From positions 1 to 56,971 of the forward strand of contig JBBRAE010000019.1 in NCBI GenBank assembly GCA_038207085.1: a stretch of DNA of 56,971 nt, read 5' to 3'. Under the pieces are notes generated by a model that had not been told where the DNA came from, made no database searches, and worked only from the letters and a program-made list of their open reading frames with translations. This DNA is from Armatimonadota bacterium. GTDB lineage: Bacteria > Armatimonadota > UBA5829 > DTLH01. Made by a program: the position numbers and the translations under genes. Positions 1 to 56,971 of the stretch are shown here, piece after piece (position 1 is the stretch's first letter; each line of letters begins with the position of its first letter).

Positions 1-1007
1 GTGAAGGGGAACGAGCCGTCGTCGTTCTGCACGGCAACAAGCCAGTTCGCCCCCTGCCGCAGCCGGTCAAGAATCGCCGCATTACCGGAAAGGTGCGAGT
101 ATTCAAGAAGCTTACGCACGAACGTGCCCATTCCACCGGGATAACCTGAGTAACCGGTGCCAAACGTAGTCACGCCAACCAGCTTGTGGTCCGTCCCAGG
201 GGTCACAAACCCGTTGTGCCAGGCGCGGCAATCGCCGATTTCTTTCAGCTCCGCGGAAAGGGTCTCGTCAAACACCAATCGACGCGCAATCCCCGAGCAG
301 CGCTCGGCGTTATCCGTGCTGTAGCGATAGAGCGACGTCACCCTGCACGACTCAAACGAGGGAAAACTGTAGACGTGGTCGTCATAGCGACCCGGTCTGT
401 CAGGAAGGACGGTGTCGAGGTGCAGGCAGTTGACCGCGTCGAAGATACGGTCGTGGAAGGCATTCACCATCGCAATCGACTCTCGAACGGCATCCGTGCT
501 CATCGGCTCGCCCCAACCGGGCATCTCGCGCTCAACAAAGCTTCGAACCAGGCTCCACCAGTTCTCGCCGGGTGTCACCTCAAGCTCTGGAAGTTCGGCG
601 ATGTCGGAGGTGTAGACCCCTTCTTCCTGCCAGTCGCCGAGGTGAGGGGTCTCTTTTGTCTTGGTCTTGTGGGTCACGCCGGAGGCGTATGAGAAGTGGC
701 AGCCATCTGAGTCGTTCCAGACAGATACGCTCGGAATCTTATCGCCGACCGCCGGAGAGAACCTTATCGCGACCGCTTCGTCATCAAACTGAAAGATGCA
801 GAGCGGCATCTTGGCATAGATCGCCCCGACGTAAGCGTGACCGTCAACCTCGGTCTCGTAGAGCCGGGTATAGGCATAGTTTTCACCGCTGTAGCGCATG
901 GTCCAGTAGCGCCGGGCTCGCGCTAGATCGGCTTCGGTGTCGTACATCAGACCACCGACGATCGTGAACTTCGGTATGCGTTTGTCCGAAAACCTGCGTT
1001 CGATCAT
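1..1007 (-). CDS. Hypothetical protein with a prenyltransferase/squalene-oxidase (QW-type) repeat; 3' end outside the window
   Basis: Manual translation from ATG at 1007, directly after the TAG of the methyltransferase, stays open to the window edge: MIERRFSDKRIPKF...RLRQGANWLVAVQNDDGSFPF. The last motif matches a QW repeat. Not in the ORF track because it has no stop in the window. Confidence 0.75.
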   Translation of the reverse strand, partial: MIERRFSDKRIPKFTIVGGLMYDTEADLARARRYWTMRYSGENYAYTRLYETEVDGHAYVGAIYAKMPLCIFQFDDEAVAIRFSPAVGDKIPSVSVWNDSDGCHFSYASGVTHKTKTKETPHLGDWQEEGVYTSDIAELPELEVTPGENWWSLVRSFVEREMPGWGEPMSTDAVRESIAMVNAFHDRIFDAVNCLHLDTVLPDRPGRYDDHVYSFPSFESCRVTSLYRYSTDNAERCSGIARRLVFDETLSAELKEIGDCRAWHNGFVTPGTDHKLVGVTTFGTGYSGYPGGMGTFVRKLLEYSHLSGNAAILDRLRQGANWLVAVQNDDGSFPF

Positions 1008-1952
1008 CTAGCGGCTGCCTTCTGTCTTCACAAAATATGACTCGATCGCCGCGCTGCCGTGCCCTACGGCCATCAACTTACCGACGACCGGGGCGAGTTT
1101 GCGGCAGACTCCCATTGCGATGCGCCCCGGTGTCCATCCCGCGGGAGTCTTGCGTGCCTCGCCATAGAGCATGGTTTCAAGAGACGTGGTGAGGTTTGGT
1201 ATATCGTGATCCGGCGAGAACCGGCGGCAGTAAACCTGCTTCAAGCCAACTTCCGCAGCCATCGCAGCAAGGGTCTTCTCGTTAAAGTGGTAGAGATGAC
1301 GCGGCACGTCGAGCAGATACCAGTTCGGGCCAAAGAGCTTGAACTGAGTGCTTACGATGTTCGGGACAAGCGCAACGTAGAGCCCACCTGGCCGCAGCAT
1401 CCGAGCAACTTCCCTCAGTGCCTCCATCGGCCGGTGCAGGTGCTCGATGACCCCCCACATCGTCGCGACATCTATCGAGCCGTCCTCAAGCTTCACATCA
1501 GAGAGCGTTCCACGGGTGATATCAACACCGTAACGGGTGCGGGCGCAGTCGACCGCCGACTCCGACATCTCAACGCCAATCGTCTTCCACCCAGCTTTGC
1601 CTGCATAATGAAGAAACCGACCGTTTCCGCAGCCGATGTCAAACACAGTGCCACCAGAAACGAACCTGCCGATGTCGGCGAGGCGACGCTGTTCGACCAG
1701 CTCTACCTCTTCGTGATAAACCTCGGCGTCATAATAGGTGTTGGGGTAAAAGTCGCCAATTGCCTCTTCGACCGGGCGCGGGTTCACAAACGAAAGCCCA
1801 CATTTCCTGCACCGAACAATCACAAACGGGTGGTCATCCACGTGGTATTTATCCTGAACCCGGCACACCTCGCGAAGCTCCGTCCCGCCACAATAGCCGC
1901 AGGCCACGGACTCTCTCTCCAAGTTTACCGATTGTCCCACAACATCATTCAT
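1008..1952 (-). CDS. Class I SAM-dependent methyltransferase with N-terminal Zn-ribbon-like Cys pairs
   Basis: FDIGCGNG motif I, WGVIEHL and LRPGG; CGYC...CRKC at the N-terminus; DVPRHLYHF. ATG at 1952 overlaps the flippase stop (TGATG). Confidence 0.88.
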   Translation of the reverse strand: MNDVVGQSVNLERESVACGYCGGTELREVCRVQDKYHVDDHPFVIVRCRKCGLSFVNPRPVEEAIGDFYPNTYYDAEVYHEEVELVEQRRLADIGRFVSGGTVFDIGCGNGRFLHYAGKAGWKTIGVEMSESAVDCARTRYGVDITRGTLSDVKLEDGSIDVATMWGVIEHLHRPMEALREVARMLRPGGLYVALVPNIVSTQFKLFGPNWYLLDVPRHLYHFNEKTLAAMAAEVGLKQVYCRRFSPDHDIPNLTTSLETMLYGEARKTPAGWTPGRIAMGVCRKLAPVVGKLMAVGHGSAAIESYFVKTEGSR

Positions 1953-3421
1953 CAAGCCGTTCCTCGCCTTTTCAATATCGAACGGATCATTCTTTTATCG
2001 TCGGAATCAAGCAGCTTGAGCGCAAAGACGCCGAGGACATACGTCGCAACCGCTGCTATTGCCGCCGGAGCAGCTCCAACAGGGCGCACGAGGTAGAACG
2101 CTCCAGCCATTGCTCCAACCGCCAGCCCAGGCTTCAGCAGAATATCAACCACACTGAACCGCTCGCCGCCTCTAAACGATATGAAGTACGTGGCGACGTA
2201 GTAGACGTTCTCACTAATGATCATCGCCCAGCACGCGCCGATATAGCTGTACCGAGGTATCAGATAAAAGTTCAGTCCAAGGTTCAGCACGAGCCGAACC
2301 ACGATAGGCGGCACAAGCCAGAGCTGTGCCTGACGCGCGGCAACGGACTGCTGCCCCGGAAGCACCGTAAACATCGCGATCCGGCTCCACATCAACAGCG
2401 CAAGGCAGCCACCTGCCGCAGCGAACTTCGGGCCGTATATCGCCGCTATCAATTCGTGGCTAAGTAGAAATACCAGCATGCTCCCGGGGAAACCGACGAG
2501 CACGAGATATCGCGTAGCCTTGGCGACTGCCCGGTCTCGGCCACCATCTTCCTGGGCGGCGCGCCTCGATAGAATCGGAAACATCGCAGCACTGTAGCTG
2601 TAACCGGCCACAAACGCGATATCAATGATCCTGTAGGCCGCGCTATAGAGTCCAACGGGATCAGGCCCCTTCCAGGCTTCAAGGATCAGATAATCAGACC
2701 TGTCGAAGAATCCTGCAAGCGCCTGTGACAAGAGAAACGTCCACCCCTGGCCAAGAAGCATCACTGAAACGCCACGGTCCGCGCCACTGCTATCCCCACT
2801 AAGCCTGCGAATTATCGCGACCTGACCGACGACCATCAGCAGGCACCCTGCAACAGTCGCCCAGGCCACCAACACTATGTTGAAACCAAGCCACACCAGA
2901 AGTATGACCGACGCGACACGCAGCAGACCGACTACAAGCGATAGAAGCGCCGTCGTGTCCTGCCGTTCAAGCCCGGTAAGTACAGACCGGCACGCAAAAT
3001 TGAAGCCCTCCAGTATAACAGTCGTGCATAGAATATAGCCGACCGCAAGCTGCATCCCTGAGTATCCGCGCACGTGCAAGTATGTGACTATCCCCGCCAT
3101 ACAAAGCGATGCCGAAAACGTCTTCAGCAAAAACGCGCTAAACAGATATTTCGCCGCACGTTCCCTGTGCTTGGCGACCTCGCGAACAAGGATATTGTCT
3201 ATCCCGAGATTCGCAAACGCCATCACGATGCCGGTCAGTCCGGTCGCCCAAGCAAGCATACCAAACTGCTTGCTGCCCAGGGTTCTGGCAACGTAGACGC
3301 TCGATATAAGACCAACCGCTAGGGTAGCGAATTGTCCGGCTATGCTCGCAGCTGAATTGCGCAGTACACTGCGGGCGTCATGGCTTGCAGCATCACTTCG
3401 CTCTGTGACGACACTACTCAA
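1952..3421 (-). CDS. wzx: Wzx-type polysaccharide flippase (MOP superfamily)
   Basis: About 12-14 hydrophobic segments, ARTLG...FG, NLGIDNILVREVA, VGLYSAAYRI. TTG start preceded by GGAGGAG. Confidence 0.88.
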   Translation of the reverse strand: MSSVVTERSDAASHDARSVLRNSAASIAGQFATLAVGLISSVYVARTLGSKQFGMLAWATGLTGIVMAFANLGIDNILVREVAKHRERAAKYLFSAFLLKTFSASLCMAGIVTYLHVRGYSGMQLAVGYILCTTVILEGFNFACRSVLTGLERQDTTALLSLVVGLLRVASVILLVWLGFNIVLVAWATVAGCLLMVVGQVAIIRRLSGDSSGADRGVSVMLLGQGWTFLLSQALAGFFDRSDYLILEAWKGPDPVGLYSAAYRIIDIAFVAGYSYSAAMFPILSRRAAQEDGGRDRAVAKATRYLVLVGFPGSMLVFLLSHELIAAIYGPKFAAAGGCLALLMWSRIAMFTVLPGQQSVAARQAQLWLVPPIVVRLVLNLGLNFYLIPRYSYIGACWAMIISENVYYVATYFISFRGGERFSVVDILLKPGLAVGAMAGAFYLVRPVGAAPAAIAAVATYVLGVFALKLLDSDDKRMIRSILKRRGTA

Positions 3422-3451
3422 AGAACTCCTCCAATGAATGGCACCCCGATC

Positions 3452-3730
3452 CTATTGACTTTCGGACTCAGACCTAACAGGAATGCGCATAGTTGTAAGC
3501 CCGAAGATGCCAGTTGAGTGACGATGGTGACTTAACACAAGATCTACCGCATCCTTGCGCACGGTCCTACTTTGTATCTTGTCGCACAGATAGATAAGCG
3601 CCGCACTGACGAGAATAATCTGCAGAAACTGCACGGGCAGAAAGTATCTACGCTCTACATAGGTTATGACGTGCTTCATCATCCACACAAAAAACAGTCC
3701 GATAACAGGGTCTCCACATCTCTGGCTGAA
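3452..3730 (-). pseudogene. 3' remnant of an ArnT-like GT-C paralogue
   Basis: The frame reads PVIGLFFVWMMKHVITYVERRYFLPVQFLQIILVSAALIYLCDKI. It aligns without gaps to the C-terminus of the 5411..6700 product (PILLLAVTWTAAYVFLYSERRYMLPMVFFQFFFVASGLVWLKEKM). An in-frame stop lies just upstream. Confidence 0.6.
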
Positions 3731-3749
3731 CTACGGATATTCATCGATG

Positions 3750-5417
3750 TCATTTCCCCACTTCATGTGCACTCTGCCCGGATAATCCGTGCGCAGCCAA
3801 TGTGACAGACCTTCCCGTGTCGTTCACTAGTTGCTTTTGCGTCCCAGGATCAACAAACAGCCGCCACATAACCTCCACAAGGCCCCACATCAGAGTCATG
3901 GTGCAGACATCAAACCCCTGCTGGAATACTCCTCCGCTAACAGCCTTGATCAACAGGCCGATGTAACCACAGAAGAAGGCAAGAGCCAATGCTTTGTACT
4001 CTGGGTTACCGAGCCGCCTGTAAAGCGCGAAGCACCGCAGCAAGAACGCAATCGACATCCAGAATATACATAAGAAAGCCGGCAATCCGAATGTCATATA
4101 AATCCAAAGATAGCTGTTATGCATAAGGTAGTATGGGATAATGCGGTCGCCCCGACGATTCTGCACATACAGGTACTCAAACGGACGCCCAATGCCAACG
4201 CCGCGAATCGGGCTCTGTTTCAGAAGCCTGATACCGTTCCTGGTTTCACGGACGCGGTTATCGAGCGATGAAGACTTGATCGTCTTGCTTTCAAAGATCG
4301 ACATAAACCTTCCGTTCAAGGTCTTCGCAAACTTGTAACCTGCGTTCGAGGGACCCATCTGTCCCACTGCAACACTCAGCACAACAACAGAAAGCCCAAG
4401 CACAACACTGATCCCGAGAAAACGCCTTCTCACCGCCCACGTGCTCATGAGCGAAGCGATAAAGACGCCAACAAACGTAGGTATCCAAAAGTTCCGGGTG
4501 AAACTGAACACGATACCCATTCCCATAACTGCAGCCGCTGCCAGTGCCACCAGGCCCCCGCGAACCCCTTTCACAGAGGCGTAAAGCGACGTAAACAGGA
4601 ACAGAATTAGAATAGGACTCAGGCCAGGTGGAATAGCTCTCACAACGTCCTCTTCGCCTTCGGTTGCCCCAAGAACCCAAGTCGTGGTGCCAGATCCAAT
4701 GGCAAGCGTCATCCTATGCCCTACGAAATACTGCGCAATGATCGTCATAGCAACGATAACCGATGCCCATATGAGAACGCGCAGTACCATCCTAAACTGT
4801 TTCTCGGTCTGTATACCAAAAGCCACGACAAAGAAGAACAGGTATGGGATCATCTGTCTCGGTCCTGCGTTATAAGCCATGCGAAAATCGATTCGCTCAC
4901 TTGCAACTGACGGCTGATCGACAAGCGCCAAGAACAGAGAAAACCCAATCGAAACGAGAAAGGCCATAACCGGCAGCGTAATCGGGCTTCGGAAAAACTC
5001 AAGCTTGCGCAGAGAGATGTGCCTCACAAATACAACAACAGCCATCGCGCCAATCATCACTTCCGACATGTCAAACCCCATTCCACCAACAGTAAACGGT
5101 CTAGGAATGGCGTCGGGATAGACAATCGTAGCCGAGATGAGCATGATCGCAATGACCCCTATATGGACGCGACTGGTCAGAATAGGAAGAACAATCAGCC
5201 CGACAACGGTTCCGATTGCAGCTTGTTCAGAAGTGGTAAGTATCTGATATCCAAGAAAATACCCTGCACCGCCGAACATAATCAGAGGCAGCAGTATTGA
5301 AAGCAGCCTACGGAGACGCAGCCACCCACCGCGCATCTGTCGACGGGTAGCCGGTCCCCCAGCAATCAGGAGCCGTTGAAACAACGTCGCTTTTACATTG
5401 TTTGTATTGTCTAACAC
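3750..5417 (-). CDS. O-antigen ligase / Wzy polymerase family membrane protein
   Basis: Multi-TM protein with SFTRNFW, SSLDNR, PIRGVGIG and MHNSYLWI...GLP motifs typical of the Wzy_C domain; lies next to wzx. Confidence 0.82.
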   Translation of the reverse strand: MLDNTNNVKATLFQRLLIAGGPATRRQMRGGWLRLRRLLSILLPLIMFGGAGYFLGYQILTTSEQAAIGTVVGLIVLPILTSRVHIGVIAIMLISATIVYPDAIPRPFTVGGMGFDMSEVMIGAMAVVVFVRHISLRKLEFFRSPITLPVMAFLVSIGFSLFLALVDQPSVASERIDFRMAYNAGPRQMIPYLFFFVVAFGIQTEKQFRMVLRVLIWASVIVAMTIIAQYFVGHRMTLAIGSGTTTWVLGATEGEEDVVRAIPPGLSPILILFLFTSLYASVKGVRGGLVALAAAAVMGMGIVFSFTRNFWIPTFVGVFIASLMSTWAVRRRFLGISVVLGLSVVVLSVAVGQMGPSNAGYKFAKTLNGRFMSIFESKTIKSSSLDNRVRETRNGIRLLKQSPIRGVGIGRPFEYLYVQNRRGDRIIPYYLMHNSYLWIYMTFGLPAFLCIFWMSIAFLLRCFALYRRLGNPEYKALALAFFCGYIGLLIKAVSGGVFQQGFDVCTMTLMWGLVEVMWRLFVDPGTQKQLVNDTGRSVTLAAHGLSGQSAHEVGK

Positions 5418-6700
5418 TCAGAAACACTCCCTTTGGGGCTCCGAGCAAACATCTTCTCTTTCAACCAAACCAGTCCTGACGCAACGAAGAAGAATTGAAA
5501 AAACACCATCGGCAGCATATACCTACGTTCGCTGTATAAAAACACATACGCGGCAGTCCAAGTCACCGCTAAGAGTAGAATTGGACGGCTCCGCCGTCGT
5601 GTTCCGTCATCGGAGACAAACCAGCCCAGCACTGCCAACAAGAACATCGGCACCTGCACGAAGGACATCTTAGGAATCCCGAACTTCCCAATATGTGGTG
5701 TATGAGGTGGCAGCGAAGCAGGACTCGCGCCAATTGTGCCAAGCCACAGCCCACTAAACTTCAGTGCAAACAGCCTGAGAGTCTGCACCGGCTGTTTCGC
5801 CATCAAAGACAATCCTTGCCTCATACGCTGTTGGTCAATGTCGACCTCTCGACTGTCAACAGTTGATTCATAGACTATGCAGTGCCGCTGTAACCATTCA
5901 GACTGTCCACGCACCTCGTACGCGTCAGGGGAATTCCCATATAGGCAGTTAAAGCCCGACAGCGTCGTAACCGGCAAAAAACGCCCTGTCACATTGTAGT
6001 TTCGCAATGTCCATGGCCCAACTATCAATACACCCGACATTAGCGCCAGTCCCGCCAGAAGTGTCCTTCTGCTTAGTGACATTGTGCGAACTGAATCCGA
6101 AAACCACAACATTAGTGGCAATAGAACAATATACGGAATAGTGACAGCCTTGGTGAGAGTCAATAAACCCGCTGACAGTCCAGCAAAAACCACATTTGAA
6201 AAGCTGGCACGTTCATATGCCACAACCCCTAGCCACATCGCCAAAGCCACAACAAGCGAACTGAGGTTCTCAGTCAGTAGCATTCCCACGTTTTGATAGA
6301 ACGGTGGCCACATTGCACACATCGCCAAAGCAAGAACAGCTAGAATGGGACGAGTGGGCTGCAAACGCCGACACGTTTTGTAGACCAAAAGCAGCGTGAT
6401 TGTCAACACAAGCGCCTGAAACCAAAAAACTAAGGATGGGTTCGGACCAACAACAGCGTAGATCACAGCAACGAACGCTGGATATACAGGGGGTCTGGTG
6501 AGACCATTGTATTCACCGTGAAGCATCTCAACGGCAAGTCTGTGGTAATCGACACTGTCACCTTGTAGCGTGGCAGCATTCTCGCCACGGTGCGCATAAG
6601 CAACAAATCCGCCCATTAGCAGACTGGCGACAAGAAGTATTATTACAAGCAATGGAAGACCAACCACTAGTCGCCCACATTCCTTTTTGAGAGTCCTCAC
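5411..6700 (-). CDS. ArnT/PMT-like membrane glycosyltransferase (GT-C fold)
   Basis: DSVDY, RPPVYPAF, LLTENL, PWTLRNY and ERRY motifs in a multi-TM protein. GTG at 6700 with GGTGGAGG upstream is preferred to TTG at 6724. Confidence 0.78.
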   Translation of the reverse strand: MRTLKKECGRLVVGLPLLVIILLVASLLMGGFVAYAHRGENAATLQGDSVDYHRLAVEMLHGEYNGLTRPPVYPAFVAVIYAVVGPNPSLVFWFQALVLTITLLLVYKTCRRLQPTRPILAVLALAMCAMWPPFYQNVGMLLTENLSSLVVALAMWLGVVAYERASFSNVVFAGLSAGLLTLTKAVTIPYIVLLPLMLWFSDSVRTMSLSRRTLLAGLALMSGVLIVGPWTLRNYNVTGRFLPVTTLSGFNCLYGNSPDAYEVRGQSEWLQRHCIVYESTVDSREVDIDQQRMRQGLSLMAKQPVQTLRLFALKFSGLWLGTIGASPASLPPHTPHIGKFGIPKMSFVQVPMFLLAVLGWFVSDDGTRRRSRPILLLAVTWTAAYVFLYSERRYMLPMVFFQFFFVASGLVWLKEKMFARSPKGSVSEC

Positions 6701-6998
6701 CTGATCAATCCTCCACCGCCGCAACTCAATATACGGGACTGTTCGTTGCTCAGATCACACTGGTTTTGGGCATGTCTGTTCCAGCGATAATTATGGTCTA
6801 TTGGGGCACAAATCTTCAGTGCCAATCGCGCCAGTTACCGAGTTTTCAGCAGACCAGGTAGCCTATCGCTCGCAAAACTACCTGGAACTATGGTACTACG
6901 CAGCCTCATCCGTGTCAACAATTTATGGAAACCAACCTCTTATCTTCACTGTGAAGATGATTATTGACAATCAAAGAAAGCACTCTGCAGTATTATCA

Positions 6999-7007
6999 TG
7001 GTATAAT
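6999..7007 (+). promoter_or_regulatory. Extended -10 promoter (TGgTATAAT) upstream of the gtrA operon
   Basis: Exact TGnTATAAT in the divergent intergenic region. A TTGACA at 6964-6969 is too far away to pair with it. Confidence 0.5.
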
Positions 7008-7210
7008 CCGGTAGTGAACTATTGCGCCGAACCGAGGCAGCCGGTCTGACACTGGGTTTCGGGGGAAGCACATCCACATCAAACGGCAACTGGGGCACGC
7101 ATGATCTCATTCTTATGTTCCACCGGGACAGAGGCACCGCGTGCGGAGGCTTCGAAGCAAGGCTACCCAGAGCTAAAGAATCAAGTTAGTCTGGCACTAG
7201 GAGAAAACTG

Positions 7211-7705
7211 TTGAGCGTCAAAGCACCCGCAAGAGAAGAGACCAAATCTGCAGTGAACAACGCCGCGCGCCATCTGCTTGTTAAGCAAACCGACTCTGTC
7301 TTTGCCCAGATGTTCAGATTCGGAATGGTCGGAGCTCTTGCGACAGTCGTTGATGTCATGATCCTGCACGTGCTGGCCGACAGAATGCACGTATCCCACT
7401 TTCATGCCGTAGCCGCGGGGTTTGCTGCGGGCACGGTGGTCAGCTATCTGCTAAGCGTCCGCTGGGTCTTCACCAACCGCACACTCAGCAATCCCACAAC
7501 CGAATTCGCCGTGTTTGGCGCAGTCGGTGTGATAGGATTCCTTCTAACTGAGTGGATAGTTCTGACACTGGTCGGCATGTTCGGGAAACACTTCTTGATG
7601 CAAGCCAAAATGGTCTCCGTAGTCACCGTCTTCGGATGGAACTTCGGGGCCCGAAGACTGCTTCTGTTCCGCTCAGGCGCTTGTTCCAAGGATAAAGAGT
7701 TGTAA
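7211..7705 (+). CDS. GtrA family protein (polyprenyl-phosphate sugar flippase-like)
   Basis: QMFRFGMVG, SYLLSVRWVF and WNFGARRLLLF; four TM segments; AGGAGA RBS. Confidence 0.88.
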   Translation: MSVKAPAREETKSAVNNAARHLLVKQTDSVFAQMFRFGMVGALATVVDVMILHVLADRMHVSHFHAVAAGFAAGTVVSYLLSVRWVFTNRTLSNPTTEFAVFGAVGVIGFLLTEWIVLTLVGMFGKHFLMQAKMVSVVTVFGWNFGARRLLLFRSGACSKDKEL

Positions 7706-7728
7706 TTCTTACGGGAGTGTAGACAACA

Positions 7729-9144
7729 ATGGGCCACGATCAGAAAGTGGTGGTGCTCGGCGGCGGCCTGGCAGGTCTTTCCGCTGCATGGAAACTCGCT
7801 CAGGCCGGAGTTAACGTTGAAGTAATCGAGAAAGAAGATATCCCCGGGGGGCTTTCAGCAACACTGAAGCGTGACGGGTTTCTCTTTGATTACGGTGGAC
7901 ACAGATTTATAACCAAGCGTCAGGATGTTATCGACGAGATACAAACACTGATGGGGTCAGAGTTCCGTCCTGGTGTCAGGAAGACCCAGTATCTACTGTG
8001 GGGCGAACGTCTAAACTATCCACTGGAGATCGGCGACCTTGTGCGCAAGGTGAGTCCGTTTGTGTCAGCTCGATGCATGCTCGATTACTTCTGGACCGCA
8101 CTCAAGGGCAAGTTTGTTAGCCTGCCAGAGGATAACTTCGAGTCCTGGGTAGTGAAACGCTTCGGAAGGCACCTCTACGACATATTCTTCGGTCAGTATA
8201 CAGCGAAGATATGGGGCGTGCCTCCGTCTCAGATATCGAGGGACTGGGCCGCACAGCGAATCTCAATCGTGAATCTCGGAGACGCCATCCGCCAGCTAAT
8301 CTCAAAGCCCAAAGAAGACCCGCGCACGTACACTCGCACTTACTACTACTGCGATGATGGCATCGGACGGATCGCCGAGCGGATGACTGAAGAGATCGTG
8401 CGCCACGGTGGCAAAGTGCATTATTCATCATCTGTAACCGGAATAGATGTGTCGGGCGGGCGGGCGAAGTCAGTCACGGCAGTGGGGTCCGACGGCGAGT
8501 TTACGCTTGCAGCCGATTCGATCATCAGCACCATACCGATCACCGATGTCGTTCGCATGATGGAGCCCGCAGCACCTGCCGATATCGTTCAGTCAGCCGA
8601 GAAACTCCGCTACAGAGCGCTTGCTTTCCTGTTTATGACGCTGGACACGGAGAAGATCTCCGATAACGACGCCCTTTACGTGCCGGAGCCCAGATACATA
8701 TTCTTCAGAATCGAGCAGTACAAGTACTGGAGCATGAAGATGGTCCCAAGCGAGGACAAGACCTCGCTCTGTCTTGAGATATCATGCTTCAAGGACGACG
8801 ACGTTTGGAATGCGCCTGACGAGGAGCTGTTGCAGGCAAGCATAGACGGTCTGAAGCATGCGGGGCTCATCAAGGACGAAAGCGTCGTGATGGACTACTT
8901 CGTTAAGCGTATGGACTATGTATATCCCTTATTCGAAATTGGGTACAGCGAACATGCGGTGCGGGTAAGGGAGTATGCCGATACCATCCCCAACTTGATC
9001 TCTTACGGTCGGCAGGGGTATTATCAATATATTCATATGCACCACGTTATTGCAAAGGGCATTCAGGCTGCTGACCATATTATAACCGGGAGCGATCGAA
9101 GTGAGATTCAGCGAGTGGGAACCGAGGAAGAATACTTCGGCTGA
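7729..9144 (+). CDS. FAD-dependent oxidoreductase (protoporphyrinogen oxidase-like / UDP-galactopyranose mutase-related family)
   Basis: VVVLGGGLAGL FAD fold, PGGLS, FDYGGHRF, YTAKIWG, WAAQRI and GRQGYYQY. Confidence 0.8.
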   Translation: MGHDQKVVVLGGGLAGLSAAWKLAQAGVNVEVIEKEDIPGGLSATLKRDGFLFDYGGHRFITKRQDVIDEIQTLMGSEFRPGVRKTQYLLWGERLNYPLEIGDLVRKVSPFVSARCMLDYFWTALKGKFVSLPEDNFESWVVKRFGRHLYDIFFGQYTAKIWGVPPSQISRDWAAQRISIVNLGDAIRQLISKPKEDPRTYTRTYYYCDDGIGRIAERMTEEIVRHGGKVHYSSSVTGIDVSGGRAKSVTAVGSDGEFTLAADSIISTIPITDVVRMMEPAAPADIVQSAEKLRYRALAFLFMTLDTEKISDNDALYVPEPRYIFFRIEQYKYWSMKMVPSEDKTSLCLEISCFKDDDVWNAPDEELLQASIDGLKHAGLIKDESVVMDYFVKRMDYVYPLFEIGYSEHAVRVREYADTIPNLISYGRQGYYQYIHMHHVIAKGIQAADHIITGSDRSEIQRVGTEEEYFG

Positions 9145-9155
9145 GAGGCGGACTT

Positions 9156-9833
9156 ATGCGTGAACTGTTCGCCGAACTCGATGCTGTGCTCTTTGACCTC
9201 GACGGCACGCTCGTCGAGACAAATATCGACTTCTCACTTATGAAAAGCGAGATGCTGAGACTTGCGCGCGACACTGGGATCGACGGTGACCTCACCTCGC
9301 TCGATATATTGGCTATTGTTGATCACATGAACGAGCACGTTCGGCTCCGAATCGGCAAAACCGCCGCCCAGCAGGTTAGAGCCGACGCTCTTGGGGTGCT
9401 CGAAGTGATCGAGCTCCGTCACTCGTCAAACGCAGTTGAGATACCTGCCGCCCACGAGCTGGTTCTCGCGCTTCGCGAGCGCGGCGTGCCGGTTGGGATC
9501 GTCACCCGCAACTGTCGTGCGGCAAGCGAAGATGCGCTATCGCGCACCAGGATCGTACCGGATGTGCTCCTGTGTCGTGAGGACGTGGTCCACGCCAAGC
9601 CGAAACCGGACCAACTTTTTGCAGCGCTCTCGATGCTATCGGCGACCCCTGATAGGTCCGTGATGGTCGGCGACCACACGATGGACATGATCGCCGGCAA
9701 GGCCGCCGGGATGCGCACGATCGGCCTGCTTGCGCCCGATCGTGCCAATGATTTCTTCGACGACGTAGCGCCGGACGCTGTCGCAAATAACCTTTTCGAG
9801 ATACTTTGTGCTGTTATCGATAGTAATAGTTAA
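9156..9833 (+). CDS. HAD family hydrolase (phosphoglycolate phosphatase-like)
   Basis: FDLDGTL motif I, VTRN, KPKP and MVGDH..D...GKAAG. Confidence 0.88.
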   Translation: MRELFAELDAVLFDLDGTLVETNIDFSLMKSEMLRLARDTGIDGDLTSLDILAIVDHMNEHVRLRIGKTAAQQVRADALGVLEVIELRHSSNAVEIPAAHELVLALRERGVPVGIVTRNCRAASEDALSRTRIVPDVLLCREDVVHAKPKPDQLFAALSMLSATPDRSVMVGDHTMDMIAGKAAGMRTIGLLAPDRANDFFDDVAPDAVANNLFEILCAVIDSNS

Positions 9834-10641
9834 CTGGAACACCACCCTGCTGCTTGAGGCGCTCGTCGACTCGATATATCATCACGTCGGCGTCCAGGGC
9901 TTCGAAGTGATCGTGGTCGACAACGCTTCTTCAGACTTTGACGAAGCTGGTTTTCGACGCAGATTCCCACAGGTCAAGCTAACTGTGAGTCCAACTAACC
10001 TCGGTTACGCGGAAGGAAACAATGCCGCCATAGCGCAGTCCAGCGGTGAGTATGTTCTGCTGCTGAACCCCGACACCGAACTGAAGGACGACGCCGCTTC
10101 GACTCTTGTCGCGTTTATGCAATCTCACCCCGAGGCAGCCGCGGTCGGATGCAGACTCGTCAGACCGAACGGCAGCGTCGACAGATCGGTCCGAGGCTTC
10201 CCCCATCCCGCAGCAATCGGCTCTGAACTGCTGGGACTGTCCAAGATTTTCCCGAAAAGCCAGACATTGGGCGCTTACAGGATGACTTGGTTCAACTACG
10301 ACACCGAAGCCGAGGTCGATCAACCCATGGGCTCCTGTCTGATGCTCACGCGCAAGGCAATAGACCAGATCGGCCTGTTTGATAAAGAATTCCCAATATT
10401 CTTTAACGAAGTTGACTGGTGTTACAGAGTGAAGCTGGCGGGCTGGAAGATATTTTTCACCCCATCTGCCGAAGTGATACACCACGGGGGATCGAGCACA
10501 AAGCAGGTACGCAAGATGATGCGCAGAGAATCGCACCGTTCACTGGCGCGATACTACAAGAAGCACTACAAGGGGACGATGTTCCCACCGGCCTACTGCC
10601 TCATAATCGCAGCGATCAGGGCAAGTGAGATGATGGGTTAG
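9808..10641 (+). CDS. Glycosyltransferase family 2 (WbbL/rhamnosyltransferase-like)
   Basis: SIVIVNWN, VVDNAS, NLGYAEGNN, LLNPD and FFNEVDWCYR. Confidence 0.9.
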   Translation: MLLSIVIVNWNTTLLLEALVDSIYHHVGVQGFEVIVVDNASSDFDEAGFRRRFPQVKLTVSPTNLGYAEGNNAAIAQSSGEYVLLLNPDTELKDDAASTLVAFMQSHPEAAAVGCRLVRPNGSVDRSVRGFPHPAAIGSELLGLSKIFPKSQTLGAYRMTWFNYDTEAEVDQPMGSCLMLTRKAIDQIGLFDKEFPIFFNEVDWCYRVKLAGWKIFFTPSAEVIHHGGSSTKQVRKMMRRESHRSLARYYKKHYKGTMFPPAYCLIIAAIRASEMMG

Positions 10642-10655
10642 AGTGGCGGGGCCGT

Positions 10656-10763
10656 GTGGGAATCGATTTCGCACACGTCGTCGGCTACACCTCAGGGGGT
10701 TTCCCCTACGGCCTTACCTGGGAAGAGTGCGAACAGATCGAGGACGATGACGCTGGCGACTAG
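10656..10763 (+). pseudogene. Short remnant of a conserved hypothetical protein (GYTSGGxPYGxTWEE motif)
   Basis: Manual translation VGIDFAHVVGYTSGGFPYGLTWEECEQIEDDDAGD*. The motif is recalled from C-termini of small bacterial hypothetical proteins, and the 5' part is missing. Confidence 0.35.
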
Positions 10764-10812
10764 ACTTCTGCATCAGTATTATCGGTAACTGGAAACGGCA
10801 CTGCCCGAGGGC

Positions 10813-11006
10813 TCAGGTTCCAGCCTCAGAAAGGCTCATCCCATAATCTCTCATCTGTTCCGTCCAAAGCTCGGGTATTGCGCCGACGAGCCGGTTTAGT
10901 GACAGTCCTCCGGGCTCTTTTCCACTGAGTATGGCATCAATGATGTGCGGGCAAGCAGCGTTAGCCTGCGCATTCGAGCCATTTGATTCAGATTCAGCCG
11001 ATACAT
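10813..11006 (-). pseudogene. Frameshifted remnant resembling the C-terminal domain of phage/ICE-associated serine recombinases or their small neighbouring proteins
   Basis: MYRLNLNQMARMRRLTLL, then a 1-nt shift at CTTGCCCGCAC (about 10945-10955), then PHIIDAILSGKEPGGLSLNRLVGAIPELWTEQ. This matches the RLxxLAPDIxxAILxGxxP...LPxxWxEQ pattern. Confidence 0.55.
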
Positions 11007-11009
11007 CGC

Positions 11010-12071
11010 TTATAGCACAGCGTTGAAAAGCAGACCAACCAGTAATATACCGACCACGACCACACCGGCGAATGTGGCGATCAGCTGGGGCTTTAGCACC
11101 CTGCGAAGGATGATCATCTCAGGGAACGACAGACCGGTCACCGCCATCATGAACGCGAGGACTGTCCCGAGCGCCGCGCCTTTCTCCATTAGAGCCTGCG
11201 CCATTGGCATAATGCCTATGGTGCTCGAGTACATGGGTAATCCGACTGCCACGGCTGCCGGTACGCTCCACCAGACCCTTTTGCCCATATACGACGCAAG
11301 AACTCCCTCCGGAACGTAGGCGTGGATCAGCGCGCCAACCGCGATGCCCGCGAAAATATAGGGCCAGATCCTGCCGAGTGTGCCACGAACAGCCTGCGTC
11401 CCGAAACGGAGCCTGTCCTCGAAGGTTAACGATGTATCAGGCTCGACGGCGTTTGACATCCTTATTACCAGCACCCAGTCTTCTATATATCGTTCCATTC
11501 TAAGTTTGGAGATAGTCCATCCCGCGGTCACTGCTACTAGCAGCCCAGTTCCGACATACATTGCCGCAGTCTTCGGCCCAAACATATTGATGAGCATCGC
11601 AACCGCGACCTCGTTGACCATCGGAGCCGCAATGAGGAACGAGAGAGTCGCCCCAAGGGGAACTCCGGCTTCCACGAAGCCTATGAAGAGCGGAATGGCC
11701 GAGCAGCTGCAGAACGGCGTGAAGACCCCTAAGACCGCAGCAAGGACGCCTCCCGCCAGGTCGCCTTTTCGGGCCAGGACCCTGCGGACCCCCTCCGGGC
11801 TGAAGAACGAGCGAATGACTCCGAAGACGAAGACCACGAGAGTCAGGATCAGCAGCAACTTCGGCGCTTCGTAAAGAAAGAATCCAACGCTGCTACCCAA
11901 ACGAGACTCAGAATCCAGTCGAAATACACCGGACGTAATGAGACCAGATAGCGGCTTCAGCAAGATGAAGAGCGACACCCACACGACGAGCGCAAGGGCA
12001 AGCCCGCCAATCTGCCACAGGCGATTCACACCCGGTCTCAGCACTTTGTCCAGATCTCTGTGTCTCCCCAT
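11010..12071 (-). CDS. DUF318 / ArsP-like permease
   Basis: TPFCSCSAIPLF, FLIAAPMVNE and LAFMMAVTGLSFPE motifs in a multi-TM protein. Confidence 0.85.
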   Translation of the reverse strand: MGRHRDLDKVLRPGVNRLWQIGGLALALVVWVSLFILLKPLSGLITSGVFRLDSESRLGSSVGFFLYEAPKLLLILTLVVFVFGVIRSFFSPEGVRRVLARKGDLAGGVLAAVLGVFTPFCSCSAIPLFIGFVEAGVPLGATLSFLIAAPMVNEVAVAMLINMFGPKTAAMYVGTGLLVAVTAGWTISKLRMERYIEDWVLVIRMSNAVEPDTSLTFEDRLRFGTQAVRGTLGRIWPYIFAGIAVGALIHAYVPEGVLASYMGKRVWWSVPAAVAVGLPMYSSTIGIMPMAQALMEKGAALGTVLAFMMAVTGLSFPEMIILRRVLKPQLIATFAGVVVVGILLVGLLFNAVL

Positions 12072-12113
12072 AGTCTCCGTTGTTCACGCTTATCGGTGTC
12101 TAGTTCTGTTTAA

Positions 12114-13220
12114 CTATTTGCCGAAACAATATACAGCACCATCGGCTGTCCCTATGACCATTCGACTTCGCGAGATGGCTGGCGAAGCCTTGATCTCCGC
12201 GCCGGCTTTGAACTGCCACAGTTTACGTCCGCTCTGGAGATCCAAAGCGTACAGCTGGCCATCATCGGAACCCGCAAAGACTGTCGAGCCCGAAATGACA
12301 GGGGATGAGTCAACTGCCTCTCTAGCAATAAAAGCCCACACGGTCTTACCTGTCACCGGATTGACTTTGAATATTCTGCCGCTCCTGGAAGCGAAGATCA
12401 CCCCGCTCGCATCCACTGCTGCGCTCGCGTAGATGCCTGCCCCATCGGCCTGCTCCTTGTGCTTCCAGAGCACCTTGCCATCTCTGATCCTCACTGCCAG
12501 ATACTCAGCGTTAAGAGCTCCCACAAACACAGTGCCGGATCGGTAGGCGGGGGCTACAGCCATGTTCGTGTCGACGTTCACCCTGGCCACTTCGCGGCCA
12601 GTTTTCAGGTTGATGCACCTCACGTTGCCGTCGCAACCAGCTATCATCACCCGGTCATCGGCCACGCATGGTGAACAGTGCACCTGCGCATCGGTCTTCA
12701 CTTTCCATTTCAGCCTCCCAGTCCCCGAATCAAGGCAATAGAGGTGATAATCATACGAGCCGAACAAGACAAGCCCCGGAGCAGGGGTGGCTGAAGAGAC
12801 GATCTTGTCGTTCGTCTTGAACTTCCAGAGAACCCTGCCGTTCGTCGCATTCAGAGCGTAGAACGTGCCGCTCTCGTCACCTACATAGAGAGCGTTCCCA
12901 ACTACACAAGGAGAGGCTGTAACCGCGTCCTTGGCGGTGAACTTCCATTTCAGTTTACCGTTGGCAAGTCTTAACGCGAGTACCTGACCCTTCGTCGTCC
13001 CCACGTAGACGGTGTCTCCCACAACCGCTGCAGTCGATTCCACTGCTGACTTCGCCTCATAAGTCCAGATGAGCCGGGGCTTCGCCGACATCACAGATTT
13101 TGCGACGCCCTCCATGCGCGGGCCGCCGCGAAAGCTCGCCCAGTCATCGGACGATTGAGCAATCGCGTCAGCGCCGATAGTGAGCAGCAGCAATGACAAT
13201 ACAATTCTGGCAGTTTTCAT
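12114..13220 (-). CDS. PQQ-type (BamB-like) beta-propeller protein with signal peptide
   Basis: Sec signal, DWASFRG, and repeated SSP-x-V...V(Y/F)VG...LYAL...G..xWxF blades. Confidence 0.88.
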   Translation of the reverse strand: MKTARIVLSLLLLTIGADAIAQSSDDWASFRGGPRMEGVAKSVMSAKPRLIWTYEAKSAVESTAAVVGDTVYVGTTKGQVLALRLANGKLKWKFTAKDAVTASPCVVGNALYVGDESGTFYALNATNGRVLWKFKTNDKIVSSATPAPGLVLFGSYDYHLYCLDSGTGRLKWKVKTDAQVHCSPCVADDRVMIAGCDGNVRCINLKTGREVARVNVDTNMAVAPAYRSGTVFVGALNAEYLAVRIRDGKVLWKHKEQADGAGIYASAAVDASGVIFASRSGRIFKVNPVTGKTVWAFIAREAVDSSPVISGSTVFAGSDDGQLYALDLQSGRKLWQFKAGAEIKASPAISRSRMVIGTADGAVYCFGK

Positions 13221-13222
13221 CT

Positions 13223-16200
13223 CTATTCTCCTCGAAGCACCTCTATAAGTGGGCCACCGGCGACTTTACTGGCCGCTCCGATGCACGAAGCGAACCCCAC
13301 AACAAGAACACCGACAAACACGGCCGCGACGGCTCCCCAGTTCATCTGAGAATCAGCTCCTGCCAACTCAGGCGCGACGGCTACCAGAGCAGAAAGCGTT
13401 CCCAATAGCACACCGAAAACCAGGAGCCCAACGTTCTCGATCACAAGCATTTTGAATATGGACTTGCGTGAGAACCCCTGGGCGAGCATCAAGGCAAACT
13501 CGCGCCTCCTCTCAAGTGCGCTCCGAAGCAGCACCGCCACCAAGCCAACTGTGCCGAGCATCACACCGAGCCCGCCTATTGCAAGGAACATGGAGAGGTA
13601 AGCGTTCTGCACGCCGATATATGAGTTCAGGACTTCGGCCGTTGTCTTTACCTCGAGTCCCATCCTGCCCAGGTTCCTTCTCAGCACCAGCGCGACCGAT
13701 TGTTCCCTTCCATTTGGCACTTCGAACAGGAAGTAGCGGGGATCGTCGACTCCCGAGAACACCTGTCTGAAGCGGTCCTCCGACATCAGAAGTTCGCTTG
13801 CGAATATGCTCTGAGACAACAGACCGACGAAGCGCATAGCAACCGGCTTACCATCCGCGCCGAGCGTATTGTAAGTCTTACCGAGCCCAGAGTGCAGGTT
13901 CCAAACGACGCTACTTGAATCACCGAACACAGGAATAGCTCTTCCCGCCCCGGCCTGCAGCAGCGTCCAGGGGTTCGGTGAAGGCTTCATAGTAGTAATG
14001 TCGAACCCGCCGCGCTCCATCATCTGCCTGTTCACCGCAATCACTCGCGGATACTGGGGTTTTGCAAGGTTCAGGCAGCTGATATCGTCCCCCGGACTCA
14101 TCAGAAACGAAACGACACGCACACCTTCGAAGGCCTTCTCATCATCCCGAGAGAACCCGAGGTTTTCACGCCCCTTTGGACTGCCGAGATCGTAGTGGAT
14201 GGGAAGGGCGGATACAGCCCGAAGCGCGAACCCACCGGTACCGGAGTCTCGCCTGCCGTAGTCGGTCCGGGAGTAGTCCCTGGTGTTTGCCGCAACGGCT
14301 ATGGTGATGAACGCTGCGGAAGCCAGAAGCGCGATAACCAGCAGACTGCGGCTGCGATTGGCCGCGGCACTCCGCAAAGCCATGCCTCCCAGAGTCGGGA
14401 GCGACATTCGGATTTGCATCGCTCGAATCAGGAGCATATTCGACCCAACCAGTCCGGCAGCCAACAGCGCCGCTCCGCCGCCAAAGAATCCCATCTGAGG
14501 CGAACTGCCGCTCAAGGACGATGCCATCATGCCCACGGCAGTTAACATGCATGCAGCGAGTGCGAGCTTGTTCCGTCCGTCGGCCTTCTTAGAAATGAGC
14601 ACACCCAGAGCCCGCCAGCCGGACAACAGCCGGAGCGCATTCGTTTTTCTCAGCTGTCGAACAGACCACCACATAGAAATCATGCCTACTAGCAGTCCGA
14701 AAAACGCACCGATGACTAGGCTTTCGGTCGAGATGTGCAGCCACACAGAGGTTGTACCCACAGCGTCAATCCAACGTGTCCTAAGCCCGGCGATTACTCC
14801 CGAAGCGTACAGGACCCCAAGTGGGACACCGGCTACCACACCTAATATGGCGAGTAATGTTCCCTGGCAGAATATCACAAGTGACACAGACGCCTGTCTG
14901 AACCCACAGGCAAGCATAACGCCACTCTCTGCGCCGCGCTGTTCTACTGACAACCGCATCAGCATAGCAGCAAGCCCAGCCCCGGAAACTACGAGGAAGA
15001 AGCTCATCGCCATAAACAACTGGCCGAAGTCCGTCGTTCCCGCAGACGATGCGATGACCTGCCTTCGGATAGGACGGAAGAGCATCCCCTCGTCCTCTGC
15101 TGACAAACTCTGTATAAGCGTATGCCCGAATCTTTTACTTAACACTGTCGTGGTTCGCCCTGATCCCGCAGCCACGCGCACAGATGTGACCCAGCCAGCG
15201 TGGCGGCCGGAGGAGGTGCTCATCCAGATCCCGCGCATAGTGTTCAGGCTAACGAAGGCTTTGGGGGTGGTCTTGTGGAGTTTCCAGTAGGTCTCATCAC
15301 GCTCTGTCACCAGGCTCAGGTCGACTGGGAACGGCGGGTTCCAGTCGTCGATACTCTCGGCCTGAGTGATCCCCTCAAAGGCGGGCACGAGATTGCGATC
15401 GTTTGCCGGGCCAACCATGTCGACGATGCCGCGAAGCGTGAGGTGAAGCTCTGCATCTCTATAGGCGCCATCGGGCCGGGGAACGAGGTAGGCAAGCTCA
15501 ATACGGTCCCCTACCCGCGCCTTCAGGTCTTCAGCTGCCCAGGTGTTGAGCCAAATCCCACCATTGTCGAGCAGGGACGAGCCACCCGGCCTGATCGGAA
15601 ACGGCGCGAGGGGCTGGACAGCCGCTACTACGGAATAAGCGAGGCTTGCGCCTGGATGATCGAGGTTCTGAATCTTCGTAGCAAGATAGACTGAGGTCAA
15701 AGCAGAGCGGGCCCCACATTTGCGTGCCGCGTCCTCCCCGGCGATTACCTGACGGCCGTCGAGCAGCATTCCAATGCTCTCCAAAGAGACGCAGTTCTGT
15801 GGCACGTTCGGCACGACCTTCAGTCCGAAGTCGCCAATCGTGCATAAAGGTTTCAGCGCCGCTTGAAGCTCGGGCACAGTATCTTCACCTGTGTCTCGCA
15901 CGGGCTCAGTGACGAGGACGTTCGCCATCCCGTCTTTCCCAATCTCGGACATCAGCCATTCCCGCGAAACGAAGACGCTGCGAAGCGTGTCCGCGCCTGC
16001 GTCGAGTCTGAAGCCTCCGACGCCGTGGTCGTCGAGAACCCTCACCACGTCGAGCCTGAGAGAACTGAGCGTCTCCTCCGACGACTTATGCGCGAACAGA
16101 GTGCCTGACGGAACCGCGCCCTCTTTGTCGACGTTCACGAGGATGCTGTCACCCACCCCAACCCCAAGTTCACGGGCAAGAGAGGAGTTTACCGCAGTCT

Positions 16201-16603
16201 CACGACCCGTGAGGTGGAACCCCAAGCATCCTGGAAAGAGCGTCCAGAACGAATCGTCTACGCCGTTGACCGCGACCTTTGGCAGCACGGCTTCCGTCGT
16301 GACGCTTTCCGCTGCGCCTCGGAGTATCGTGAGAGGGACGACCTGCTTCACTTTTCCGGCGAGACTGGCAGCATGTTGGAGGTCAGACGCAAGTTCGGCG
16401 TGGAAGAACCGGCGGGCTATCAGGGCATTGTCGATGCGACCCAGCCGAGCGGTCGCTGTGTCTGTAATGCTCCCTTTCACCGAATCCCCCACCACAAGTG
16501 ACCCAACGATCACAGCGGTCGCGACGGCGAGGCCGAATACGACCACAGCCCCAGTGCGCCAATAGTAGCAAAGACTGCGTATAACGAGCCGAAACAGTGT
16601 CAC
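13223..16603 (-). CDS. Large ABC transporter permease with two FtsX/LolCE-like modules
   Basis: Two repeats of periplasmic domain plus TM bundle (EQRGAESGVMLACGF; ERRREFALMLAQGF). GTG at 16603 overlaps the ATPase stop (GTGA) and is preferred to 16627. Confidence 0.85.
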   Translation of the reverse strand: MTLFRLVIRSLCYYWRTGAVVVFGLAVATAVIVGSLVVGDSVKGSITDTATARLGRIDNALIARRFFHAELASDLQHAASLAGKVKQVVPLTILRGAAESVTTEAVLPKVAVNGVDDSFWTLFPGCLGFHLTGRETAVNSSLARELGVGVGDSILVNVDKEGAVPSGTLFAHKSSEETLSSLRLDVVRVLDDHGVGGFRLDAGADTLRSVFVSREWLMSEIGKDGMANVLVTEPVRDTGEDTVPELQAALKPLCTIGDFGLKVVPNVPQNCVSLESIGMLLDGRQVIAGEDAARKCGARSALTSVYLATKIQNLDHPGASLAYSVVAAVQPLAPFPIRPGGSSLLDNGGIWLNTWAAEDLKARVGDRIELAYLVPRPDGAYRDAELHLTLRGIVDMVGPANDRNLVPAFEGITQAESIDDWNPPFPVDLSLVTERDETYWKLHKTTPKAFVSLNTMRGIWMSTSSGRHAGWVTSVRVAAGSGRTTTVLSKRFGHTLIQSLSAEDEGMLFRPIRRQVIASSAGTTDFGQLFMAMSFFLVVSGAGLAAMLMRLSVEQRGAESGVMLACGFRQASVSLVIFCQGTLLAILGVVAGVPLGVLYASGVIAGLRTRWIDAVGTTSVWLHISTESLVIGAFFGLLVGMISMWWSVRQLRKTNALRLLSGWRALGVLISKKADGRNKLALAACMLTAVGMMASSLSGSSPQMGFFGGGAALLAAGLVGSNMLLIRAMQIRMSLPTLGGMALRSAAANRSRSLLVIALLASAAFITIAVAANTRDYSRTDYGRRDSGTGGFALRAVSALPIHYDLGSPKGRENLGFSRDDEKAFEGVRVVSFLMSPGDDISCLNLAKPQYPRVIAVNRQMMERGGFDITTMKPSPNPWTLLQAGAGRAIPVFGDSSSVVWNLHSGLGKTYNTLGADGKPVAMRFVGLLSQSIFASELLMSEDRFRQVFSGVDDPRYFLFEVPNGREQSVALVLRRNLGRMGLEVKTTAEVLNSYIGVQNAYLSMFLAIGGLGVMLGTVGLVAVLLRSALERRREFALMLAQGFSRKSIFKMLVIENVGLLVFGVLLGTLSALVAVAPELAGADSQMNWGAVAAVFVGVLVVGFASCIGAASKVAGGPLIEVLRGE

Positions 16604-17313
16604 TGTATTCCGTCCGCCTCCGCGCAAGCGTTCAAAGCGACCAGATGGCCATCGAGAAGCTCGAAACCTGTCCCCAGTCTGGTTGCGTGCTCGAGATTAT
16701 GCGTCACGACGATAATTGACACATCCTGCTCCTCGGCAAGGCAAGTAAGAAGCGAGATCATATTCGAGCCAGCTTCCCGGTCGAGATTGCCGGTCGGCTC
16801 GTCGCAGAGCAAAAGCTTCGCGCCGTTTATGAGCGCCCGTGCCACCGCAGTGCGCTGACGCTCACCGCCGGACATCTGCGCTGGGAAGGCTTCCGACCGG
16901 TGAAGAACACCCATCTCCTCAAGAAGATCTCGTGCCCGCTCGTTTGCCCCGGCCGTTCGCCCTGCGGGAATCGTGGGAAGCAAAACGTTCTCAATGGCGG
17001 TCAGTTGAGGGAGCAAATAATGCTCTTGGAAGACAAAACCAACATCATTTGCCCGAAAGTCGGCCAGACGATTTCCTTCTAGTGCGGTCACTTCGACGCC
17101 GTTTAGCACGACGCTGCCTGAAGTCGGCTTGTCGAGGGAACCGATGATATGTAGGAGCGTGCTCTTCCCTGAACCGGATGGGCCAACAACGGCCAACGTA
17201 CTCCCAGGCTCGACAGTCAGTGAGGCGCCTCTCAGTATAGCCGTCGATCCCTGCGGCCCATCGTATGCCTTCGTGATCTCCGACAGTACCAATCTCCCAG
17301 GTGTTAAAGTCAT
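16600..17313 (-). CDS. ABC transporter ATP-binding protein (LolD/MacB-like)
   Basis: GPSGSGKS Walker A, GFVFQ, MSGGERQR, LLCDEPTGNLD and VTHN. ATG at 17313 overlaps the upstream stop (ATGA). Confidence 0.92.
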   Translation of the reverse strand: MTLTPGRLVLSEITKAYDGPQGSTAILRGASLTVEPGSTLAVVGPSGSGKSTLLHIIGSLDKPTSGSVVLNGVEVTALEGNRLADFRANDVGFVFQEHYLLPQLTAIENVLLPTIPAGRTAGANERARDLLEEMGVLHRSEAFPAQMSGGERQRTAVARALINGAKLLLCDEPTGNLDREAGSNMISLLTCLAEEQDVSIIVVTHNLEHATRLGTGFELLDGHLVALNACAEADGIQ

Positions 17314-18866
17314 AATAGACCTTTCTTTGTGATCACAAGCGCTCCCGTCGGGCAAGCCTCAGCACACTTTCCCGCCACCCTGCACAGTGCTTTGGAAAAC
17401 GGTTCACCGAACGGCACGCCCGGACGCACATTGAACCCGCGACCTATGAACGTAAGCCCAAGTGGCTCACCTGCCTGCTCAGCAAGGCGCACACAGAGTC
17501 CGCAAGATATGCACTTCCCAAGCTCGTAGACGACGAACGGGTGGTCTGTTGTGCGCGTCATCTGCCGACGCTTGCCCCTGAACTTCAACGGGTTCGCCTT
17601 GTATTCCATGCCATAGTCTCGTAGCTTGCAGCCATCCAGCTTCCCGCATTCGCAGTGCAAGCACCGGGCCGACTCTCTCTTCGCTTCGTCCTCACGGAAA
17701 CCCGACTCGGAAGCTTCGACTCGGGCTGATTCGCTCACTCCATCCATTAATATCGAGATTTCATCTTCGACCAGCCGTCCCATGTGGACAGAGTAGTGGT
17801 CGTTGGTAGCCTCTACGAGTTTCCCTACGAGGTATTGAGAAATCGCCAACGCTGCCGATCTGCCATCAGCCACTGCCCGAACTGCGAGCTTCGTGGGTGT
17901 GATAGCCGAGCCCGCCGCGAAAACGCCGAGAACGCTTGTCATCGTAGTAGTTCTATCGACACTTAGGCCGTGGGCAGTCATTTGCAGTTCCCATCGGGCC
18001 GCAAAGTCCGCTTCCACGCGTCCGACAGCCAAGAGCACGGCGTCGAACTCTCCGCCAATATCGTCGGGAGACTCAATTGCGGCACTTTGACGGAAGTCTG
18101 CGCCCAGCTGACGGATTATCGATACCTCTGCATCCAACACTTCGTGCGGCAGTCGTTCTGACGGTGGACCATAGCGCAGCATCCCACCGGGCTTGGGCTG
18201 ACTGTCGAAGACTACGCATTGGTGCCCTTCCTGCAGCAGATAATACGCCGCCGCAAGCCCCGCCGGACCAGCGCCGACAATCGCGACCTTCTTCCCGGTC
18301 TGAAGTCTCCTCTCCGGCACATAAGGCTGCAGAGAGGCAAGGTCCGAATCCGCGACAAAACGCTTCAACTGGCAAATCGAGACCGCGGCATCTTGGGTAG
18401 CGCGGCGGCAGCCCTTTTCGCATAACTCAGGGCAGACCCTACCAAGCGCCGCAGGAAGGGCGATGTGCCGTTTCACGGTGATGAGCGCATCTCGGAAGCG
18501 CCCTTCGGAGATATGACGGACCATCGTCGGAATATCCATGTGAGCCGGACAGACACTCCGGCATGGCCCGACGCAGTCGCCGACGTGATCGCCCAATAGC
18601 AGTTCCAGCGCGGTCCGGCGGGCGTCCGTCACCTCTTCAGAACTACTTTCGACGACCATTCCCTCTTCCGCACGCGTCGCGCAGGCGGGAACGAGCCTGG
18701 AACTGCCATTCACCTTCACAACGCAGAGCATGCACGACGTTTCGGCGCTGTGACCCTCCAGAAAGCACATCGTGGGGATATCCACACCGACCATTTTAGC
18801 CGCGTCGAGGATGGTTATCCCAGCCGGTACCTCAATTGTTCTAGCGTCTATTGTGAGCTTCGGCAT
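17310..18866 (-). CDS. Fe-S flavoprotein: NuoG/HydA-like [2Fe-2S] domain + GltD/NfnL-like Fe-S/FAD domain + C-terminal 2x[4Fe-4S]
   Basis: IPTMC..SCMLCVV..PAC; PCRSVCP..GRVCPELCEKGC; KKVAIVGAGPAG; CLHCEC; KCISCGLCVRL..GRGF..CAEACPTGAL. Confidence 0.82.
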   Translation of the reverse strand: MPKLTIDARTIEVPAGITILDAAKMVGVDIPTMCFLEGHSAETSCMLCVVKVNGSSRLVPACATRAEEGMVVESSSEEVTDARRTALELLLGDHVGDCVGPCRSVCPAHMDIPTMVRHISEGRFRDALITVKRHIALPAALGRVCPELCEKGCRRATQDAAVSICQLKRFVADSDLASLQPYVPERRLQTGKKVAIVGAGPAGLAAAYYLLQEGHQCVVFDSQPKPGGMLRYGPPSERLPHEVLDAEVSIIRQLGADFRQSAAIESPDDIGGEFDAVLLAVGRVEADFAARWELQMTAHGLSVDRTTTMTSVLGVFAAGSAITPTKLAVRAVADGRSAALAISQYLVGKLVEATNDHYSVHMGRLVEDEISILMDGVSESARVEASESGFREDEAKRESARCLHCECGKLDGCKLRDYGMEYKANPLKFRGKRRQMTRTTDHPFVVYELGKCISCGLCVRLAEQAGEPLGLTFIGRGFNVRPGVPFGEPFSKALCRVAGKCAEACPTGALVITKKGLL

Positions 18867-18869
18867 GAT

Positions 18870-21230
18870 CTACTCCACCACCACCGCATCGACCGGGCAC
18901 ACCTGCCTGCACGTGCCACAGCGTATGCACTTATCCTGATCTATTACGTGTTTCTCGTATGGTGTCATCACAATCGCGTCCGTCGGGCACTTCTGAGCGC
19001 ACTTCGTGCAGCCGATGCACTGGTCGTTCACGCTGAAGGTGACGAGCGCTCTGCATTTTCCTGCCGGACACCTGCCCGTAATGTGTGCCTTGTACTCCTC
19101 GGGGAAATGTCGCAGGGTGGAGAGCACTGGGTTCGGTGCGGTCTGGCCCAGCCCGCAGAGGCTTGCCCGCTTCACATGGAGCGCCAACTCTTCAAGTTTC
19201 TCCATATCGCCGTCCCTGCCTTCACCGGTGGACAGCCGATCCAGAATGTCGAGCATCCTTCGCGTCCCGACCCGGCAGAATGTGCACTTGCCGCAGGACT
19301 CTTTCTGGGTGAACTCAAGAAAATACCGAGCGATGTCCACCATACAGTCGGAGTCATCGAGCACCACCAGCCCACCTGACCCCATAATGGCTCCGGCTGA
19401 TGTCAAAGTTTCGTAGTCAATTGGAGTGTCTGCCAGTTCCGCGGGGATGCAGCCGCCCGAAGGCCCACCAATCTGCACGGCTTTGAATGTTCTACCACCC
19501 GGAACGCCGCCGCCGATCTGCTCCACAATTTCGCGCACAGTGATCCCCATCGGCACCTCTATCAGCCCGCCTCTCAGGATCTTCCCGGCCAAAGCAAAGA
19601 CCTTGGTTCCCTTGCTGGTCGCAGTTCCAAGCGCCGCGAACTCCCCCGCGCCGTGCCTGACTATCCACGGGAGGAGCGAGTATGTCTCAACGTTATTCAC
19701 ACTGGTCGGTTTGCCCCAGAGGCCGCTCTCCGCTGGGTAAGGAGGTCGAATACGCGGCGTTCCGCGCTGGCCTTCTATGGACGCAATAAGGGCAGTCTCC
19801 TCGCCGCACACGAAAGCCCCAGCCCCCTCCATTATCTTCAGCTCCAGGCTAAACCCGGAGCCTAGAATGTTCTTGCCGAGAAGCTGCCTATCCTTGCATC
19901 GCTCTATGGCCTCGCGGATGCGGCGAACCGCGAGCGGGTATTCTGATCGGATGTAGAGATAACCCTCGCTCGCACCGACGGCGAAGGCCGCAATCGTCAT
20001 CCCCTCAAGCACCCTGTATGGGTATGACTCAAGCATCATCCGGTCCATAAACGCACCCGGGTCGCCTTCGTCGCCGTTGCAGATGACGTATTTCCGGTCG
20101 CCTGCAGCCGTCCGCACCATTTGCCATTTGTCGCCGGTAGGAAAGCCGGCACCCCCGCGCCCCCTCAAGCCCGATTGCTTCGCCATATCGATGATAGCCT
20201 GCGGGCTCTCTTGCTCGATGCACTTGTGGAGCGCAGCGAAACCATCGTGCGCAACATATTCGTCAAGATCAAGCGGGTCTATATGACCGCAGTGCTCCGT
20301 CGCGATGTGCTTCTGCCGCCCGATGAACGCGCAGACAGGGGCATCGCGCATGTCTAACGAAAAGCGGGTGACGGGCTCCCAGGACTCATCGGTGAGAAGA
20401 GAGTCGAGCCATGTCGCGATGCCGGTCCTGATCCTGCGGACGATTCCTCGTGGTTTGAAGTGCCGGTGCACGATCTTCCCGGCGTCACTCGGGTCAACTC
20501 CGGCGTAGACCGAAGATTCACCATCACGAGTCACGACCTCCACCAAAGGGGTCTGATGGCACATACCCACGCAGCCCACGCTCTTCACGGTGGCGAGAGC
20601 GCCGGTATCGCGCACAGCCTGCTCAAGGGCGCTTCGGACATCGGAGCTTCCACCGGCGATGCAGCACGAGCCCATCCCGATTCTTATCTCCGCAAGCCCT
20701 TCCACGCGCCGCTCCAGAAGATCGAAACGCTCCGCCACAGCACCACGCCGCTCAAGTTCCAGGAAGTCGCGCAGGGCCTTCGGAACAGTATCGGGAGTCA
20801 CGTGGCCGTAGGTCACTTCATCTATCTGCAAAACGGGGGCCAGGGTGCAGCACCCAAGACAGGACACCTGCTGGACCGTAAAGACCCCATCGGCGTCGGT
20901 GTCGTCGTCACCCGTTAGAGAGAGTTGTCGACGGATGGCGGCAAAAACCAAATCGGCGCCCTTGACGTGACATGCAGTGCCGTGACAAACGCTCACCAGG
21001 TGCCGACCGACAGGCCGATGCCTGAACTGAGAGTAGAACGAAGCGACCCCGGTGATGGCGGCGGGGGTTATGTCGGTCAGCTCGCAGACGCGCCGGAGCG
21101 CCGATTCCGGGAGATATCTGTACTCCTGCTGGATGGCCTGAAGAATAGGAATGACCGCATCCCTGGAACGCCCAAGCTTTACCACGAGCGAGTCGACGAA
21201 CGTCGGGTCTATGCCTGCAATCGCCTTCAT
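18870..21230 (-). CDS. Fused NuoE-NuoF (HydC-HydB-like) NADH/FMN-binding Fe-S protein
   Basis: VCHGTACHV..CLGCC (NuoE); thioredoxin-like GSCC..GCVGMC; GRGGAGFPTG, DEGDPGAFMDR, GAGAFVCGEE, GGPSGG, ESCGKCTFCRVG; C-terminal 2x CxxCxxCxxxCP. Confidence 0.9.
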   Translation of the reverse strand: MKAIAGIDPTFVDSLVVKLGRSRDAVIPILQAIQQEYRYLPESALRRVCELTDITPAAITGVASFYSQFRHRPVGRHLVSVCHGTACHVKGADLVFAAIRRQLSLTGDDDTDADGVFTVQQVSCLGCCTLAPVLQIDEVTYGHVTPDTVPKALRDFLELERRGAVAERFDLLERRVEGLAEIRIGMGSCCIAGGSSDVRSALEQAVRDTGALATVKSVGCVGMCHQTPLVEVVTRDGESSVYAGVDPSDAGKIVHRHFKPRGIVRRIRTGIATWLDSLLTDESWEPVTRFSLDMRDAPVCAFIGRQKHIATEHCGHIDPLDLDEYVAHDGFAALHKCIEQESPQAIIDMAKQSGLRGRGGAGFPTGDKWQMVRTAAGDRKYVICNGDEGDPGAFMDRMMLESYPYRVLEGMTIAAFAVGASEGYLYIRSEYPLAVRRIREAIERCKDRQLLGKNILGSGFSLELKIMEGAGAFVCGEETALIASIEGQRGTPRIRPPYPAESGLWGKPTSVNNVETYSLLPWIVRHGAGEFAALGTATSKGTKVFALAGKILRGGLIEVPMGITVREIVEQIGGGVPGGRTFKAVQIGGPSGGCIPAELADTPIDYETLTSAGAIMGSGGLVVLDDSDCMVDIARYFLEFTQKESCGKCTFCRVGTRRMLDILDRLSTGEGRDGDMEKLEELALHVKRASLCGLGQTAPNPVLSTLRHFPEEYKAHITGRCPAGKCRALVTFSVNDQCIGCTKCAQKCPTDAIVMTPYEKHVIDQDKCIRCGTCRQVCPVDAVVVE

Positions 21231-23257
21231 TATTTAGCACCTATACAGAACAAGTGCTTCTCGCCGCGGATATATATCCTGCCGCCGACGAACGCCGGTG
21301 TGGCATTCGTCTTCTCACCAATGGAAGACTTACCATCTTCCCTAAACGTAGGCTTCGCGTCGATTATGTGCGTCACGCCGTCTCCGTCGAGCAGATAGAC
21401 CCGCCCGTCTGCGATCACAGGGGACGATTTGAAGGGAACATCGAATGAGTGCTCCCATACCTTCTTCCCGTCCCTGGCGTCGTAGCACGTTGCCATACCT
21501 TCAGTAGATATCAGGAATAGAAGATTCCCATCGGTTGCAGGGCTCGTAATATCGGGAAGACCATCAGAAGCCTGCCACGAGACGTGAGTCTTGGTGATAT
21601 CCCCACTGCCACCTGCTTTAATGGCGGCGAGGACTGCTCCGTTGTTGCACACGTAGGACATACCCCCGGCGTGTGTGGGTGAAGGGGCGACGTCCCCGCT
21701 CATAACGTTGGCTCGCCAGAGTTCGCGGCCCAAAAGCGCGTCATATCCAATCGCCCACGGGTTTGCGTTCGTGAGGACAATTCCACTGTCACCGGACCTG
21801 ACGACTACCGGGCTCGCCCATGATCCACCTACCGGACGCTTGGTCATCCACACGATCTTGCCCGTCGCCGCTTGAAGAGCAAGCATCGCTGATTTGCCGT
21901 CCCCTTCAGATCCCTGGTCGTACTGGACGATCAGCAGGCTGCGAAACGTCGCCAGTGATGACGCGTAACCATACTGGATGTCGGGCACGCCGAGGTTCCT
22001 GCCCCAGAGACGTTTTCCCTCAAAGCTGTAGGCGAAGATGTCTCCGTTCGGAAAAATCGCGAATACGCGTTTGCCATCAGTTGCGGCAGTGGACGCGGCA
22101 TATCCGGTATCGTCAAATACATCCGGGGCATTCCCTTTTACCAGCGGCTGCACGGATTCTTTCCAAAGCAGCTTGCCGTTGTCACCGTTGAAGCAGAAGA
22201 TGGCCCGGCTTTTCTTGTCCGCGCCCGTCAGGAACACTCGGGACTGCCAGACAACGGGCGAATTCCATCCCGGAAGAGAGACCTGTGACTTCCAGACAAT
22301 TCCCTCCCCGCTCGCGCCGTTCCACTTTGCCGGGAATCCCCCCGAAGCGTCACCGCTCGCCGGTCCACGGAAGACGGGCCAGTTGGCGGCAAACTCCTCT
22401 GCTGACGGGCTGTAGTCGCTGTCGTCAAACGGAGCCTCCGGCCCAAGACCTGCGGTCTGCGGTTGTGTGCGGCCTGCAAGCGGGTTCAGTGGGAGAAGTG
22501 CGCCCAGAGCCGGGCCTGTTGTCCCTACCGGGAGAACGGGAATCGGACCTGTTGGGAGACCTACCACATTCGGCACTGCTGTCGGAGGGATTCCACCCGC
22601 CGGAACTGCTGCCACAGGCAACCTGCCAGCCATATTCTGGAGCATCGCAGGCGAGAGCCCGAGTAGTGGGTTCCGAGGTATGCCGCCACCCTGTCCCACG
22701 CCTTGCGGATTCTTCTCATATTCGCGCACAGCCTTCATGTAACCCGCAGTGAGGCTTCCACGGGAAGAAACCGTCAGATAGACGAAACCACCAACCGCGA
22801 TTGCGCCGAAAACGGCTACGGAACGCCTTCCAAGAGCCGCAAGCCTCTGGCCGTCTGCGTCAGACTCCTTTTCAGGTAATACGATCTTCTTTCGGTAATG
22901 CGCCGCCGCCGGAAGACAGATCAGCAGGCTGGCGATCCCTATCAAGAGCAGATAGTCGCCTGTGCGACCAAAGTCGAGTCGCCGCAGATACTCCCGGCGA
23001 AGGCTGATATCTACCTCACGTATCCGAGACTTGATCTTCTCGTCGCGCGGATGCCTATGCAGGTCCGCCTTGAGCGTCTTCAGAACTCTCGAACTGCGAG
23101 GGTCTGAACCCCTCAGCCCGGCATCGTTCACAAGAAGCATTCCGAGCACGAACAGACTGAAGACGGCGAACACAGCCGAAGCCTTCACAATGGAGCGAAA
23201 CATCTCCGCCGCATAGGATTCCTCTTCCGGGCCTCTTATCCTTCTCACCTCAGCCAT
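21230..23257 (-). CDS. Membrane-anchored PQQ-type beta-propeller protein with a Pro-rich linker
   Basis: Three N-terminal TM segments, a Pro/Gly/Val-rich linker, then NWPVFRGP, GWNSPVVW, YAASTAATDG and SWASPV. ATG at 23257 (overlapping the upstream gene) is preferred to 23350. Confidence 0.82.
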   Translation of the reverse strand: MAEVRRIRGPEEESYAAEMFRSIVKASAVFAVFSLFVLGMLLVNDAGLRGSDPRSSRVLKTLKADLHRHPRDEKIKSRIREVDISLRREYLRRLDFGRTGDYLLLIGIASLLICLPAAAHYRKKIVLPEKESDADGQRLAALGRRSVAVFGAIAVGGFVYLTVSSRGSLTAGYMKAVREYEKNPQGVGQGGGIPRNPLLGLSPAMLQNMAGRLPVAAVPAGGIPPTAVPNVVGLPTGPIPVLPVGTTGPALGALLPLNPLAGRTQPQTAGLGPEAPFDDSDYSPSAEEFAANWPVFRGPASGDASGGFPAKWNGASGEGIVWKSQVSLPGWNSPVVWQSRVFLTGADKKSRAIFCFNGDNGKLLWKESVQPLVKGNAPDVFDDTGYAASTAATDGKRVFAIFPNGDIFAYSFEGKRLWGRNLGVPDIQYGYASSLATFRSLLIVQYDQGSEGDGKSAMLALQAATGKIVWMTKRPVGGSWASPVVVRSGDSGIVLTNANPWAIGYDALLGRELWRANVMSGDVAPSPTHAGGMSYVCNNGAVLAAIKAGGSGDITKTHVSWQASDGLPDITSPATDGNLLFLISTEGMATCYDARDGKKVWEHSFDVPFKSSPVIADGRVYLLDGDGVTHIIDAKPTFREDGKSSIGEKTNATPAFVGGRIYIRGEKHLFCIGAK

Positions 23258-24549
23258 TCCTGCTCCTCCAGCATCTTCCTGGCTTCGGGGTCCCCGAGGC
23301 GTGCTCGCTCGACCGGACACGACCAGTAACAACGGCCACAGCCGATGCATCCAGCGGAATCGGCTTCATAATCCGGCCTTCGCCGCCTAATTGAAAGCGC
23401 TATCAGCTTGAGGCCTATCACAAGCCCCACCCAGCCGCCGAACAGCAGACTGCCGGTACGATACTTTTCCTCGATATCGAGCGCCCTCTTGTAGGCGACA
23501 GCATTCGGCTGTCCCAGTTTGTAGAAAGCTTTGCTCTGGTCGGTCATCCCCTTGACCCTGCCGTGCTCTTCCTGCCAAAGCCTCTCTGCCAGTCCCACAT
23601 TTGGGTCCACCCTTGACATCTGCACGCTCCCAAGATGCCCGAACCATGCGCCCACGGCCACCAGGACGGGCAACAGCGCGAGAAGCGCGGCGAGCCTCCC
23701 CCTGCCTTCGCGCCGCTTGACGTTCTCCCCCGTTGTCGGGACTCTTATCTCGCCAAACGGGCAGGATTCCTCGCAAAGCCTGCACTGCACGCACTGGTCG
23801 GGGGTGATTGTCACGCGCCACTTGGCAAGGGGAGCCACCAGCCGAAGGATAGCCCCGTAGGGACACAGGAAACGGCAGTAAGGGCGTCCGACTACCGTTC
23901 CAAGCAACAGAATAGCCGCGCCCAAGATCAACATCCCAGTGCTGCCGCCCAGACGGAAGAACGCCACAAATGGGTCGTACCTGCATATCAGGAAAGTGGC
24001 GCCCATCGCCGCATACAGGACCGCCGCACCCAGGTATATCCATGGCAGAAGAGCAAGCGGCTGTGCAAGCCACCCAGGGACTTTGACCGGTCTCCTCAGC
24101 ACGACATCTTGTGCCGCCCCGAGCGGACAGACAGCCGCGCAGAAGACACGTCCGAAGAACAGGGCGAACAGGAGCGGCAGAATGAAGAACACCCCCGCAG
24201 CGAGCGGCAGGGCGTAGTTGCGATCCGCAACGGCAAGCGCAATGTTCTGAATCGCGCCGATGGAGCACACGCACCCCTGACGAAAAAATCCGAAGTAAAC
24301 GAGTGAGAATATCGTGAGCGCCGCTATTCCTCGTCTGGAACGCTTCCATATCACGAGATAGGCCGCAAGGCTAAGCGCCAGCACGAGCACGCCGACGTCG
24401 ATATAGTTGAAGAAATCCGCCCGGGCAGGTGGAACAGAGGTGACCGGCAGTTTGTAGCCGTTGGTGAAGTCGGGCGGAGGAAACCGCTCGACGCCGAACG
24501 CCGCCGTTGCGGCAGCCAACATGAATAACCACTGCAAGGCTCTTCGCAT
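23245..24549 (-). CDS. Membrane 4Fe-4S binding protein (NapH/MauN/NosR C-terminal-like)
   Basis: Multi-TM; GRVFCAAVCPLG, RPYCRFLCPYG, CVQCRLCEESCP and CIGCGRCYWSCP. Confidence 0.85.
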   Translation of the reverse strand: MRRALQWLFMLAAATAAFGVERFPPPDFTNGYKLPVTSVPPARADFFNYIDVGVLVLALSLAAYLVIWKRSRRGIAALTIFSLVYFGFFRQGCVCSIGAIQNIALAVADRNYALPLAAGVFFILPLLFALFFGRVFCAAVCPLGAAQDVVLRRPVKVPGWLAQPLALLPWIYLGAAVLYAAMGATFLICRYDPFVAFFRLGGSTGMLILGAAILLLGTVVGRPYCRFLCPYGAILRLVAPLAKWRVTITPDQCVQCRLCEESCPFGEIRVPTTGENVKRREGRGRLAALLALLPVLVAVGAWFGHLGSVQMSRVDPNVGLAERLWQEEHGRVKGMTDQSKAFYKLGQPNAVAYKRALDIEEKYRTGSLLFGGWVGLVIGLKLIALSIRRRRPDYEADSAGCIGCGRCYWSCPVERARLGDPEARKMLEEQEWLR

Positions 24550-25124
24550 CAGGGGGCCTTCCGATCGTTGTTCTTCAGCAGATAAGGATCATCCGCGGGC
24601 ACCCGGACGAAGGCGTCTGCCGGACAGGCCGTAGCAATGGCGCACTGATTGCAGTTCACGCAGCGATCGTGCCGGACTTGCATGAAGAGTGAACCGTTTC
24701 CGAATGCATTGCACCCTTTGACGCAAATCCCGCAGCCGATGCAGAGTTTCTCGTCGATTACATATTCGTAGTATGGGTCCTCGATGTAAGTTCGCTTGAT
24801 GGCTCCCGTGGGGCAGAGCTGGTTCTCGGCTCCGGTGTTGAGCCCGTTTGGATCTGGCTCGAAGAACCCCGTACAGAGCTTACAGTAACCGCAAACGGCG
24901 TGAGCATGCACGCATTTTGCCGCGGATGGCCCGAGCACGCACGCACTCGCGCACTTGTCGCACGCGATGCACTTGTCCGGGTCTATCTGCCAGACCGTCC
25001 TCGGTTCGGCTTTTCCCGCTACAAGGCCCAGGCTCCCACACATTCCGATGACCCCGGCGTACCACACCCCCTGCTTCAGCAGGTCGCGACGGCTTATTTT
25101 GTTGTCATCACGTTCATTCGCCAC
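24549..25124 (-). CDS. Tat-signal polyferredoxin
   Basis: SRRDLLK followed by a hydrophobic stretch; CIACDKCASAC, CGYCKLC..CPTGA, CIGCGICVKGC and CVNCNQC..CP. GTG at 25124 has GAGGA upstream. Confidence 0.8.
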   Translation of the reverse strand: MANERDDNKISRRDLLKQGVWYAGVIGMCGSLGLVAGKAEPRTVWQIDPDKCIACDKCASACVLGPSAAKCVHAHAVCGYCKLCTGFFEPDPNGLNTGAENQLCPTGAIKRTYIEDPYYEYVIDEKLCIGCGICVKGCNAFGNGSLFMQVRHDRCVNCNQCAIATACPADAFVRVPADDPYLLKNNDRKAP

Positions 25125-25126
25125 GA

Positions 25127-25348
25127 CTATTTCCTCAATGCTCGTTTGGATGACAGCGCCTGAGGCAGACCGCACCCGGACAACTCACTGCACCTGGTGC
25201 ATACACCGTCGCTCGTACAGGTTTCATTCCGGTTCCCCGGCTTCCTGCAGACGAGCACACCCGTGCCGATGAGCAGTACGCCCGCCGCCAGCTTTCTGCC
25301 GATATTCTTGATGAACTCACGCCGGTCCTGCCGGAACTCCCTGCTCAT
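25127..25348 (-). CDS. Small (73 aa) Tat-signal Cys-rich protein
   Basis: MSREFRQDRREFIKNIGRKLAAGVLLIGTGVLVC...CTSDGVCTRCSELSGC. Its ATG overlaps the upstream stop (ATGA) and it ends 2 nt before the next start. Confidence 0.72.
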   Translation of the reverse strand: MSREFRQDRREFIKNIGRKLAAGVLLIGTGVLVCRKPGNRNETCTSDGVCTRCSELSGCGLPQALSSKRALRK

Positions 25349-26361
25349 TTTGCTGCCTTTCCATTGCTTAGGAACACCCTGACTGACTTGCTTGCCGGGT
25401 CGAGAACCAGTATCCGTCCTCGAGCGTCCGCAACAATGTCCAAACCAACCACATCTGGGGTTAGCGCCTCGCGTCCCGCCACTACGCACTGAAACACGCC
25501 GTTTGCCCCGTAAACCTTCACCCGGGGCAGGCCTTTTTCACTCGTGACGAACCGGCCATCGGGAAGAATCGCGAAGTCGGTGGGGTTGCAGCATCCGCTG
25601 AAACCGTCAATCCCGAACGATTCCTTTCCCCAGGAGCGTTTCATGCGTCCATCGGGTGTGTACAGCTCAAGCTGATGCCGTCCCGGGTTCGAGATCCAGA
25701 CGGACCCGCCCGGCGCAGCCGCGACATCGAGATGCGGGCTCGGCAGGATCAGCCCCGGAGCGTTCCTGGACGGGTCTTTTACTCCGAACATCCCTGTAAC
25801 CACTCCTTTGGTGCTGTAACGAATGACTGCGCGGTCTCCGGCGTCCGCAACCCAAACGTCCTTCACGGCTGCGGATATCGACGTGAGATAAGCTCTCTTG
25901 CTCGGGGGGCTCCAACTGGACACCAGCTTGCCGTTTCGGTCGAGCACCTCGACATGATCCTTCATGCCGACGTATATGGTTCCATCCGGCGCAACTGAAA
26001 CGCAGTAAGGCTCCGACCCAAGGCTGATATCCCGAATGTTCGCGCCATTAGACTTAAAGATGCGTATTCCGTAGTCACCGGCGACGTAAATAGCCCCGTC
26101 TTTATCGAGCGCGATGCCGCGCACATGCCCCAGACGCGTAGAAATCCGTCTGCTTTCGGTATACTGAAGCAGTTTCGGGTCGGTCTTCTGGAGCGCGGAC
26201 ATTGTGTCGCCGAAGTCGTCGACAGACGTGCGGCAGAGCCCTGTTGGGCATCGCCCGGTCGTCCCGCTGTGCCAGACGATCAGCGCGAAGACTACGGCGA
26301 CTAAGCCTACTATCAATGCCGGCATGTATAACTGTCGGAACCGTCCGATATTCTCGCTCAT
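25345..26361 (-). CDS. NHL-repeat beta-propeller protein with N-terminal TM anchor
   Basis: RGIALDKDGAIYVA, VWVADAG and FSGCCNPTDFA..DGRFVTSEK. ATG at 26361 has an AGGAGG RBS. Confidence 0.8.
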   Translation of the reverse strand: MSENIGRFRQLYMPALIVGLVAVVFALIVWHSGTTGRCPTGLCRTSVDDFGDTMSALQKTDPKLLQYTESRRISTRLGHVRGIALDKDGAIYVAGDYGIRIFKSNGANIRDISLGSEPYCVSVAPDGTIYVGMKDHVEVLDRNGKLVSSWSPPSKRAYLTSISAAVKDVWVADAGDRAVIRYSTKGVVTGMFGVKDPSRNAPGLILPSPHLDVAAAPGGSVWISNPGRHQLELYTPDGRMKRSWGKESFGIDGFSGCCNPTDFAILPDGRFVTSEKGLPRVKVYGANGVFQCVVAGREALTPDVVGLDIVADARGRILVLDPASKSVRVFLSNGKAAK

Positions 26362-26383
26362 GCCGTGAACCTCCTGAGATGCA

Positions 26384-27853
26384 TCAGTGCTTCGCCACGT
26401 CCACGCAGACCATCTTGGTAAGATCGCGCGCAATCAGCCTGCCCCCAGCGATCGCAATCGGCCCCCACGAGTCGTGACCGTTCAGGAGCCGGGCCTGTCC
26501 CAGGGGGTGAAAACCTGCGGGGGATGCGTCAGCCACGGTAAGAACCCCTGAATCGTCCATAACGTATATCTTGGCGTCGGCAATGACGTACGGTCCTATT
26601 CCAAATTTGTAGGTGCTGCCACTCGTCCACTTTTGCCGTCCGTTGAGGTCCAGGCAGGCGAGCTGCCCTCCGGGTATCACGCCGTAGATAAAACCTTTGT
26701 AGTAGATCGGCGTCTGCTGATCCGAGCCAAAAACGTTCGGAGCCAGCCTGAACACCGGCTGCGCTGTTATCTTGCCAGCCTGCATCCCAAGCCGAAGCAT
26801 CATGCTGCCAGCGTTGTAGCCACCACACAGGAATATGCGGTCTCCGCCGATCACCACCGGGGAGGGAACGTTGGCAATCTTCACGGTCCAGTCCGAAGTC
26901 TGCCAGAGGATCGAACCATCCTTCGCCGAGACGCCCGCAACTCCACCGCTGCCGCAGTAGACGTACATCCTCTGTCCGTTGAACGTCATCGGGACCACCG
27001 AGGAGTGCGTCATGGACCAGTTGTCGGGGTTCGGCGTTCGCCAGAGAACCTTCCCTGTGGCACAGTCCACTGCGATCAGCAGCGACGACCCCGCAGGGGC
27101 GATGATCGCCTTGTCTTTATCGATCAGCGGGCACTGTCCGGCGTACCATGGTGGAACTTCAGTGCCGTAATCTTTAACAAGGTCTAACATCCAGAGCATC
27201 TGCCCTGTCTGCGCGTTTGCACAGAGCACGTGACACTTTGGGCCAAGTGTGACCACATATTTACCTGAGACGGCCGGAACGGTGCGTGACATACCGTGGT
27301 TCCGCTTCACGATAACCGGATAGGAATTGCGCCACAGCTCCTTGCCATCAAAGAGCGCAAGGCACCGGAGAACATCGGCCTGCGCCTGCCTGTCATAGTC
27401 GAGGATATACACTCTGCTGTTCGAGACTGCCGCGCCTGCGTGTCCTTCTCCAACGTCGATTCCCCAGAAAAGTGACGGAGCGCTCGCCCATTTGGATGCA
27501 AGAGGAATGGTTTCGGTGCTTACGTTATCGAAGTTGGCTCCACGAAATCGCGGCCACTCGCCGGGTACGGCTTGGACCACCGCCCCGGTTGCCACAGTCT
27601 GAGCAGGCTGCGCAGTCGACCCAAGAGACGTCGCCCCGGATGCACCGAGAACCTGCCGTCCGGAATCCCGCTGCTCTGAAGCTGCATCGGCCTGATCCTG
27701 GCCGGGCACCCGCTTCACGACTCTGGCCGCCTTCTGGTTACTGCTGAACCAGAACATCAGCAAGAATGCGCAGAGTGCAACGGCGATCCCGGGTATGACT
27801 TTGGCGACTGCAACCGATCTCATTGTCTGATCAGTCAGCCTTTCTATAATCAC
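26384..27853 (-). CDS. PQQ-type beta-propeller protein with N-terminal TM anchor; first gene of the left arm
   Basis: EWPRFRG, GEGHAGAAV, SRTVPAV and DSWGPIAIAGGRLIARD. The start may be ATG at 27823. Confidence 0.85.
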   Translation of the reverse strand: MIIERLTDQTMRSVAVAKVIPGIAVALCAFLLMFWFSSNQKAARVVKRVPGQDQADAASEQRDSGRQVLGASGATSLGSTAQPAQTVATGAVVQAVPGEWPRFRGANFDNVSTETIPLASKWASAPSLFWGIDVGEGHAGAAVSNSRVYILDYDRQAQADVLRCLALFDGKELWRNSYPVIVKRNHGMSRTVPAVSGKYVVTLGPKCHVLCANAQTGQMLWMLDLVKDYGTEVPPWYAGQCPLIDKDKAIIAPAGSSLLIAVDCATGKVLWRTPNPDNWSMTHSSVVPMTFNGQRMYVYCGSGGVAGVSAKDGSILWQTSDWTVKIANVPSPVVIGGDRIFLCGGYNAGSMMLRLGMQAGKITAQPVFRLAPNVFGSDQQTPIYYKGFIYGVIPGGQLACLDLNGRQKWTSGSTYKFGIGPYVIADAKIYVMDDSGVLTVADASPAGFHPLGQARLLNGHDSWGPIAIAGGRLIARDLTKMVCVDVAKH

Positions 27854-27949
27854 AATAGGCAGACAAAAGGGTTACTTTCAGTGGCAACTAATGCGGCAAG
27901 CTGTTAGAAGTGACTGGACGACCATGCGCTATACAGCCCATCTCTACAA

Positions 27950-27982
27950 TGTTATAATAGGATAAGAATAGAACTCTGTCAA
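27950..27982. promoter_or_regulatory. Overlapping divergent sigma70-like promoters
   Basis: Minus strand: TTGACA (27982-27977), 17 nt spacer, TATTAT (27959-27954). Plus strand: extended -10 TGtTATAAT (27950-27958). Confidence 0.6.
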
Positions 27983-28011
27983 GGGAGCTTGGTTCGCGTT
28001 CTCGATTTTCT

Positions 28012-28734
28012 ATGAACACCACTTTGATTCTTTCAAGAGGCACGGACATCGGTGGCCAGAAGGCTGCTTTCGAGAGCAGTCTTGCGAAATCGTGCGCGGC
28101 GCACGGGCTGGACGTGTTGATAATCCCTCATCTCTACCATATCCAGGACGACTCCGGCGTGTGGAAGACGCTCGCCGGCATCACGGGAAAGCTGGCTGTC
28201 GCTGCTTGGATCTATCCACGGGCGACGCAGGCGCTGCTCAGTCGTCGTGGAGTGGGCTGCGACGCGATAACAGCGTTCCACCTCGACGGGTTCGAGACAG
28301 CCGAGGAGTGCCTGCTGACGATCCTCAACGACCTGCAAATAACCGAAGCCATCACTACTGAAGGCGAAACCAGAGAGATCGACGAGCCGATCGCCGAAAG
28401 ATGGTACCCTGTCATCGATTATCTTCGATGTACAACCTGCGGCAACTGCCTCCAGTTCTGCATATTTGACGTTTACAACTACGCTTCGACGGGAGAAGTC
28501 TACGCGGCGAACCCTGACAACTGCAAAACAGGTTGCCCCGCCTGCAGCAGGATATGCCCCCAAGGCGCAATCATGTTCCCACTTTACCTGAAGGACAAGG
28601 CCATAGCCGGTGCGCATGGCGAACGCATCCAACCAGCCGCACCCAAACCAGAGCCTCAGCCCAACAAGGATACGCTCGATGATATCGACCTCTTGATCAA
28701 CGACTTGGAGAACATCACCCGGAGAAAACCGTAG
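28012..28734 (+). CDS. Ferredoxin-domain protein (2x[4Fe-4S]) with an N-terminal accessory domain
   Basis: WYPVIDYLRCTTCGNCLQFC...NCKTGCPACSRICP. Confidence 0.82.
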   Translation: MNTTLILSRGTDIGGQKAAFESSLAKSCAAHGLDVLIIPHLYHIQDDSGVWKTLAGITGKLAVAAWIYPRATQALLSRRGVGCDAITAFHLDGFETAEECLLTILNDLQITEAITTEGETREIDEPIAERWYPVIDYLRCTTCGNCLQFCIFDVYNYASTGEVYAANPDNCKTGCPACSRICPQGAIMFPLYLKDKAIAGAHGERIQPAAPKPEPQPNKDTLDDIDLLINDLENITRRKP

Positions 28735-28735
28735 A

Positions 28736-30247
28736 GTGAAGACCTCAGGCTATCCAATAGTGATGACGGCGGACCGGACGCTCATGGCGGACTACAAGCT
28801 GCTCTTTGACGGCATGTTGGCGGCCAGCCAGACGACCGCCACTCCTCCGGCCCTCATTTCGAGGCTTCTCATGCCGTGGGTAAGAAACGCTGATTTCCGG
28901 GCCCGCGTCGCCCCCCTCGGGCTGCGCAGAATCGAGGCCGCACTCCTCAGGTCGGGCTTCAGCCGTGACGAAGTAGTCATCGTAGACGAAAACCACCTCG
29001 GGGATGCCATCGGTCCGGCCACCAAAGTCGTCGCAGTGGCATCCGGCGAGCCATCTGGAAAAGGGATGAACAGCTCCACGATGACGGAAATCGCGGGAGG
29101 CAGCATCTACCCGGAAGCGATGTTCAGAAGGCTGCTTAAAAAGATTAAACACCACATCGCAGCCTCGGCTCCATCTGCGAAGCTCGTGCTCGGCGGGCCG
29201 GGAGCCTGGCAGCTTGCCGACAATCCCGAACGGATGCACAGCCTCGGCTTCGATCACGTTGTGACGGGTTATGCTGAAGGCAATGCTGCTGAAATCTTTC
29301 GGGCGCTCTTGGACGAACAACATCTTCCCAAAGTGATACCGGGAGAACCGACTTCGGCTGAAGGCGTCCCGTCTATTCAGGGCTCAAGCACGATGGGCGT
29401 CGTCGAGATCAGCCGCGGATGCGGCCTTGGATGCTCATTCTGCACAATTGCCCCGGTTCCGATGATACACATCCCTGAATCCACTGTAATAGCAGACGCG
29501 CGAAAGAATGTCGAGTCTGGGATGTCGAGCATAGCGGTTCTGAGCGAGGATTTCTTCCGGTATGGCGCGAAAGGGATGACCGCCGACCCCGAGGTCGTGA
29601 TATCGCTTCTCACCTGTCTGCGCCGCATAGATGGGCTTCGTCTCATCCAAACCGACCACGCCAACATCTCAAGCATCGCCCAGTATTCGGACGAACAGCT
29701 CAAGACCGTTCGGGACCTGCTGGTTGGAGACACCCGAGCCCGGTACCCGTGGGTGAACGTGGGAATCGAGACCGCTTCAGGAGAACTGCTCGCGGCGAAC
29801 GGCGGCGTGCCCAAGATGCGGGGGTGCAGCCCTGATAGGTGGTCAGATCACACTCTTATGCACCTGCGCAGACTCTGCGAGGCCGGGTTTCTGCCAATGG
29901 CGAGCCTGGTCGTCGGACTCCCCGGTGAACGCGAAGGAGACATCCTGCGGACCCTCGATTGGGTGGAGTCTCTGCAGCGAGAGCGCATCACAATTTTCCC
30001 GGTCCTCTACGCGCCGATCGATGGCACGCCCGGCATACGTGCCCGGGATCTGAGTCCGTTGCACTGGCGACTGATCAAGACCTGTTACAAGCTCAATTTC
30101 AGATGGATTCCCCGCATGTACTGGGACAATCAGACGGCTGCGGGGGTCTGCCCGGGCAGACGGGTCATTTTGCAGACTATGGGCCTCGGACAGGTCGTGC
30201 AGTGGAACGCGCTCTTCGCGTGGCACAGCTGGAGGAGTCGACGATGA
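28736..30247 (+). CDS. B12-binding-type radical SAM protein
   Basis: EISRGCGLGCSFC (CxxxCxxC); N-terminal APLGLRRIEAAL...LGGPGAWQL; VGIETAS; VGLPGE. Confidence 0.85.
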   Translation: MKTSGYPIVMTADRTLMADYKLLFDGMLAASQTTATPPALISRLLMPWVRNADFRARVAPLGLRRIEAALLRSGFSRDEVVIVDENHLGDAIGPATKVVAVASGEPSGKGMNSSTMTEIAGGSIYPEAMFRRLLKKIKHHIAASAPSAKLVLGGPGAWQLADNPERMHSLGFDHVVTGYAEGNAAEIFRALLDEQHLPKVIPGEPTSAEGVPSIQGSSTMGVVEISRGCGLGCSFCTIAPVPMIHIPESTVIADARKNVESGMSSIAVLSEDFFRYGAKGMTADPEVVISLLTCLRRIDGLRLIQTDHANISSIAQYSDEQLKTVRDLLVGDTRARYPWVNVGIETASGELLAANGGVPKMRGCSPDRWSDHTLMHLRRLCEAGFLPMASLVVGLPGEREGDILRTLDWVESLQRERITIFPVLYAPIDGTPGIRARDLSPLHWRLIKTCYKLNFRWIPRMYWDNQTAAGVCPGRRVILQTMGLGQVVQWNALFAWHSWRSRR

Positions 30248-31965
30248 ACCTCCATGCGGCGTTCAGCACAGCCAAGGACCGGCTTCTCCGTGAGATGAAC
30301 CCCGATGGCTTCTGGGAGGGAGAGCTGTCGTCCTCAGCGTTGTCGACGGCAACCTCCGTTAGCGCCCTTGCCGTATCGGGGCTCCCTGCAGATCGACCGA
30401 TGATCGAGGCGGGAATCTCGTGGCTCACGCGACATCAGAACGCCGATGGAGGCTGGGGAGACACGACCGACAGCCCGAGCAACCTGGCGACAACTCTTCT
30501 CACCGCTGCGGCATTCACACTCGCCCACACGGAACAAGAACACGCCCACACAATGGAGAATACGCGGCATTACATCTCGATATACGCTGGCGACACGCCG
30601 GACGAGCTACTTGCGGCGATCAAACGCATTTATGGAGCCGATAGGACGTTCGCCGTGCCAATCCTCACCAATTGCGCTCTTGCTGGGATGATCTCTTGGG
30701 AGCAGATTCCCAGCCTGCCTTTCGAGCTTGCCGTGTTTCCCCGAGATTGGTACAAGGCGCTGCGCCTGCACGTGGTAAGCTACGCGCTGCCGGCTCTAAT
30801 CGCCATCGGACTCGCAATCGAGCACTACTCCCCCACCCGCTCGCTCTTACGCAGAATTCTGCGACGAGCGGCGACCGGGCGGGTGCTCAAGAAGTTGGAG
30901 GCCATTCAGCCTGAGCACGGGGGCTTCCTTGAGGCGGCTCCACTGACAAGTTTTGTGGCGATGAGCCTCGGCAGCCTGTACGGATCTAAACATCCAGTCG
31001 TCGGCAGATGCCTGGGGTTCCTCAGACAGTCCCAGCGGCCCGATGGCAGCTGGCCCATAGATACGAACCTTTCGGTGTGGCTGACGACGAGCTCGGTATG
31101 TGCGCTTGCTTCCGTGGGCGAAATCGGCTCAATCAACTCAGAGAAGACTCTGCGATGGATTACGACGCAACAGTATCAGACGGCGCATCCTTTCACCGGC
31201 GCCGCACCGCTCGGCTGGGGATGGACACATCTCCCCGGAGGAGTTCCTGATGCCGATGATACATCTGGAGCAGTCCTCGCGTGTGTAACACTCGGAGAAT
31301 TGGGCGCAGCCCGGAGCGGGGTAACGTGGCTCCTCGGTCTGCAGAACGCGGATGGAGGATGGCCAACATTCTGCCGAGGCTGGGGCCATCTGGCGTTCGA
31401 CAGAAGCTCACCCGACATCACCGCCCACGCGATACGGGCCATCAGCATCTGCGATATAGATAGCAGCGAGCGAAGCTATCTACGGGCAGTCAAGCGTGGA
31501 TATGACTACCTCTCGCGGACCCAGCGTCCCGATGGCTCGTGGGCGCCTCTCTGGTTCGGAAACCAAGCAACGCCGGACAAGTGCAACTCGGTGCTTGGAA
31601 CTTCCCGGGTTCTGCTTGCATATTCGGACACTCCAACCTGTAGCACAGAAGCTGCAAAAGGTGTACAATACTTGCTGAACGTGCAAAACTCGGACGACGG
31701 TTGGGGCGGCGGCAAAGGAGTTGCCTCATCTGTGGAAGAGACAGCCTGTGCCGTATCCGCGCTACTTCGGTTTCCGGGTTTGGTTGAATCCAGGAAAGCA
31801 GCGCTTCGAGGAGCAGAATATCTCGCTACACGTGTCGAGGACGGAACGTGGACAGAGCCTGCCCCGGTCGGTCTTTACTTTTCCAGTCTCTGGTACTCTG
31901 AGAGGTTGTATCCCCTCATCTGGACGGTGGAAGCCCTTGGTCTAGCCATCGGCGGGGCGAAATAA
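30244..31965 (+). CDS. Squalene-hopene cyclase-like class II terpene cyclase (573 aa)
   Basis: DGFWEGEL; several QW repeats (QNADGGWG, QRPDGSWP, QNADGGWP, QRPDGSWA, QNSDDGWG); catalytic-type PDADDT (DxDD). ATG at 30244 overlaps the radical SAM stop (ATGA). Confidence 0.88.
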   Translation: MNLHAAFSTAKDRLLREMNPDGFWEGELSSSALSTATSVSALAVSGLPADRPMIEAGISWLTRHQNADGGWGDTTDSPSNLATTLLTAAAFTLAHTEQEHAHTMENTRHYISIYAGDTPDELLAAIKRIYGADRTFAVPILTNCALAGMISWEQIPSLPFELAVFPRDWYKALRLHVVSYALPALIAIGLAIEHYSPTRSLLRRILRRAATGRVLKKLEAIQPEHGGFLEAAPLTSFVAMSLGSLYGSKHPVVGRCLGFLRQSQRPDGSWPIDTNLSVWLTTSSVCALASVGEIGSINSEKTLRWITTQQYQTAHPFTGAAPLGWGWTHLPGGVPDADDTSGAVLACVTLGELGAARSGVTWLLGLQNADGGWPTFCRGWGHLAFDRSSPDITAHAIRAISICDIDSSERSYLRAVKRGYDYLSRTQRPDGSWAPLWFGNQATPDKCNSVLGTSRVLLAYSDTPTCSTEAAKGVQYLLNVQNSDDGWGGGKGVASSVEETACAVSALLRFPGLVESRKAALRGAEYLATRVEDGTWTEPAPVGLYFSSLWYSERLYPLIWTVEALGLAIGGAK

Positions 31966-33686
31966 TGTCAGCAGCAAGAAAACCATCGATGACGAATATC
32001 AGAGTGGTCCCACAAGAGAAGGCAACGCGCGATGCGATACGCGAATTGGCCACGAAGTTTGCCGCCTGCTGGGGTTCCAACGACCAGCCAACTCGCGCGG
32101 AATTGGAGTCAGCGGGCTGCGACATTCTAAAAGAACTCCTCCTCCCCCATGAGTTCCTTGGCTATGCCATGGTGTGCTTCAGCAACGTGTTCTGGCAACC
32201 GGCGTTTGAGTCGGTCCCGTTCAACCGCAGGCTTCTCCTCCTCCCAAGATGTCTCAGCAACAGCAAAGAATGTACGGCCGTGATCGATGCCGAAGAGCTC
32301 CACTGCGCAAACTGTGGGGCGTGCGACATCAGTGGCCTCAAATCGAAAGCCGAGGGTCTTGGATATGAAGTGGTCACATCCGAAGGCACTACGTCAGTCA
32401 TCACGAAAATCCTGCAGGGAGATGCGGACGCCATACTCGGTGTCGCCTGCCTGGAGTCGCTGGAACGATCATACTCGCGGGTCGTCGATCTCGGTGTTCC
32501 GCACGTCGCAGTTCCCCTGCTCCACGACGGCTGCGTCGACACCACGACAGAGCTCGACCAGCTGTTAGCGGTGTTGGGCACGGCATCGGAGCACCTGGTT
32601 CCAGCCCGCAGAACGTACCTGCCGCTTCTTCGCCAAACCGCGCATATTTTTGATAGCAAGTCGCTCATAGACCTCCTCCCGGAAGATATCGGTGGGCTTC
32701 TGCTCGACGATAGCACCCCGAACCCTACTACTGCGACGGAGATCATCGCGCTGGAGTGGCTCCGAAACCGGGGCAAACGGCTTCGTCCATTTCTTACGAC
32801 GTCATCTTACGCCGTCGCTCGTTACGGTTTTGAGGCGCTTTCAGCGGATGCCGATTCTTCGGCCCTTATACCTGCATCTGTCAGGCGGCTAGCCCTTGCA
32901 ATCGAGGCACTCCACAAGGCCTCCCTCATTCACGACGACATCGAGGACGATGACGAGTATCGCTATGGACGCAAGACCCTACACAGGCAGTACGGCATCG
33001 CTGCGGCCATAAACATTGGAGACTACCTGGTCGGCCTCGGTTACAACCTCATTGCAGGGGGAACAGAGGATCTCGGGGCGGGCTGTGTACCAGATGTTCT
33101 GAAGCGACTCTCGGCGGCGCACCTGGAGCTATGCCGTGGGCAGGGCGCGGAACTCTTCTGGAAAGACAACCAGGACGTTCCGCTGCGTCCGATCGATGCA
33201 CTCTCGATTTATGCCTGGAAGACCGCTCCAGCGCTGGAGGTCGCGCTCTATGCCGGTCTGCGCGCTGCACAGGCCGATGTGGACGAGGCTCTCCTTCATC
33301 AGTTCTGTGTGTACCTCGGCGAAGGGTATCAGGTGATGAACGATCTCGATGACTGGCAACCCTATGCAGCGGGACGAGTGCGCGCAGGCGGTGACGCCAT
33401 CGCCAATCGGCCCACTATCCTGCATGCCTTCGCCCTGGATGCTGGAGGAGAGGCTGCCAGAAACGCGATCAATAGTATCAAGCTGACCGGCGCTGATGTC
33501 GACGAAGAAGTCAACCGGCTCAGGCAGCTCTATACAGAACTTGCTGTGTTCGACCAGGCCCAGCGGCTCGTCGAACGGTTGAGAGGACGAGCCGAGTCTC
33601 TGATCGACAGCTTCAATCCACGACCTTTGGGCGATTTGATGAGATTCCTGGTAACTCTTATACTCCCCAACGAATACAACACGTGA
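31965..33686 (+). CDS. DUF116 domain fused to a trans-polyprenyl diphosphate synthase
   Basis: N-terminal LLPRCL..C..CANCGAC..GVAC (DUF116-like); GKRLRP, ASLIHDDIEDD..RYG (FARM), GQG, KT and YQVMNDLDD (SARM variant). Confidence 0.88.
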   Translation: MSAARKPSMTNIRVVPQEKATRDAIRELATKFAACWGSNDQPTRAELESAGCDILKELLLPHEFLGYAMVCFSNVFWQPAFESVPFNRRLLLLPRCLSNSKECTAVIDAEELHCANCGACDISGLKSKAEGLGYEVVTSEGTTSVITKILQGDADAILGVACLESLERSYSRVVDLGVPHVAVPLLHDGCVDTTTELDQLLAVLGTASEHLVPARRTYLPLLRQTAHIFDSKSLIDLLPEDIGGLLLDDSTPNPTTATEIIALEWLRNRGKRLRPFLTTSSYAVARYGFEALSADADSSALIPASVRRLALAIEALHKASLIHDDIEDDDEYRYGRKTLHRQYGIAAAINIGDYLVGLGYNLIAGGTEDLGAGCVPDVLKRLSAAHLELCRGQGAELFWKDNQDVPLRPIDALSIYAWKTAPALEVALYAGLRAAQADVDEALLHQFCVYLGEGYQVMNDLDDWQPYAAGRVRAGGDAIANRPTILHAFALDAGGEAARNAINSIKLTGADVDEEVNRLRQLYTELAVFDQAQRLVERLRGRAESLIDSFNPRPLGDLMRFLVTLILPNEYNT

Positions 33687-34642
33687 CGACGCGAATCGGC
33701 TATCTCGACGCGCTGGATAGGCTGCTCATTCTGGGGCTCGGCAGCCTCAGCCGCGCGTTCATCGACAAACAATGCGCATTTGCCGGAGCAAGGCAGCTGC
33801 CAAACGGCGGATTCCAGGGTAGACAGGGAGCCGCCGACCTTTACTACGCCGACTTCGGAGTCCGCCTGAGCTCACTGCTCTCTCCCAACCCCTCGGCGCT
33901 CACGTCAGCCGCTCGATGGGCAAGTCAACAGCAGTCTGAGCCCCGGGATGTTGTAACAGCCTTCAACTTGCTCAATATCGACCGAATGCTGCGGCTCCAC
34001 AACTTGGAGTCATCAGTTGACAGGCGGCGGATCGGCTCCGTCATACAGGCACAGCAGCTCACCGGTGGAGGGTTTTCGCGATCCGGGGGAGCGGAGGTCA
34101 GCGCCTATAACACATTTTTGGCCGCGCTGTGTTTTGAGATGATGGAAACGGAGCACCCCGACCCCAATGGCGCAATTCGCGCAGTGCGTGGCCTGAAACG
34201 GCGGGACGGATGTTACGGCGAGAGCACGGGATGGTCCGAGGGCCAGACGAACGCCACCGCGGCTGCAGTGGCGTTCCTGACAATGTATAATGCGCTTCCT
34301 GCCGAAGACTCGGAATCGGCTGCGAGGTTCCTCGCCACGATGCAGTCACCTGAAGGCGGGATTCCTGCCCAGCTGTCTGCCCCAGAGGATGATCTGCTGT
34401 CCACGTTTACAGCAGTCTTGACCCTGTTCGGTCTGAATCAACTCGAACGCCTCAATCTTCCGTCTATCGCGCGATTCGTTGGCAGTCTGGCGTGTGTTGA
34501 GGGCGGGTTCCGTGCATGCCTCTCAGACGACGAGCCCGACATCGAATACACTTACTACGGCATCGGCACAATGGCTCTCCTGCGCACTTTTGTATTGGCG
34601 AGAGAGCAGAATGACACTCTTTCACCCGGACTATTTGAGTGA
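33683..34642 (+). CDS. Prenyltransferase/squalene oxidase repeat protein (geranylgeranyltransferase beta-like barrel)
   Basis: Repeats QLPNGGFQGR..ADLYY, GGGFSR..SAYNTF, QTNATAA, DDLLSTF and GGFRA..DIEYTYYG. GTGA overlap with the upstream gene. Confidence 0.8.
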   Translation: MTTRIGYLDALDRLLILGLGSLSRAFIDKQCAFAGARQLPNGGFQGRQGAADLYYADFGVRLSSLLSPNPSALTSAARWASQQQSEPRDVVTAFNLLNIDRMLRLHNLESSVDRRRIGSVIQAQQLTGGGFSRSGGAEVSAYNTFLAALCFEMMETEHPDPNGAIRAVRGLKRRDGCYGESTGWSEGQTNATAAAVAFLTMYNALPAEDSESAARFLATMQSPEGGIPAQLSAPEDDLLSTFTAVLTLFGLNQLERLNLPSIARFVGSLACVEGGFRACLSDDEPDIEYTYYGIGTMALLRTFVLAREQNDTLSPGLFE

Positions 34643-35836
34643 AAAGCAGGCCAGTGTGCTCTTGTTTCGCACGATCAGCTTGCCGTCCGAGATAATCGGC
34701 GCGGTCCAACTCTGACCACCGAGCGGGGCAAACCTGCCCATCTCCTGGTAGGAGTCCGAGGCGGGCTTTACCATAACCAGATCCCCACTCTTGCCATCCA
34801 AAGCCATCAGGACGCCATCAGCTGATACCAAACCGCCGAACTCGAACCCCGGCTGCTTCCACATAACCTTGCCGGTAATGGGATCCATACAATTCAACTC
34901 TCCAGGCTCGCCTACGCCATAGACTAATCCGCCGAGGAGGATAGGCGAACTGAAACGACAGGGCATATCCTTGCTTTCCCATTTCACCTTGGGTCCTGCG
35001 GGGAGTATCTCCACGAGTCCACTGCCGTGCCCATAACCACTGGTCAGAAACACGCTCTCTCCCAGCACTATAGCCGCGGCTCCATTGATGTCGTAGCTGG
35101 TCTTCCACGGCTGTCTCCACAAGACGGCGCCCGTTTTCGAATCGACACCGATCATGCTGACTCCAGTAAAGACTACATACTGCCGCTTCCCGTTGATCGT
35201 TGCGATAATCGGCGTAGCATAAGCAGATATGTCGCTCCCACCACCCTGCCAGATGGTGCTGCCGTTGACCTTGTTTAGAGCCACCATCCCAGCATCGGGC
35301 CCACCGGGGGAGACTATCACCTGGTTGCCATCAACTACCGGCGACATCGCATAGAGCCATCCAGGTTTCTTCCCCTTGAAGTCTGCAAAGGTATCCCTCG
35401 ACCATACTTTTTTGCCGGTCTTCGCATCCAGACAAGTCAATAGTCCCATACGGCCGAAAACATACACCTTGCCGGCATCGATCGCCGGGGTCGCTCTCGA
35501 AAAGCCATAGTTCGGCCCCTGAGTGTCCGGATAGCTGTAATGCCAGACATCCTTGCCCGTTGTGATATCGACCGCTCTTACGACGTCCGACTCCTTGCCT
35601 TTGTGGTCTATAATGAAGACTTTTCCACCTGCTACGGAGGGTCCGGCATAGCCATCATCGCCCATTGGCGTCTGCCAGAGCATCTTGGGCGGCTTCTGGC
35701 CCCAGTTTTTGTTTATGCCCTTATCAGGTGATATGCCGTTGGCGCTCGGGCCTCTGAACTGTGGCCAGTCCGAAGCGCACGCCGCAATCGACAGCCAAAC
35801 TCCGATAAGAATAACAAACGATGTTACAGTTCGCAT
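34631..35836 (-). CDS. PQQ-type beta-propeller protein with signal peptide
   Basis: SDWPQFRGP, DGYAGPSV, SRATP and SWTAPIISDGKLIVRN; tandem paralogue of 35973..37172. Confidence 0.88.
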   Translation of the reverse strand: MRTVTSFVILIGVWLSIAACASDWPQFRGPSANGISPDKGINKNWGQKPPKMLWQTPMGDDGYAGPSVAGGKVFIIDHKGKESDVVRAVDITTGKDVWHYSYPDTQGPNYGFSRATPAIDAGKVYVFGRMGLLTCLDAKTGKKVWSRDTFADFKGKKPGWLYAMSPVVDGNQVIVSPGGPDAGMVALNKVNGSTIWQGGGSDISAYATPIIATINGKRQYVVFTGVSMIGVDSKTGAVLWRQPWKTSYDINGAAAIVLGESVFLTSGYGHGSGLVEILPAGPKVKWESKDMPCRFSSPILLGGLVYGVGEPGELNCMDPITGKVMWKQPGFEFGGLVSADGVLMALDGKSGDLVMVKPASDSYQEMGRFAPLGGQSWTAPIISDGKLIVRNKSTLACFSLK

Positions 35837-35972
35837 TATCTAAATCCTCCAAAAGCACGCTAACTTGAATATTGTGTTTTGTCCATCGGTATATGCCGCG
35901 TGCGATGCTTCGTAGCAGAAGTTGCCAATGCACAAGAATCAAGTTAATCCGAAACCAGAGCTACTGCTTTAG

Positions 35973-37172
35973 CTACTTCAAGTCGAAGCAGGCGAGCTCT
36001 GTATTGTTTCTTACAATGAGCTTTCCATTTGAGACAATTGGCGCATTCCAGCTCTGGCCGCCGAGAGGCTTGAACCTTCCGAGTTCCTTGTAGGCGTCAG
36101 GAACAGGGTCCACCATGACCAGGGTGCCGTTCCCGCCATCAAACATCAGCAGGACGCCATCAACCATGGACAAAGGCCCTTTTTCAAAGCCTGGTTGCCG
36201 CCACTTCAGTGTGCCAGTTTGGACGTCCACGCAGACCAGATCTCCGGGATCGGTGTCTTGATATATGTATCCGTTAACAAGTATGGGGGAACTGATGTGT
36301 GACCTGACATCGTTGTTGACCCATCTCATCTTTGGTCCTTCAGCCGCCATATCCACAAGGGCGCTGCCGCCATTTGTCGAGAGGAACACAGAGTTACCGG
36401 TCACGATCGGCTGCGGGATGGGAGCGCCGAACGGCTTCAACGGCTGGCTGTTCCACAACTCCACGCCGGTGTTCGGGTCTACTGCAACCAGCCCGGTCCC
36501 CATAAGCGCGACATACTGCTTCTGACCGTTTATGGTCGCGACTATCGGGGTGGAATATCCAGGTTCCCGAGTCCCGCCGCCCTGCCAGATCGTCCGCCCA
36601 CTGGTCTTGTCGAGAGCTACTATACTTGCATTGGGTCCACCAGGGAGGAGGATCAGCTTGTTGCCATCGAGCAGAGGGGACCACCCATAGTTGAAGCCCG
36701 GTTTCTTCCCCTTGAAGTCCGTCAATATATTGCGAGACCAAAGCTTTTTGCCCGTTTTCACGTCCAGACAGTTCAACAACCCCATCCGACCGAGCGCGTA
36801 CACCCTTGTCTTGTCGACGATGGGCGTCGCACGACAAAACCCCCAGTTCGCCTTTTCGGCGTCCGCGTAGCTATACTGCCAGACATCCTTGCCGGTCTTC
36901 ATATCGATCGCTCTTACGATGTCCTGATCGTCTTTGTGATCGATAATAAAGACCCTGCCGTTTGCAGCAGCCGGTCCGGCGTAGCCTTTATCGGCGACGG
37001 GAGTTTTCCAGAGCGCTTTTGGCGGGTTCTGGTTCCAGTTCCTGTTAATTTGCTTTTCGGGAGAGATACCATCGGCATTGGGGCCTCTGAACTGGGGCCA
37101 ATCAGACGCGAGAAGCACCGCTGGGAGCAGTAACACGAGTGTGAGGGCAGAAAAAATCATACGACGCGACAT
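35973..37172 (-). CDS. PQQ-type beta-propeller protein with signal peptide
   Basis: SDWPQFRGP, KGYAGPA, CRATP and SWNAPIVSNGKLIVRN; GGAGGAG RBS. Confidence 0.88.
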   Translation of the reverse strand: MSRRMIFSALTLVLLLPAVLLASDWPQFRGPNADGISPEKQINRNWNQNPPKALWKTPVADKGYAGPAAANGRVFIIDHKDDQDIVRAIDMKTGKDVWQYSYADAEKANWGFCRATPIVDKTRVYALGRMGLLNCLDVKTGKKLWSRNILTDFKGKKPGFNYGWSPLLDGNKLILLPGGPNASIVALDKTSGRTIWQGGGTREPGYSTPIVATINGQKQYVALMGTGLVAVDPNTGVELWNSQPLKPFGAPIPQPIVTGNSVFLSTNGGSALVDMAAEGPKMRWVNNDVRSHISSPILVNGYIYQDTDPGDLVCVDVQTGTLKWRQPGFEKGPLSMVDGVLLMFDGGNGTLVMVDPVPDAYKELGRFKPLGGQSWNAPIVSNGKLIVRNNTELACFDLK

Positions 37173-37224
37173 AGGGACAGACTCCTCCGTTATTTCGCTT
37201 AGAACGTATCCGAGAAATCCCGAT

Positions 37225-37256
37225 TGTAGTGGCCGTCACGGCGGACGGCCACTACA
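37225..37256. repeat. Perfect 13-bp palindrome beginning (T)GTAG, REP-like
   Basis: TGTAGTGGCCGTC-acggcg-GACGGCCACTACA. Confidence 0.6.
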
Positions 37257-37481
37257 CTTCTAAGACACGCTCTTACAAGAAGCTGCTGGGCGATAGACGG
37301 TTCCAATAACTAACAGACCAGAAACCACTCTGCCGACCATGCTACCACCAATTTACAGTATCTCTGGTTTCAAGTCAATCACATGTAAATTGCCGACTTG
37401 ATCACCGCTATGCAGGCCACATAGGAAACACAACCTCTCACAGGTGATTCATAACGATTTCGCTCGGCGAACTCACGGACG

Positions 37482-37901
37482 ATGTGTGGGAACGCAATGA
37501 GTGAGGCACTGCGGAACGAGACCTGGGACATCATCATCGCCGACCACACCTTGCCTGGTTTCAGCGGGCTACAAGCGCTCCATATTCTCCACGACAGCGG
37601 ACTGGACATCCCGCTTATCTTTGTCTCCGGGGCTACCGATGAACTCGCAAAAGTTGACATGATGCTTGCAGGCGCTTCGGGCTTCATAGCAAAGCACAGT
37701 CTCTCCCGCCTCGTGCAGGCGGTGGCTCGGGAACTCAGGGAAGCAGGGAGCCGCAGGGGGTTCGCCGCAACTCTGCTCGTCGATGCGTCACGAGGGGTTA
37801 ACCTCCAGCCCGACGACTCAGATCGGGCGATCGAGGCGATGAAGCAGACCGGAGCAGACGTGAAATCACTCACCCAAGTCGAGAGTGAGCTCGTGAGTTA
37901 G
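37482..37901 (+). pseudogene. N-terminally truncated response regulator receiver domain
   Basis: WDIIIADHTLPGFSG, IPLIFVSG and AGASGFIAK..LSRLVQAVARELREA are present, but the beta1 acidic pocket and helix 1 are missing. Confidence 0.6.
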
Positions 37902-37902
37902 C

Positions 37903-38445
37903 TTACGCCTCTGCCTCACGGGGAACATAGGCATTGGGACGAGGGATCAGCATCGGCACGTTCTCACGGTAGTGCTCGTAGTACACCCCAAACCGGCGCG
38001 CCAGCTCCTTTTCCTCGAACAGCTTGAGGTAGACCATTGAGAGAACCGCAACCACCGGCACAAGCACGATTCCTGAGAGCGAGTTCGCAACAAACCCGAC
38101 CCCGAGCAGAATGAACAAGAAGCCGAACACGAGTGGGTTGCGCACGTAGGCGTAGGGGCCAGCGGTCACGAGGTTCTGAGTCGGCTCAAATGCGATCCCG
38201 AACGCCTCAGCGGGACTCCCCGCGCCAGCGTAGATGAGGTATGAATAGGCCCAGAATAGCCAGAACGCGCCAAGCGACCAGCTGATCCCGGCCAGTAGAT
38301 ACGCGGCCCGTTGGTCTATTCGGCCCTCCGGAACCCCGAGGGCGCGGTCGATCGAGGTAGCAAGCAGCCAGTAGGCGACGGGCATCACGAACCCGACCAG
38401 AAGAACCGACATCACCGTCCCAATTAGCACGCGAAACTTTGTCAT
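37903..38445 (-). CDS. Isoprenylcysteine carboxyl methyltransferase / PEMT family membrane protein
   Basis: LVTAGPYAYVRNP and EEKELARRFG..Y..Y...VP. ATG at 38445 with GAGGTGG upstream is preferred to 38481. Confidence 0.85.
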   Translation of the reverse strand: MTKFRVLIGTVMSVLLVGFVMPVAYWLLATSIDRALGVPEGRIDQRAAYLLAGISWSLGAFWLFWAYSYLIYAGAGSPAEAFGIAFEPTQNLVTAGPYAYVRNPLVFGFLFILLGVGFVANSLSGIVLVPVVAVLSMVYLKLFEEKELARRFGVYYEHYRENVPMLIPRPNAYVPREAEA

Positions 38446-38521
38446 ATTGCCACCTCTCTCTACCTCTACTATTGTCCCCATAGAGGGAGGCTTCTAAACG
38501 GGGCGTTCAGCCCAAAGTGAG

Positions 38522-38547
38522 GTTTCGGGGACGGGGGTCCCCGAAAC
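38522..38547. terminator. 11-bp hairpin downstream of the sugar isomerase gene (terminator- or REP-like)
   Basis: GTTTCGGGGAC-gggg-GTCCCCGAAAC, with only a weak U tract. Confidence 0.4.
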
Positions 38548-38564
38548 AACCGGACACCTCACTG

Positions 38565-39335
38565 CTAATTGGCAATATTCTCTTTCAGATAATCGAAGCT
38601 GATCTTGAGCGACTCGAAGGGGTCGCCGGGGGTCGAATCCTGCTCGACGATGAACCACTCGCAGCCCGAGGCCTCAGCGGCGGGGACGATCTCCTGCCAG
38701 TTCAGGTTGCCTCGACCGATTTCAGCGAATTGCACGGTATGGTCAGGCAGCACGCCGTAGTCTTTCAGGTGAAGCAAGGGCAGCCGGTTCGCAAGCTTCT
38801 TGCACCAGGCCGTAGGGCTTCCTCCGCCGTACTGCACCCAGTAAGTGTCGATCTCACCCTGAAGGTTCGCCGGGTCGGTATTATCGTAGATCACGTCGAG
38901 GACGAGCTTGCCGTCCACCTTGGTGAACTCCTGATGGTGGTTGTGATAGGTCAGCACCTGACCCGCGTCCCGGAGCACCTTGCCCGAGGCGTTTAGCCCG
39001 GCGGCGAACTTCTTCACCGACTCCATCGTGCTAAAATCTACGTTTGCAGGGAACGGATACGCCGTATACTTGCACGAAAGCTTCGCCAGCCGCTCTACGA
39101 CCTTCTGCGGCTCGTTTAGGATCGTGTCGCCGTTCTCATGGGTCGCGCAGCAGACGAGACCTTCGCCGTCGAGGATCTTCATAAGCTCATCCTCTGCAAT
39201 CGGCCCCATGCCACTGATCTGCACCGCCTTGTAACCGATCCGGCTGATCTTCCTCATGGACAGAGCGATGTCCGCCGGTGTCTTCAGATACTCTCTCACT
39301 GTGTAGAGTTGCGCTGCGACTTGTTCGAGTTTCAT
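38565..39335 (-). CDS. Sugar phosphate isomerase/epimerase (xylose isomerase-like TIM barrel)
   Basis: QLYTVR, YHNHHQEF, EIDTYW, LHLKD, GRGNLNW and IVEQD. Confidence 0.9.
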   Translation of the reverse strand: MKLEQVAAQLYTVREYLKTPADIALSMRKISRIGYKAVQISGMGPIAEDELMKILDGEGLVCCATHENGDTILNEPQKVVERLAKLSCKYTAYPFPANVDFSTMESVKKFAAGLNASGKVLRDAGQVLTYHNHHQEFTKVDGKLVLDVIYDNTDPANLQGEIDTYWVQYGGGSPTAWCKKLANRLPLLHLKDYGVLPDHTVQFAEIGRGNLNWQEIVPAAEASGCEWFIVEQDSTPGDPFESLKISFDYLKENIAN

Positions 39336-39357
39336 AGATCTTCCTTTCGGTAACAGA

Positions 39358-40506
39358 CTAAAACGACCCCGTAAGGTCGGCTACTTTTGCGTTGACGTTC
39401 TTCTTGACGTATCTCGAAGTGGCGATGAGCTTCTTCAGCTCAGTCTCAAACGCCGCGCCGTCCATCGGAAGCTCGACCGTCTGTCCGAGAATCGAGGAGA
39501 AGAGCATCGCGTTCCCAAGTTCGACTGAGTTGATGCCTTCATGGGCAGGAGCGAGCAGTTCCTTGCCGTCGAGAATCGCGTCTGTGAAGTTCTGAATGAT
39601 CTCCATATGCTGGCCGCCGGAGCCTGACACCGGTATGTTGATATTCCAGACGCTCGGCCTACTGAAGCTCTCTTGCGTGGTGGTGCTGAACTCCGTGGTC
39701 GGTGTTTCGTTTCGTGTCCAGGTGATTGTGTCGTTCTCGACTACCAGCTTGCCGCGCTCAACCGCAATCTCCAGCCTGTTTGTGCCGGGGGCCTCGCCGG
39801 TTGTTGTTATAAAGACGCCGGTTGCGCCGTTTGGATACTCAAGATAGGCCGTGACCTGGTCCTCGACCTCTATGTCGTGCTTTACGCCGAAGCCACAGAA
39901 CGCTCGCACGCGCTCCGGCATCCCGCACATCCACTGCAAAAGATCGAGCTGATGCGGACACTGATTCAGCAGCACCCCGCCGCCTTCACCGCGCCACGTG
40001 GCTCTCCAGCCGCCGCTTGAGTAGTAGGCCTCGCTCCTGAACCAGTCGGTGACGATCCAGTTCACGCGAGATATGTCGCCAAGCTCACCAGTTTGAATGA
40101 GCTCTCTAACCTTCTTGTATGCGGGGTTCGTGCGTTGATTGAACATCGCGGAGAACACCTGGCCCTCGCCCTTGTGGGCGGCGATCAGACGCTCGCAGTC
40201 GGCTTTGTGGACGGAAATCGGCTTTTCCGTGAGAACGTGAAGACCCTGCTCCAGCGCGTCGATGCCGACCGTGGTATGATCGTAGTGAGGTGTCGCTATC
40301 AAAACAGCGTCGACTTCCCCGGAGCGAATCAGCTCAGAGCTGTCTGTATAAGTCTTCAGATCTTTGAACTGCTCTAGCCTGGCGGGGTCGATATCACACA
40401 CCGCAACTAGCTTGCAGCGACTGACATTTCCGTCCAGTAAGCCCTTCGCGTGTGAGCTTCCCATCGATCCAACGCCGATGATTCCTAACCTGACTTCCTT
40501 ACTCAT
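39358..40506 (-). CDS. Gfo/Idh/MocA family oxidoreductase
   Basis: GIIGVGSMG, IATPHYDH, HVLTEKP and GGGVLLNQCPHQLD. Start at ATG 40506 (MSKEVRL). Confidence 0.9.
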   Translation of the reverse strand: MSKEVRLGIIGVGSMGSSHAKGLLDGNVSRCKLVAVCDIDPARLEQFKDLKTYTDSSELIRSGEVDAVLIATPHYDHTTVGIDALEQGLHVLTEKPISVHKADCERLIAAHKGEGQVFSAMFNQRTNPAYKKVRELIQTGELGDISRVNWIVTDWFRSEAYYSSGGWRATWRGEGGGVLLNQCPHQLDLLQWMCGMPERVRAFCGFGVKHDIEVEDQVTAYLEYPNGATGVFITTTGEAPGTNRLEIAVERGKLVVENDTITWTRNETPTTEFSTTTQESFSRPSVWNINIPVSGSGGQHMEIIQNFTDAILDGKELLAPAHEGINSVELGNAMLFSSILGQTVELPMDGAAFETELKKLIATSRYVKKNVNAKVADLTGSF

Positions 40507-40667
40507 AGAATGGTCCTTTGGGTTTTCGGTAGTATGTCTGCAAACAGTATGCAGCGTCAATGGACCCTTCGCCATACGCAGGTGATGTCCCTCCGAAACC
40601 TAAGAGGAATATTGGACCAAATGCGAGAATTATCAGTTAAGCACAAGATTCGCAGGAGAACCATAGC

Positions 40668-41237
40668 ATGTTGAAAGACATCGTCAAGAAGAATAGAAGC
40701 TACAGGCGCTTTGATGAGAGCCGACCTATCGAGCGTAAGACGCTAATTGAGTTGATCGACCTGGCCCGTCTTTCACCTTCGGCTGCGAACCTTCAGCCGC
40801 TGAAGTATGCAATCTCGAACGCCCCGGATGTGAACGACAAAGTCTTCCCCACCCTCGCCTGGGCGGGCTACTTGAAGGACTGGGACGGCCCATCAGAGGG
40901 TGAACGGCCATCGGCTTATATTATAATTCTTGGCGACACGGCGATATCGAAGAACGTCGGCTGCGACCACGGCATCGCTGCCCAGAGCATCCTGCTTGGC
41001 GTTGCGGAAATAGGCCTCGGCGGGTGCATGATCGGTTCTGTCGATCGCGACGCGCTTCGGTTATCGCTGGCTATCCCGGCCGGACTTGAGATACTTCTGG
41101 TGCTTGCCATCGGCGTGCCTGTCGAAAAGGTTGTGATAGAAGACGCGGGCCTCGACGGGGCGATCAAATACTACCGCGACGCAGACCAGATCCACCACGT
41201 CCCCAAGAGGCCCATAAAAGATATTGTGATCGGCTGA
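40668..41237 (+). CDS. Nitroreductase family protein
   Basis: NRSYRRF, SPSAANLQP, DHGIAAQ..GLGGC and HHVPKR. Confidence 0.9.
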   Translation: MLKDIVKKNRSYRRFDESRPIERKTLIELIDLARLSPSAANLQPLKYAISNAPDVNDKVFPTLAWAGYLKDWDGPSEGERPSAYIIILGDTAISKNVGCDHGIAAQSILLGVAEIGLGGCMIGSVDRDALRLSLAIPAGLEILLVLAIGVPVEKVVIEDAGLDGAIKYYRDADQIHHVPKRPIKDIVIG

Positions 41238-41370
41238 TTCCCCCAAAACTTTTCCGAAATGCAGATTATTTCGGAAGGAATCACTGTTAGCGATATATAA
41301 GTAATATTTAAGTAGAATGTCGGGTATAGTAAAGAAACAACTTGGCGTCCCCTGCTTTTAGGGAGGGTTT

Positions 41371-41721
41371 ATGCGCAGACGTGATCTGACCGCGCGCGTG
41401 ATAGGGTTGCTCGTTTTCGCGCTCGGTATCGGTATTCTTGTTTTTTCGTTCTACGTTGCATACCATCAGCTATTTGCCTCGCCCACGGCGGGGATTGCCG
41501 TCGCGCCTGCCAAACCCGGCGGACCAACTGCCACTACGATTCTAAGCCAATCGGCTCTTGCAATGATAATTCGCTTGGGTGCGCTTTTCATTATGGTGCT
41601 GGTAGGCTCGCTTCTTGCAAGCCGGGGAGTGCAGATGTATTTCGCTTCGAACGCATCCCATACAACTGATATCGTCGTTCCTGACCCTGGTCCCTCAAAG
41701 ACTGAGGACACAGGTTCATAA
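41371..41721 (+). CDS. Hypothetical two-TM membrane protein
   Basis: GGGAGG RBS, two hydrophobic segments and a terminator immediately downstream. Confidence 0.7.
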   Translation: MRRRDLTARVIGLLVFALGIGILVFSFYVAYHQLFASPTAGIAVAPAKPGGPTATTILSQSALAMIIRLGALFIMVLVGSLLASRGVQMYFASNASHTTDIVVPDPGPSKTEDTGS

Positions 41722-41725
41722 TATT

Positions 41726-41760
41726 GTGCCGCGGAGGAAACTCTGCGGCACTTTCACTTT
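41726..41760 (+). terminator. Rho-independent terminator
   Basis: GTGCCGCGGAG-gaaa-CTCTGCGGCAC followed by TTTCACTTT. Confidence 0.75.
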
Positions 41761-41847
41761 CGGGTGATCAACGTAGCTTGCCCGAGAGTTGCACAACTCA
41801 ATATAGATCCCGTTTTCATTACCAATCTACTTTACAAGAGGTGCAGT

Positions 41848-42072
41848 ATGGTGAACTATCAAATGGGAGATGAGATTGTGGTAAAGGTCGACAGGTCCGG
41901 TATTGACTGGGACAAAGGCATCGGCCACCTGTCTGACGACTCGATGGTGGTGATAATCGGCGCAGGCCGACGCGTGGGACAGGAAGTCCAAGCAATCATC
42001 GCCGGACAAGTAGAGACGAGCGCGGGAAGTTCATACGTAGCCTACACGAAGGCGCTCGCAGCCCCCATATAG
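41848..42072 (+). CDS. Stand-alone TRAM domain protein (74 aa)
   Basis: GDEIVVKVDRSG....GIGHLSDDSMVVI.GA...VGQEV......ETSAG resembles the TRAM domain of PIN/TRAM (YacL-type) proteins. GAGGTG RBS before ATG 41848. Confidence 0.7.
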   Translation: MVNYQMGDEIVVKVDRSGIDWDKGIGHLSDDSMVVIIGAGRRVGQEVQAIIAGQVETSAGSSYVAYTKALAAPI

Positions 42073-42119
42073 AAACTTTCAGCGGTGGGGTGCTGGCCGG
42101 TCCCGCATCCCACCAAGCC

Positions 42120-42490
42120 CTACAGCAATAGCTCGTCCGCGCCGCGAACTACGACCGCGAACCTATCCCCCAGAGCCGCAATGTTCGCCCGATGCACATC
42201 CTGCACAGAAATCACCCCGCCGAAACCGTCCGGCAGGTCACGAGTCGCACAAGCGCCAGAGACAAGCGTGGTAAAGTATCCGTGTTCAATAGCCGCCCGA
42301 ACCGTCGTGCTGACGCACATATGGGTCATAAAGCCCATCACTATCAGCTTCTTCCTGCCTGTTTGGTCGATCATCTCGCGCAGGTTTGTCCCTGCGAACA
42401 AGTTCGGAAGCGTTTTGACGCCAACAGATCTCCTTCCCTCGGAGCGAATGCGTCCACGATCTCCACACCTTCGTGGTCAAGAAGAGTCCT
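42120..42490 (-). pseudogene. Isochorismatase/cysteine hydrolase family pseudogene (5' truncated, frameshifted)
   Basis: VKTLPNLFAGTNL...GFMTHMCVSTTVRAA...ACATRDLP...LGDRFA. The upstream EIVDAFAPREG lies in a different frame (shift near 42430) and the N-terminus is missing. Confidence 0.75.
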
Positions 42491-42496
42491 TAGGCC

Positions 42497-42570
42497 GCTT
42501 TATTCGTGAAGCGAATAAAGCTTTCGCTAACAGAGCATTATTCACGCTACTCGTGAATAATGCGGGTTAG
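42497..42570. repeat. Two adjacent related palindromes
   Basis: GCTTTATTCG-tgaag-CGAATAAAGC (42497-42521) and CTAAC..GCATTATTCACG-ctact-CGTGAATAATGC..GTTAG (42527-42570). Confidence 0.65.
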
Positions 42571-42624
42571 TGTGATTTGATCCACATTATCCTCCATAGG
42601 GCATGGGTGATAGTTCAAAAGCAC

Positions 42625-43239
42625 TTACTTAGGCCTGCTGACGCCTCGGAGGTGAAGCTCCCCACCCTGGGCTGTGATCTGCCGAACGTCGGCGGGCAGT
42701 TTCAACTCGCCTGAACGGAACATATCGTCGAACATCTCCTGTGCCTTCCCCGCAAGCATCGGAGCGCTCAGCTTGCCGAGCTTGACAGAGATATTCGCAA
42801 GCTTGACCCGACCGTCAGCCCCTGCCACAGGCCGACCGCAAAGCGTAACGTAGGCCTTTTTGTCGTGATAGGTCATAAACCCCGAAACCGTGACTCGGCC
42901 GTTCTCAAAGACAAACCTGGGGTCTTTCATACCTTTGGCACGGAGGCGGGCCTTGATTTTAGAGTCACTAGCGGCGAAGGTGGTGAGCTCATCGTCGGTG
43001 ATATGGACGTGAAACGGCTTTCTTTTGCCCTGCTCCGCGGCCCGGGCGATGCCCGAAACGGTCTTTCGAGCCTGGGCGACGGCCTGCTTCGCTTCGGCAG
43101 CCTGAACAGGCGCAGCCGGCGGAAGAGCTTTTGGGGTGTAGCTTGCCATGTTCTTTAGAACACAGAGTCCGCCAGCCAGAAGCACCAGACAAGCAAAGAT
43201 CAGCCTGCCCGGTCGTTTCCTCCTCCGCCGTCTAGCCAT
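42625..43239 (-). CDS. Hypothetical membrane-anchored protein
   Basis: Basic N-terminus plus TM helix and a beta-rich C-terminal part (ITDDELT...RQITAQGGELHLRG); 6 nt downstream of trkA. Confidence 0.7.
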   Translation of the reverse strand: MARRRRRKRPGRLIFACLVLLAGGLCVLKNMASYTPKALPPAAPVQAAEAKQAVAQARKTVSGIARAAEQGKRKPFHVHITDDELTTFAASDSKIKARLRAKGMKDPRFVFENGRVTVSGFMTYHDKKAYVTLCGRPVAGADGRVKLANISVKLGKLSAPMLAGKAQEMFDDMFRSGELKLPADVRQITAQGGELHLRGVSRPK

Positions 43240-43245
43240 ATAATT

Positions 43246-43917
43246 CTACCTCAGAGTATGCGTTGCCCCAAATGCCTCGCGCAGTTCGTGCTCGCGGTCT
43301 GACTTCACAAGCGCGATAACGTCGTCGCCGGGCTCGATTCTTGTGTCAAAGTTCGGGATTAACGCGTGCTCGCCGCGCACGACTGAGATAATCAGCGTAT
43401 CGAGCGGCAGATCAAGCTTTGCGATTCTCTCACCGAGCACCGGAGAGTCATCCGACACGTCGATCTCGACGATCTCAAGGTTCCCACGGCGAAGCGCCGC
43501 AAGCGGGATCACCTGATCGCTCTCGATCTGCTGCTCAAGCAGGTTGTAGATGATCTTGGTGCTGACAACCGTCTGATCGATCCCTACCCGAGTAAAAAGC
43601 TCTTCGTTCTTCGGGTTGTTCACGCGCGAAATGACCTTCGGCACGCCAAATTTGCGCTTGGCAAGCTGAGAGATGACGAGGTTGTCGCCGTCGTCGTTGG
43701 TCACAGCGACCACAACGTCCGCGCGCTCCATACCTGCATCTTTCATGGTCTGCATCTCAGAGGCGTCGCCCCGAACAACCACGTCACCGAGTTCGTCGCG
43801 AAGCTTGTCCACCTCGCGCCTGTCTTGCTCGATCAAGAGCACCTCATGGCCTTCACTCATGAGTGTCTTGGTAAGATAGTACCCAACTTTTCCGCCGCCT
43901 GCAACAATTACGTACAC
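43246..43917 (-). CDS. trkA: TrkA family potassium uptake protein (RCK_N + RCK_C)
   Basis: IVAGGGKVG, GDASE..AG..RADVVVAVT.DD..NL and a C-terminal TrkA_C. GTG start with GGAGG RBS. Confidence 0.88.
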   Translation of the reverse strand: MYVIVAGGGKVGYYLTKTLMSEGHEVLLIEQDRREVDKLRDELGDVVVRGDASEMQTMKDAGMERADVVVAVTNDDGDNLVISQLAKRKFGVPKVISRVNNPKNEELFTRVGIDQTVVSTKIIYNLLEQQIESDQVIPLAALRRGNLEIVEIDVSDDSPVLGERIAKLDLPLDTLIISVVRGEHALIPNFDTRIEPGDDVIALVKSDREHELREAFGATHTLR

Positions 43918-43931
43918 TTCATCGCCTCCAG

Positions 43932-44378
43932 TTATACCGACTTCAGTTCGAGGTATTTTCCGATCTCGTCGCTCCACTCGCGTCCTTCAAGCGCATCAAT
44001 CATAAGCTTTGAGCCAATGATCGTAGTGCAAAGGGTCGGGATTCCGAGATCCTGGAAGGCTGCAGCGCGCATGGGGTCGTAGATTCGAGAGATTACCTTG
44101 GGCACGTTGAAGATGTCCTTGGCGATCTGAACCGAGGTGATATTTCGGTTGTCACCGTTTGTGACCGCAACAAAAGCGTCGGCCTGCTCAATGCCTGCCC
44201 GACGGAGGACATCTGGGTCGAGGCCGTTTCCAACGACGGTCTTTCCTTCAAAGTCCCTGAGTCTTCGAGCCATAGCATCGGCATCCTGGTCAATGACAGT
44301 AACTTCGTGACCGGATTCGGAGAGCATCTGAGCCATTGTCGAGCCCATCCGTCCGCAGCCGAGAATGATTATTTTCAT
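43932..44378 (-). CDS. TrkA family protein, RCK_N domain only
   Basis: MKIIILGCGRMG, ADAFVAVTNGDNRN and RIYDPMRA; GGAGG RBS. Confidence 0.85.
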   Translation of the reverse strand: MKIIILGCGRMGSTMAQMLSESGHEVTVIDQDADAMARRLRDFEGKTVVGNGLDPDVLRRAGIEQADAFVAVTNGDNRNITSVQIAKDIFNVPKVISRIYDPMRAAAFQDLGIPTLCTTIIGSKLMIDALEGREWSDEIGKYLELKSV

Positions 44379-44605
44379 ACGAGGTTTCCTCCGTAATAGC
44401 ACTACAATGCAGCCACTGGCGCAAACCGCGCCAATTATTCCCTCTATTTTTGAACCCTATGAGTATACTCCCGGTATCATGGGCTGTCAATAGATTTGGT
44501 AACACGCCTGTAACCTGCGGCAAAAATCTCCTCATTTGACCCAGTCGAGGGTTCCATTTATAATGTAAAGAGCACAATACACTCTCCCCGGACGAGTTAT
44601 TCCCA

Positions 44606-45502
44606 ATGGACCTGACAATCAGCATAGTAAACTGGAATACGCGCGACGAACTTCTTCGATGTCTTGCCTCTGTCTTCGAGCAGACCGGCATCGAGATGGA
44701 AGTCTTTGTCGTCGACAACGCAAGCGAGGACGCAAGCGCCCACGTAGTGCGCGAACAATTCCCGCAGGTGACCGTTTTCGCAAACGACAAGAACATCGGC
44801 TTCAGCAAGGCGCACAACCAGTCGCTGATGGCTTCCACCGGCAGATATTTTCTTATCCTGAACCCCGACACGCTCATGCCTGAGCCGGACACGATGTCCA
44901 AGCTTGTGCAAGTTGCGAACGATAACCTGCACATAGGTATACTCGGACCAAGAATCGAGAACCCAAGCGGAAGCCTCCAGTTCTCAGCCCGGCGCTTCCC
45001 CACCCTCGGCGCGGCACTCTTCAGACGAACCCCGCTTGGAAGACTCTTCCCGAAGAACAAGTTCGTGCGCGAGTATATCATGGCCGACTGGATGCACGAC
45101 GAGATGCGGGACGTGGACTGGGTTTCAGGCTCGGCGCTTATGATCAGGCGGGAAACGGCAGATAAGATCGGCCCGCTCGACGGCGGGTTTTTCATGTACT
45201 GTGAGGACGTGGACTGGTGCTACCGGGCAAAAGAGGCGAATTGGAACGTCGTCTACTACCCGATGGCCCGAGTGATCCACAAGATAGGGGCGTCAAGCGA
45301 CCAGAGGCCCATCCCGATGATCTATCAGTTCCACCGCAGTATGTTCCGGTTCTACCTCAAGCACTACGCAAAGGGGATAAAAGCCCTCGCTGCCCCAATA
45401 GTCTTCGCAGGGCTCGCGGCAAGGGCGCTCTTTATGATCGCACTCACCCGAATCCCGATCTCACGCGAGGCTCAAGTCGACGGCGAAAGGCTCGTTCGTT
45501 AG
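44606..45502 (+). CDS. Glycosyltransferase family 2 (paralogue of 9808..10641)
   Basis: SIVNWNT, VVDNASED, LILNPD, DWVSG and FFMYCEDVDWCYR. Confidence 0.9.
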   Translation: MDLTISIVNWNTRDELLRCLASVFEQTGIEMEVFVVDNASEDASAHVVREQFPQVTVFANDKNIGFSKAHNQSLMASTGRYFLILNPDTLMPEPDTMSKLVQVANDNLHIGILGPRIENPSGSLQFSARRFPTLGAALFRRTPLGRLFPKNKFVREYIMADWMHDEMRDVDWVSGSALMIRRETADKIGPLDGGFFMYCEDVDWCYRAKEANWNVVYYPMARVIHKIGASSDQRPIPMIYQFHRSMFRFYLKHYAKGIKALAAPIVFAGLAARALFMIALTRIPISREAQVDGERLVR

Positions 45503-46617
45503 CCTTCGACGTATACGCGGGGAATTGAGGGGTTTGTGGTCACACGCCGCGCCGGGATGATCACCTCGTCACCGATCTCAGCTGAAATATCCGTCACATC
45601 GACCGAGCACATCTGCATCGCGATTCGCCCAACGACCGGAGCCCATTTTGGGCCGATCTTAACGCAGAGCGCAGGCTTCCCAAGATATCGAGAAAACGCC
45701 AGACGCCCGATCGACCTTCTTGAGACGCTTTCGGGCGTAAGCGTGAGCCCATCGGCCCATCCAAGTGGAATCACAGCAATGCGGCTCTCGCGCCTAGTCC
45801 GAAACTCCGCCCCATAGCCGATGTTCGAGCCCGAGGGAACGGTCTTGACGAAGCTGATCCTCGCTTTGAGCCTCCAAGTATCGGCAAGCTCAAGAGTTCT
45901 CGGCACATGCCCCGAGGGGTATTGCCCGTAGAGAATCGTCCCCACGCGCACCATGTCAAGCCTGCTCTCCGGCATTCGGATAATCGCTGCGCTGTTTGCC
46001 GCGTGCAAGACACCGGGGTCAAGCGAGGCGCTTCTGATGGCATCCACTGCCGAGTTAAACCGAGCAAGCTGCTCACGGGCGAGCGCGAGGTCTTTCTCAG
46101 AGGAGGTAGCAAAGTGGGTATAGGTCCCGGCCTGAACAACATCCGGTGCTTCTGCGATTTTCTCAGCCATTGCGACTGCGTCTTTCGGGAGCACGCCCAA
46201 GCGCCCCATACCGGAATCGATCTTGAGATGGACGAGAGCCGTCTTTCCAGCCTCAAAAGCCGCGCGCGAGATCGCATCGATTAGTTCCGAGGTGCAGACC
46301 GTGAGATCGACATCGAGACTAACTGCGTAGGCCGCCGTCTCGGGCTGGATCGACTCAAAAACGAGCACGGGAGAGATCACCCCGGACGCCCGAAGGCTCG
46401 CGGCCTCATCAAGCCTCGTCACGGCAAGCGCATCGGCACCGGCGTCGATCATGGCCTTCGCCGCACCGACCAGTCCGTGCCCGTAAGCGTCCGCCTTTAC
46501 GACCGCCATCAACGCAACACTCTCGCCAATCGCCTCGCGCACCCGCATTACGTTGTTCTTTATAGCGGACAGGTTGACCTCAACCCAGGCGCTGTGTGTC
46601 TCGCTCAAGTTCTCCAC
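45499..46617 (-). CDS. alr: Alanine racemase
   Basis: AVVKADAYGHG (PLP lysine), HLKIDSGMGRLG, HAANSA, IGYG and VVGRIAM. Confidence 0.92.
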   Translation of the reverse strand: MENLSETHSAWVEVNLSAIKNNVMRVREAIGESVALMAVVKADAYGHGLVGAAKAMIDAGADALAVTRLDEAASLRASGVISPVLVFESIQPETAAYAVSLDVDLTVCTSELIDAISRAAFEAGKTALVHLKIDSGMGRLGVLPKDAVAMAEKIAEAPDVVQAGTYTHFATSSEKDLALAREQLARFNSAVDAIRSASLDPGVLHAANSAAIIRMPESRLDMVRVGTILYGQYPSGHVPRTLELADTWRLKARISFVKTVPSGSNIGYGAEFRTRRESRIAVIPLGWADGLTLTPESVSRRSIGRLAFSRYLGKPALCVKIGPKWAPVVGRIAMQMCSVDVTDISAEIGDEVIIPARRVTTNPSIPRVYVEG

Positions 46618-46733
46618 CTTTTCCTACAGAGATAGCACTGGTAGTTTACAACACTGGGGGGTCGATTTCAATAGCACAATCCCCCGTTAGCTGCTATACT
46701 ACAAAATATCACACGATTAAGAATGGAGCCGAG

Positions 46734-47570
46734 ATGGAGCTAGCTCTGCCTGTTGTCTACGTAACCGCCGATACTCTTCCCGAAGCCTGGGAAACCGCCG
46801 TCCTTCGCACCTGGCAAGAAGGGGCCGCGATTGAAACTCAATACGACAAACCTGGTGACCCGCCGAGCAGGGATGTTACCGCGGTAATTGCCGTCGCGGA
46901 CCCGTTCGCCGAGCCACGCATCCACCGCGCCTTCCCTGGTGGTATCGTAGAACTTGAAGCCTATCGCCAAGAGGTCGTCGACGGAATTCACGACCACTGG
47001 GTCAACCCCGAAGAGGGCAAGTGGGAGTATACCTATCACGAAAGAATCGCCGCCTACTCCGTGCCCGGGCTCGATGCGCCCATCGACCAGCTTGAGTACG
47101 TCATAAACGCGCTCGCCGAAGCCCCTCACACCCGTCGCGCGCAGGCCATCACCTGGAAACCCTGGGAGGACGCCGGTATTCACGACCCCGCATGCCTGCA
47201 GCGGCTCTGGTTCCGGGTGCTCGGCGACAAGCTAGTATTAAATGCGCACATGAGGTCAAACGACGCGTTCAAAGCCGCGTTTATGAATATGTTCGCCTTC
47301 ACGGATCTTCAGAGGGTCGTCGCCGAAGAGCTCTCAAAGCGCCTCGGGCGCAAGATAACTCCTGGGCAGTACACCCACATCTCCGACTCGTTCCATATCT
47401 ACGGCAGCTACTTCGCAGAGTTTGAAGGGTTTCTTAACACCCTCAAACAGCGGGAGTTCGACGAGCGCACGTTTAGGACCGAAGACGTGCAGGAGATCAT
47501 CGACGAAGCCCGCGTGCAGATCGCCACGTCGCTTGAATCAGAGAAGTCTACCGGGAGAGTCGGACTGTAA
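46734..47570 (+). CDS. thyA: Thymidylate synthase, archaeal-type ThyA-like
   Basis: YTYHERI, TRRAQAITW, PACLQ (catalytic Cys), MRSND and SFHIY. Start at ATG 46734 after GGAG. Confidence 0.75.
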   Translation: MELALPVVYVTADTLPEAWETAVLRTWQEGAAIETQYDKPGDPPSRDVTAVIAVADPFAEPRIHRAFPGGIVELEAYRQEVVDGIHDHWVNPEEGKWEYTYHERIAAYSVPGLDAPIDQLEYVINALAEAPHTRRAQAITWKPWEDAGIHDPACLQRLWFRVLGDKLVLNAHMRSNDAFKAAFMNMFAFTDLQRVVAEELSKRLGRKITPGQYTHISDSFHIYGSYFAEFEGFLNTLKQREFDERTFRTEDVQEIIDEARVQIATSLESEKSTGRVGL

Positions 47571-47746
47571 TACTTTTGGGGTGCGGCATCGAGTCTGTAT
47601 GCTGCTGGAACGATTCGTCTCGCCCACTTCTCAAGTCCAAGAAGGCTTAGTTCCCGCAGTAGCGAATTTCGGGTCCCCGGTAAAACGAAATCGTGCTTGA
47701 GTTGAGCGTGAGCGGATTTCGTTTTGTCGATATTTATCGGACTCGG

Positions 47747-48181
47747 CTACGGGTATTGGGTGTTGGCGGCATTGGCGTTGGATTCTTGTTTTTTATCGCG
47801 ATGTTTGGTCAGGGCGTTGATTGCTCGGTAGAGGTGGGTGTCTACAGAGCGCTCAAACTTGATTATTCGGTCGTAGCATAGTCCGGGGCGGCCGAGGGCG
47901 GGGTTGCGGCCTATCATTCGGGTCTCCATTGCCGAGGCTAGTTTGAGTCGCCACAGGCAGCGGGCTATGCGCTGGACCAGCTCGTCCTCGATTGGGTCGC
48001 GTGGGAAATATTGCGTTTTCATGCGGTCCAGAACCTCTTCGTAGGACTCGGGGCAGGTCTCGACCATCGTTTCGAACGCCTGGGGGCTCTTTGCCGTGAG
48101 GCCGTGCTTCAGGGCGTTCATGCTGCTTCGGCGTTTGCCTTCCTCGGTCTTTGGGCCTCGGCGGTTGGGGGTTTGTGACAT
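47747..48181 (-). CDS. Conserved hypothetical protein (GPKTxEGK..S..NALKHGL family)
   Basis: Recognisable N-terminal motif plus E..LV.RIA.C.WRL; AGGAGG RBS. Confidence 0.75.
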   Translation of the reverse strand: MSQTPNRRGPKTEEGKRRSSMNALKHGLTAKSPQAFETMVETCPESYEEVLDRMKTQYFPRDPIEDELVQRIARCLWRLKLASAMETRMIGRNPALGRPGLCYDRIIKFERSVDTHLYRAINALTKHRDKKQESNANAANTQYP

Positions 48182-48193
48182 GGTTTTTTCCTC

Positions 48194-48433
48194 CTAATCT
48201 TTGAACGTGCCGTCTTCGGTCATTCGGGTGGCGGCTTCGATCATTTGGCTGATGGCGTCCTGTGGGTCCTGCTCCGCGACGGTGATTACCTGGGTTTTGA
48301 TGAGCCCGGCGACGATATCGGCGGCGCTCTCGGGGTCGGACTCGTCGAGGTAGCTTTGGAACCTGTCCATAGCTCGCAGGACGACCGTGGTGCATTTCTT
48401 TGCGATCTTTTCTGACTGGGATGTGTTTAGCAT
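48194..48433 (-). CDS. Hypothetical protein (79 aa)
   Basis: AAGGAG RBS before ATG 48433; ends 12 nt before the next gene. Confidence 0.55.
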   Translation of the reverse strand: MLNTSQSEKIAKKCTTVVLRAMDRFQSYLDESDPESAADIVAGLIKTQVITVAEQDPQDAISQMIEAATRMTEDGTFKD

Positions 48434-48863
48434 CTTGGTTCTCCTTTTGGGTTTGTGGGGTTTGGGGTGCTCGGAAAGTTGTTCTCCATAATTATAAGAC
48501 AACAACTCGGGCAAAAACTGGAATCATGGGGGAGAACTTTTTGTTAAATGTTGTTCACTGGTTGTGAGGGTTGTTGAAACACGAAAGGCACGAAGAAATG
48601 CGAAGGACACGAAATGGGGTTGGCGGAGACTTGGGGGTTGGGTGGCGAGACTGGTGTATGCTGCGGGAACGTCTCTTGCCACAGACTGACGGGTGTTCCA
48701 ACCAACTAAGTTCCCGCAGCCCGTGCATCTTCCAAGTCCAAAGGCTAGAAAAGGGCTCCGTCCCCATATTATTCCTTGACCAGGATACACCCATTGGCAA
48801 CGTAGAGAGTATCTACCTTGTTCTCAATGAGCATATACAGGAACAGCCCCCAGAGGAGCAACA

Positions 48864-49000
48864 ATGAACGTCACCGTAGCAATCACAGGCTGCGGCAATA
48901 TCAGCCGCTTCGATTTCTCGGGATTCGAAAAGGCGGTAGCGCAGGTCAAGTGGGTCTGCGACCTGAACGAAGCTGCCGCGCGTCCTTGCATCCCGTCCTA
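48864..49000 (+). pseudogene. N-terminal remnant of a Gfo/Idh/MocA oxidoreductase
   Basis: GAGGAG RBS then MNVTVAITGCGNISRF....VKWVCDLNEAAARP; similarity ends where the convergent GH127 gene ends. Confidence 0.6.
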
Positions 49001-50833
49001 CATGCCGATCGCAGGCAGGGCGCTGAATGTTTCGTCCGTTACCTGCCAGTAGGGCATATAGACGTGGTCGGGAGCGCCTTCTATGTTGAAGTGCAACGGC
49101 TTGCCCTCTATCGGCCTCAAGCTCTCAATAAGCCGCTCTGTCGGAACGGGCAAGTCCACTGTAGATCCTCCGTGTCCGACGTCTACAATCGGCCCTACTG
49201 CCGCCATCAGGACGGGGCCATACAGAAGACCGTAGCGATCCTTATTCCAAGCTATCTCATCAATCCCCGTGTAGAGCAGGAGCCGGAAAGATATGGGTAG
49301 AGTGAAGCTGACAATGTCACCATCAGCCCAGATGCGATCTAGGGCAAGGAATGTTCCGGGCTTGCCCGCCGCGACCTCTTTGCCATTGACCATGACTGGC
49401 ATATCAGATGAAGCCCATCCAGGCACTCGCACCCGCAGGTTCATCTTGACTGCGGAGGACGCCTTCACCCGAAGCGTGACTTTCGGCTCAAATGGGAAAT
49501 GCGTCTCCATCGCAACCGTGAGCGCTGTTCCACCTATATTCAGGTCCATCTCTGACGACTCAAACAGGTTCACATAGAGCCCATCACCGGCGATCGAGTA
49601 GATATACTCAGGAAGCGTGCCGATAAGCCGAGATCCGTGGACCTCGCAGCATGTGTTCTGCATGTTAGGCGTCTGTTTAGCTGTCTCAAGAATCGCGTGA
49701 TAGCGGATACCATCAGATGTGACGTTTGCGAAAGCGGCGTTGTAGATGGACTTCTCTATTTCGGCGACGTACTTCTCCTGATCAGGGAAGAGCCGGTGAA
49801 ATCTCTGGTTGAACCGTATCCAGAACACACTTCCGCAGAGCTCGCCGGTGCAAGCTATCGGGTAGGTCTTGGGGAAGTAGTGTTTGCCCTCACAGATAGC
49901 CCAAGTGCCGCCAATGTGCTGCCAATTCTCGACCAACATCTCCCAGGCACCGACCATAGCCTCGATATACTTCCTGTCTCCCGTGGCCATGTAGTGGTCA
50001 AGATACGCCTCGAAGCCGGTGATCTCGTAGCAGTGAGGTCGGTCGAGGGAATAGTCGTAGATGGCTGTGAGGTCTCTAGCAATCAGCTTGTCCATCCACC
50101 AGTCCTGAACGTAGTACTTCTCGGCCACCTGCAGATCTTCGGGCTTGCCCGCCGGTGAGAAGTACATTTGGGTGCTCGCGGTGTGGCCCTGAAGCCCGAG
50201 CGACAGATAGATGAGTTCCGAACGATACTTGCACTCGTTGAACCAGTCGTGGCCCTTTCGGATCAGACTGAGGGCCTTCAGGTTTGCGCTCTTTGCCGCG
50301 TCAAGCATCCCTTGAGTAAACCAGCAGCGCGCGTAGTTCGCCTGTTCGTTGTGCAAGAATCCCTCGGGCGGAAAGGCGTAGACGTAGCCATTCTCCTCCT
50401 GGCAGTCTTCCACTCCGTCGACGATCTCGTCCATCCTGCGCCTGAGCTCGGCATGTTCCATCCAGCGAAGCGTATTTCCTGCTCCCATCAAGAAACGTCC
50501 CGCTTCGGAACCGAGGAGATCGACGCACCAGAAGGGGATTTCCTTAGTTAAGTCCCGTTCCCGCACCGGATTCGGTTTCCCCGCGCGAACGCGAAACGGG
50601 TACAGCATCTCGTTCACACTGAAGGACTTCAGCAGATACTCAATGTTGGCATCCATGAACTGCCGGAATAGCCCGTGCTCGTTCACTCGAACGCCCCCGA
50701 TCGGCACCGACACGTCCGTTTCCACAGGCTTCCACTCCGCAGGGTCACTCGCCGTCTGCCTTGTCTTGTATATGAGTCTCAACTCGTCCATCTGTTTCAT
50801 TCGATTCATGCTGCAATTCTCACTTTCTGCCAA
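48998..50833 (-). CDS. Glycoside hydrolase family 127/146 (beta-L-arabinofuranosidase-like, DUF1680)
   Basis: GELCGS, EIEKSIYN, TCCEVHG and GLYVNLF...T.FP...LRVRVPGWA...YGPVL. The true start may be a downstream ATG (about 50809). Confidence 0.82.
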   Translation of the reverse strand: MAESENCSMNRMKQMDELRLIYKTRQTASDPAEWKPVETDVSVPIGGVRVNEHGLFRQFMDANIEYLLKSFSVNEMLYPFRVRAGKPNPVRERDLTKEIPFWCVDLLGSEAGRFLMGAGNTLRWMEHAELRRRMDEIVDGVEDCQEENGYVYAFPPEGFLHNEQANYARCWFTQGMLDAAKSANLKALSLIRKGHDWFNECKYRSELIYLSLGLQGHTASTQMYFSPAGKPEDLQVAEKYYVQDWWMDKLIARDLTAIYDYSLDRPHCYEITGFEAYLDHYMATGDRKYIEAMVGAWEMLVENWQHIGGTWAICEGKHYFPKTYPIACTGELCGSVFWIRFNQRFHRLFPDQEKYVAEIEKSIYNAAFANVTSDGIRYHAILETAKQTPNMQNTCCEVHGSRLIGTLPEYIYSIAGDGLYVNLFESSEMDLNIGGTALTVAMETHFPFEPKVTLRVKASSAVKMNLRVRVPGWASSDMPVMVNGKEVAAGKPGTFLALDRIWADGDIVSFTLPISFRLLLYTGIDEIAWNKDRYGLLYGPVLMAAVGPIVDVGHGGSTVDLPVPTERLIESLRPIEGKPLHFNIEGAPDHVYMPYWQVTDETFSALPAIGM

Positions 50834-50933
50834 TCAGGAATTCAAGCCTGTGCTTGCACCTCGATTCCCTGTGTGCCTGATGATATGATTATAGCAAAAC
50901 GGCAGACCCAATGGAAGCAGTTGAACGTCGCTG

Positions 50934-50961
50934 TTGACAAATAAACAACATATGATATAAT
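50934..50961 (+). promoter_or_regulatory. Consensus sigma70 promoter with an overlapping inverted repeat (candidate FadR/GntR operator)
   Basis: TTGACA-16 nt-TATAAT with TG extension; TGTTG-N9-CAACA at 50932-50950. Confidence 0.7.
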
Positions 50962-51035
50962 TCCAGTAGTTTGAGTGCATATCCTGTGGACGAGGTACTG
51001 CCATCAATATTCTGAGTAAACTTACTGGCCAGTCT

Positions 51036-51713
51036 ATGGTCGACGCTGTCGTGGAGAGGCTCACCCGAGCCATCGTTGGAGGCGAGATCGCTGAAGGCGA
51101 AACTTTGCCGACCGAAGGAGAGTTGTGCGAACAGCTTGGCGTCAGCCGAAGCGTGCTTCGGGAGGCTATCAGGGTGCTTTCGTTTTGCGGACTACTTGAA
51201 GTCAAGCAGGGACGCGGAACTATCGTATGCACCCCCAAGGAAAGCATTCCTCAGGACGCAATCGCGATGTTCGTAGAGGCCAACAACGTGTCGCTCGAGC
51301 ATATGATGGAGTTTCGCGCACCCATCGAGGTAGAAGTTGCCCGGCTCGCGGCATTGAGAAGAGACGATGAGCAGCTTAGGACGATGCAAGATTCATTGGA
51401 CACTATCTTGTCCAGTCTCCAGAGCCTCGAAACGTGCATAGAAGCGGATACAGCATTCCACCACGCGCTCGTCGCAGCCACTGGAAACCCTGTGTTCGCG
51501 ATCACGATTCACCCCATCAGTAATCTCCTGAGAAGAAGCAGAATACTCACTATCAAGCATTTTGGCATTGAAGTCGTTATCGAACACCATGTAACAATAC
51601 TCGACGCCGTGCGAAGACAGGATTCTGAAGCCGCGGCGGTGGCCATGTCTCTCCACATGAGCCATACAAGTGCCAACCTGAGAGACATCGGTTTGCACGA
51701 GGAGACGAATTGA
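51036..51713 (+). CDS. FadR/GntR family transcriptional regulator
   Basis: LPTEGELCEQLGVSRSVLREAI..L...GL HTH; FCD domain with D.AFH..L..ATGNP and EH..I. Confidence 0.92.
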   Translation: MVDAVVERLTRAIVGGEIAEGETLPTEGELCEQLGVSRSVLREAIRVLSFCGLLEVKQGRGTIVCTPKESIPQDAIAMFVEANNVSLEHMMEFRAPIEVEVARLAALRRDDEQLRTMQDSLDTILSSLQSLETCIEADTAFHHALVAATGNPVFAITIHPISNLLRRSRILTIKHFGIEVVIEHHVTILDAVRRQDSEAAAVAMSLHMSHTSANLRDIGLHEETN

Positions 51714-52987
51714 TGCGGATCGATTTCCCTTACCCCGGCACCCATATCGACATTCCCGATCATAACCTTGTCGGCATCTTCTCGCTTCCCAAGCGCGGGG
51801 TAACGCAAACTGAGGATGAAGTAATCAAGCATGCTTTGCGCGCCCCCATCGGATCTGCGGCGCTAAGCGAACTAGCCGGACAAGACAAGTCAGTCCTGAT
51901 AGTCTGCGACGATGTTGCCCGCCCCACCCCAGCCTGGAAAGTAATCCCCCACGTAATCGAGGAACTTCACGTCAGTGGCGTAGCGGACGAGAACATCGAG
52001 TTAATGATGGCCCTTGGGACCCACCGACCCATGACCGAAACCGAGATGAGGGCAAAGGTCGGAGACGATATCTTCGACAGCTACAAGGTCCACAACCACG
52101 AGTGGAACAACCCCGATGCGCTGGAGTATATGGGGAAAACCGACCGGGGCGTCGAAGTCTGGGTCAACAAGAAGGTCGGACAAGCGGACTTGGTAATCGG
52201 AATCGGTCGAATCATGCCCATTGAAGTCTGCGGGTTCACCGGCGGCGGCAAAATCCTTATCCCAGGCTGTTGCGGTGAGATCACCAACAGCGATATGCAC
52301 TGGACACGAGTTGATGTACCAAGCAGTGAGATCATCGGCAGGCGGGACAACCCAATTAGAGCCTCGATAGATGCCTTAGCCCGAAAAGCCGGTCTCGATT
52401 TCATAGTGAATGTCTTGATGGACTCTGGAGGCAGGATCGTAGACTGCGTTGCCGGAGACCTGGTTGAAGCCCACCGCGCAGGATGCGAGAAAGCGCGAGC
52501 ACTCCATGAAGTGCGCATTCCTGAACTTTCCGACATAGTCGTTGTCGACGGTTACCCATTCGATATAGAGTTCTGGCAGGTGAACAAGGCGCTCGACACT
52601 GCCGGCCTCGTGGTGCGCGACGGCGGAGTCGTTATCTGCGTCTCACCTTGCCGGGAAGGTCTCTCGGTCACGCATGCAGACGTATTGCTGGAGTTCGGCT
52701 ACAGACCCAAACAAGAGGTAAAGCGACTCGTGAAGTCGGGGGCAATACATCATAAGGTCGTCGGCGTCCACATGATCCAGGTGGCCGATGTGGCGATCGA
52801 GAAGGCGAAGGTGTATCTGGTCACGGATGGCATCGGCATCTGTGCGGAGGATATTAGCAGAGTCGGTCTGAATCATGCTGCGACGCCGCAACACGCACTG
52901 GAAGCTGCCTTCGATCACCTCGGAAGAGACGCGCGTGTAACGGTGCTTAGATCGGCGGCGGAGATGCTCCCCGTAATTGGTCAATAA
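51713..52987 (+). CDS. Nickel-pincer-dependent lactate racemase (LarA) family protein
   Basis: DDVARPTP, ALGTHRPM, VHNH, GFTGGGKILIPG and WQVNKAL. ATG overlaps the regulator stop (TGATG). Confidence 0.85.
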   Translation: MRIDFPYPGTHIDIPDHNLVGIFSLPKRGVTQTEDEVIKHALRAPIGSAALSELAGQDKSVLIVCDDVARPTPAWKVIPHVIEELHVSGVADENIELMMALGTHRPMTETEMRAKVGDDIFDSYKVHNHEWNNPDALEYMGKTDRGVEVWVNKKVGQADLVIGIGRIMPIEVCGFTGGGKILIPGCCGEITNSDMHWTRVDVPSSEIIGRRDNPIRASIDALARKAGLDFIVNVLMDSGGRIVDCVAGDLVEAHRAGCEKARALHEVRIPELSDIVVVDGYPFDIEFWQVNKALDTAGLVVRDGGVVICVSPCREGLSVTHADVLLEFGYRPKQEVKRLVKSGAIHHKVVGVHMIQVADVAIEKAKVYLVTDGIGICAEDISRVGLNHAATPQHALEAAFDHLGRDARVTVLRSAAEMLPVIGQ

Positions 52988-53005
52988 CAGACAGGATAAG
53001 AACAC

Positions 53006-54460
53006 ATGAGAGTGATCAGGAACTACATCGGCGGAGACTGGGTCGAATCCGTTTCGGGAAAGACCTCAGAGAACATCAACCCCGCCAACAGGGACGAAGT
53101 CATCTGCGAGGTCCAGGCATCGATTCCTCCGGATGCTGAGAACGCGTTCGCGGCAGCAGCGGGGTCATTTTCTGAATGGCGGGCAACCCCAGTCCCAAAG
53201 CGAGCGGAGCTTCTTCGGAAAGCCATTGAGATAATGAAGTCGCGCGAGGAGGAGATGACCCGCACGATCACCCTCGAAAACGGCAAGACCCTTCGGGAGT
53301 CTAAGGGAGAGTTCCTCGCAGCGATCAAAGAGGCCGATTACCAGATAGGACAAGGTTGGCGACTTGGCGGCGAGCATTTGCCATCCGAGCAGCCAGGAGT
53401 ACTTTGCTATCTTACTCGGCAGCCACTTGGGGTAGTGACTTTGATTACCCCGTGGAACTTCCCGCTGAACGTGGCCTGTCGGAAAATGTTTCCGGCGCTC
53501 ATTGCGGGGAATACGGTGGTCCTGAAACCCGCCGACTTCACCCCAATGACCTCGGCACTGCTCTTTGAGATTCTCGACCAGGCTGGTTTCCCTGCCGGGG
53601 TCGTGAACTACATCACCGGGAGGGGTTCGATCATCGGTGACACGCTGACCACTCATTCCGCGGTAAGAGCGATATCGTTCACCGGATCGACTGAGGTTGG
53701 CCTTGGCATAGCGGAAAAGGTGGCTGGCAGGCAGATCAAGATACAGCTCGAACTCGGCGGCAAGAATCCTCTAGTCGTGCTCGCCGACGCTGACCTGGAA
53801 CGAGCAGTTGACGCGGCAGCTCTCGGCGCATACAGTTGCAGTGGCCAGTGGTGCACATCGACCAGCCGCGCCATAGTTGAGGACTCGGTCTACGACTCAT
53901 TTGTTGAGAAGATATCCCAAAGAACTCATGCAATAGTGGTGGGCAACGGTCTGGATGAGGCAACCCAGATGGGTCCGGTTGCAGGCCCGAACCAGTACAA
54001 GACGATCCTCGAATATATCGAGATCGGCAAGTCCGAGGGTGCGAGGCTCTGCACTGGAGGCACGGCCCTTGCAGACGGTGAACTGAGGAAAGGCTATTTC
54101 ATCGCCCCTACCGTCTTCACCGACGTCACCCCGGATATGCGAATAGCCAGGGAAGAGATATTTGGGCCGGTGCTTTCCGTTATGAGGGCAAGGGACTTCG
54201 AAGACGCCCTGGAAATCGCGAACTCCGTGGAATACGGACTCTCTTCGTCCATCTACACGAACGACTTGGATAAGGCTATGAGGTTCGTCGAAGCGAGCGA
54301 GGCCGGATTGTGCCACGTCAATATGCCGACGGCATGGAAGGAGCCCCAGCTCGAGTTCGGAGGGATCAAGGAGTCTGGTCGGGGCCTTCCCGAAGCTGGG
54401 AACACCGGGATCGAAGCGTTCACCGAACACAAATCCGTTTACATAAGGCGCCAACCATAG
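53006..54460 (+). CDS. Aldehyde dehydrogenase (alpha-ketoglutarate semialdehyde dehydrogenase-like)
   Basis: ITPWNFP, FTGSTEVG, LELGGKNP, GQWCT, EEIFGPV and FGGIKESG. Confidence 0.92.
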   Translation: MRVIRNYIGGDWVESVSGKTSENINPANRDEVICEVQASIPPDAENAFAAAAGSFSEWRATPVPKRAELLRKAIEIMKSREEEMTRTITLENGKTLRESKGEFLAAIKEADYQIGQGWRLGGEHLPSEQPGVLCYLTRQPLGVVTLITPWNFPLNVACRKMFPALIAGNTVVLKPADFTPMTSALLFEILDQAGFPAGVVNYITGRGSIIGDTLTTHSAVRAISFTGSTEVGLGIAEKVAGRQIKIQLELGGKNPLVVLADADLERAVDAAALGAYSCSGQWCTSTSRAIVEDSVYDSFVEKISQRTHAIVVGNGLDEATQMGPVAGPNQYKTILEYIEIGKSEGARLCTGGTALADGELRKGYFIAPTVFTDVTPDMRIAREEIFGPVLSVMRARDFEDALEIANSVEYGLSSSIYTNDLDKAMRFVEASEAGLCHVNMPTAWKEPQLEFGGIKESGRGLPEAGNTGIEAFTEHKSVYIRRQP

Positions 54461-54476
54461 ATAGCGAGGAAATCAA

Positions 54477-56971
54477 ATGTCGGATACTACCACAACATCA
54501 AACAACGCAACAGTAACCCCGTTCTGCCTGCGCTGCGAGTATCGAAAGAGCCCCGTAGGTATGGACGTTACCCGCCCCCGGCTGGGTTGGAAGCTGGAGC
54601 AGATCGACAAGAAACGCCGGGGATGCCATCAGACGGCATACGAGATTGAAGTCGCGAGCACACTGGCGTTACTGCACGACGGCTCGCCTGATCTGTGGAG
54701 TACGGACAAAGTCCAGTCGGACGAAACAATACATATCGAGTATGACGGCAAGCCGCTTCAGAGCAGGCAGTCCTGCTTCTGGCGCGTCCGGGTCTGGGAT
54801 GAAGAGGACTGCGTCTCTCCCTGGAGCGATCCGGCAAGCTGGAATATGGGGCTGCTGGAGAAGTCCGACTGGGATGCGCAGTGGATCGAGGAAAAGGAGC
54901 CGTATCAGGTCAAGGACGACTCGGACTTCCCTCCTGCAGTCAGCTTCCGCAAGGAGTTCAGCCTGGATTCCCCGGTTCGGCGTGCGACCGCCTACGTAAC
55001 TGGACTGGGCACATATGAGATGTTCGTTAACGGCTCCCGAGTGGGTGATCACGTGCTGGCCCCGGAATGGACGGACTACCGAGCCCGCATCCAGTATCAG
55101 ACCTTCGACGTCACCGACCTCGTCAGTCAGGGCGCAAATGCCATCGGTGCGTGGGTAGGAATGGGCTGGTATATGAGCACGCTGATGGCGTTCGGACGGT
55201 TCGCATACGGCAAAGATCATCGTCTCCTTGTGCGACTTGAGATTGAGCTTGAAGACGGCTCAGTCGAGACGATCATCACCGACGATTCCTGGAAATCGAA
55301 CCACGACGGGCCGATCAGGCTGAACGGCATCTACGAGGGAGAAGACTACGACGCCAGTCTCGAAACCCCGGGCTGGAACCAGCCGGAGTTTGATGACAGC
55401 GGATGGAAGCAAGTAAAGACCGCGCCGCTCGGCGAAGAAGCCCTGGTCTGGCAGCCGAATGAGCCAATCAGAGTCGTCGAAGAGCGCCGACCGATCAGCA
55501 TAATCAATCCTGCCCCGGGAACCTACGTGTTCGACCTCGGACAGAACATGACCGGTTGGTGCAGGATGAACGTCGTAGGCAGCGCCGGTCAGACCATAAG
55601 GGTCCGCTTCGCAGAGATGCTGAACGACGACGGCACTATATACACCGAGAATCTGAGAGGTGCGAGATGTATTTTCAACTACATCCCGAACGAAGACGGG
55701 CAGGTCGAGTTTGAGCCGCATTTCACCTATTTCGGATTCCGCTACGTGGAGTTGACCGGACTTGCCGAGCAGCCCATCCAACAGTCAGTCCTCGGCCGCG
55801 TCATTTACTCATCGAGTCCCGACGCAGGTGTTCTCGAGTGCTCAAACGCAATGCTCACACAGCTCGCAAAGAACATCCACTGGACGCAACGCGCGAATAT
55901 GTACAGTTCACCGACTGACTGCCCGCAGCGCGACGAACGCTTCGGCTGGATGGGCGACATACAGGCATTCTCTCAAACATCCACCTTCAACATGGACATG
56001 GCATCCTTCTTCACCAAGTGGGTGAAGGATGTGCGGGACGATCAGGCGGACGACGGGCGTTTCCCCGACTTCGCCCCGCACCCCGGCGACACAAATGGTG
56101 CGGGCTGGTGCGGCGTTCCTGCCTGGGGCGACGCCGGCACGGTCGTTCCGTGGCGGCAGTATCAGAACTACGGCGACACACGGATGATAGAGGAGCATTT
56201 CGAGTCGGCAAGACGCTGGGTCGACTATATCCACAAGGCCAATCCCGATCTGATCTGGCGTGAGGGCAGAGGCAACAACTACAACGACTGGCTCAACGGC
56301 GACACGCTTATCATGGATGGATGGCCGACAGAGGGCGCGACGGTCCCGCCGGACGTATTTGCCACCACGTTCTTTGCTCACTCGACCCAGATCGTCGCCC
56401 AAATGGCCGAGGTCACGGGCCGTCAACCCGAAGCTGAACATTACGCCAACCTCTTCGAGAATATCAAGACAGCTTTCAACGCCGCGTTCGTTAAGCCCGA
56501 CGGTCGGATAGAATCCGATACACAGGCTGCTTACGCGCTCGCCCTCCACTTCGACCTCCTTCCCGACAACATCAGGCCGCTTGCTGCGCAGCATATGGTC
56601 GATGGACTCGCGAGGTACAATGGCCATATGTCCACGGGAATACAGTCATCACACAGAATGATGCTTGAACTCGTGCGCACCGGACATCTGGACAAAGCCT
56701 ACGAGCTTGTTTTACTTACAGACTTCCCAAGCTTGGGAATGATGATAGAGAACGGCGCGACGACGATCTGGGAACGTTGGGACGGCTATGTGAAAGGTCG
56801 AGGCTTCCAAAATCCGGGCATGAACTCGTTCAACCACTGGGCATTCGGTGCGATAGGTGAGTGGATGTGGCGGCATATCGCGGGCATCAATCCGGACGAC
56901 AGGCATCCGGGATTCAAGCACTTCCTAATCCATCCTCGCCCTGGCGGAGGCCTGACCTGGGCAAAAGGCCG
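54477..56971 (+). CDS. Alpha-L-rhamnosidase, GH78; 3' end outside the window
   Basis: Manual translation from ATG 54477 (GAGG RBS): LRCEY..PRLGW, WRVRVWD, DLGQNMTGW, PTDCPQRDERFGWMGD, GATTIWERWD and MNSFNHWAFG. Not in the ORF track because it has no stop in the window. Confidence 0.9.
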   Translation, partial: MSDTTTTSNNATVTPFCLRCEYRKSPVGMDVTRPRLGWKLEQIDKKRRGCHQTAYEIEVASTLALLHDGSPDLWSTDKVQSDETIHIEYDGKPLQSRQSCFWRVRVWDEEDCVSPWSDPASWNMGLLEKSDWDAQWIEEKEPYQVKDDSDFPPAVSFRKEFSLDSPVRRATAYVTGLGTYEMFVNGSRVGDHVLAPEWTDYRARIQYQTFDVTDLVSQGANAIGAWVGMGWYMSTLMAFGRFAYGKDHRLLVRLEIELEDGSVETIITDDSWKSNHDGPIRLNGIYEGEDYDASLETPGWNQPEFDDSGWKQVKTAPLGEEALVWQPNEPIRVVEERRPISIINPAPGTYVFDLGQNMTGWCRMNVVGSAGQTIRVRFAEMLNDDGTIYTENLRGARCIFNYIPNEDGQVEFEPHFTYFGFRYVELTGLAEQPIQQSVLGRVIYSSSPDAGVLECSNAMLTQLAKNIHWTQRANMYSSPTDCPQRDERFGWMGDIQAFSQTSTFNMDMASFFTKWVKDVRDDQADDGRFPDFAPHPGDTNGAGWCGVPAWGDAGTVVPWRQYQNYGDTRMIEEHFESARRWVDYIHKANPDLIWREGRGNNYNDWLNGDTLIMDGWPTEGATVPPDVFATTFFAHSTQIVAQMAEVTGRQPEAEHYANLFENIKTAFNAAFVKPDGRIESDTQAAYALALHFDLLPDNIRPLAAQHMVDGLARYNGHMSTGIQSSHRMMLELVRTGHLDKAYELVLLTDFPSLGMMIENGATTIWERWDGYVKGRGFQNPGMNSFNHWAFGAIGEWMWRHIAGINPDDRHPGFKHFLIHPRPGGGLTWAKG

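Follow-up and report, generated by a model that had tools for sequence, protein, structure and literature searches.

Parts of the cluster described here have been met elsewhere. The pairing of a terpene cyclase with a polyprenyl synthase is in print as one of unknown function (PMC7306690, PMC12324236), a structure of StnABC is available (8OH5; PMC10482914), and NapH-like proteins are presented as modular trans-membrane electron conduits for varied extracytosolic oxidoreductases, PQQ alcohol dehydrogenases included (PMC8238504). The window (the whole stretch of 56,971 nucleotides that was analysed) contains a 26-kb cluster in which a terpene-cyclase cassette stands together with a membrane-spanning electron-transfer chain, beta-propellers and a lipid-type ABC exporter (Table 1). 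The original prediction, made from the DNA alone, held that no characterised pathway combines these families, and our literature searches agree with it, having found the cyclase-polyprenyl-synthase pair only. The cluster recurs in many uncultured bacteria, its closest loci being mostly Planctomycetota-labelled, and it matches no characterised pathway in the literature searched.

Table 1. Features of the cluster, with positions in the window (PQQa-PQQc, propeller labels used in locus layouts).
Feature	Position	Strand	Characteristics
g01 ArsP-type permease	11010..12071	-	ArsP_1 235.6 bits; co-directional
g02 (PQQa) secreted PQQ_2/BamB-like propeller	12114..13220	-	Beta-prop_ACSF4 232.7 bits; PQQ_2 152.7 bits
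g03 duplicated FtsX permease, 1134 aa	13223..16627	-	two FtsX stretches; weak MacB_PCD match
g04 LolD/MacB-type ABC ATPase	16600..17355	-	ABC_tran 115.5 bits
g05 StnC/NfnA relative, 518 aa	17310..18866	-	2Fe-2S + 4Fe-4S + GltD-like FAD fold + NuoG-type Fe-S
g06 NuoE-NuoF fusion + C-terminal 2x[4Fe-4S]	18870..21230	-	2Fe-2S_thioredx, Complex1_51K, NADH_4Fe-4S, Fer4
g07 (PQQb)	21230..23350	-	~3 TM helices, proline-rich linker, C-terminal PQQ_2 propeller 91.8 bits
g08 NapH-like integral-membrane iron-sulfur protein	23245..24549	-	Fer4_5 53.3 bits; ~6 hydrophobic helices
g09 Tat-signal polyferredoxin (NapG-like)	24549..25175	-	Fer4 families (Pfam)
g10 small protein, 73 aa	25127..25348	-	twin-arginine-like N-terminus, one hydrophobic helix
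g11 NHL six-bladed propeller, membrane-anchored	25345..26433	-	NHL (Pfam); one TM helix
g12 (PQQc) membrane-anchored PQQ_2 beta-propeller	26384..27853	-	PQQ_2 85.6 bits; first left-arm gene
divergent intergenic region, 158 bp	27854..28011		overlapping promoter-like hexamers
r1 ferredoxin-like protein	28012..28734	+	N-terminal domain of no known family + 2x[4Fe-4S] domain
r2 radical SAM enzyme	28736..30247	+	Radical_SAM 32.8 bits, above cut-off
r3 class II ('SHC-like') terpene cyclase, 573 aa	30244..31965	+	SQHop_cyclase_C + _N (Pfam)
r4 DUF116-polyprenyl-synthase-like fusion	31965..33686	+	DUF116 102.6 bits; polyprenyl_synt 123.5 bits (Pfam)
r5 prenyltransferase-beta-like alpha-alpha toroid	33683..34642	+	Prenyltrans 73.5 bits
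d1 PQQ_2 propeller	34631..35836	-	PQQ_2 123.7 bits; lipoprotein-like signal (…IAAC)
d2 secreted PQQ_2 propeller	35973..37172	-	PQQ_2 142.1 bits; 57% identity to d1

The 19 genes with their families, the tight packing, the divergent gap and the five PQQ-type propellers that had been proposed were all recovered by gene calling, Pfam and NCBIfam. The families matched are a NuoE+NuoF fusion, a 2Fe-2S/GltD-like protein, a NapH-like protein, a Tat-signal ferredoxin, a LolD-like ATPase, an FtsX permease, both SQHop_cyclase domains (N and C), DUF116 with polyprenyl_synt, Radical_SAM, a Prenyltrans toroid and NHL, and of the eight PQQ_2 genes that pass the Pfam cut-off across the 3.35-Mb genome, five are in the cluster. 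The predicted 12-gene left operon corresponds to 12 co-directional minus-strand ORFs, from 27853 down to 11010, joined by overlaps or short gaps: an ATGA overlap between the NHL gene and the small ORF, single-nucleotide overlaps at 24549 and 21230, spacings of 2-3 nt at 18866/18870 and 13220/13223 and, at the widest, 42 nt before the ArsP gene. Several larger apparent overlaps in this arm depend on the choice of start codon. The right operon likewise has its five plus-strand ORFs (28012-34642), with a 1-nt gap followed by overlaps of 4, 1 and 4 nt; the cyclase r3 most likely starts at ATG 30244, in an ATGA overlap with the radical SAM stop, and not at TTG 29959. Between the arms lie three sigma-70-like hexamer pairs, versus 0.4 expected from shuffles, and a minus-strand pair (TTGACA-17-TATTAT, 11 of 12 positions matching the consensus) overlaps a plus-strand one (TATACA-17-TATAAT); the overlapping divergent promoters that were predicted are represented by matches to a consensus only. 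The stretch CCTTGACAG of this region is common to two of seven other junctions, and the block TATTATAACAT also occurs in one of the seven.

We divide the cluster into three modules. Module T comprises r1-r5; module X, the LolD-like ATPase, the FtsX permease and a propeller; module R, a propeller, the NHL protein, a small Tat peptide, the Tat ferredoxin, the NapH-like protein, another propeller, the NuoEF fusion and a truncated StnC-like protein. Sequence-based topology gives no signal peptide for r1-r5, the ATPase, NuoEF or g05, and signals or anchors for the propellers, NHL, ferredoxin and small peptide. Our preferred reading, which we hold tentatively, is that the cytoplasm produces a non-squalene cyclic isoprenoid, which the ABC system and the propellers handle and which is coupled to the trans-membrane electron chain.

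Synthesis would begin with the r4 fusion, supplying or coupling a regular non-squalene prenyl diphosphate that the DxDD cyclase r3 would protonate and cyclise. The DADD of r3 aligns with the DVDD motif of the A. acidocaldarius SHC, and D-x-D-D-T is kept in 68/68 homologues. It is the sole PF13243 gene of the genome. A squalene synthase gene (PF00494) was not found in this genome, whose completeness by marker genes is 100%, and for that reason the substrate of r3 is presumably not squalene. In r4, seven cysteines (Cys96, 103, 114, 117, 120, 162 and 190) are present in all 85 sequences; its FARM, KASLxHDDIEDDD..RYG, is essentially invariant among them, and its SARM reads NDLxD, with N in 80. Canonical polyprenyl synthases have DDxxD and RRG where r4 has NDxxD and RYG, and these two deviations mean that simple chain elongation is not assured. 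The DUF116 model (pLDDT 80.4) has a Rossmann-like core, for which a specific PDB match was not found. Electrons from the ferredoxin-like r1 would then feed the radical SAM enzyme r2, which would tailor the carbon skeleton. The Fer4 families of r1 fall at residues 131-188 (Pfam), and the protein belongs to a conserved 'Fer4L' family adjoining the cyclase in other phyla, L044:5813-6874 being homologous to it in both domains; an Atlas search with residues 1-128 gave unnamed clusters only (scores of 0.84 or less). In r2, CGLGCSFC supplies a CX3CX2C motif, the N-terminus is a degenerate B12-binding-like domain (B12-binding 17.1 bits, below cut-off) and the best PDB relatives are RimO/TM1862 (E ~1e-3). 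Together, CX3CX2C, DxDDT and the invariant cysteines and FARM of r4 support, at the level of motifs, the catalytic competence of r2, r3 and r4.

The remaining protein of the module, r5, would bind the isoprenoid as a Zn-less toroid and then hand it over. Its best PDB relatives are RabGGTase beta chains (E 3e-7), and with farnesyltransferase beta subunits also among the nearest solved relatives, it could be argued that what the system lipidates or matures is a protein or peptide, and that no free lipid is made, r5 acting as a prenyltransferase on envelope proteins such as the small Cys-rich Tat peptide or the Cys-Cys of NHL. The conservation of that peptide in R and the invariance of the vicinal cysteines would fit this idea. 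In a variant of it, r2, the Cys-bearing small peptide, the ABC exporter and a propeller would form a cofactor maturation set like that of quinohemoprotein amine dehydrogenase, presumably analogous to QhpC/QhpD/QhpF/QhpB. We find such a function very improbable. Across 30 sequences r5 has no conserved Cys or His, and it therefore lacks the Zn site that defines protein prenyltransferases; nor was an alpha-subunit-like gene seen in the cluster (Pfam). In addition, the predicted location of r5 is the cytoplasm, out of which the candidate targets are exported, and the radical SAM gene accompanies the cyclase and synthase, not the small peptide, which R-only loci contain without r2.

In our reading, module X would be a mechanotransmission (type VII) ABC machine, its LolD-like ATPase and duplicated MacB/FtsX-type permease taking a lipid out of the membrane and passing it to the secreted PQQ_2 propellers. 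The best NCBIfam match of the ATPase g04 is LolD, at 221.6 bits under a cut-off of 307.75. The permease g03 has ~10 TM helices by hydropathy, with extracytoplasmic loops of ~490 and ~234 residues, MacB as its sole PDB relative (E 6e-6) and no paralogue found in the genome. The propeller g02, with a signal-peptide-like N-terminus, is syntenic with ABC-FtsX in other genomes. The ABC/FtsX pair is a third module, accompanying either arm: in 17 of 50 assessable loci R has (GT4)-ABC-FtsX upstream, in 7 of 52 the ABC gene comes directly behind GltD, and elsewhere r5 stands directly upstream of the ATPase, the order r5-ABC-FtsX being that of 8 of 12 mapped loci. Over their full length, the GT4 of a T+X locus and that of an R+X locus share 35% identity. 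Because r5 directly precedes ABC-FtsX also in lineages without R, X is linked to the terpenoid cassette itself. Propellers of the d1 type flank the cassette or module R in other genomes.

On the redox side, we infer that electrons may flow from NADH to the propellers. The HydBC/StnAB-like NuoEF flavoprotein and the shortened StnC-like protein would link the NADH/ferredoxin pools to the NapH-like membrane polyferredoxin, this one would reduce the Tat-exported NapG-like ferredoxin, and the chain would end in the periplasm on the membrane-anchored NHL protein, with its vicinal Cys-Cys, and the PQQ_2 propellers. In window-type genomes, the product of T may be a lipid or lipid-like cofactor that periplasmic R acts on or needs. 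The fusion g06 is similar to flavin modules of the HydBC/StnAB type (Bfu), with E values of 6e-221 for 8OH5 chain B and 1.7e-220 for NfnB 9N5U. The protein g05 is shorter than its relatives StnC/NfnA: its match to 8OH5 chain C (E 4e-99) covers only residues 6-317 of the 1172 in that chain, and its Pyr_redox_2 match is limited to profile positions 1-40 of 291. Against the NapH/MauN family g08 gives E 1.6e-12, far under the curated cut-off; its CxxC and CxxCxxCxxxCP motifs are conserved (13 sequences), and an FMN_bind domain was not detected by Pfam. The ferredoxin g09 carries RRDLLK and cysteine motifs conserved in 14 sequences. The small g10, whose TAT-signal matches are weak only, bears C-x6-C-x2-C-x6-C..LPQALS; small ORFs with the same motif and position occur in 6 of 18 related loci scanned, and tblastn gave matches in several further R loci. 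For the NHL protein g11, the model (pLDDT 84.7) finds its best Foldseek matches in TRIM-type NHL domains (E 4e-18); its GCCNP belongs to a G-x-G-C-C-N-P conserved at 95% or more among 19 homologues, and C224-C225-N226-P227 is invariant in a 16-row alignment. The propeller g12 has a single N-terminal hydrophobic helix and precedes NHL in most R loci, and g07 follows NapH in nearly all of them. A point against our reading is that the propellers are of BamB size and that the fold of NHL comes nearest to binding modules, neither being necessarily an enzyme.

The prediction that the two arms belong together was borne out for the five-gene terpenoid arm and not for the redox arm, which does occur without the cyclase. 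In a phylum sample of 251 genomes, r2 was found in 27, r3 in 32, r4 in 30 and NHL, our marker for module R, in 41. NHL was present in 25 of the 27 r2 genomes versus a background of 41/251, and in 16 of 17 r2-carrying genera versus ~3 expected from the marginals (17 and 27 of 139 genera), counts that overstate the number of events, since genomes that are related do not count as independent cases. Seventeen of the 25, from eight families, have NHL and r2 head-to-head on one contig, 2.3-3.2 kb apart, and the same divergent junction is found in L002, L104, L105, L111, L116, L122 and L157. Other layouts join the same genes: r1-r5-ABC-FtsX-PQQa-PQQc-NHL-Fdx on one strand (L015), GltD..r1-r5-ABC-FtsX-PQQa (L008) and, on one contig of G004, PQQa-ABC-FtsX-PQQc-NHL-Fdx-NapH-PQQb-NuoEF-GltD-3xPQQd-r1-r2-r4-r5-r3. 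Beyond the phylum, in one Verrucomicrobia-labelled and one Thermoguttaceae-labelled T genome a different contig carries an NHL-Fdx-NapH(-PQQb) operon. The recurrence of the arrangement across many genomes is more than chance. It could still be that the arms are functionally unrelated neighbours on one patchily distributed genomic island: either marker is found in 0/2 genomes of the window's own family and 1/13 of its order, each module exists alone elsewhere, and integrase genes flank one R locus (L170). Yet hitch-hiking does not account for the at least three different orders and orientations that join these genes across families. The excess of NHL among r2 genera and the two genomes from other lineages in which the modules co-occur on different contigs also speak against it, and we judge it quite improbable. 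Our provisional view is that uncultured PVC-type bacteria may share a modular system of the cell envelope, conserved but with its three modules shuffled between genomes.

The modules are indeed also found apart. At the thresholds used, cyclase, r2 and r4 are all absent from 16 of the 41 NHL genomes. Among 50 assessable NapH-anchored loci, T is directly upstream in six (seven if L142, with an intervening propeller gene, is counted) and nothing recognisable lies upstream in 22. Being autonomous in this way, the redox/propeller arm does more than just serve the terpenoid arm. NHL is missing from two r2 genomes of one genus and, together with r2, from 5 of 32 cyclase genomes; the two markers are on different contigs in 8 of 25 genomes, and the modules are unlinked in G001, G002, G005 and G007. 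In Gemmataceae- and Gimesia-labelled genomes, where a close NHL was not found, cyclase and synthase are paired in different company: a GcvH-like protein, other radical SAM enzymes, a GGR-like flavoprotein, MFS, GT4 and a thioesterase.

This autonomy raises the alternative that R, X and the propellers form a periplasmic redox system of anaerobes in their own right, serving some extracytoplasmic substrate as electron sink or as oxidase, and powered or drained by way of the Bfu-type NADH/ferredoxin module and the NapGH-like conduit. T would support it only indirectly, perhaps by making in some lineages a membrane-ordering lipid or a lipid cofactor for R's membrane part; X would not export the isoprenoid, and R would not transform it. 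Apart from the R genomes without cyclase, it can be argued from the presence of X with R where T is not near, and from the nearly fixed gene order of R, PQQc-NHL-(small)-Fdx-NapH-PQQb-NuoEF-GltD, which holds in 16/16 NHL-anchored and 80 NapH-anchored loci within each locus's reach. The variety of extracytosolic oxidoreductases served by NapH-like conduits (PMC8238504) would also suit it. Genome G000 contains at least six further NuoEF-like genes, an abundance typical of fermentative anaerobes. We nevertheless consider this rather unlikely, as five-gene T almost always comes with R, the two share a divergent promoter region in 17 sampled genomes, r5 directly precedes ABC-FtsX where R is absent, and the flanks of 12 R-only loci gave no candidate enzyme for an external substrate.

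The ArsP gene g01 was considered as a conserved member of the cluster and rejected, with zero matches in the 80 loci compared and no place in the R-locus layouts; a paralogue with 60% identity is carried on contig C20.

Our ORF listing and profile scans (Pfam and NCBIfam) reproduced the gene map of the original prediction, with twelve closely packed genes on the minus strand, running from g12 beside the divergent gap to g01 farthest from it, and the terpenoid genes r1 to r5 on the plus strand. That prediction had also divided the locus into two arms, one terpenoid and one combining redox, propeller and ABC-export genes, joined head to head. Its genes stand, but the division does not: T, X and R are arranged in varied ways across the anchored loci, and we therefore treat them as three separate modules. 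Module T comprises r1 to r5; module X the LolD-like ATPase g04, the FtsX permease g03 and the propeller g02 (PQQa); and module R the genes g12 to g05 (PQQc, NHL, small peptide, Tat ferredoxin, NapH-like, PQQb, NuoEF and GltD-like). In the 158-bp gap (27854-28011), promoter-like hexamers of the two strands overlap; three were counted where 0.4 would be expected, all of them consensus matches only. An intergenic motif search over eight junctions gave promoter-like words common to only two or three close relatives, and found no common operator in those eight. A hydropathy scan predicts r1, r2, r4, r5, g04, g05 and g06 to be cytoplasmic, r3 to lack a signal peptide, and the propellers, NHL protein, ferredoxin and small peptide to face outward; for the FtsX protein it indicates about ten helices, with ~490 and ~234 residues in the periplasmic loops. 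The 3.35-Mb genome of the window (G000) has eight PQQ_2 genes above cut-off, five of them inside the cluster, and no paralogue of g03 was found elsewhere in it. Its largest propeller protein, a 2680-aa open frame with several PQQ_2 stretches (G000:C10:8355-15101), lies outside the cluster. One sediment-metagenome study has two DNA runs that contain the stretch, one of which may be its source, and no RNA run is listed with it.

Genes of the cluster and flanking features of the window
Feature	Coordinates	Strand	Description
g12		minus	PQQ_2 propeller, anchor at N-terminus
g11		minus	NHL propeller, anchored, motif GCCNP
g10	25127-25348	minus	73-aa peptide, twin-arginine-like, cysteine-rich
g09		minus	polyferredoxin with Tat signal
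g08		minus	membrane Fe-S protein, NapH-like
g07		minus	PQQ_2 propeller with three TM helices
g06		minus	NuoE-NuoF fusion, 2x[4Fe-4S] domain at C-terminus
g05		minus	2Fe-2S / GltD-like / NuoG-type Fe-S protein, 518 aa
g04		minus	ATPase, LolD-like
g03		minus	duplicated FtsX permease, 1134 aa
g02		minus	PQQ_2 propeller, secreted
g01		minus	permease, ArsP-type
r1		plus	N-terminal domain without known family, 2x[4Fe-4S] domain
r2		plus	radical SAM enzyme
r3	start ATG 30244	plus	cyclase
r4		plus	DUF116 joined to polyprenyl-synthase-like domain
r5		plus	prenyltransferase-like toroid
d1, d2		minus	two further PQQ_2 propellers after r5
PEMT-family gene	37903-38481	minus	membrane methyltransferase (phospholipid / isoprenylcysteine-type), two genes past last propeller
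GtrA-GT2 set	7211-10641	plus	GtrA-like, amine-oxidase/UDP-galactopyranose-mutase-like, HAD, GT2; adjoins ArsP gene
LarA-like gene	51710-52987	plus	lactate racemase family; adjoins GntR regulator and aldehyde dehydrogenase

A search anchored on r4, the DUF116-synthase, gave more than 557 relatives, from which 80 loci were kept, titled as Planctomycetota, Verrucomicrobia, Armatimonadota and Acidobacteriota. When all window proteins were compared with them by tblastn (E <= 1e-10, coverage >= 0.4), the cyclase r3 had a match in at least 65 of the 80, r5 in at least 29, r1 in at least 23, r2 in at least 18 and the ABC ATPase in at least 14, many loci being short and the counts lower bounds. Twelve of these loci were laid out: L002 has the divergent arrangement of the window, L015 is a single-strand fusion (r1-r5-ABC-FtsX-PQQa-PQQc-NHL-Fdx) and L008 reads GltD..r1-r5-ABC-FtsX-PQQa. 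The toroid gene r5 adjoins ABC-FtsX in eight of the twelve, some of them Gemmataceae- and Pirellulales-labelled and without redox genes. The 16 loci anchored on NHL follow one order, PQQa-(GT4)-ABC-FtsX-PQQc-NHL-(small)-Fdx-NapH-PQQb-NuoEF-GltD-PQQd, and the 10 kb fetched contain no terpenoid genes. Anchoring on the NapH-like gene in a species-level collection yielded 152 relatives (80 loci kept) with an almost invariant core, PQQc-NHL-(small)-Fdx-NapH-PQQb-NuoEF-GltD, and record labels reaching Poribacteria, Omnitrophota, Aegiribacteria and Chthonomonadales. The side upstream of PQQc was assessable in 50 of them: a divergent terpenoid cassette lies directly upstream in six and beyond one intervening propeller in another, same-strand ABC-FtsX in 17, other propellers in four and no recognisable gene in 22. 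The window's order, with ABC after GltD, occurs in 7 of the 52 GltD-containing NapH-anchored loci.

Apart from unrelated genes, the flanks of twelve R-only loci held only more PQQ_2 and SHD1-domain proteins, and no recurrent substrate enzyme was found in them. In three loci with no terpenoid or ABC genes nearby, the end of R faces a convergent gene for a protein of ~1100 aa that begins with a PQQ_2 propeller (L165:17986-21252, L161:17202-20447 and L176:17671-21018); the L165 protein has an additional methyltransferase domain. In a Verrucomicrobia-labelled locus, an NHL-Fdx-NapH-PQQb operon is immediately preceded by two phage-integrase-family genes (L170:5725-7430), a hint that module R is mobile.

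The originally proposed linkage of terpenoid and redox genes recurs across the phylum. Among 251 genomes drawn evenly from it, that of the window included, NHL was detected in 41 (E <= 1e-30), r2 in 27 (E <= 1e-40), r4 in 30 (E <= 1e-50) and r3 in 32 (E <= 1e-40). NHL is present in 25 of the 27 r2 genomes, both exceptions belonging to one genus, and in 16 of the 17 r2 genera against about three expected from the marginal frequencies, although such counts overstate the number of events because related genomes are non-independent. In 17 of these 25 genomes, from eight families, NHL and r2 lie on one contig, divergent and 2.3-3.2 kb apart as in the window; in the remaining eight they are on separate contigs of fragmented assemblies (210-780 contigs). 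The window's own family (0/2) and order (1/13) are nearly devoid of system markers, so the system is patchy. At the thresholds used, r2, r3 and r4 are all missing from 16 of the 41 genomes with NHL, and neither r2 nor NHL is present in 5 of the 32 with the cyclase, absences that are provisional in that they depend on those thresholds and on short contigs. With the repeated junction on one side and the patchiness on the other, we regard it as improbable that T and R are island neighbours with no functional link.

Of five genomes behind NHL-anchored loci that were followed up, four carry a full-length copy of the DUF116-synthase gene at another site. In G004, the cassette (r1-r2-r4-r5-r3) sits on the same contig and strand, just past GltD and three propellers; G001, G002 and G005 have it on another contig, also flanked by PQQd-type propellers. 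Beyond the phylum sample, one Verrucomicrobia- and one Thermoguttaceae-labelled genome with T each have NHL-Fdx-NapH(-PQQb) as an operon on a contig other than that of T, and no close NHL was found in one Gemmataceae-, one Gimesia- and one Pyrinomonadaceae-labelled genome. We conclude from these distributions that the five-gene T cassette depends on R, or at minimum accompanies it, and that R is independent of T. It is at this point, with R recurring apart from T and T seldom apart from R in the phylum sample, that a rival reading has to be weighed, in which R is an autonomous periplasmic redox system that T merely supports; we hold it to be rather unlikely. The reading we prefer couples the three modules. 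T would make a non-squalene isoprenoid, cyclised and tailored by radical SAM chemistry; X, a type VII ABC machine, would carry it to the propellers; and R would give or take electrons for a periplasmic step involving this lipid. Taken as a whole, this coupled model is tentative, and its chances as we see them fall a little short of even.

The cyclase r3 scores above cut-off for SQHop_cyclase_C (122.8 bits) and SQHop_cyclase_N (86.0 bits) and has the double alpha-alpha barrel. Aligned with the solved hopene cyclase 1GSZ, its DADD falls on the catalytic DVDD, and D336, D338, D339 and T340 (DxDDT) are invariant in 68/68 homologues; against the hopene_cyclase model it reaches 117.8 bits, below the equivalog cut-off of 431.1. 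Marker genes put the genome of the window at 100% completeness; no PF00494 (squalene/phytoene synthase) was found in it (the control matched 8/14 genomes), r3 is its sole cyclase, and it has two ordinary polyprenyl synthases apart from r4. Since squalene/phytoene synthase and any other cyclase are lacking, r3 should act on a regular prenyl chain. The lack of squalene synthase also led us to reject a hopanoid or sterol pathway.

The synthase domain of r4 (polyprenyl_synt, 123.5 bits) keeps an invariant first Asp-rich motif (FARM; D324, D325 and D328 in 85/85) preceded by the small residues A and S. Canonical trans-isoprenyl diphosphate synthases have DDxxD as second Asp-rich motif and RRG after the FARM; r4 has N-D-L-x-D (N in 80/85) and R-Y-G (Y334 in 85/85), and may therefore couple instead of simply elongating. 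It stays far under the cut-offs of all NCBIfam synthase equivalogs. Its DUF116 domain holds seven invariant cysteines, including C-x2-C-x2-C. The model of this domain (pLDDT 80.4) had no Foldseek match in the PDB at E <= 0.001 and, in a wide VIA-align search, only generic Rossmann-like or flavodoxin-like rows (best Z 5.9) that give no functional lead; no paper on the family (DUF116, PF01976) was found in the literature searched. The radical SAM enzyme r2 (Radical_SAM, 32.8 bits) has a CX3CX2C motif, C-GLG-C-SF-C at residues 229-236, conserved in 20 sequences. It scores 17.1 bits for B12-binding against a cut-off of 32.1, and matches TIGR04013 partially, at 67.9 bits against 251. For the N-terminal domain of r1, an Atlas search returned unnamed clusters only, with scores of 0.84 or less.

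The last gene, r5, is an alpha-alpha toroid with GGFxGR-type repeats (Prenyltrans, 73.5 bits; RabGGTase beta, E 3.4e-7). Such a protein raises a further rival, that the system serves protein or peptide lipidation or cofactor maturation. The Zn site of protein prenyltransferase beta subunits is built from Asp, Cys and His ligands. No conserved Cys or His column was found in 30 r5 homologues (the best, C150, in 20/30), so r5 is no Zn-dependent protein prenyltransferase, which speaks against lipidation; nor was an alpha-subunit-like Pfam family found among the 19 cluster proteins. We consider this rival highly improbable.

In their accessible text, studies of terpene-cyclase evolution describe an 'SHC-like' clade of Planctomycetes, Verrucomicrobia and Acidobacteriota, of unknown function, as the main uncharacterised branch, from which unknown polycyclic lipids and orphan biomarkers may stem (Santana-Molina et al., PMC7306690, Mol Biol Evol 2020; PMC12324236, 2025 preprint). 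According to the same portions of these papers, its members keep the catalytic residues and adjoin a polyprenyl synthase, which led their authors to infer a non-squalene substrate; in its available part, the preprint regards the function as undemonstrated and asks for it to be characterised. As far as that text goes, r3 has the same taxonomic spread, conserved catalytic residues and synthase neighbour: relatives at 44-59% identity occur in Planctomycetes-, Verrucomicrobia- and Acidobacteriota-labelled loci, including one Gemmata sp. record, and r3 lies beside r4 in 65 of the 80 r4-anchored loci; genomes labelled Gimesia and Gemmata are among the carriers of the r3-r4 pair. Taxonomic distribution and gene context thus place r3 probably within this clade. 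The accessible text of the two papers covers only the cyclase and the adjacent polyprenyl synthase, and mentions no DUF116 fusion, r1, r2, r5, ABC/FtsX, propellers or redox module. It also describes polyprenyl diphosphate synthases that feed SHC-superfamily cyclases, in the sporulenol pathway (HepS/HepT, YtpB, SqhC) and with the epoxy-polyprenyl cyclases Lon15 and AtoE (PMC7306690, PMC12324236). On that description, T shares with these pathways a head-to-tail isoprenoid passed from synthase to SHC-superfamily cyclase. Unlike sporulenol biosynthesis, T has no YtpB-like class I enzyme; unlike the epoxy-polyprenyl systems, the window has no epoxidase, a GGR/halogenase-like flavoprotein occurring only in Gemmataceae-type clusters. 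To both, T adds Fe-S proteins, a radical SAM enzyme, the toroid and ties to envelope modules.

In other lineages, the cyclase-synthase pair is embedded in a larger conserved gene set. It starts with a GcvH-like gene, Fer4L (the r1 family, homologous in both domains), a radical SAM gene, the cyclase and the DUF116-synthase, and runs on through an unknown 181-aa protein, a GGR/halogenase-like flavoprotein, MFS, GT4 and a 4HBT thioesterase to r5-ABC-FtsX; the radical SAM enzyme is r2 or NirJ/SPASM-like, at times with a HemN-like one in addition. The GT4 proteins of an R+X operon (L083:3101-4396) and a T+X cluster (L017:7373-8668) are 35% identical over their full length and have an N-terminal C-x2-C motif, a likeness that, judged on sequence, is an additional link of T+X with R+X. 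Wider-set GT4, GcvH-like and flavoprotein genes were not found in the genome of the window, whose cassette is therefore a reduced form. Among 45 loci of at least 15 kb, r2 occurs in 12, the flavoprotein in three and both in none; small as the numbers are, they hint that the two may be oxygen-independent and oxygen-dependent alternatives. The GcvH-like (lipoyl-carrier-type) gene lies directly upstream of the r1-family gene (L044:5356-5820), a position repeated in 26 of 45 loci, and the loci that have it are Verrucomicrobia-, Acidobacteriota- and Planctomycetota-labelled. The ordinary GcvH of the window's genome is only 26% identical to it.

On the redox side, g06 has all of a NuoE-like 2Fe-2S part, a NuoF-like FMN/NADH site and a C-terminal 2x[4Fe-4S] domain (E 8.9e-230 to 9BOV_B, 6.1e-221 to 8OH5_B and 1.7e-220 to 9N5U_B), an architecture almost identical to the bifurcating StnAB/HydBC/NfnBC core. 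These parts, with the last as ferredoxin-site domain, are shared with HydABC, NfnABC (9N5U) and bifurcating StnABC, whose structure is 8OH5 (PMC10482914); g06 differs in that the two core subunits are fused. At 518 aa against 963-1178 aa in StnC/NfnA relatives, g05 lacks the formate-dehydrogenase-like/NuoG extension. It aligns to the 1172-aa StnC over residues 6-317 only and to Pyr_redox_2 over profile positions 1-40 of 291 only, and no NADPH subdomain was detected in it by profile scans or PDB comparison. Whereas the third partner in Bfu complexes is NADP, H2 or formate, in R it is apparently a membrane conduit, probably g08 with g09. Six more NuoEF-like genes, 40-50% identical to g06, lie on contigs C3, C2, C23, C8, C4 and C29 of the window's genome; HydBC/Bfu-type modules are therefore numerous in this organism, as would suit a fermentative anaerobe.

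The membrane protein g08 matches Fer4_5 (53.3 bits) and further Fer4 families, and has about six hydrophobic helices and CxxC/4Fe-4S motifs conserved in 13 sequences. Its score for the NapH equivalog is 48.5 bits, where the cut-off is 234, and the g08/g09 pair has a NapH/NapG-like architecture with scores far under equivalog level. Like NapGH and NosGH, R combines a membrane polyferredoxin (CxxC, cytoplasmic 4Fe-4S clusters) with a Tat-exported one. NapH-like proteins are described, in the available part of Méheust et al. (2021, PMC8238504), as modular conduits to extracytosolic oxidoreductases, including PQQ alcohol dehydrogenases. By that account, R resembles such systems in its modular pairing with periplasmic oxidoreductases, including PQQ-type propeller enzymes, and departs from them in missing the FMN-binding domain that is typical of those published there. 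Compared with NapGH/NosGH, the cluster also has no ApbE, NapA/B, NosZ or cytochrome gene, and Pfam detects no molybdopterin or cytochrome family among its proteins; a Nap or Nos system was rejected, as there is no catalytic subunit. The cytoplasmic partner in R is a Bfu-type flavoprotein and not the quinol pool alone, and the terminal proteins are the NHL protein and BamB-sized propellers. At 368-401 aa and with a best TIGR03075 score of 100.6 bits against a cut-off of 480, these BamB-like propellers are not full-length (~550-600 aa) quinoproteins. PqqC had no match in the genome of the window, an uninformative result since the same control search matched 0/14 genomes. The NHL protein is modelled confidently as a six-bladed propeller nearest to TRIM-type binding domains, with an invariant Cys-Cys; its fold gave no enzymatic lead, and the clusters from an Atlas search were all either unnamed or NHL. 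The propellers and the NHL protein may act as enzymes, carriers or scaffolds.

Module X has the features of type VII ABC systems, with FtsX transmembrane domains in g03 (70.2 bits in two stretches), a MacB-type periplasmic domain (MacB_PCD 25.4 bits, slightly below the cut-off of 27) and a LolD/MacB-like ATPase (g04, E 8.6e-66 to LolD, under the equivalog cut-off). It thereby resembles MacB, LolCDE and YbbAP in ATPase, transmembrane domains and periplasmic core, MacB being the only solved relative of g03. It differs from these in having the permease duplicated in one 1134-aa chain with a first periplasmic loop of ~490 residues; the cluster has no membrane-fusion or TolC-like partner, and the conserved neighbour is a PQQ_2 propeller. 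The proposed hand-over to a partner protein is modelled on YbbAP-TesA. A complex prediction with FtsX loop 47-536 and mature PQQa scored 0.00, the tool giving no verdict either way.

The component families are known, and their combination matches no known kind of system. The claim that no characterised pathway combines them agrees with the literature searched (subscription-only papers lay outside its scope), whose accessible text shows only the cyclase and adjacent polyprenyl synthase. In that open literature, no description was found of the DUF116 fusion, the r1/r2/r5 set, the ABC/FtsX link, module R or T-R coupling, though figure S10 of PMC7306690 may show more neighbours than its text. The 'SHC-like' clade now has a defined conserved gene set (ferredoxin-like, radical SAM, DUF116-synthase, toroid and ABC/FtsX), which can be co-expressed, so that its function becomes directly testable. 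DUF116 gains its first context, seven invariant cysteines and a fusion to an isoprenoid enzyme. R would be a new electron route from NADH/ferredoxin to the periplasm without haem or flavinylated carriers, widespread (41/251 genomes, 152 NapH-type relatives) in anaerobic Planctomycetota-labelled and neighbouring lineages of sediments and digesters. A bolder proposal, which we offer as doubtful, is that 'SHC-like' cyclases are the core of a new bacterial class of cyclic polyprenoids, which anaerobes would mature or use through a dedicated trans-envelope route, the ABC machine delivering to periplasmic propellers and a Bfu-type module with a NapGH-like conduit powering redox chemistry on or with the lipid outside the cytoplasm. 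If true, this would be the first Bfu-type complex with a membrane conduit as third arm and the first terpenoid pathway needing an obligatory periplasmic, ferredoxin-driven step.

Several flanking genes (GtrA, amine-oxidase-like, HAD, GT2, PEMT-like, AP_endonuc_2, GFO and nitroreductase) were rejected as parts of the system, not being conserved beside the modules. The PEMT-family gene is conserved there in none of the fetched loci, and was for this reason discarded as a pointer to CaaX-type processing. The GtrA-GT2 set forms, with Wzy_C, PMT_2 and Polysacc_synt genes farther upstream, an envelope glycan locus that shows no conservation with the cluster in the loci compared. Near the LarA-like gene lie rhamnosidase and GH127 genes, a context of ordinary sugar-acid utilisation.
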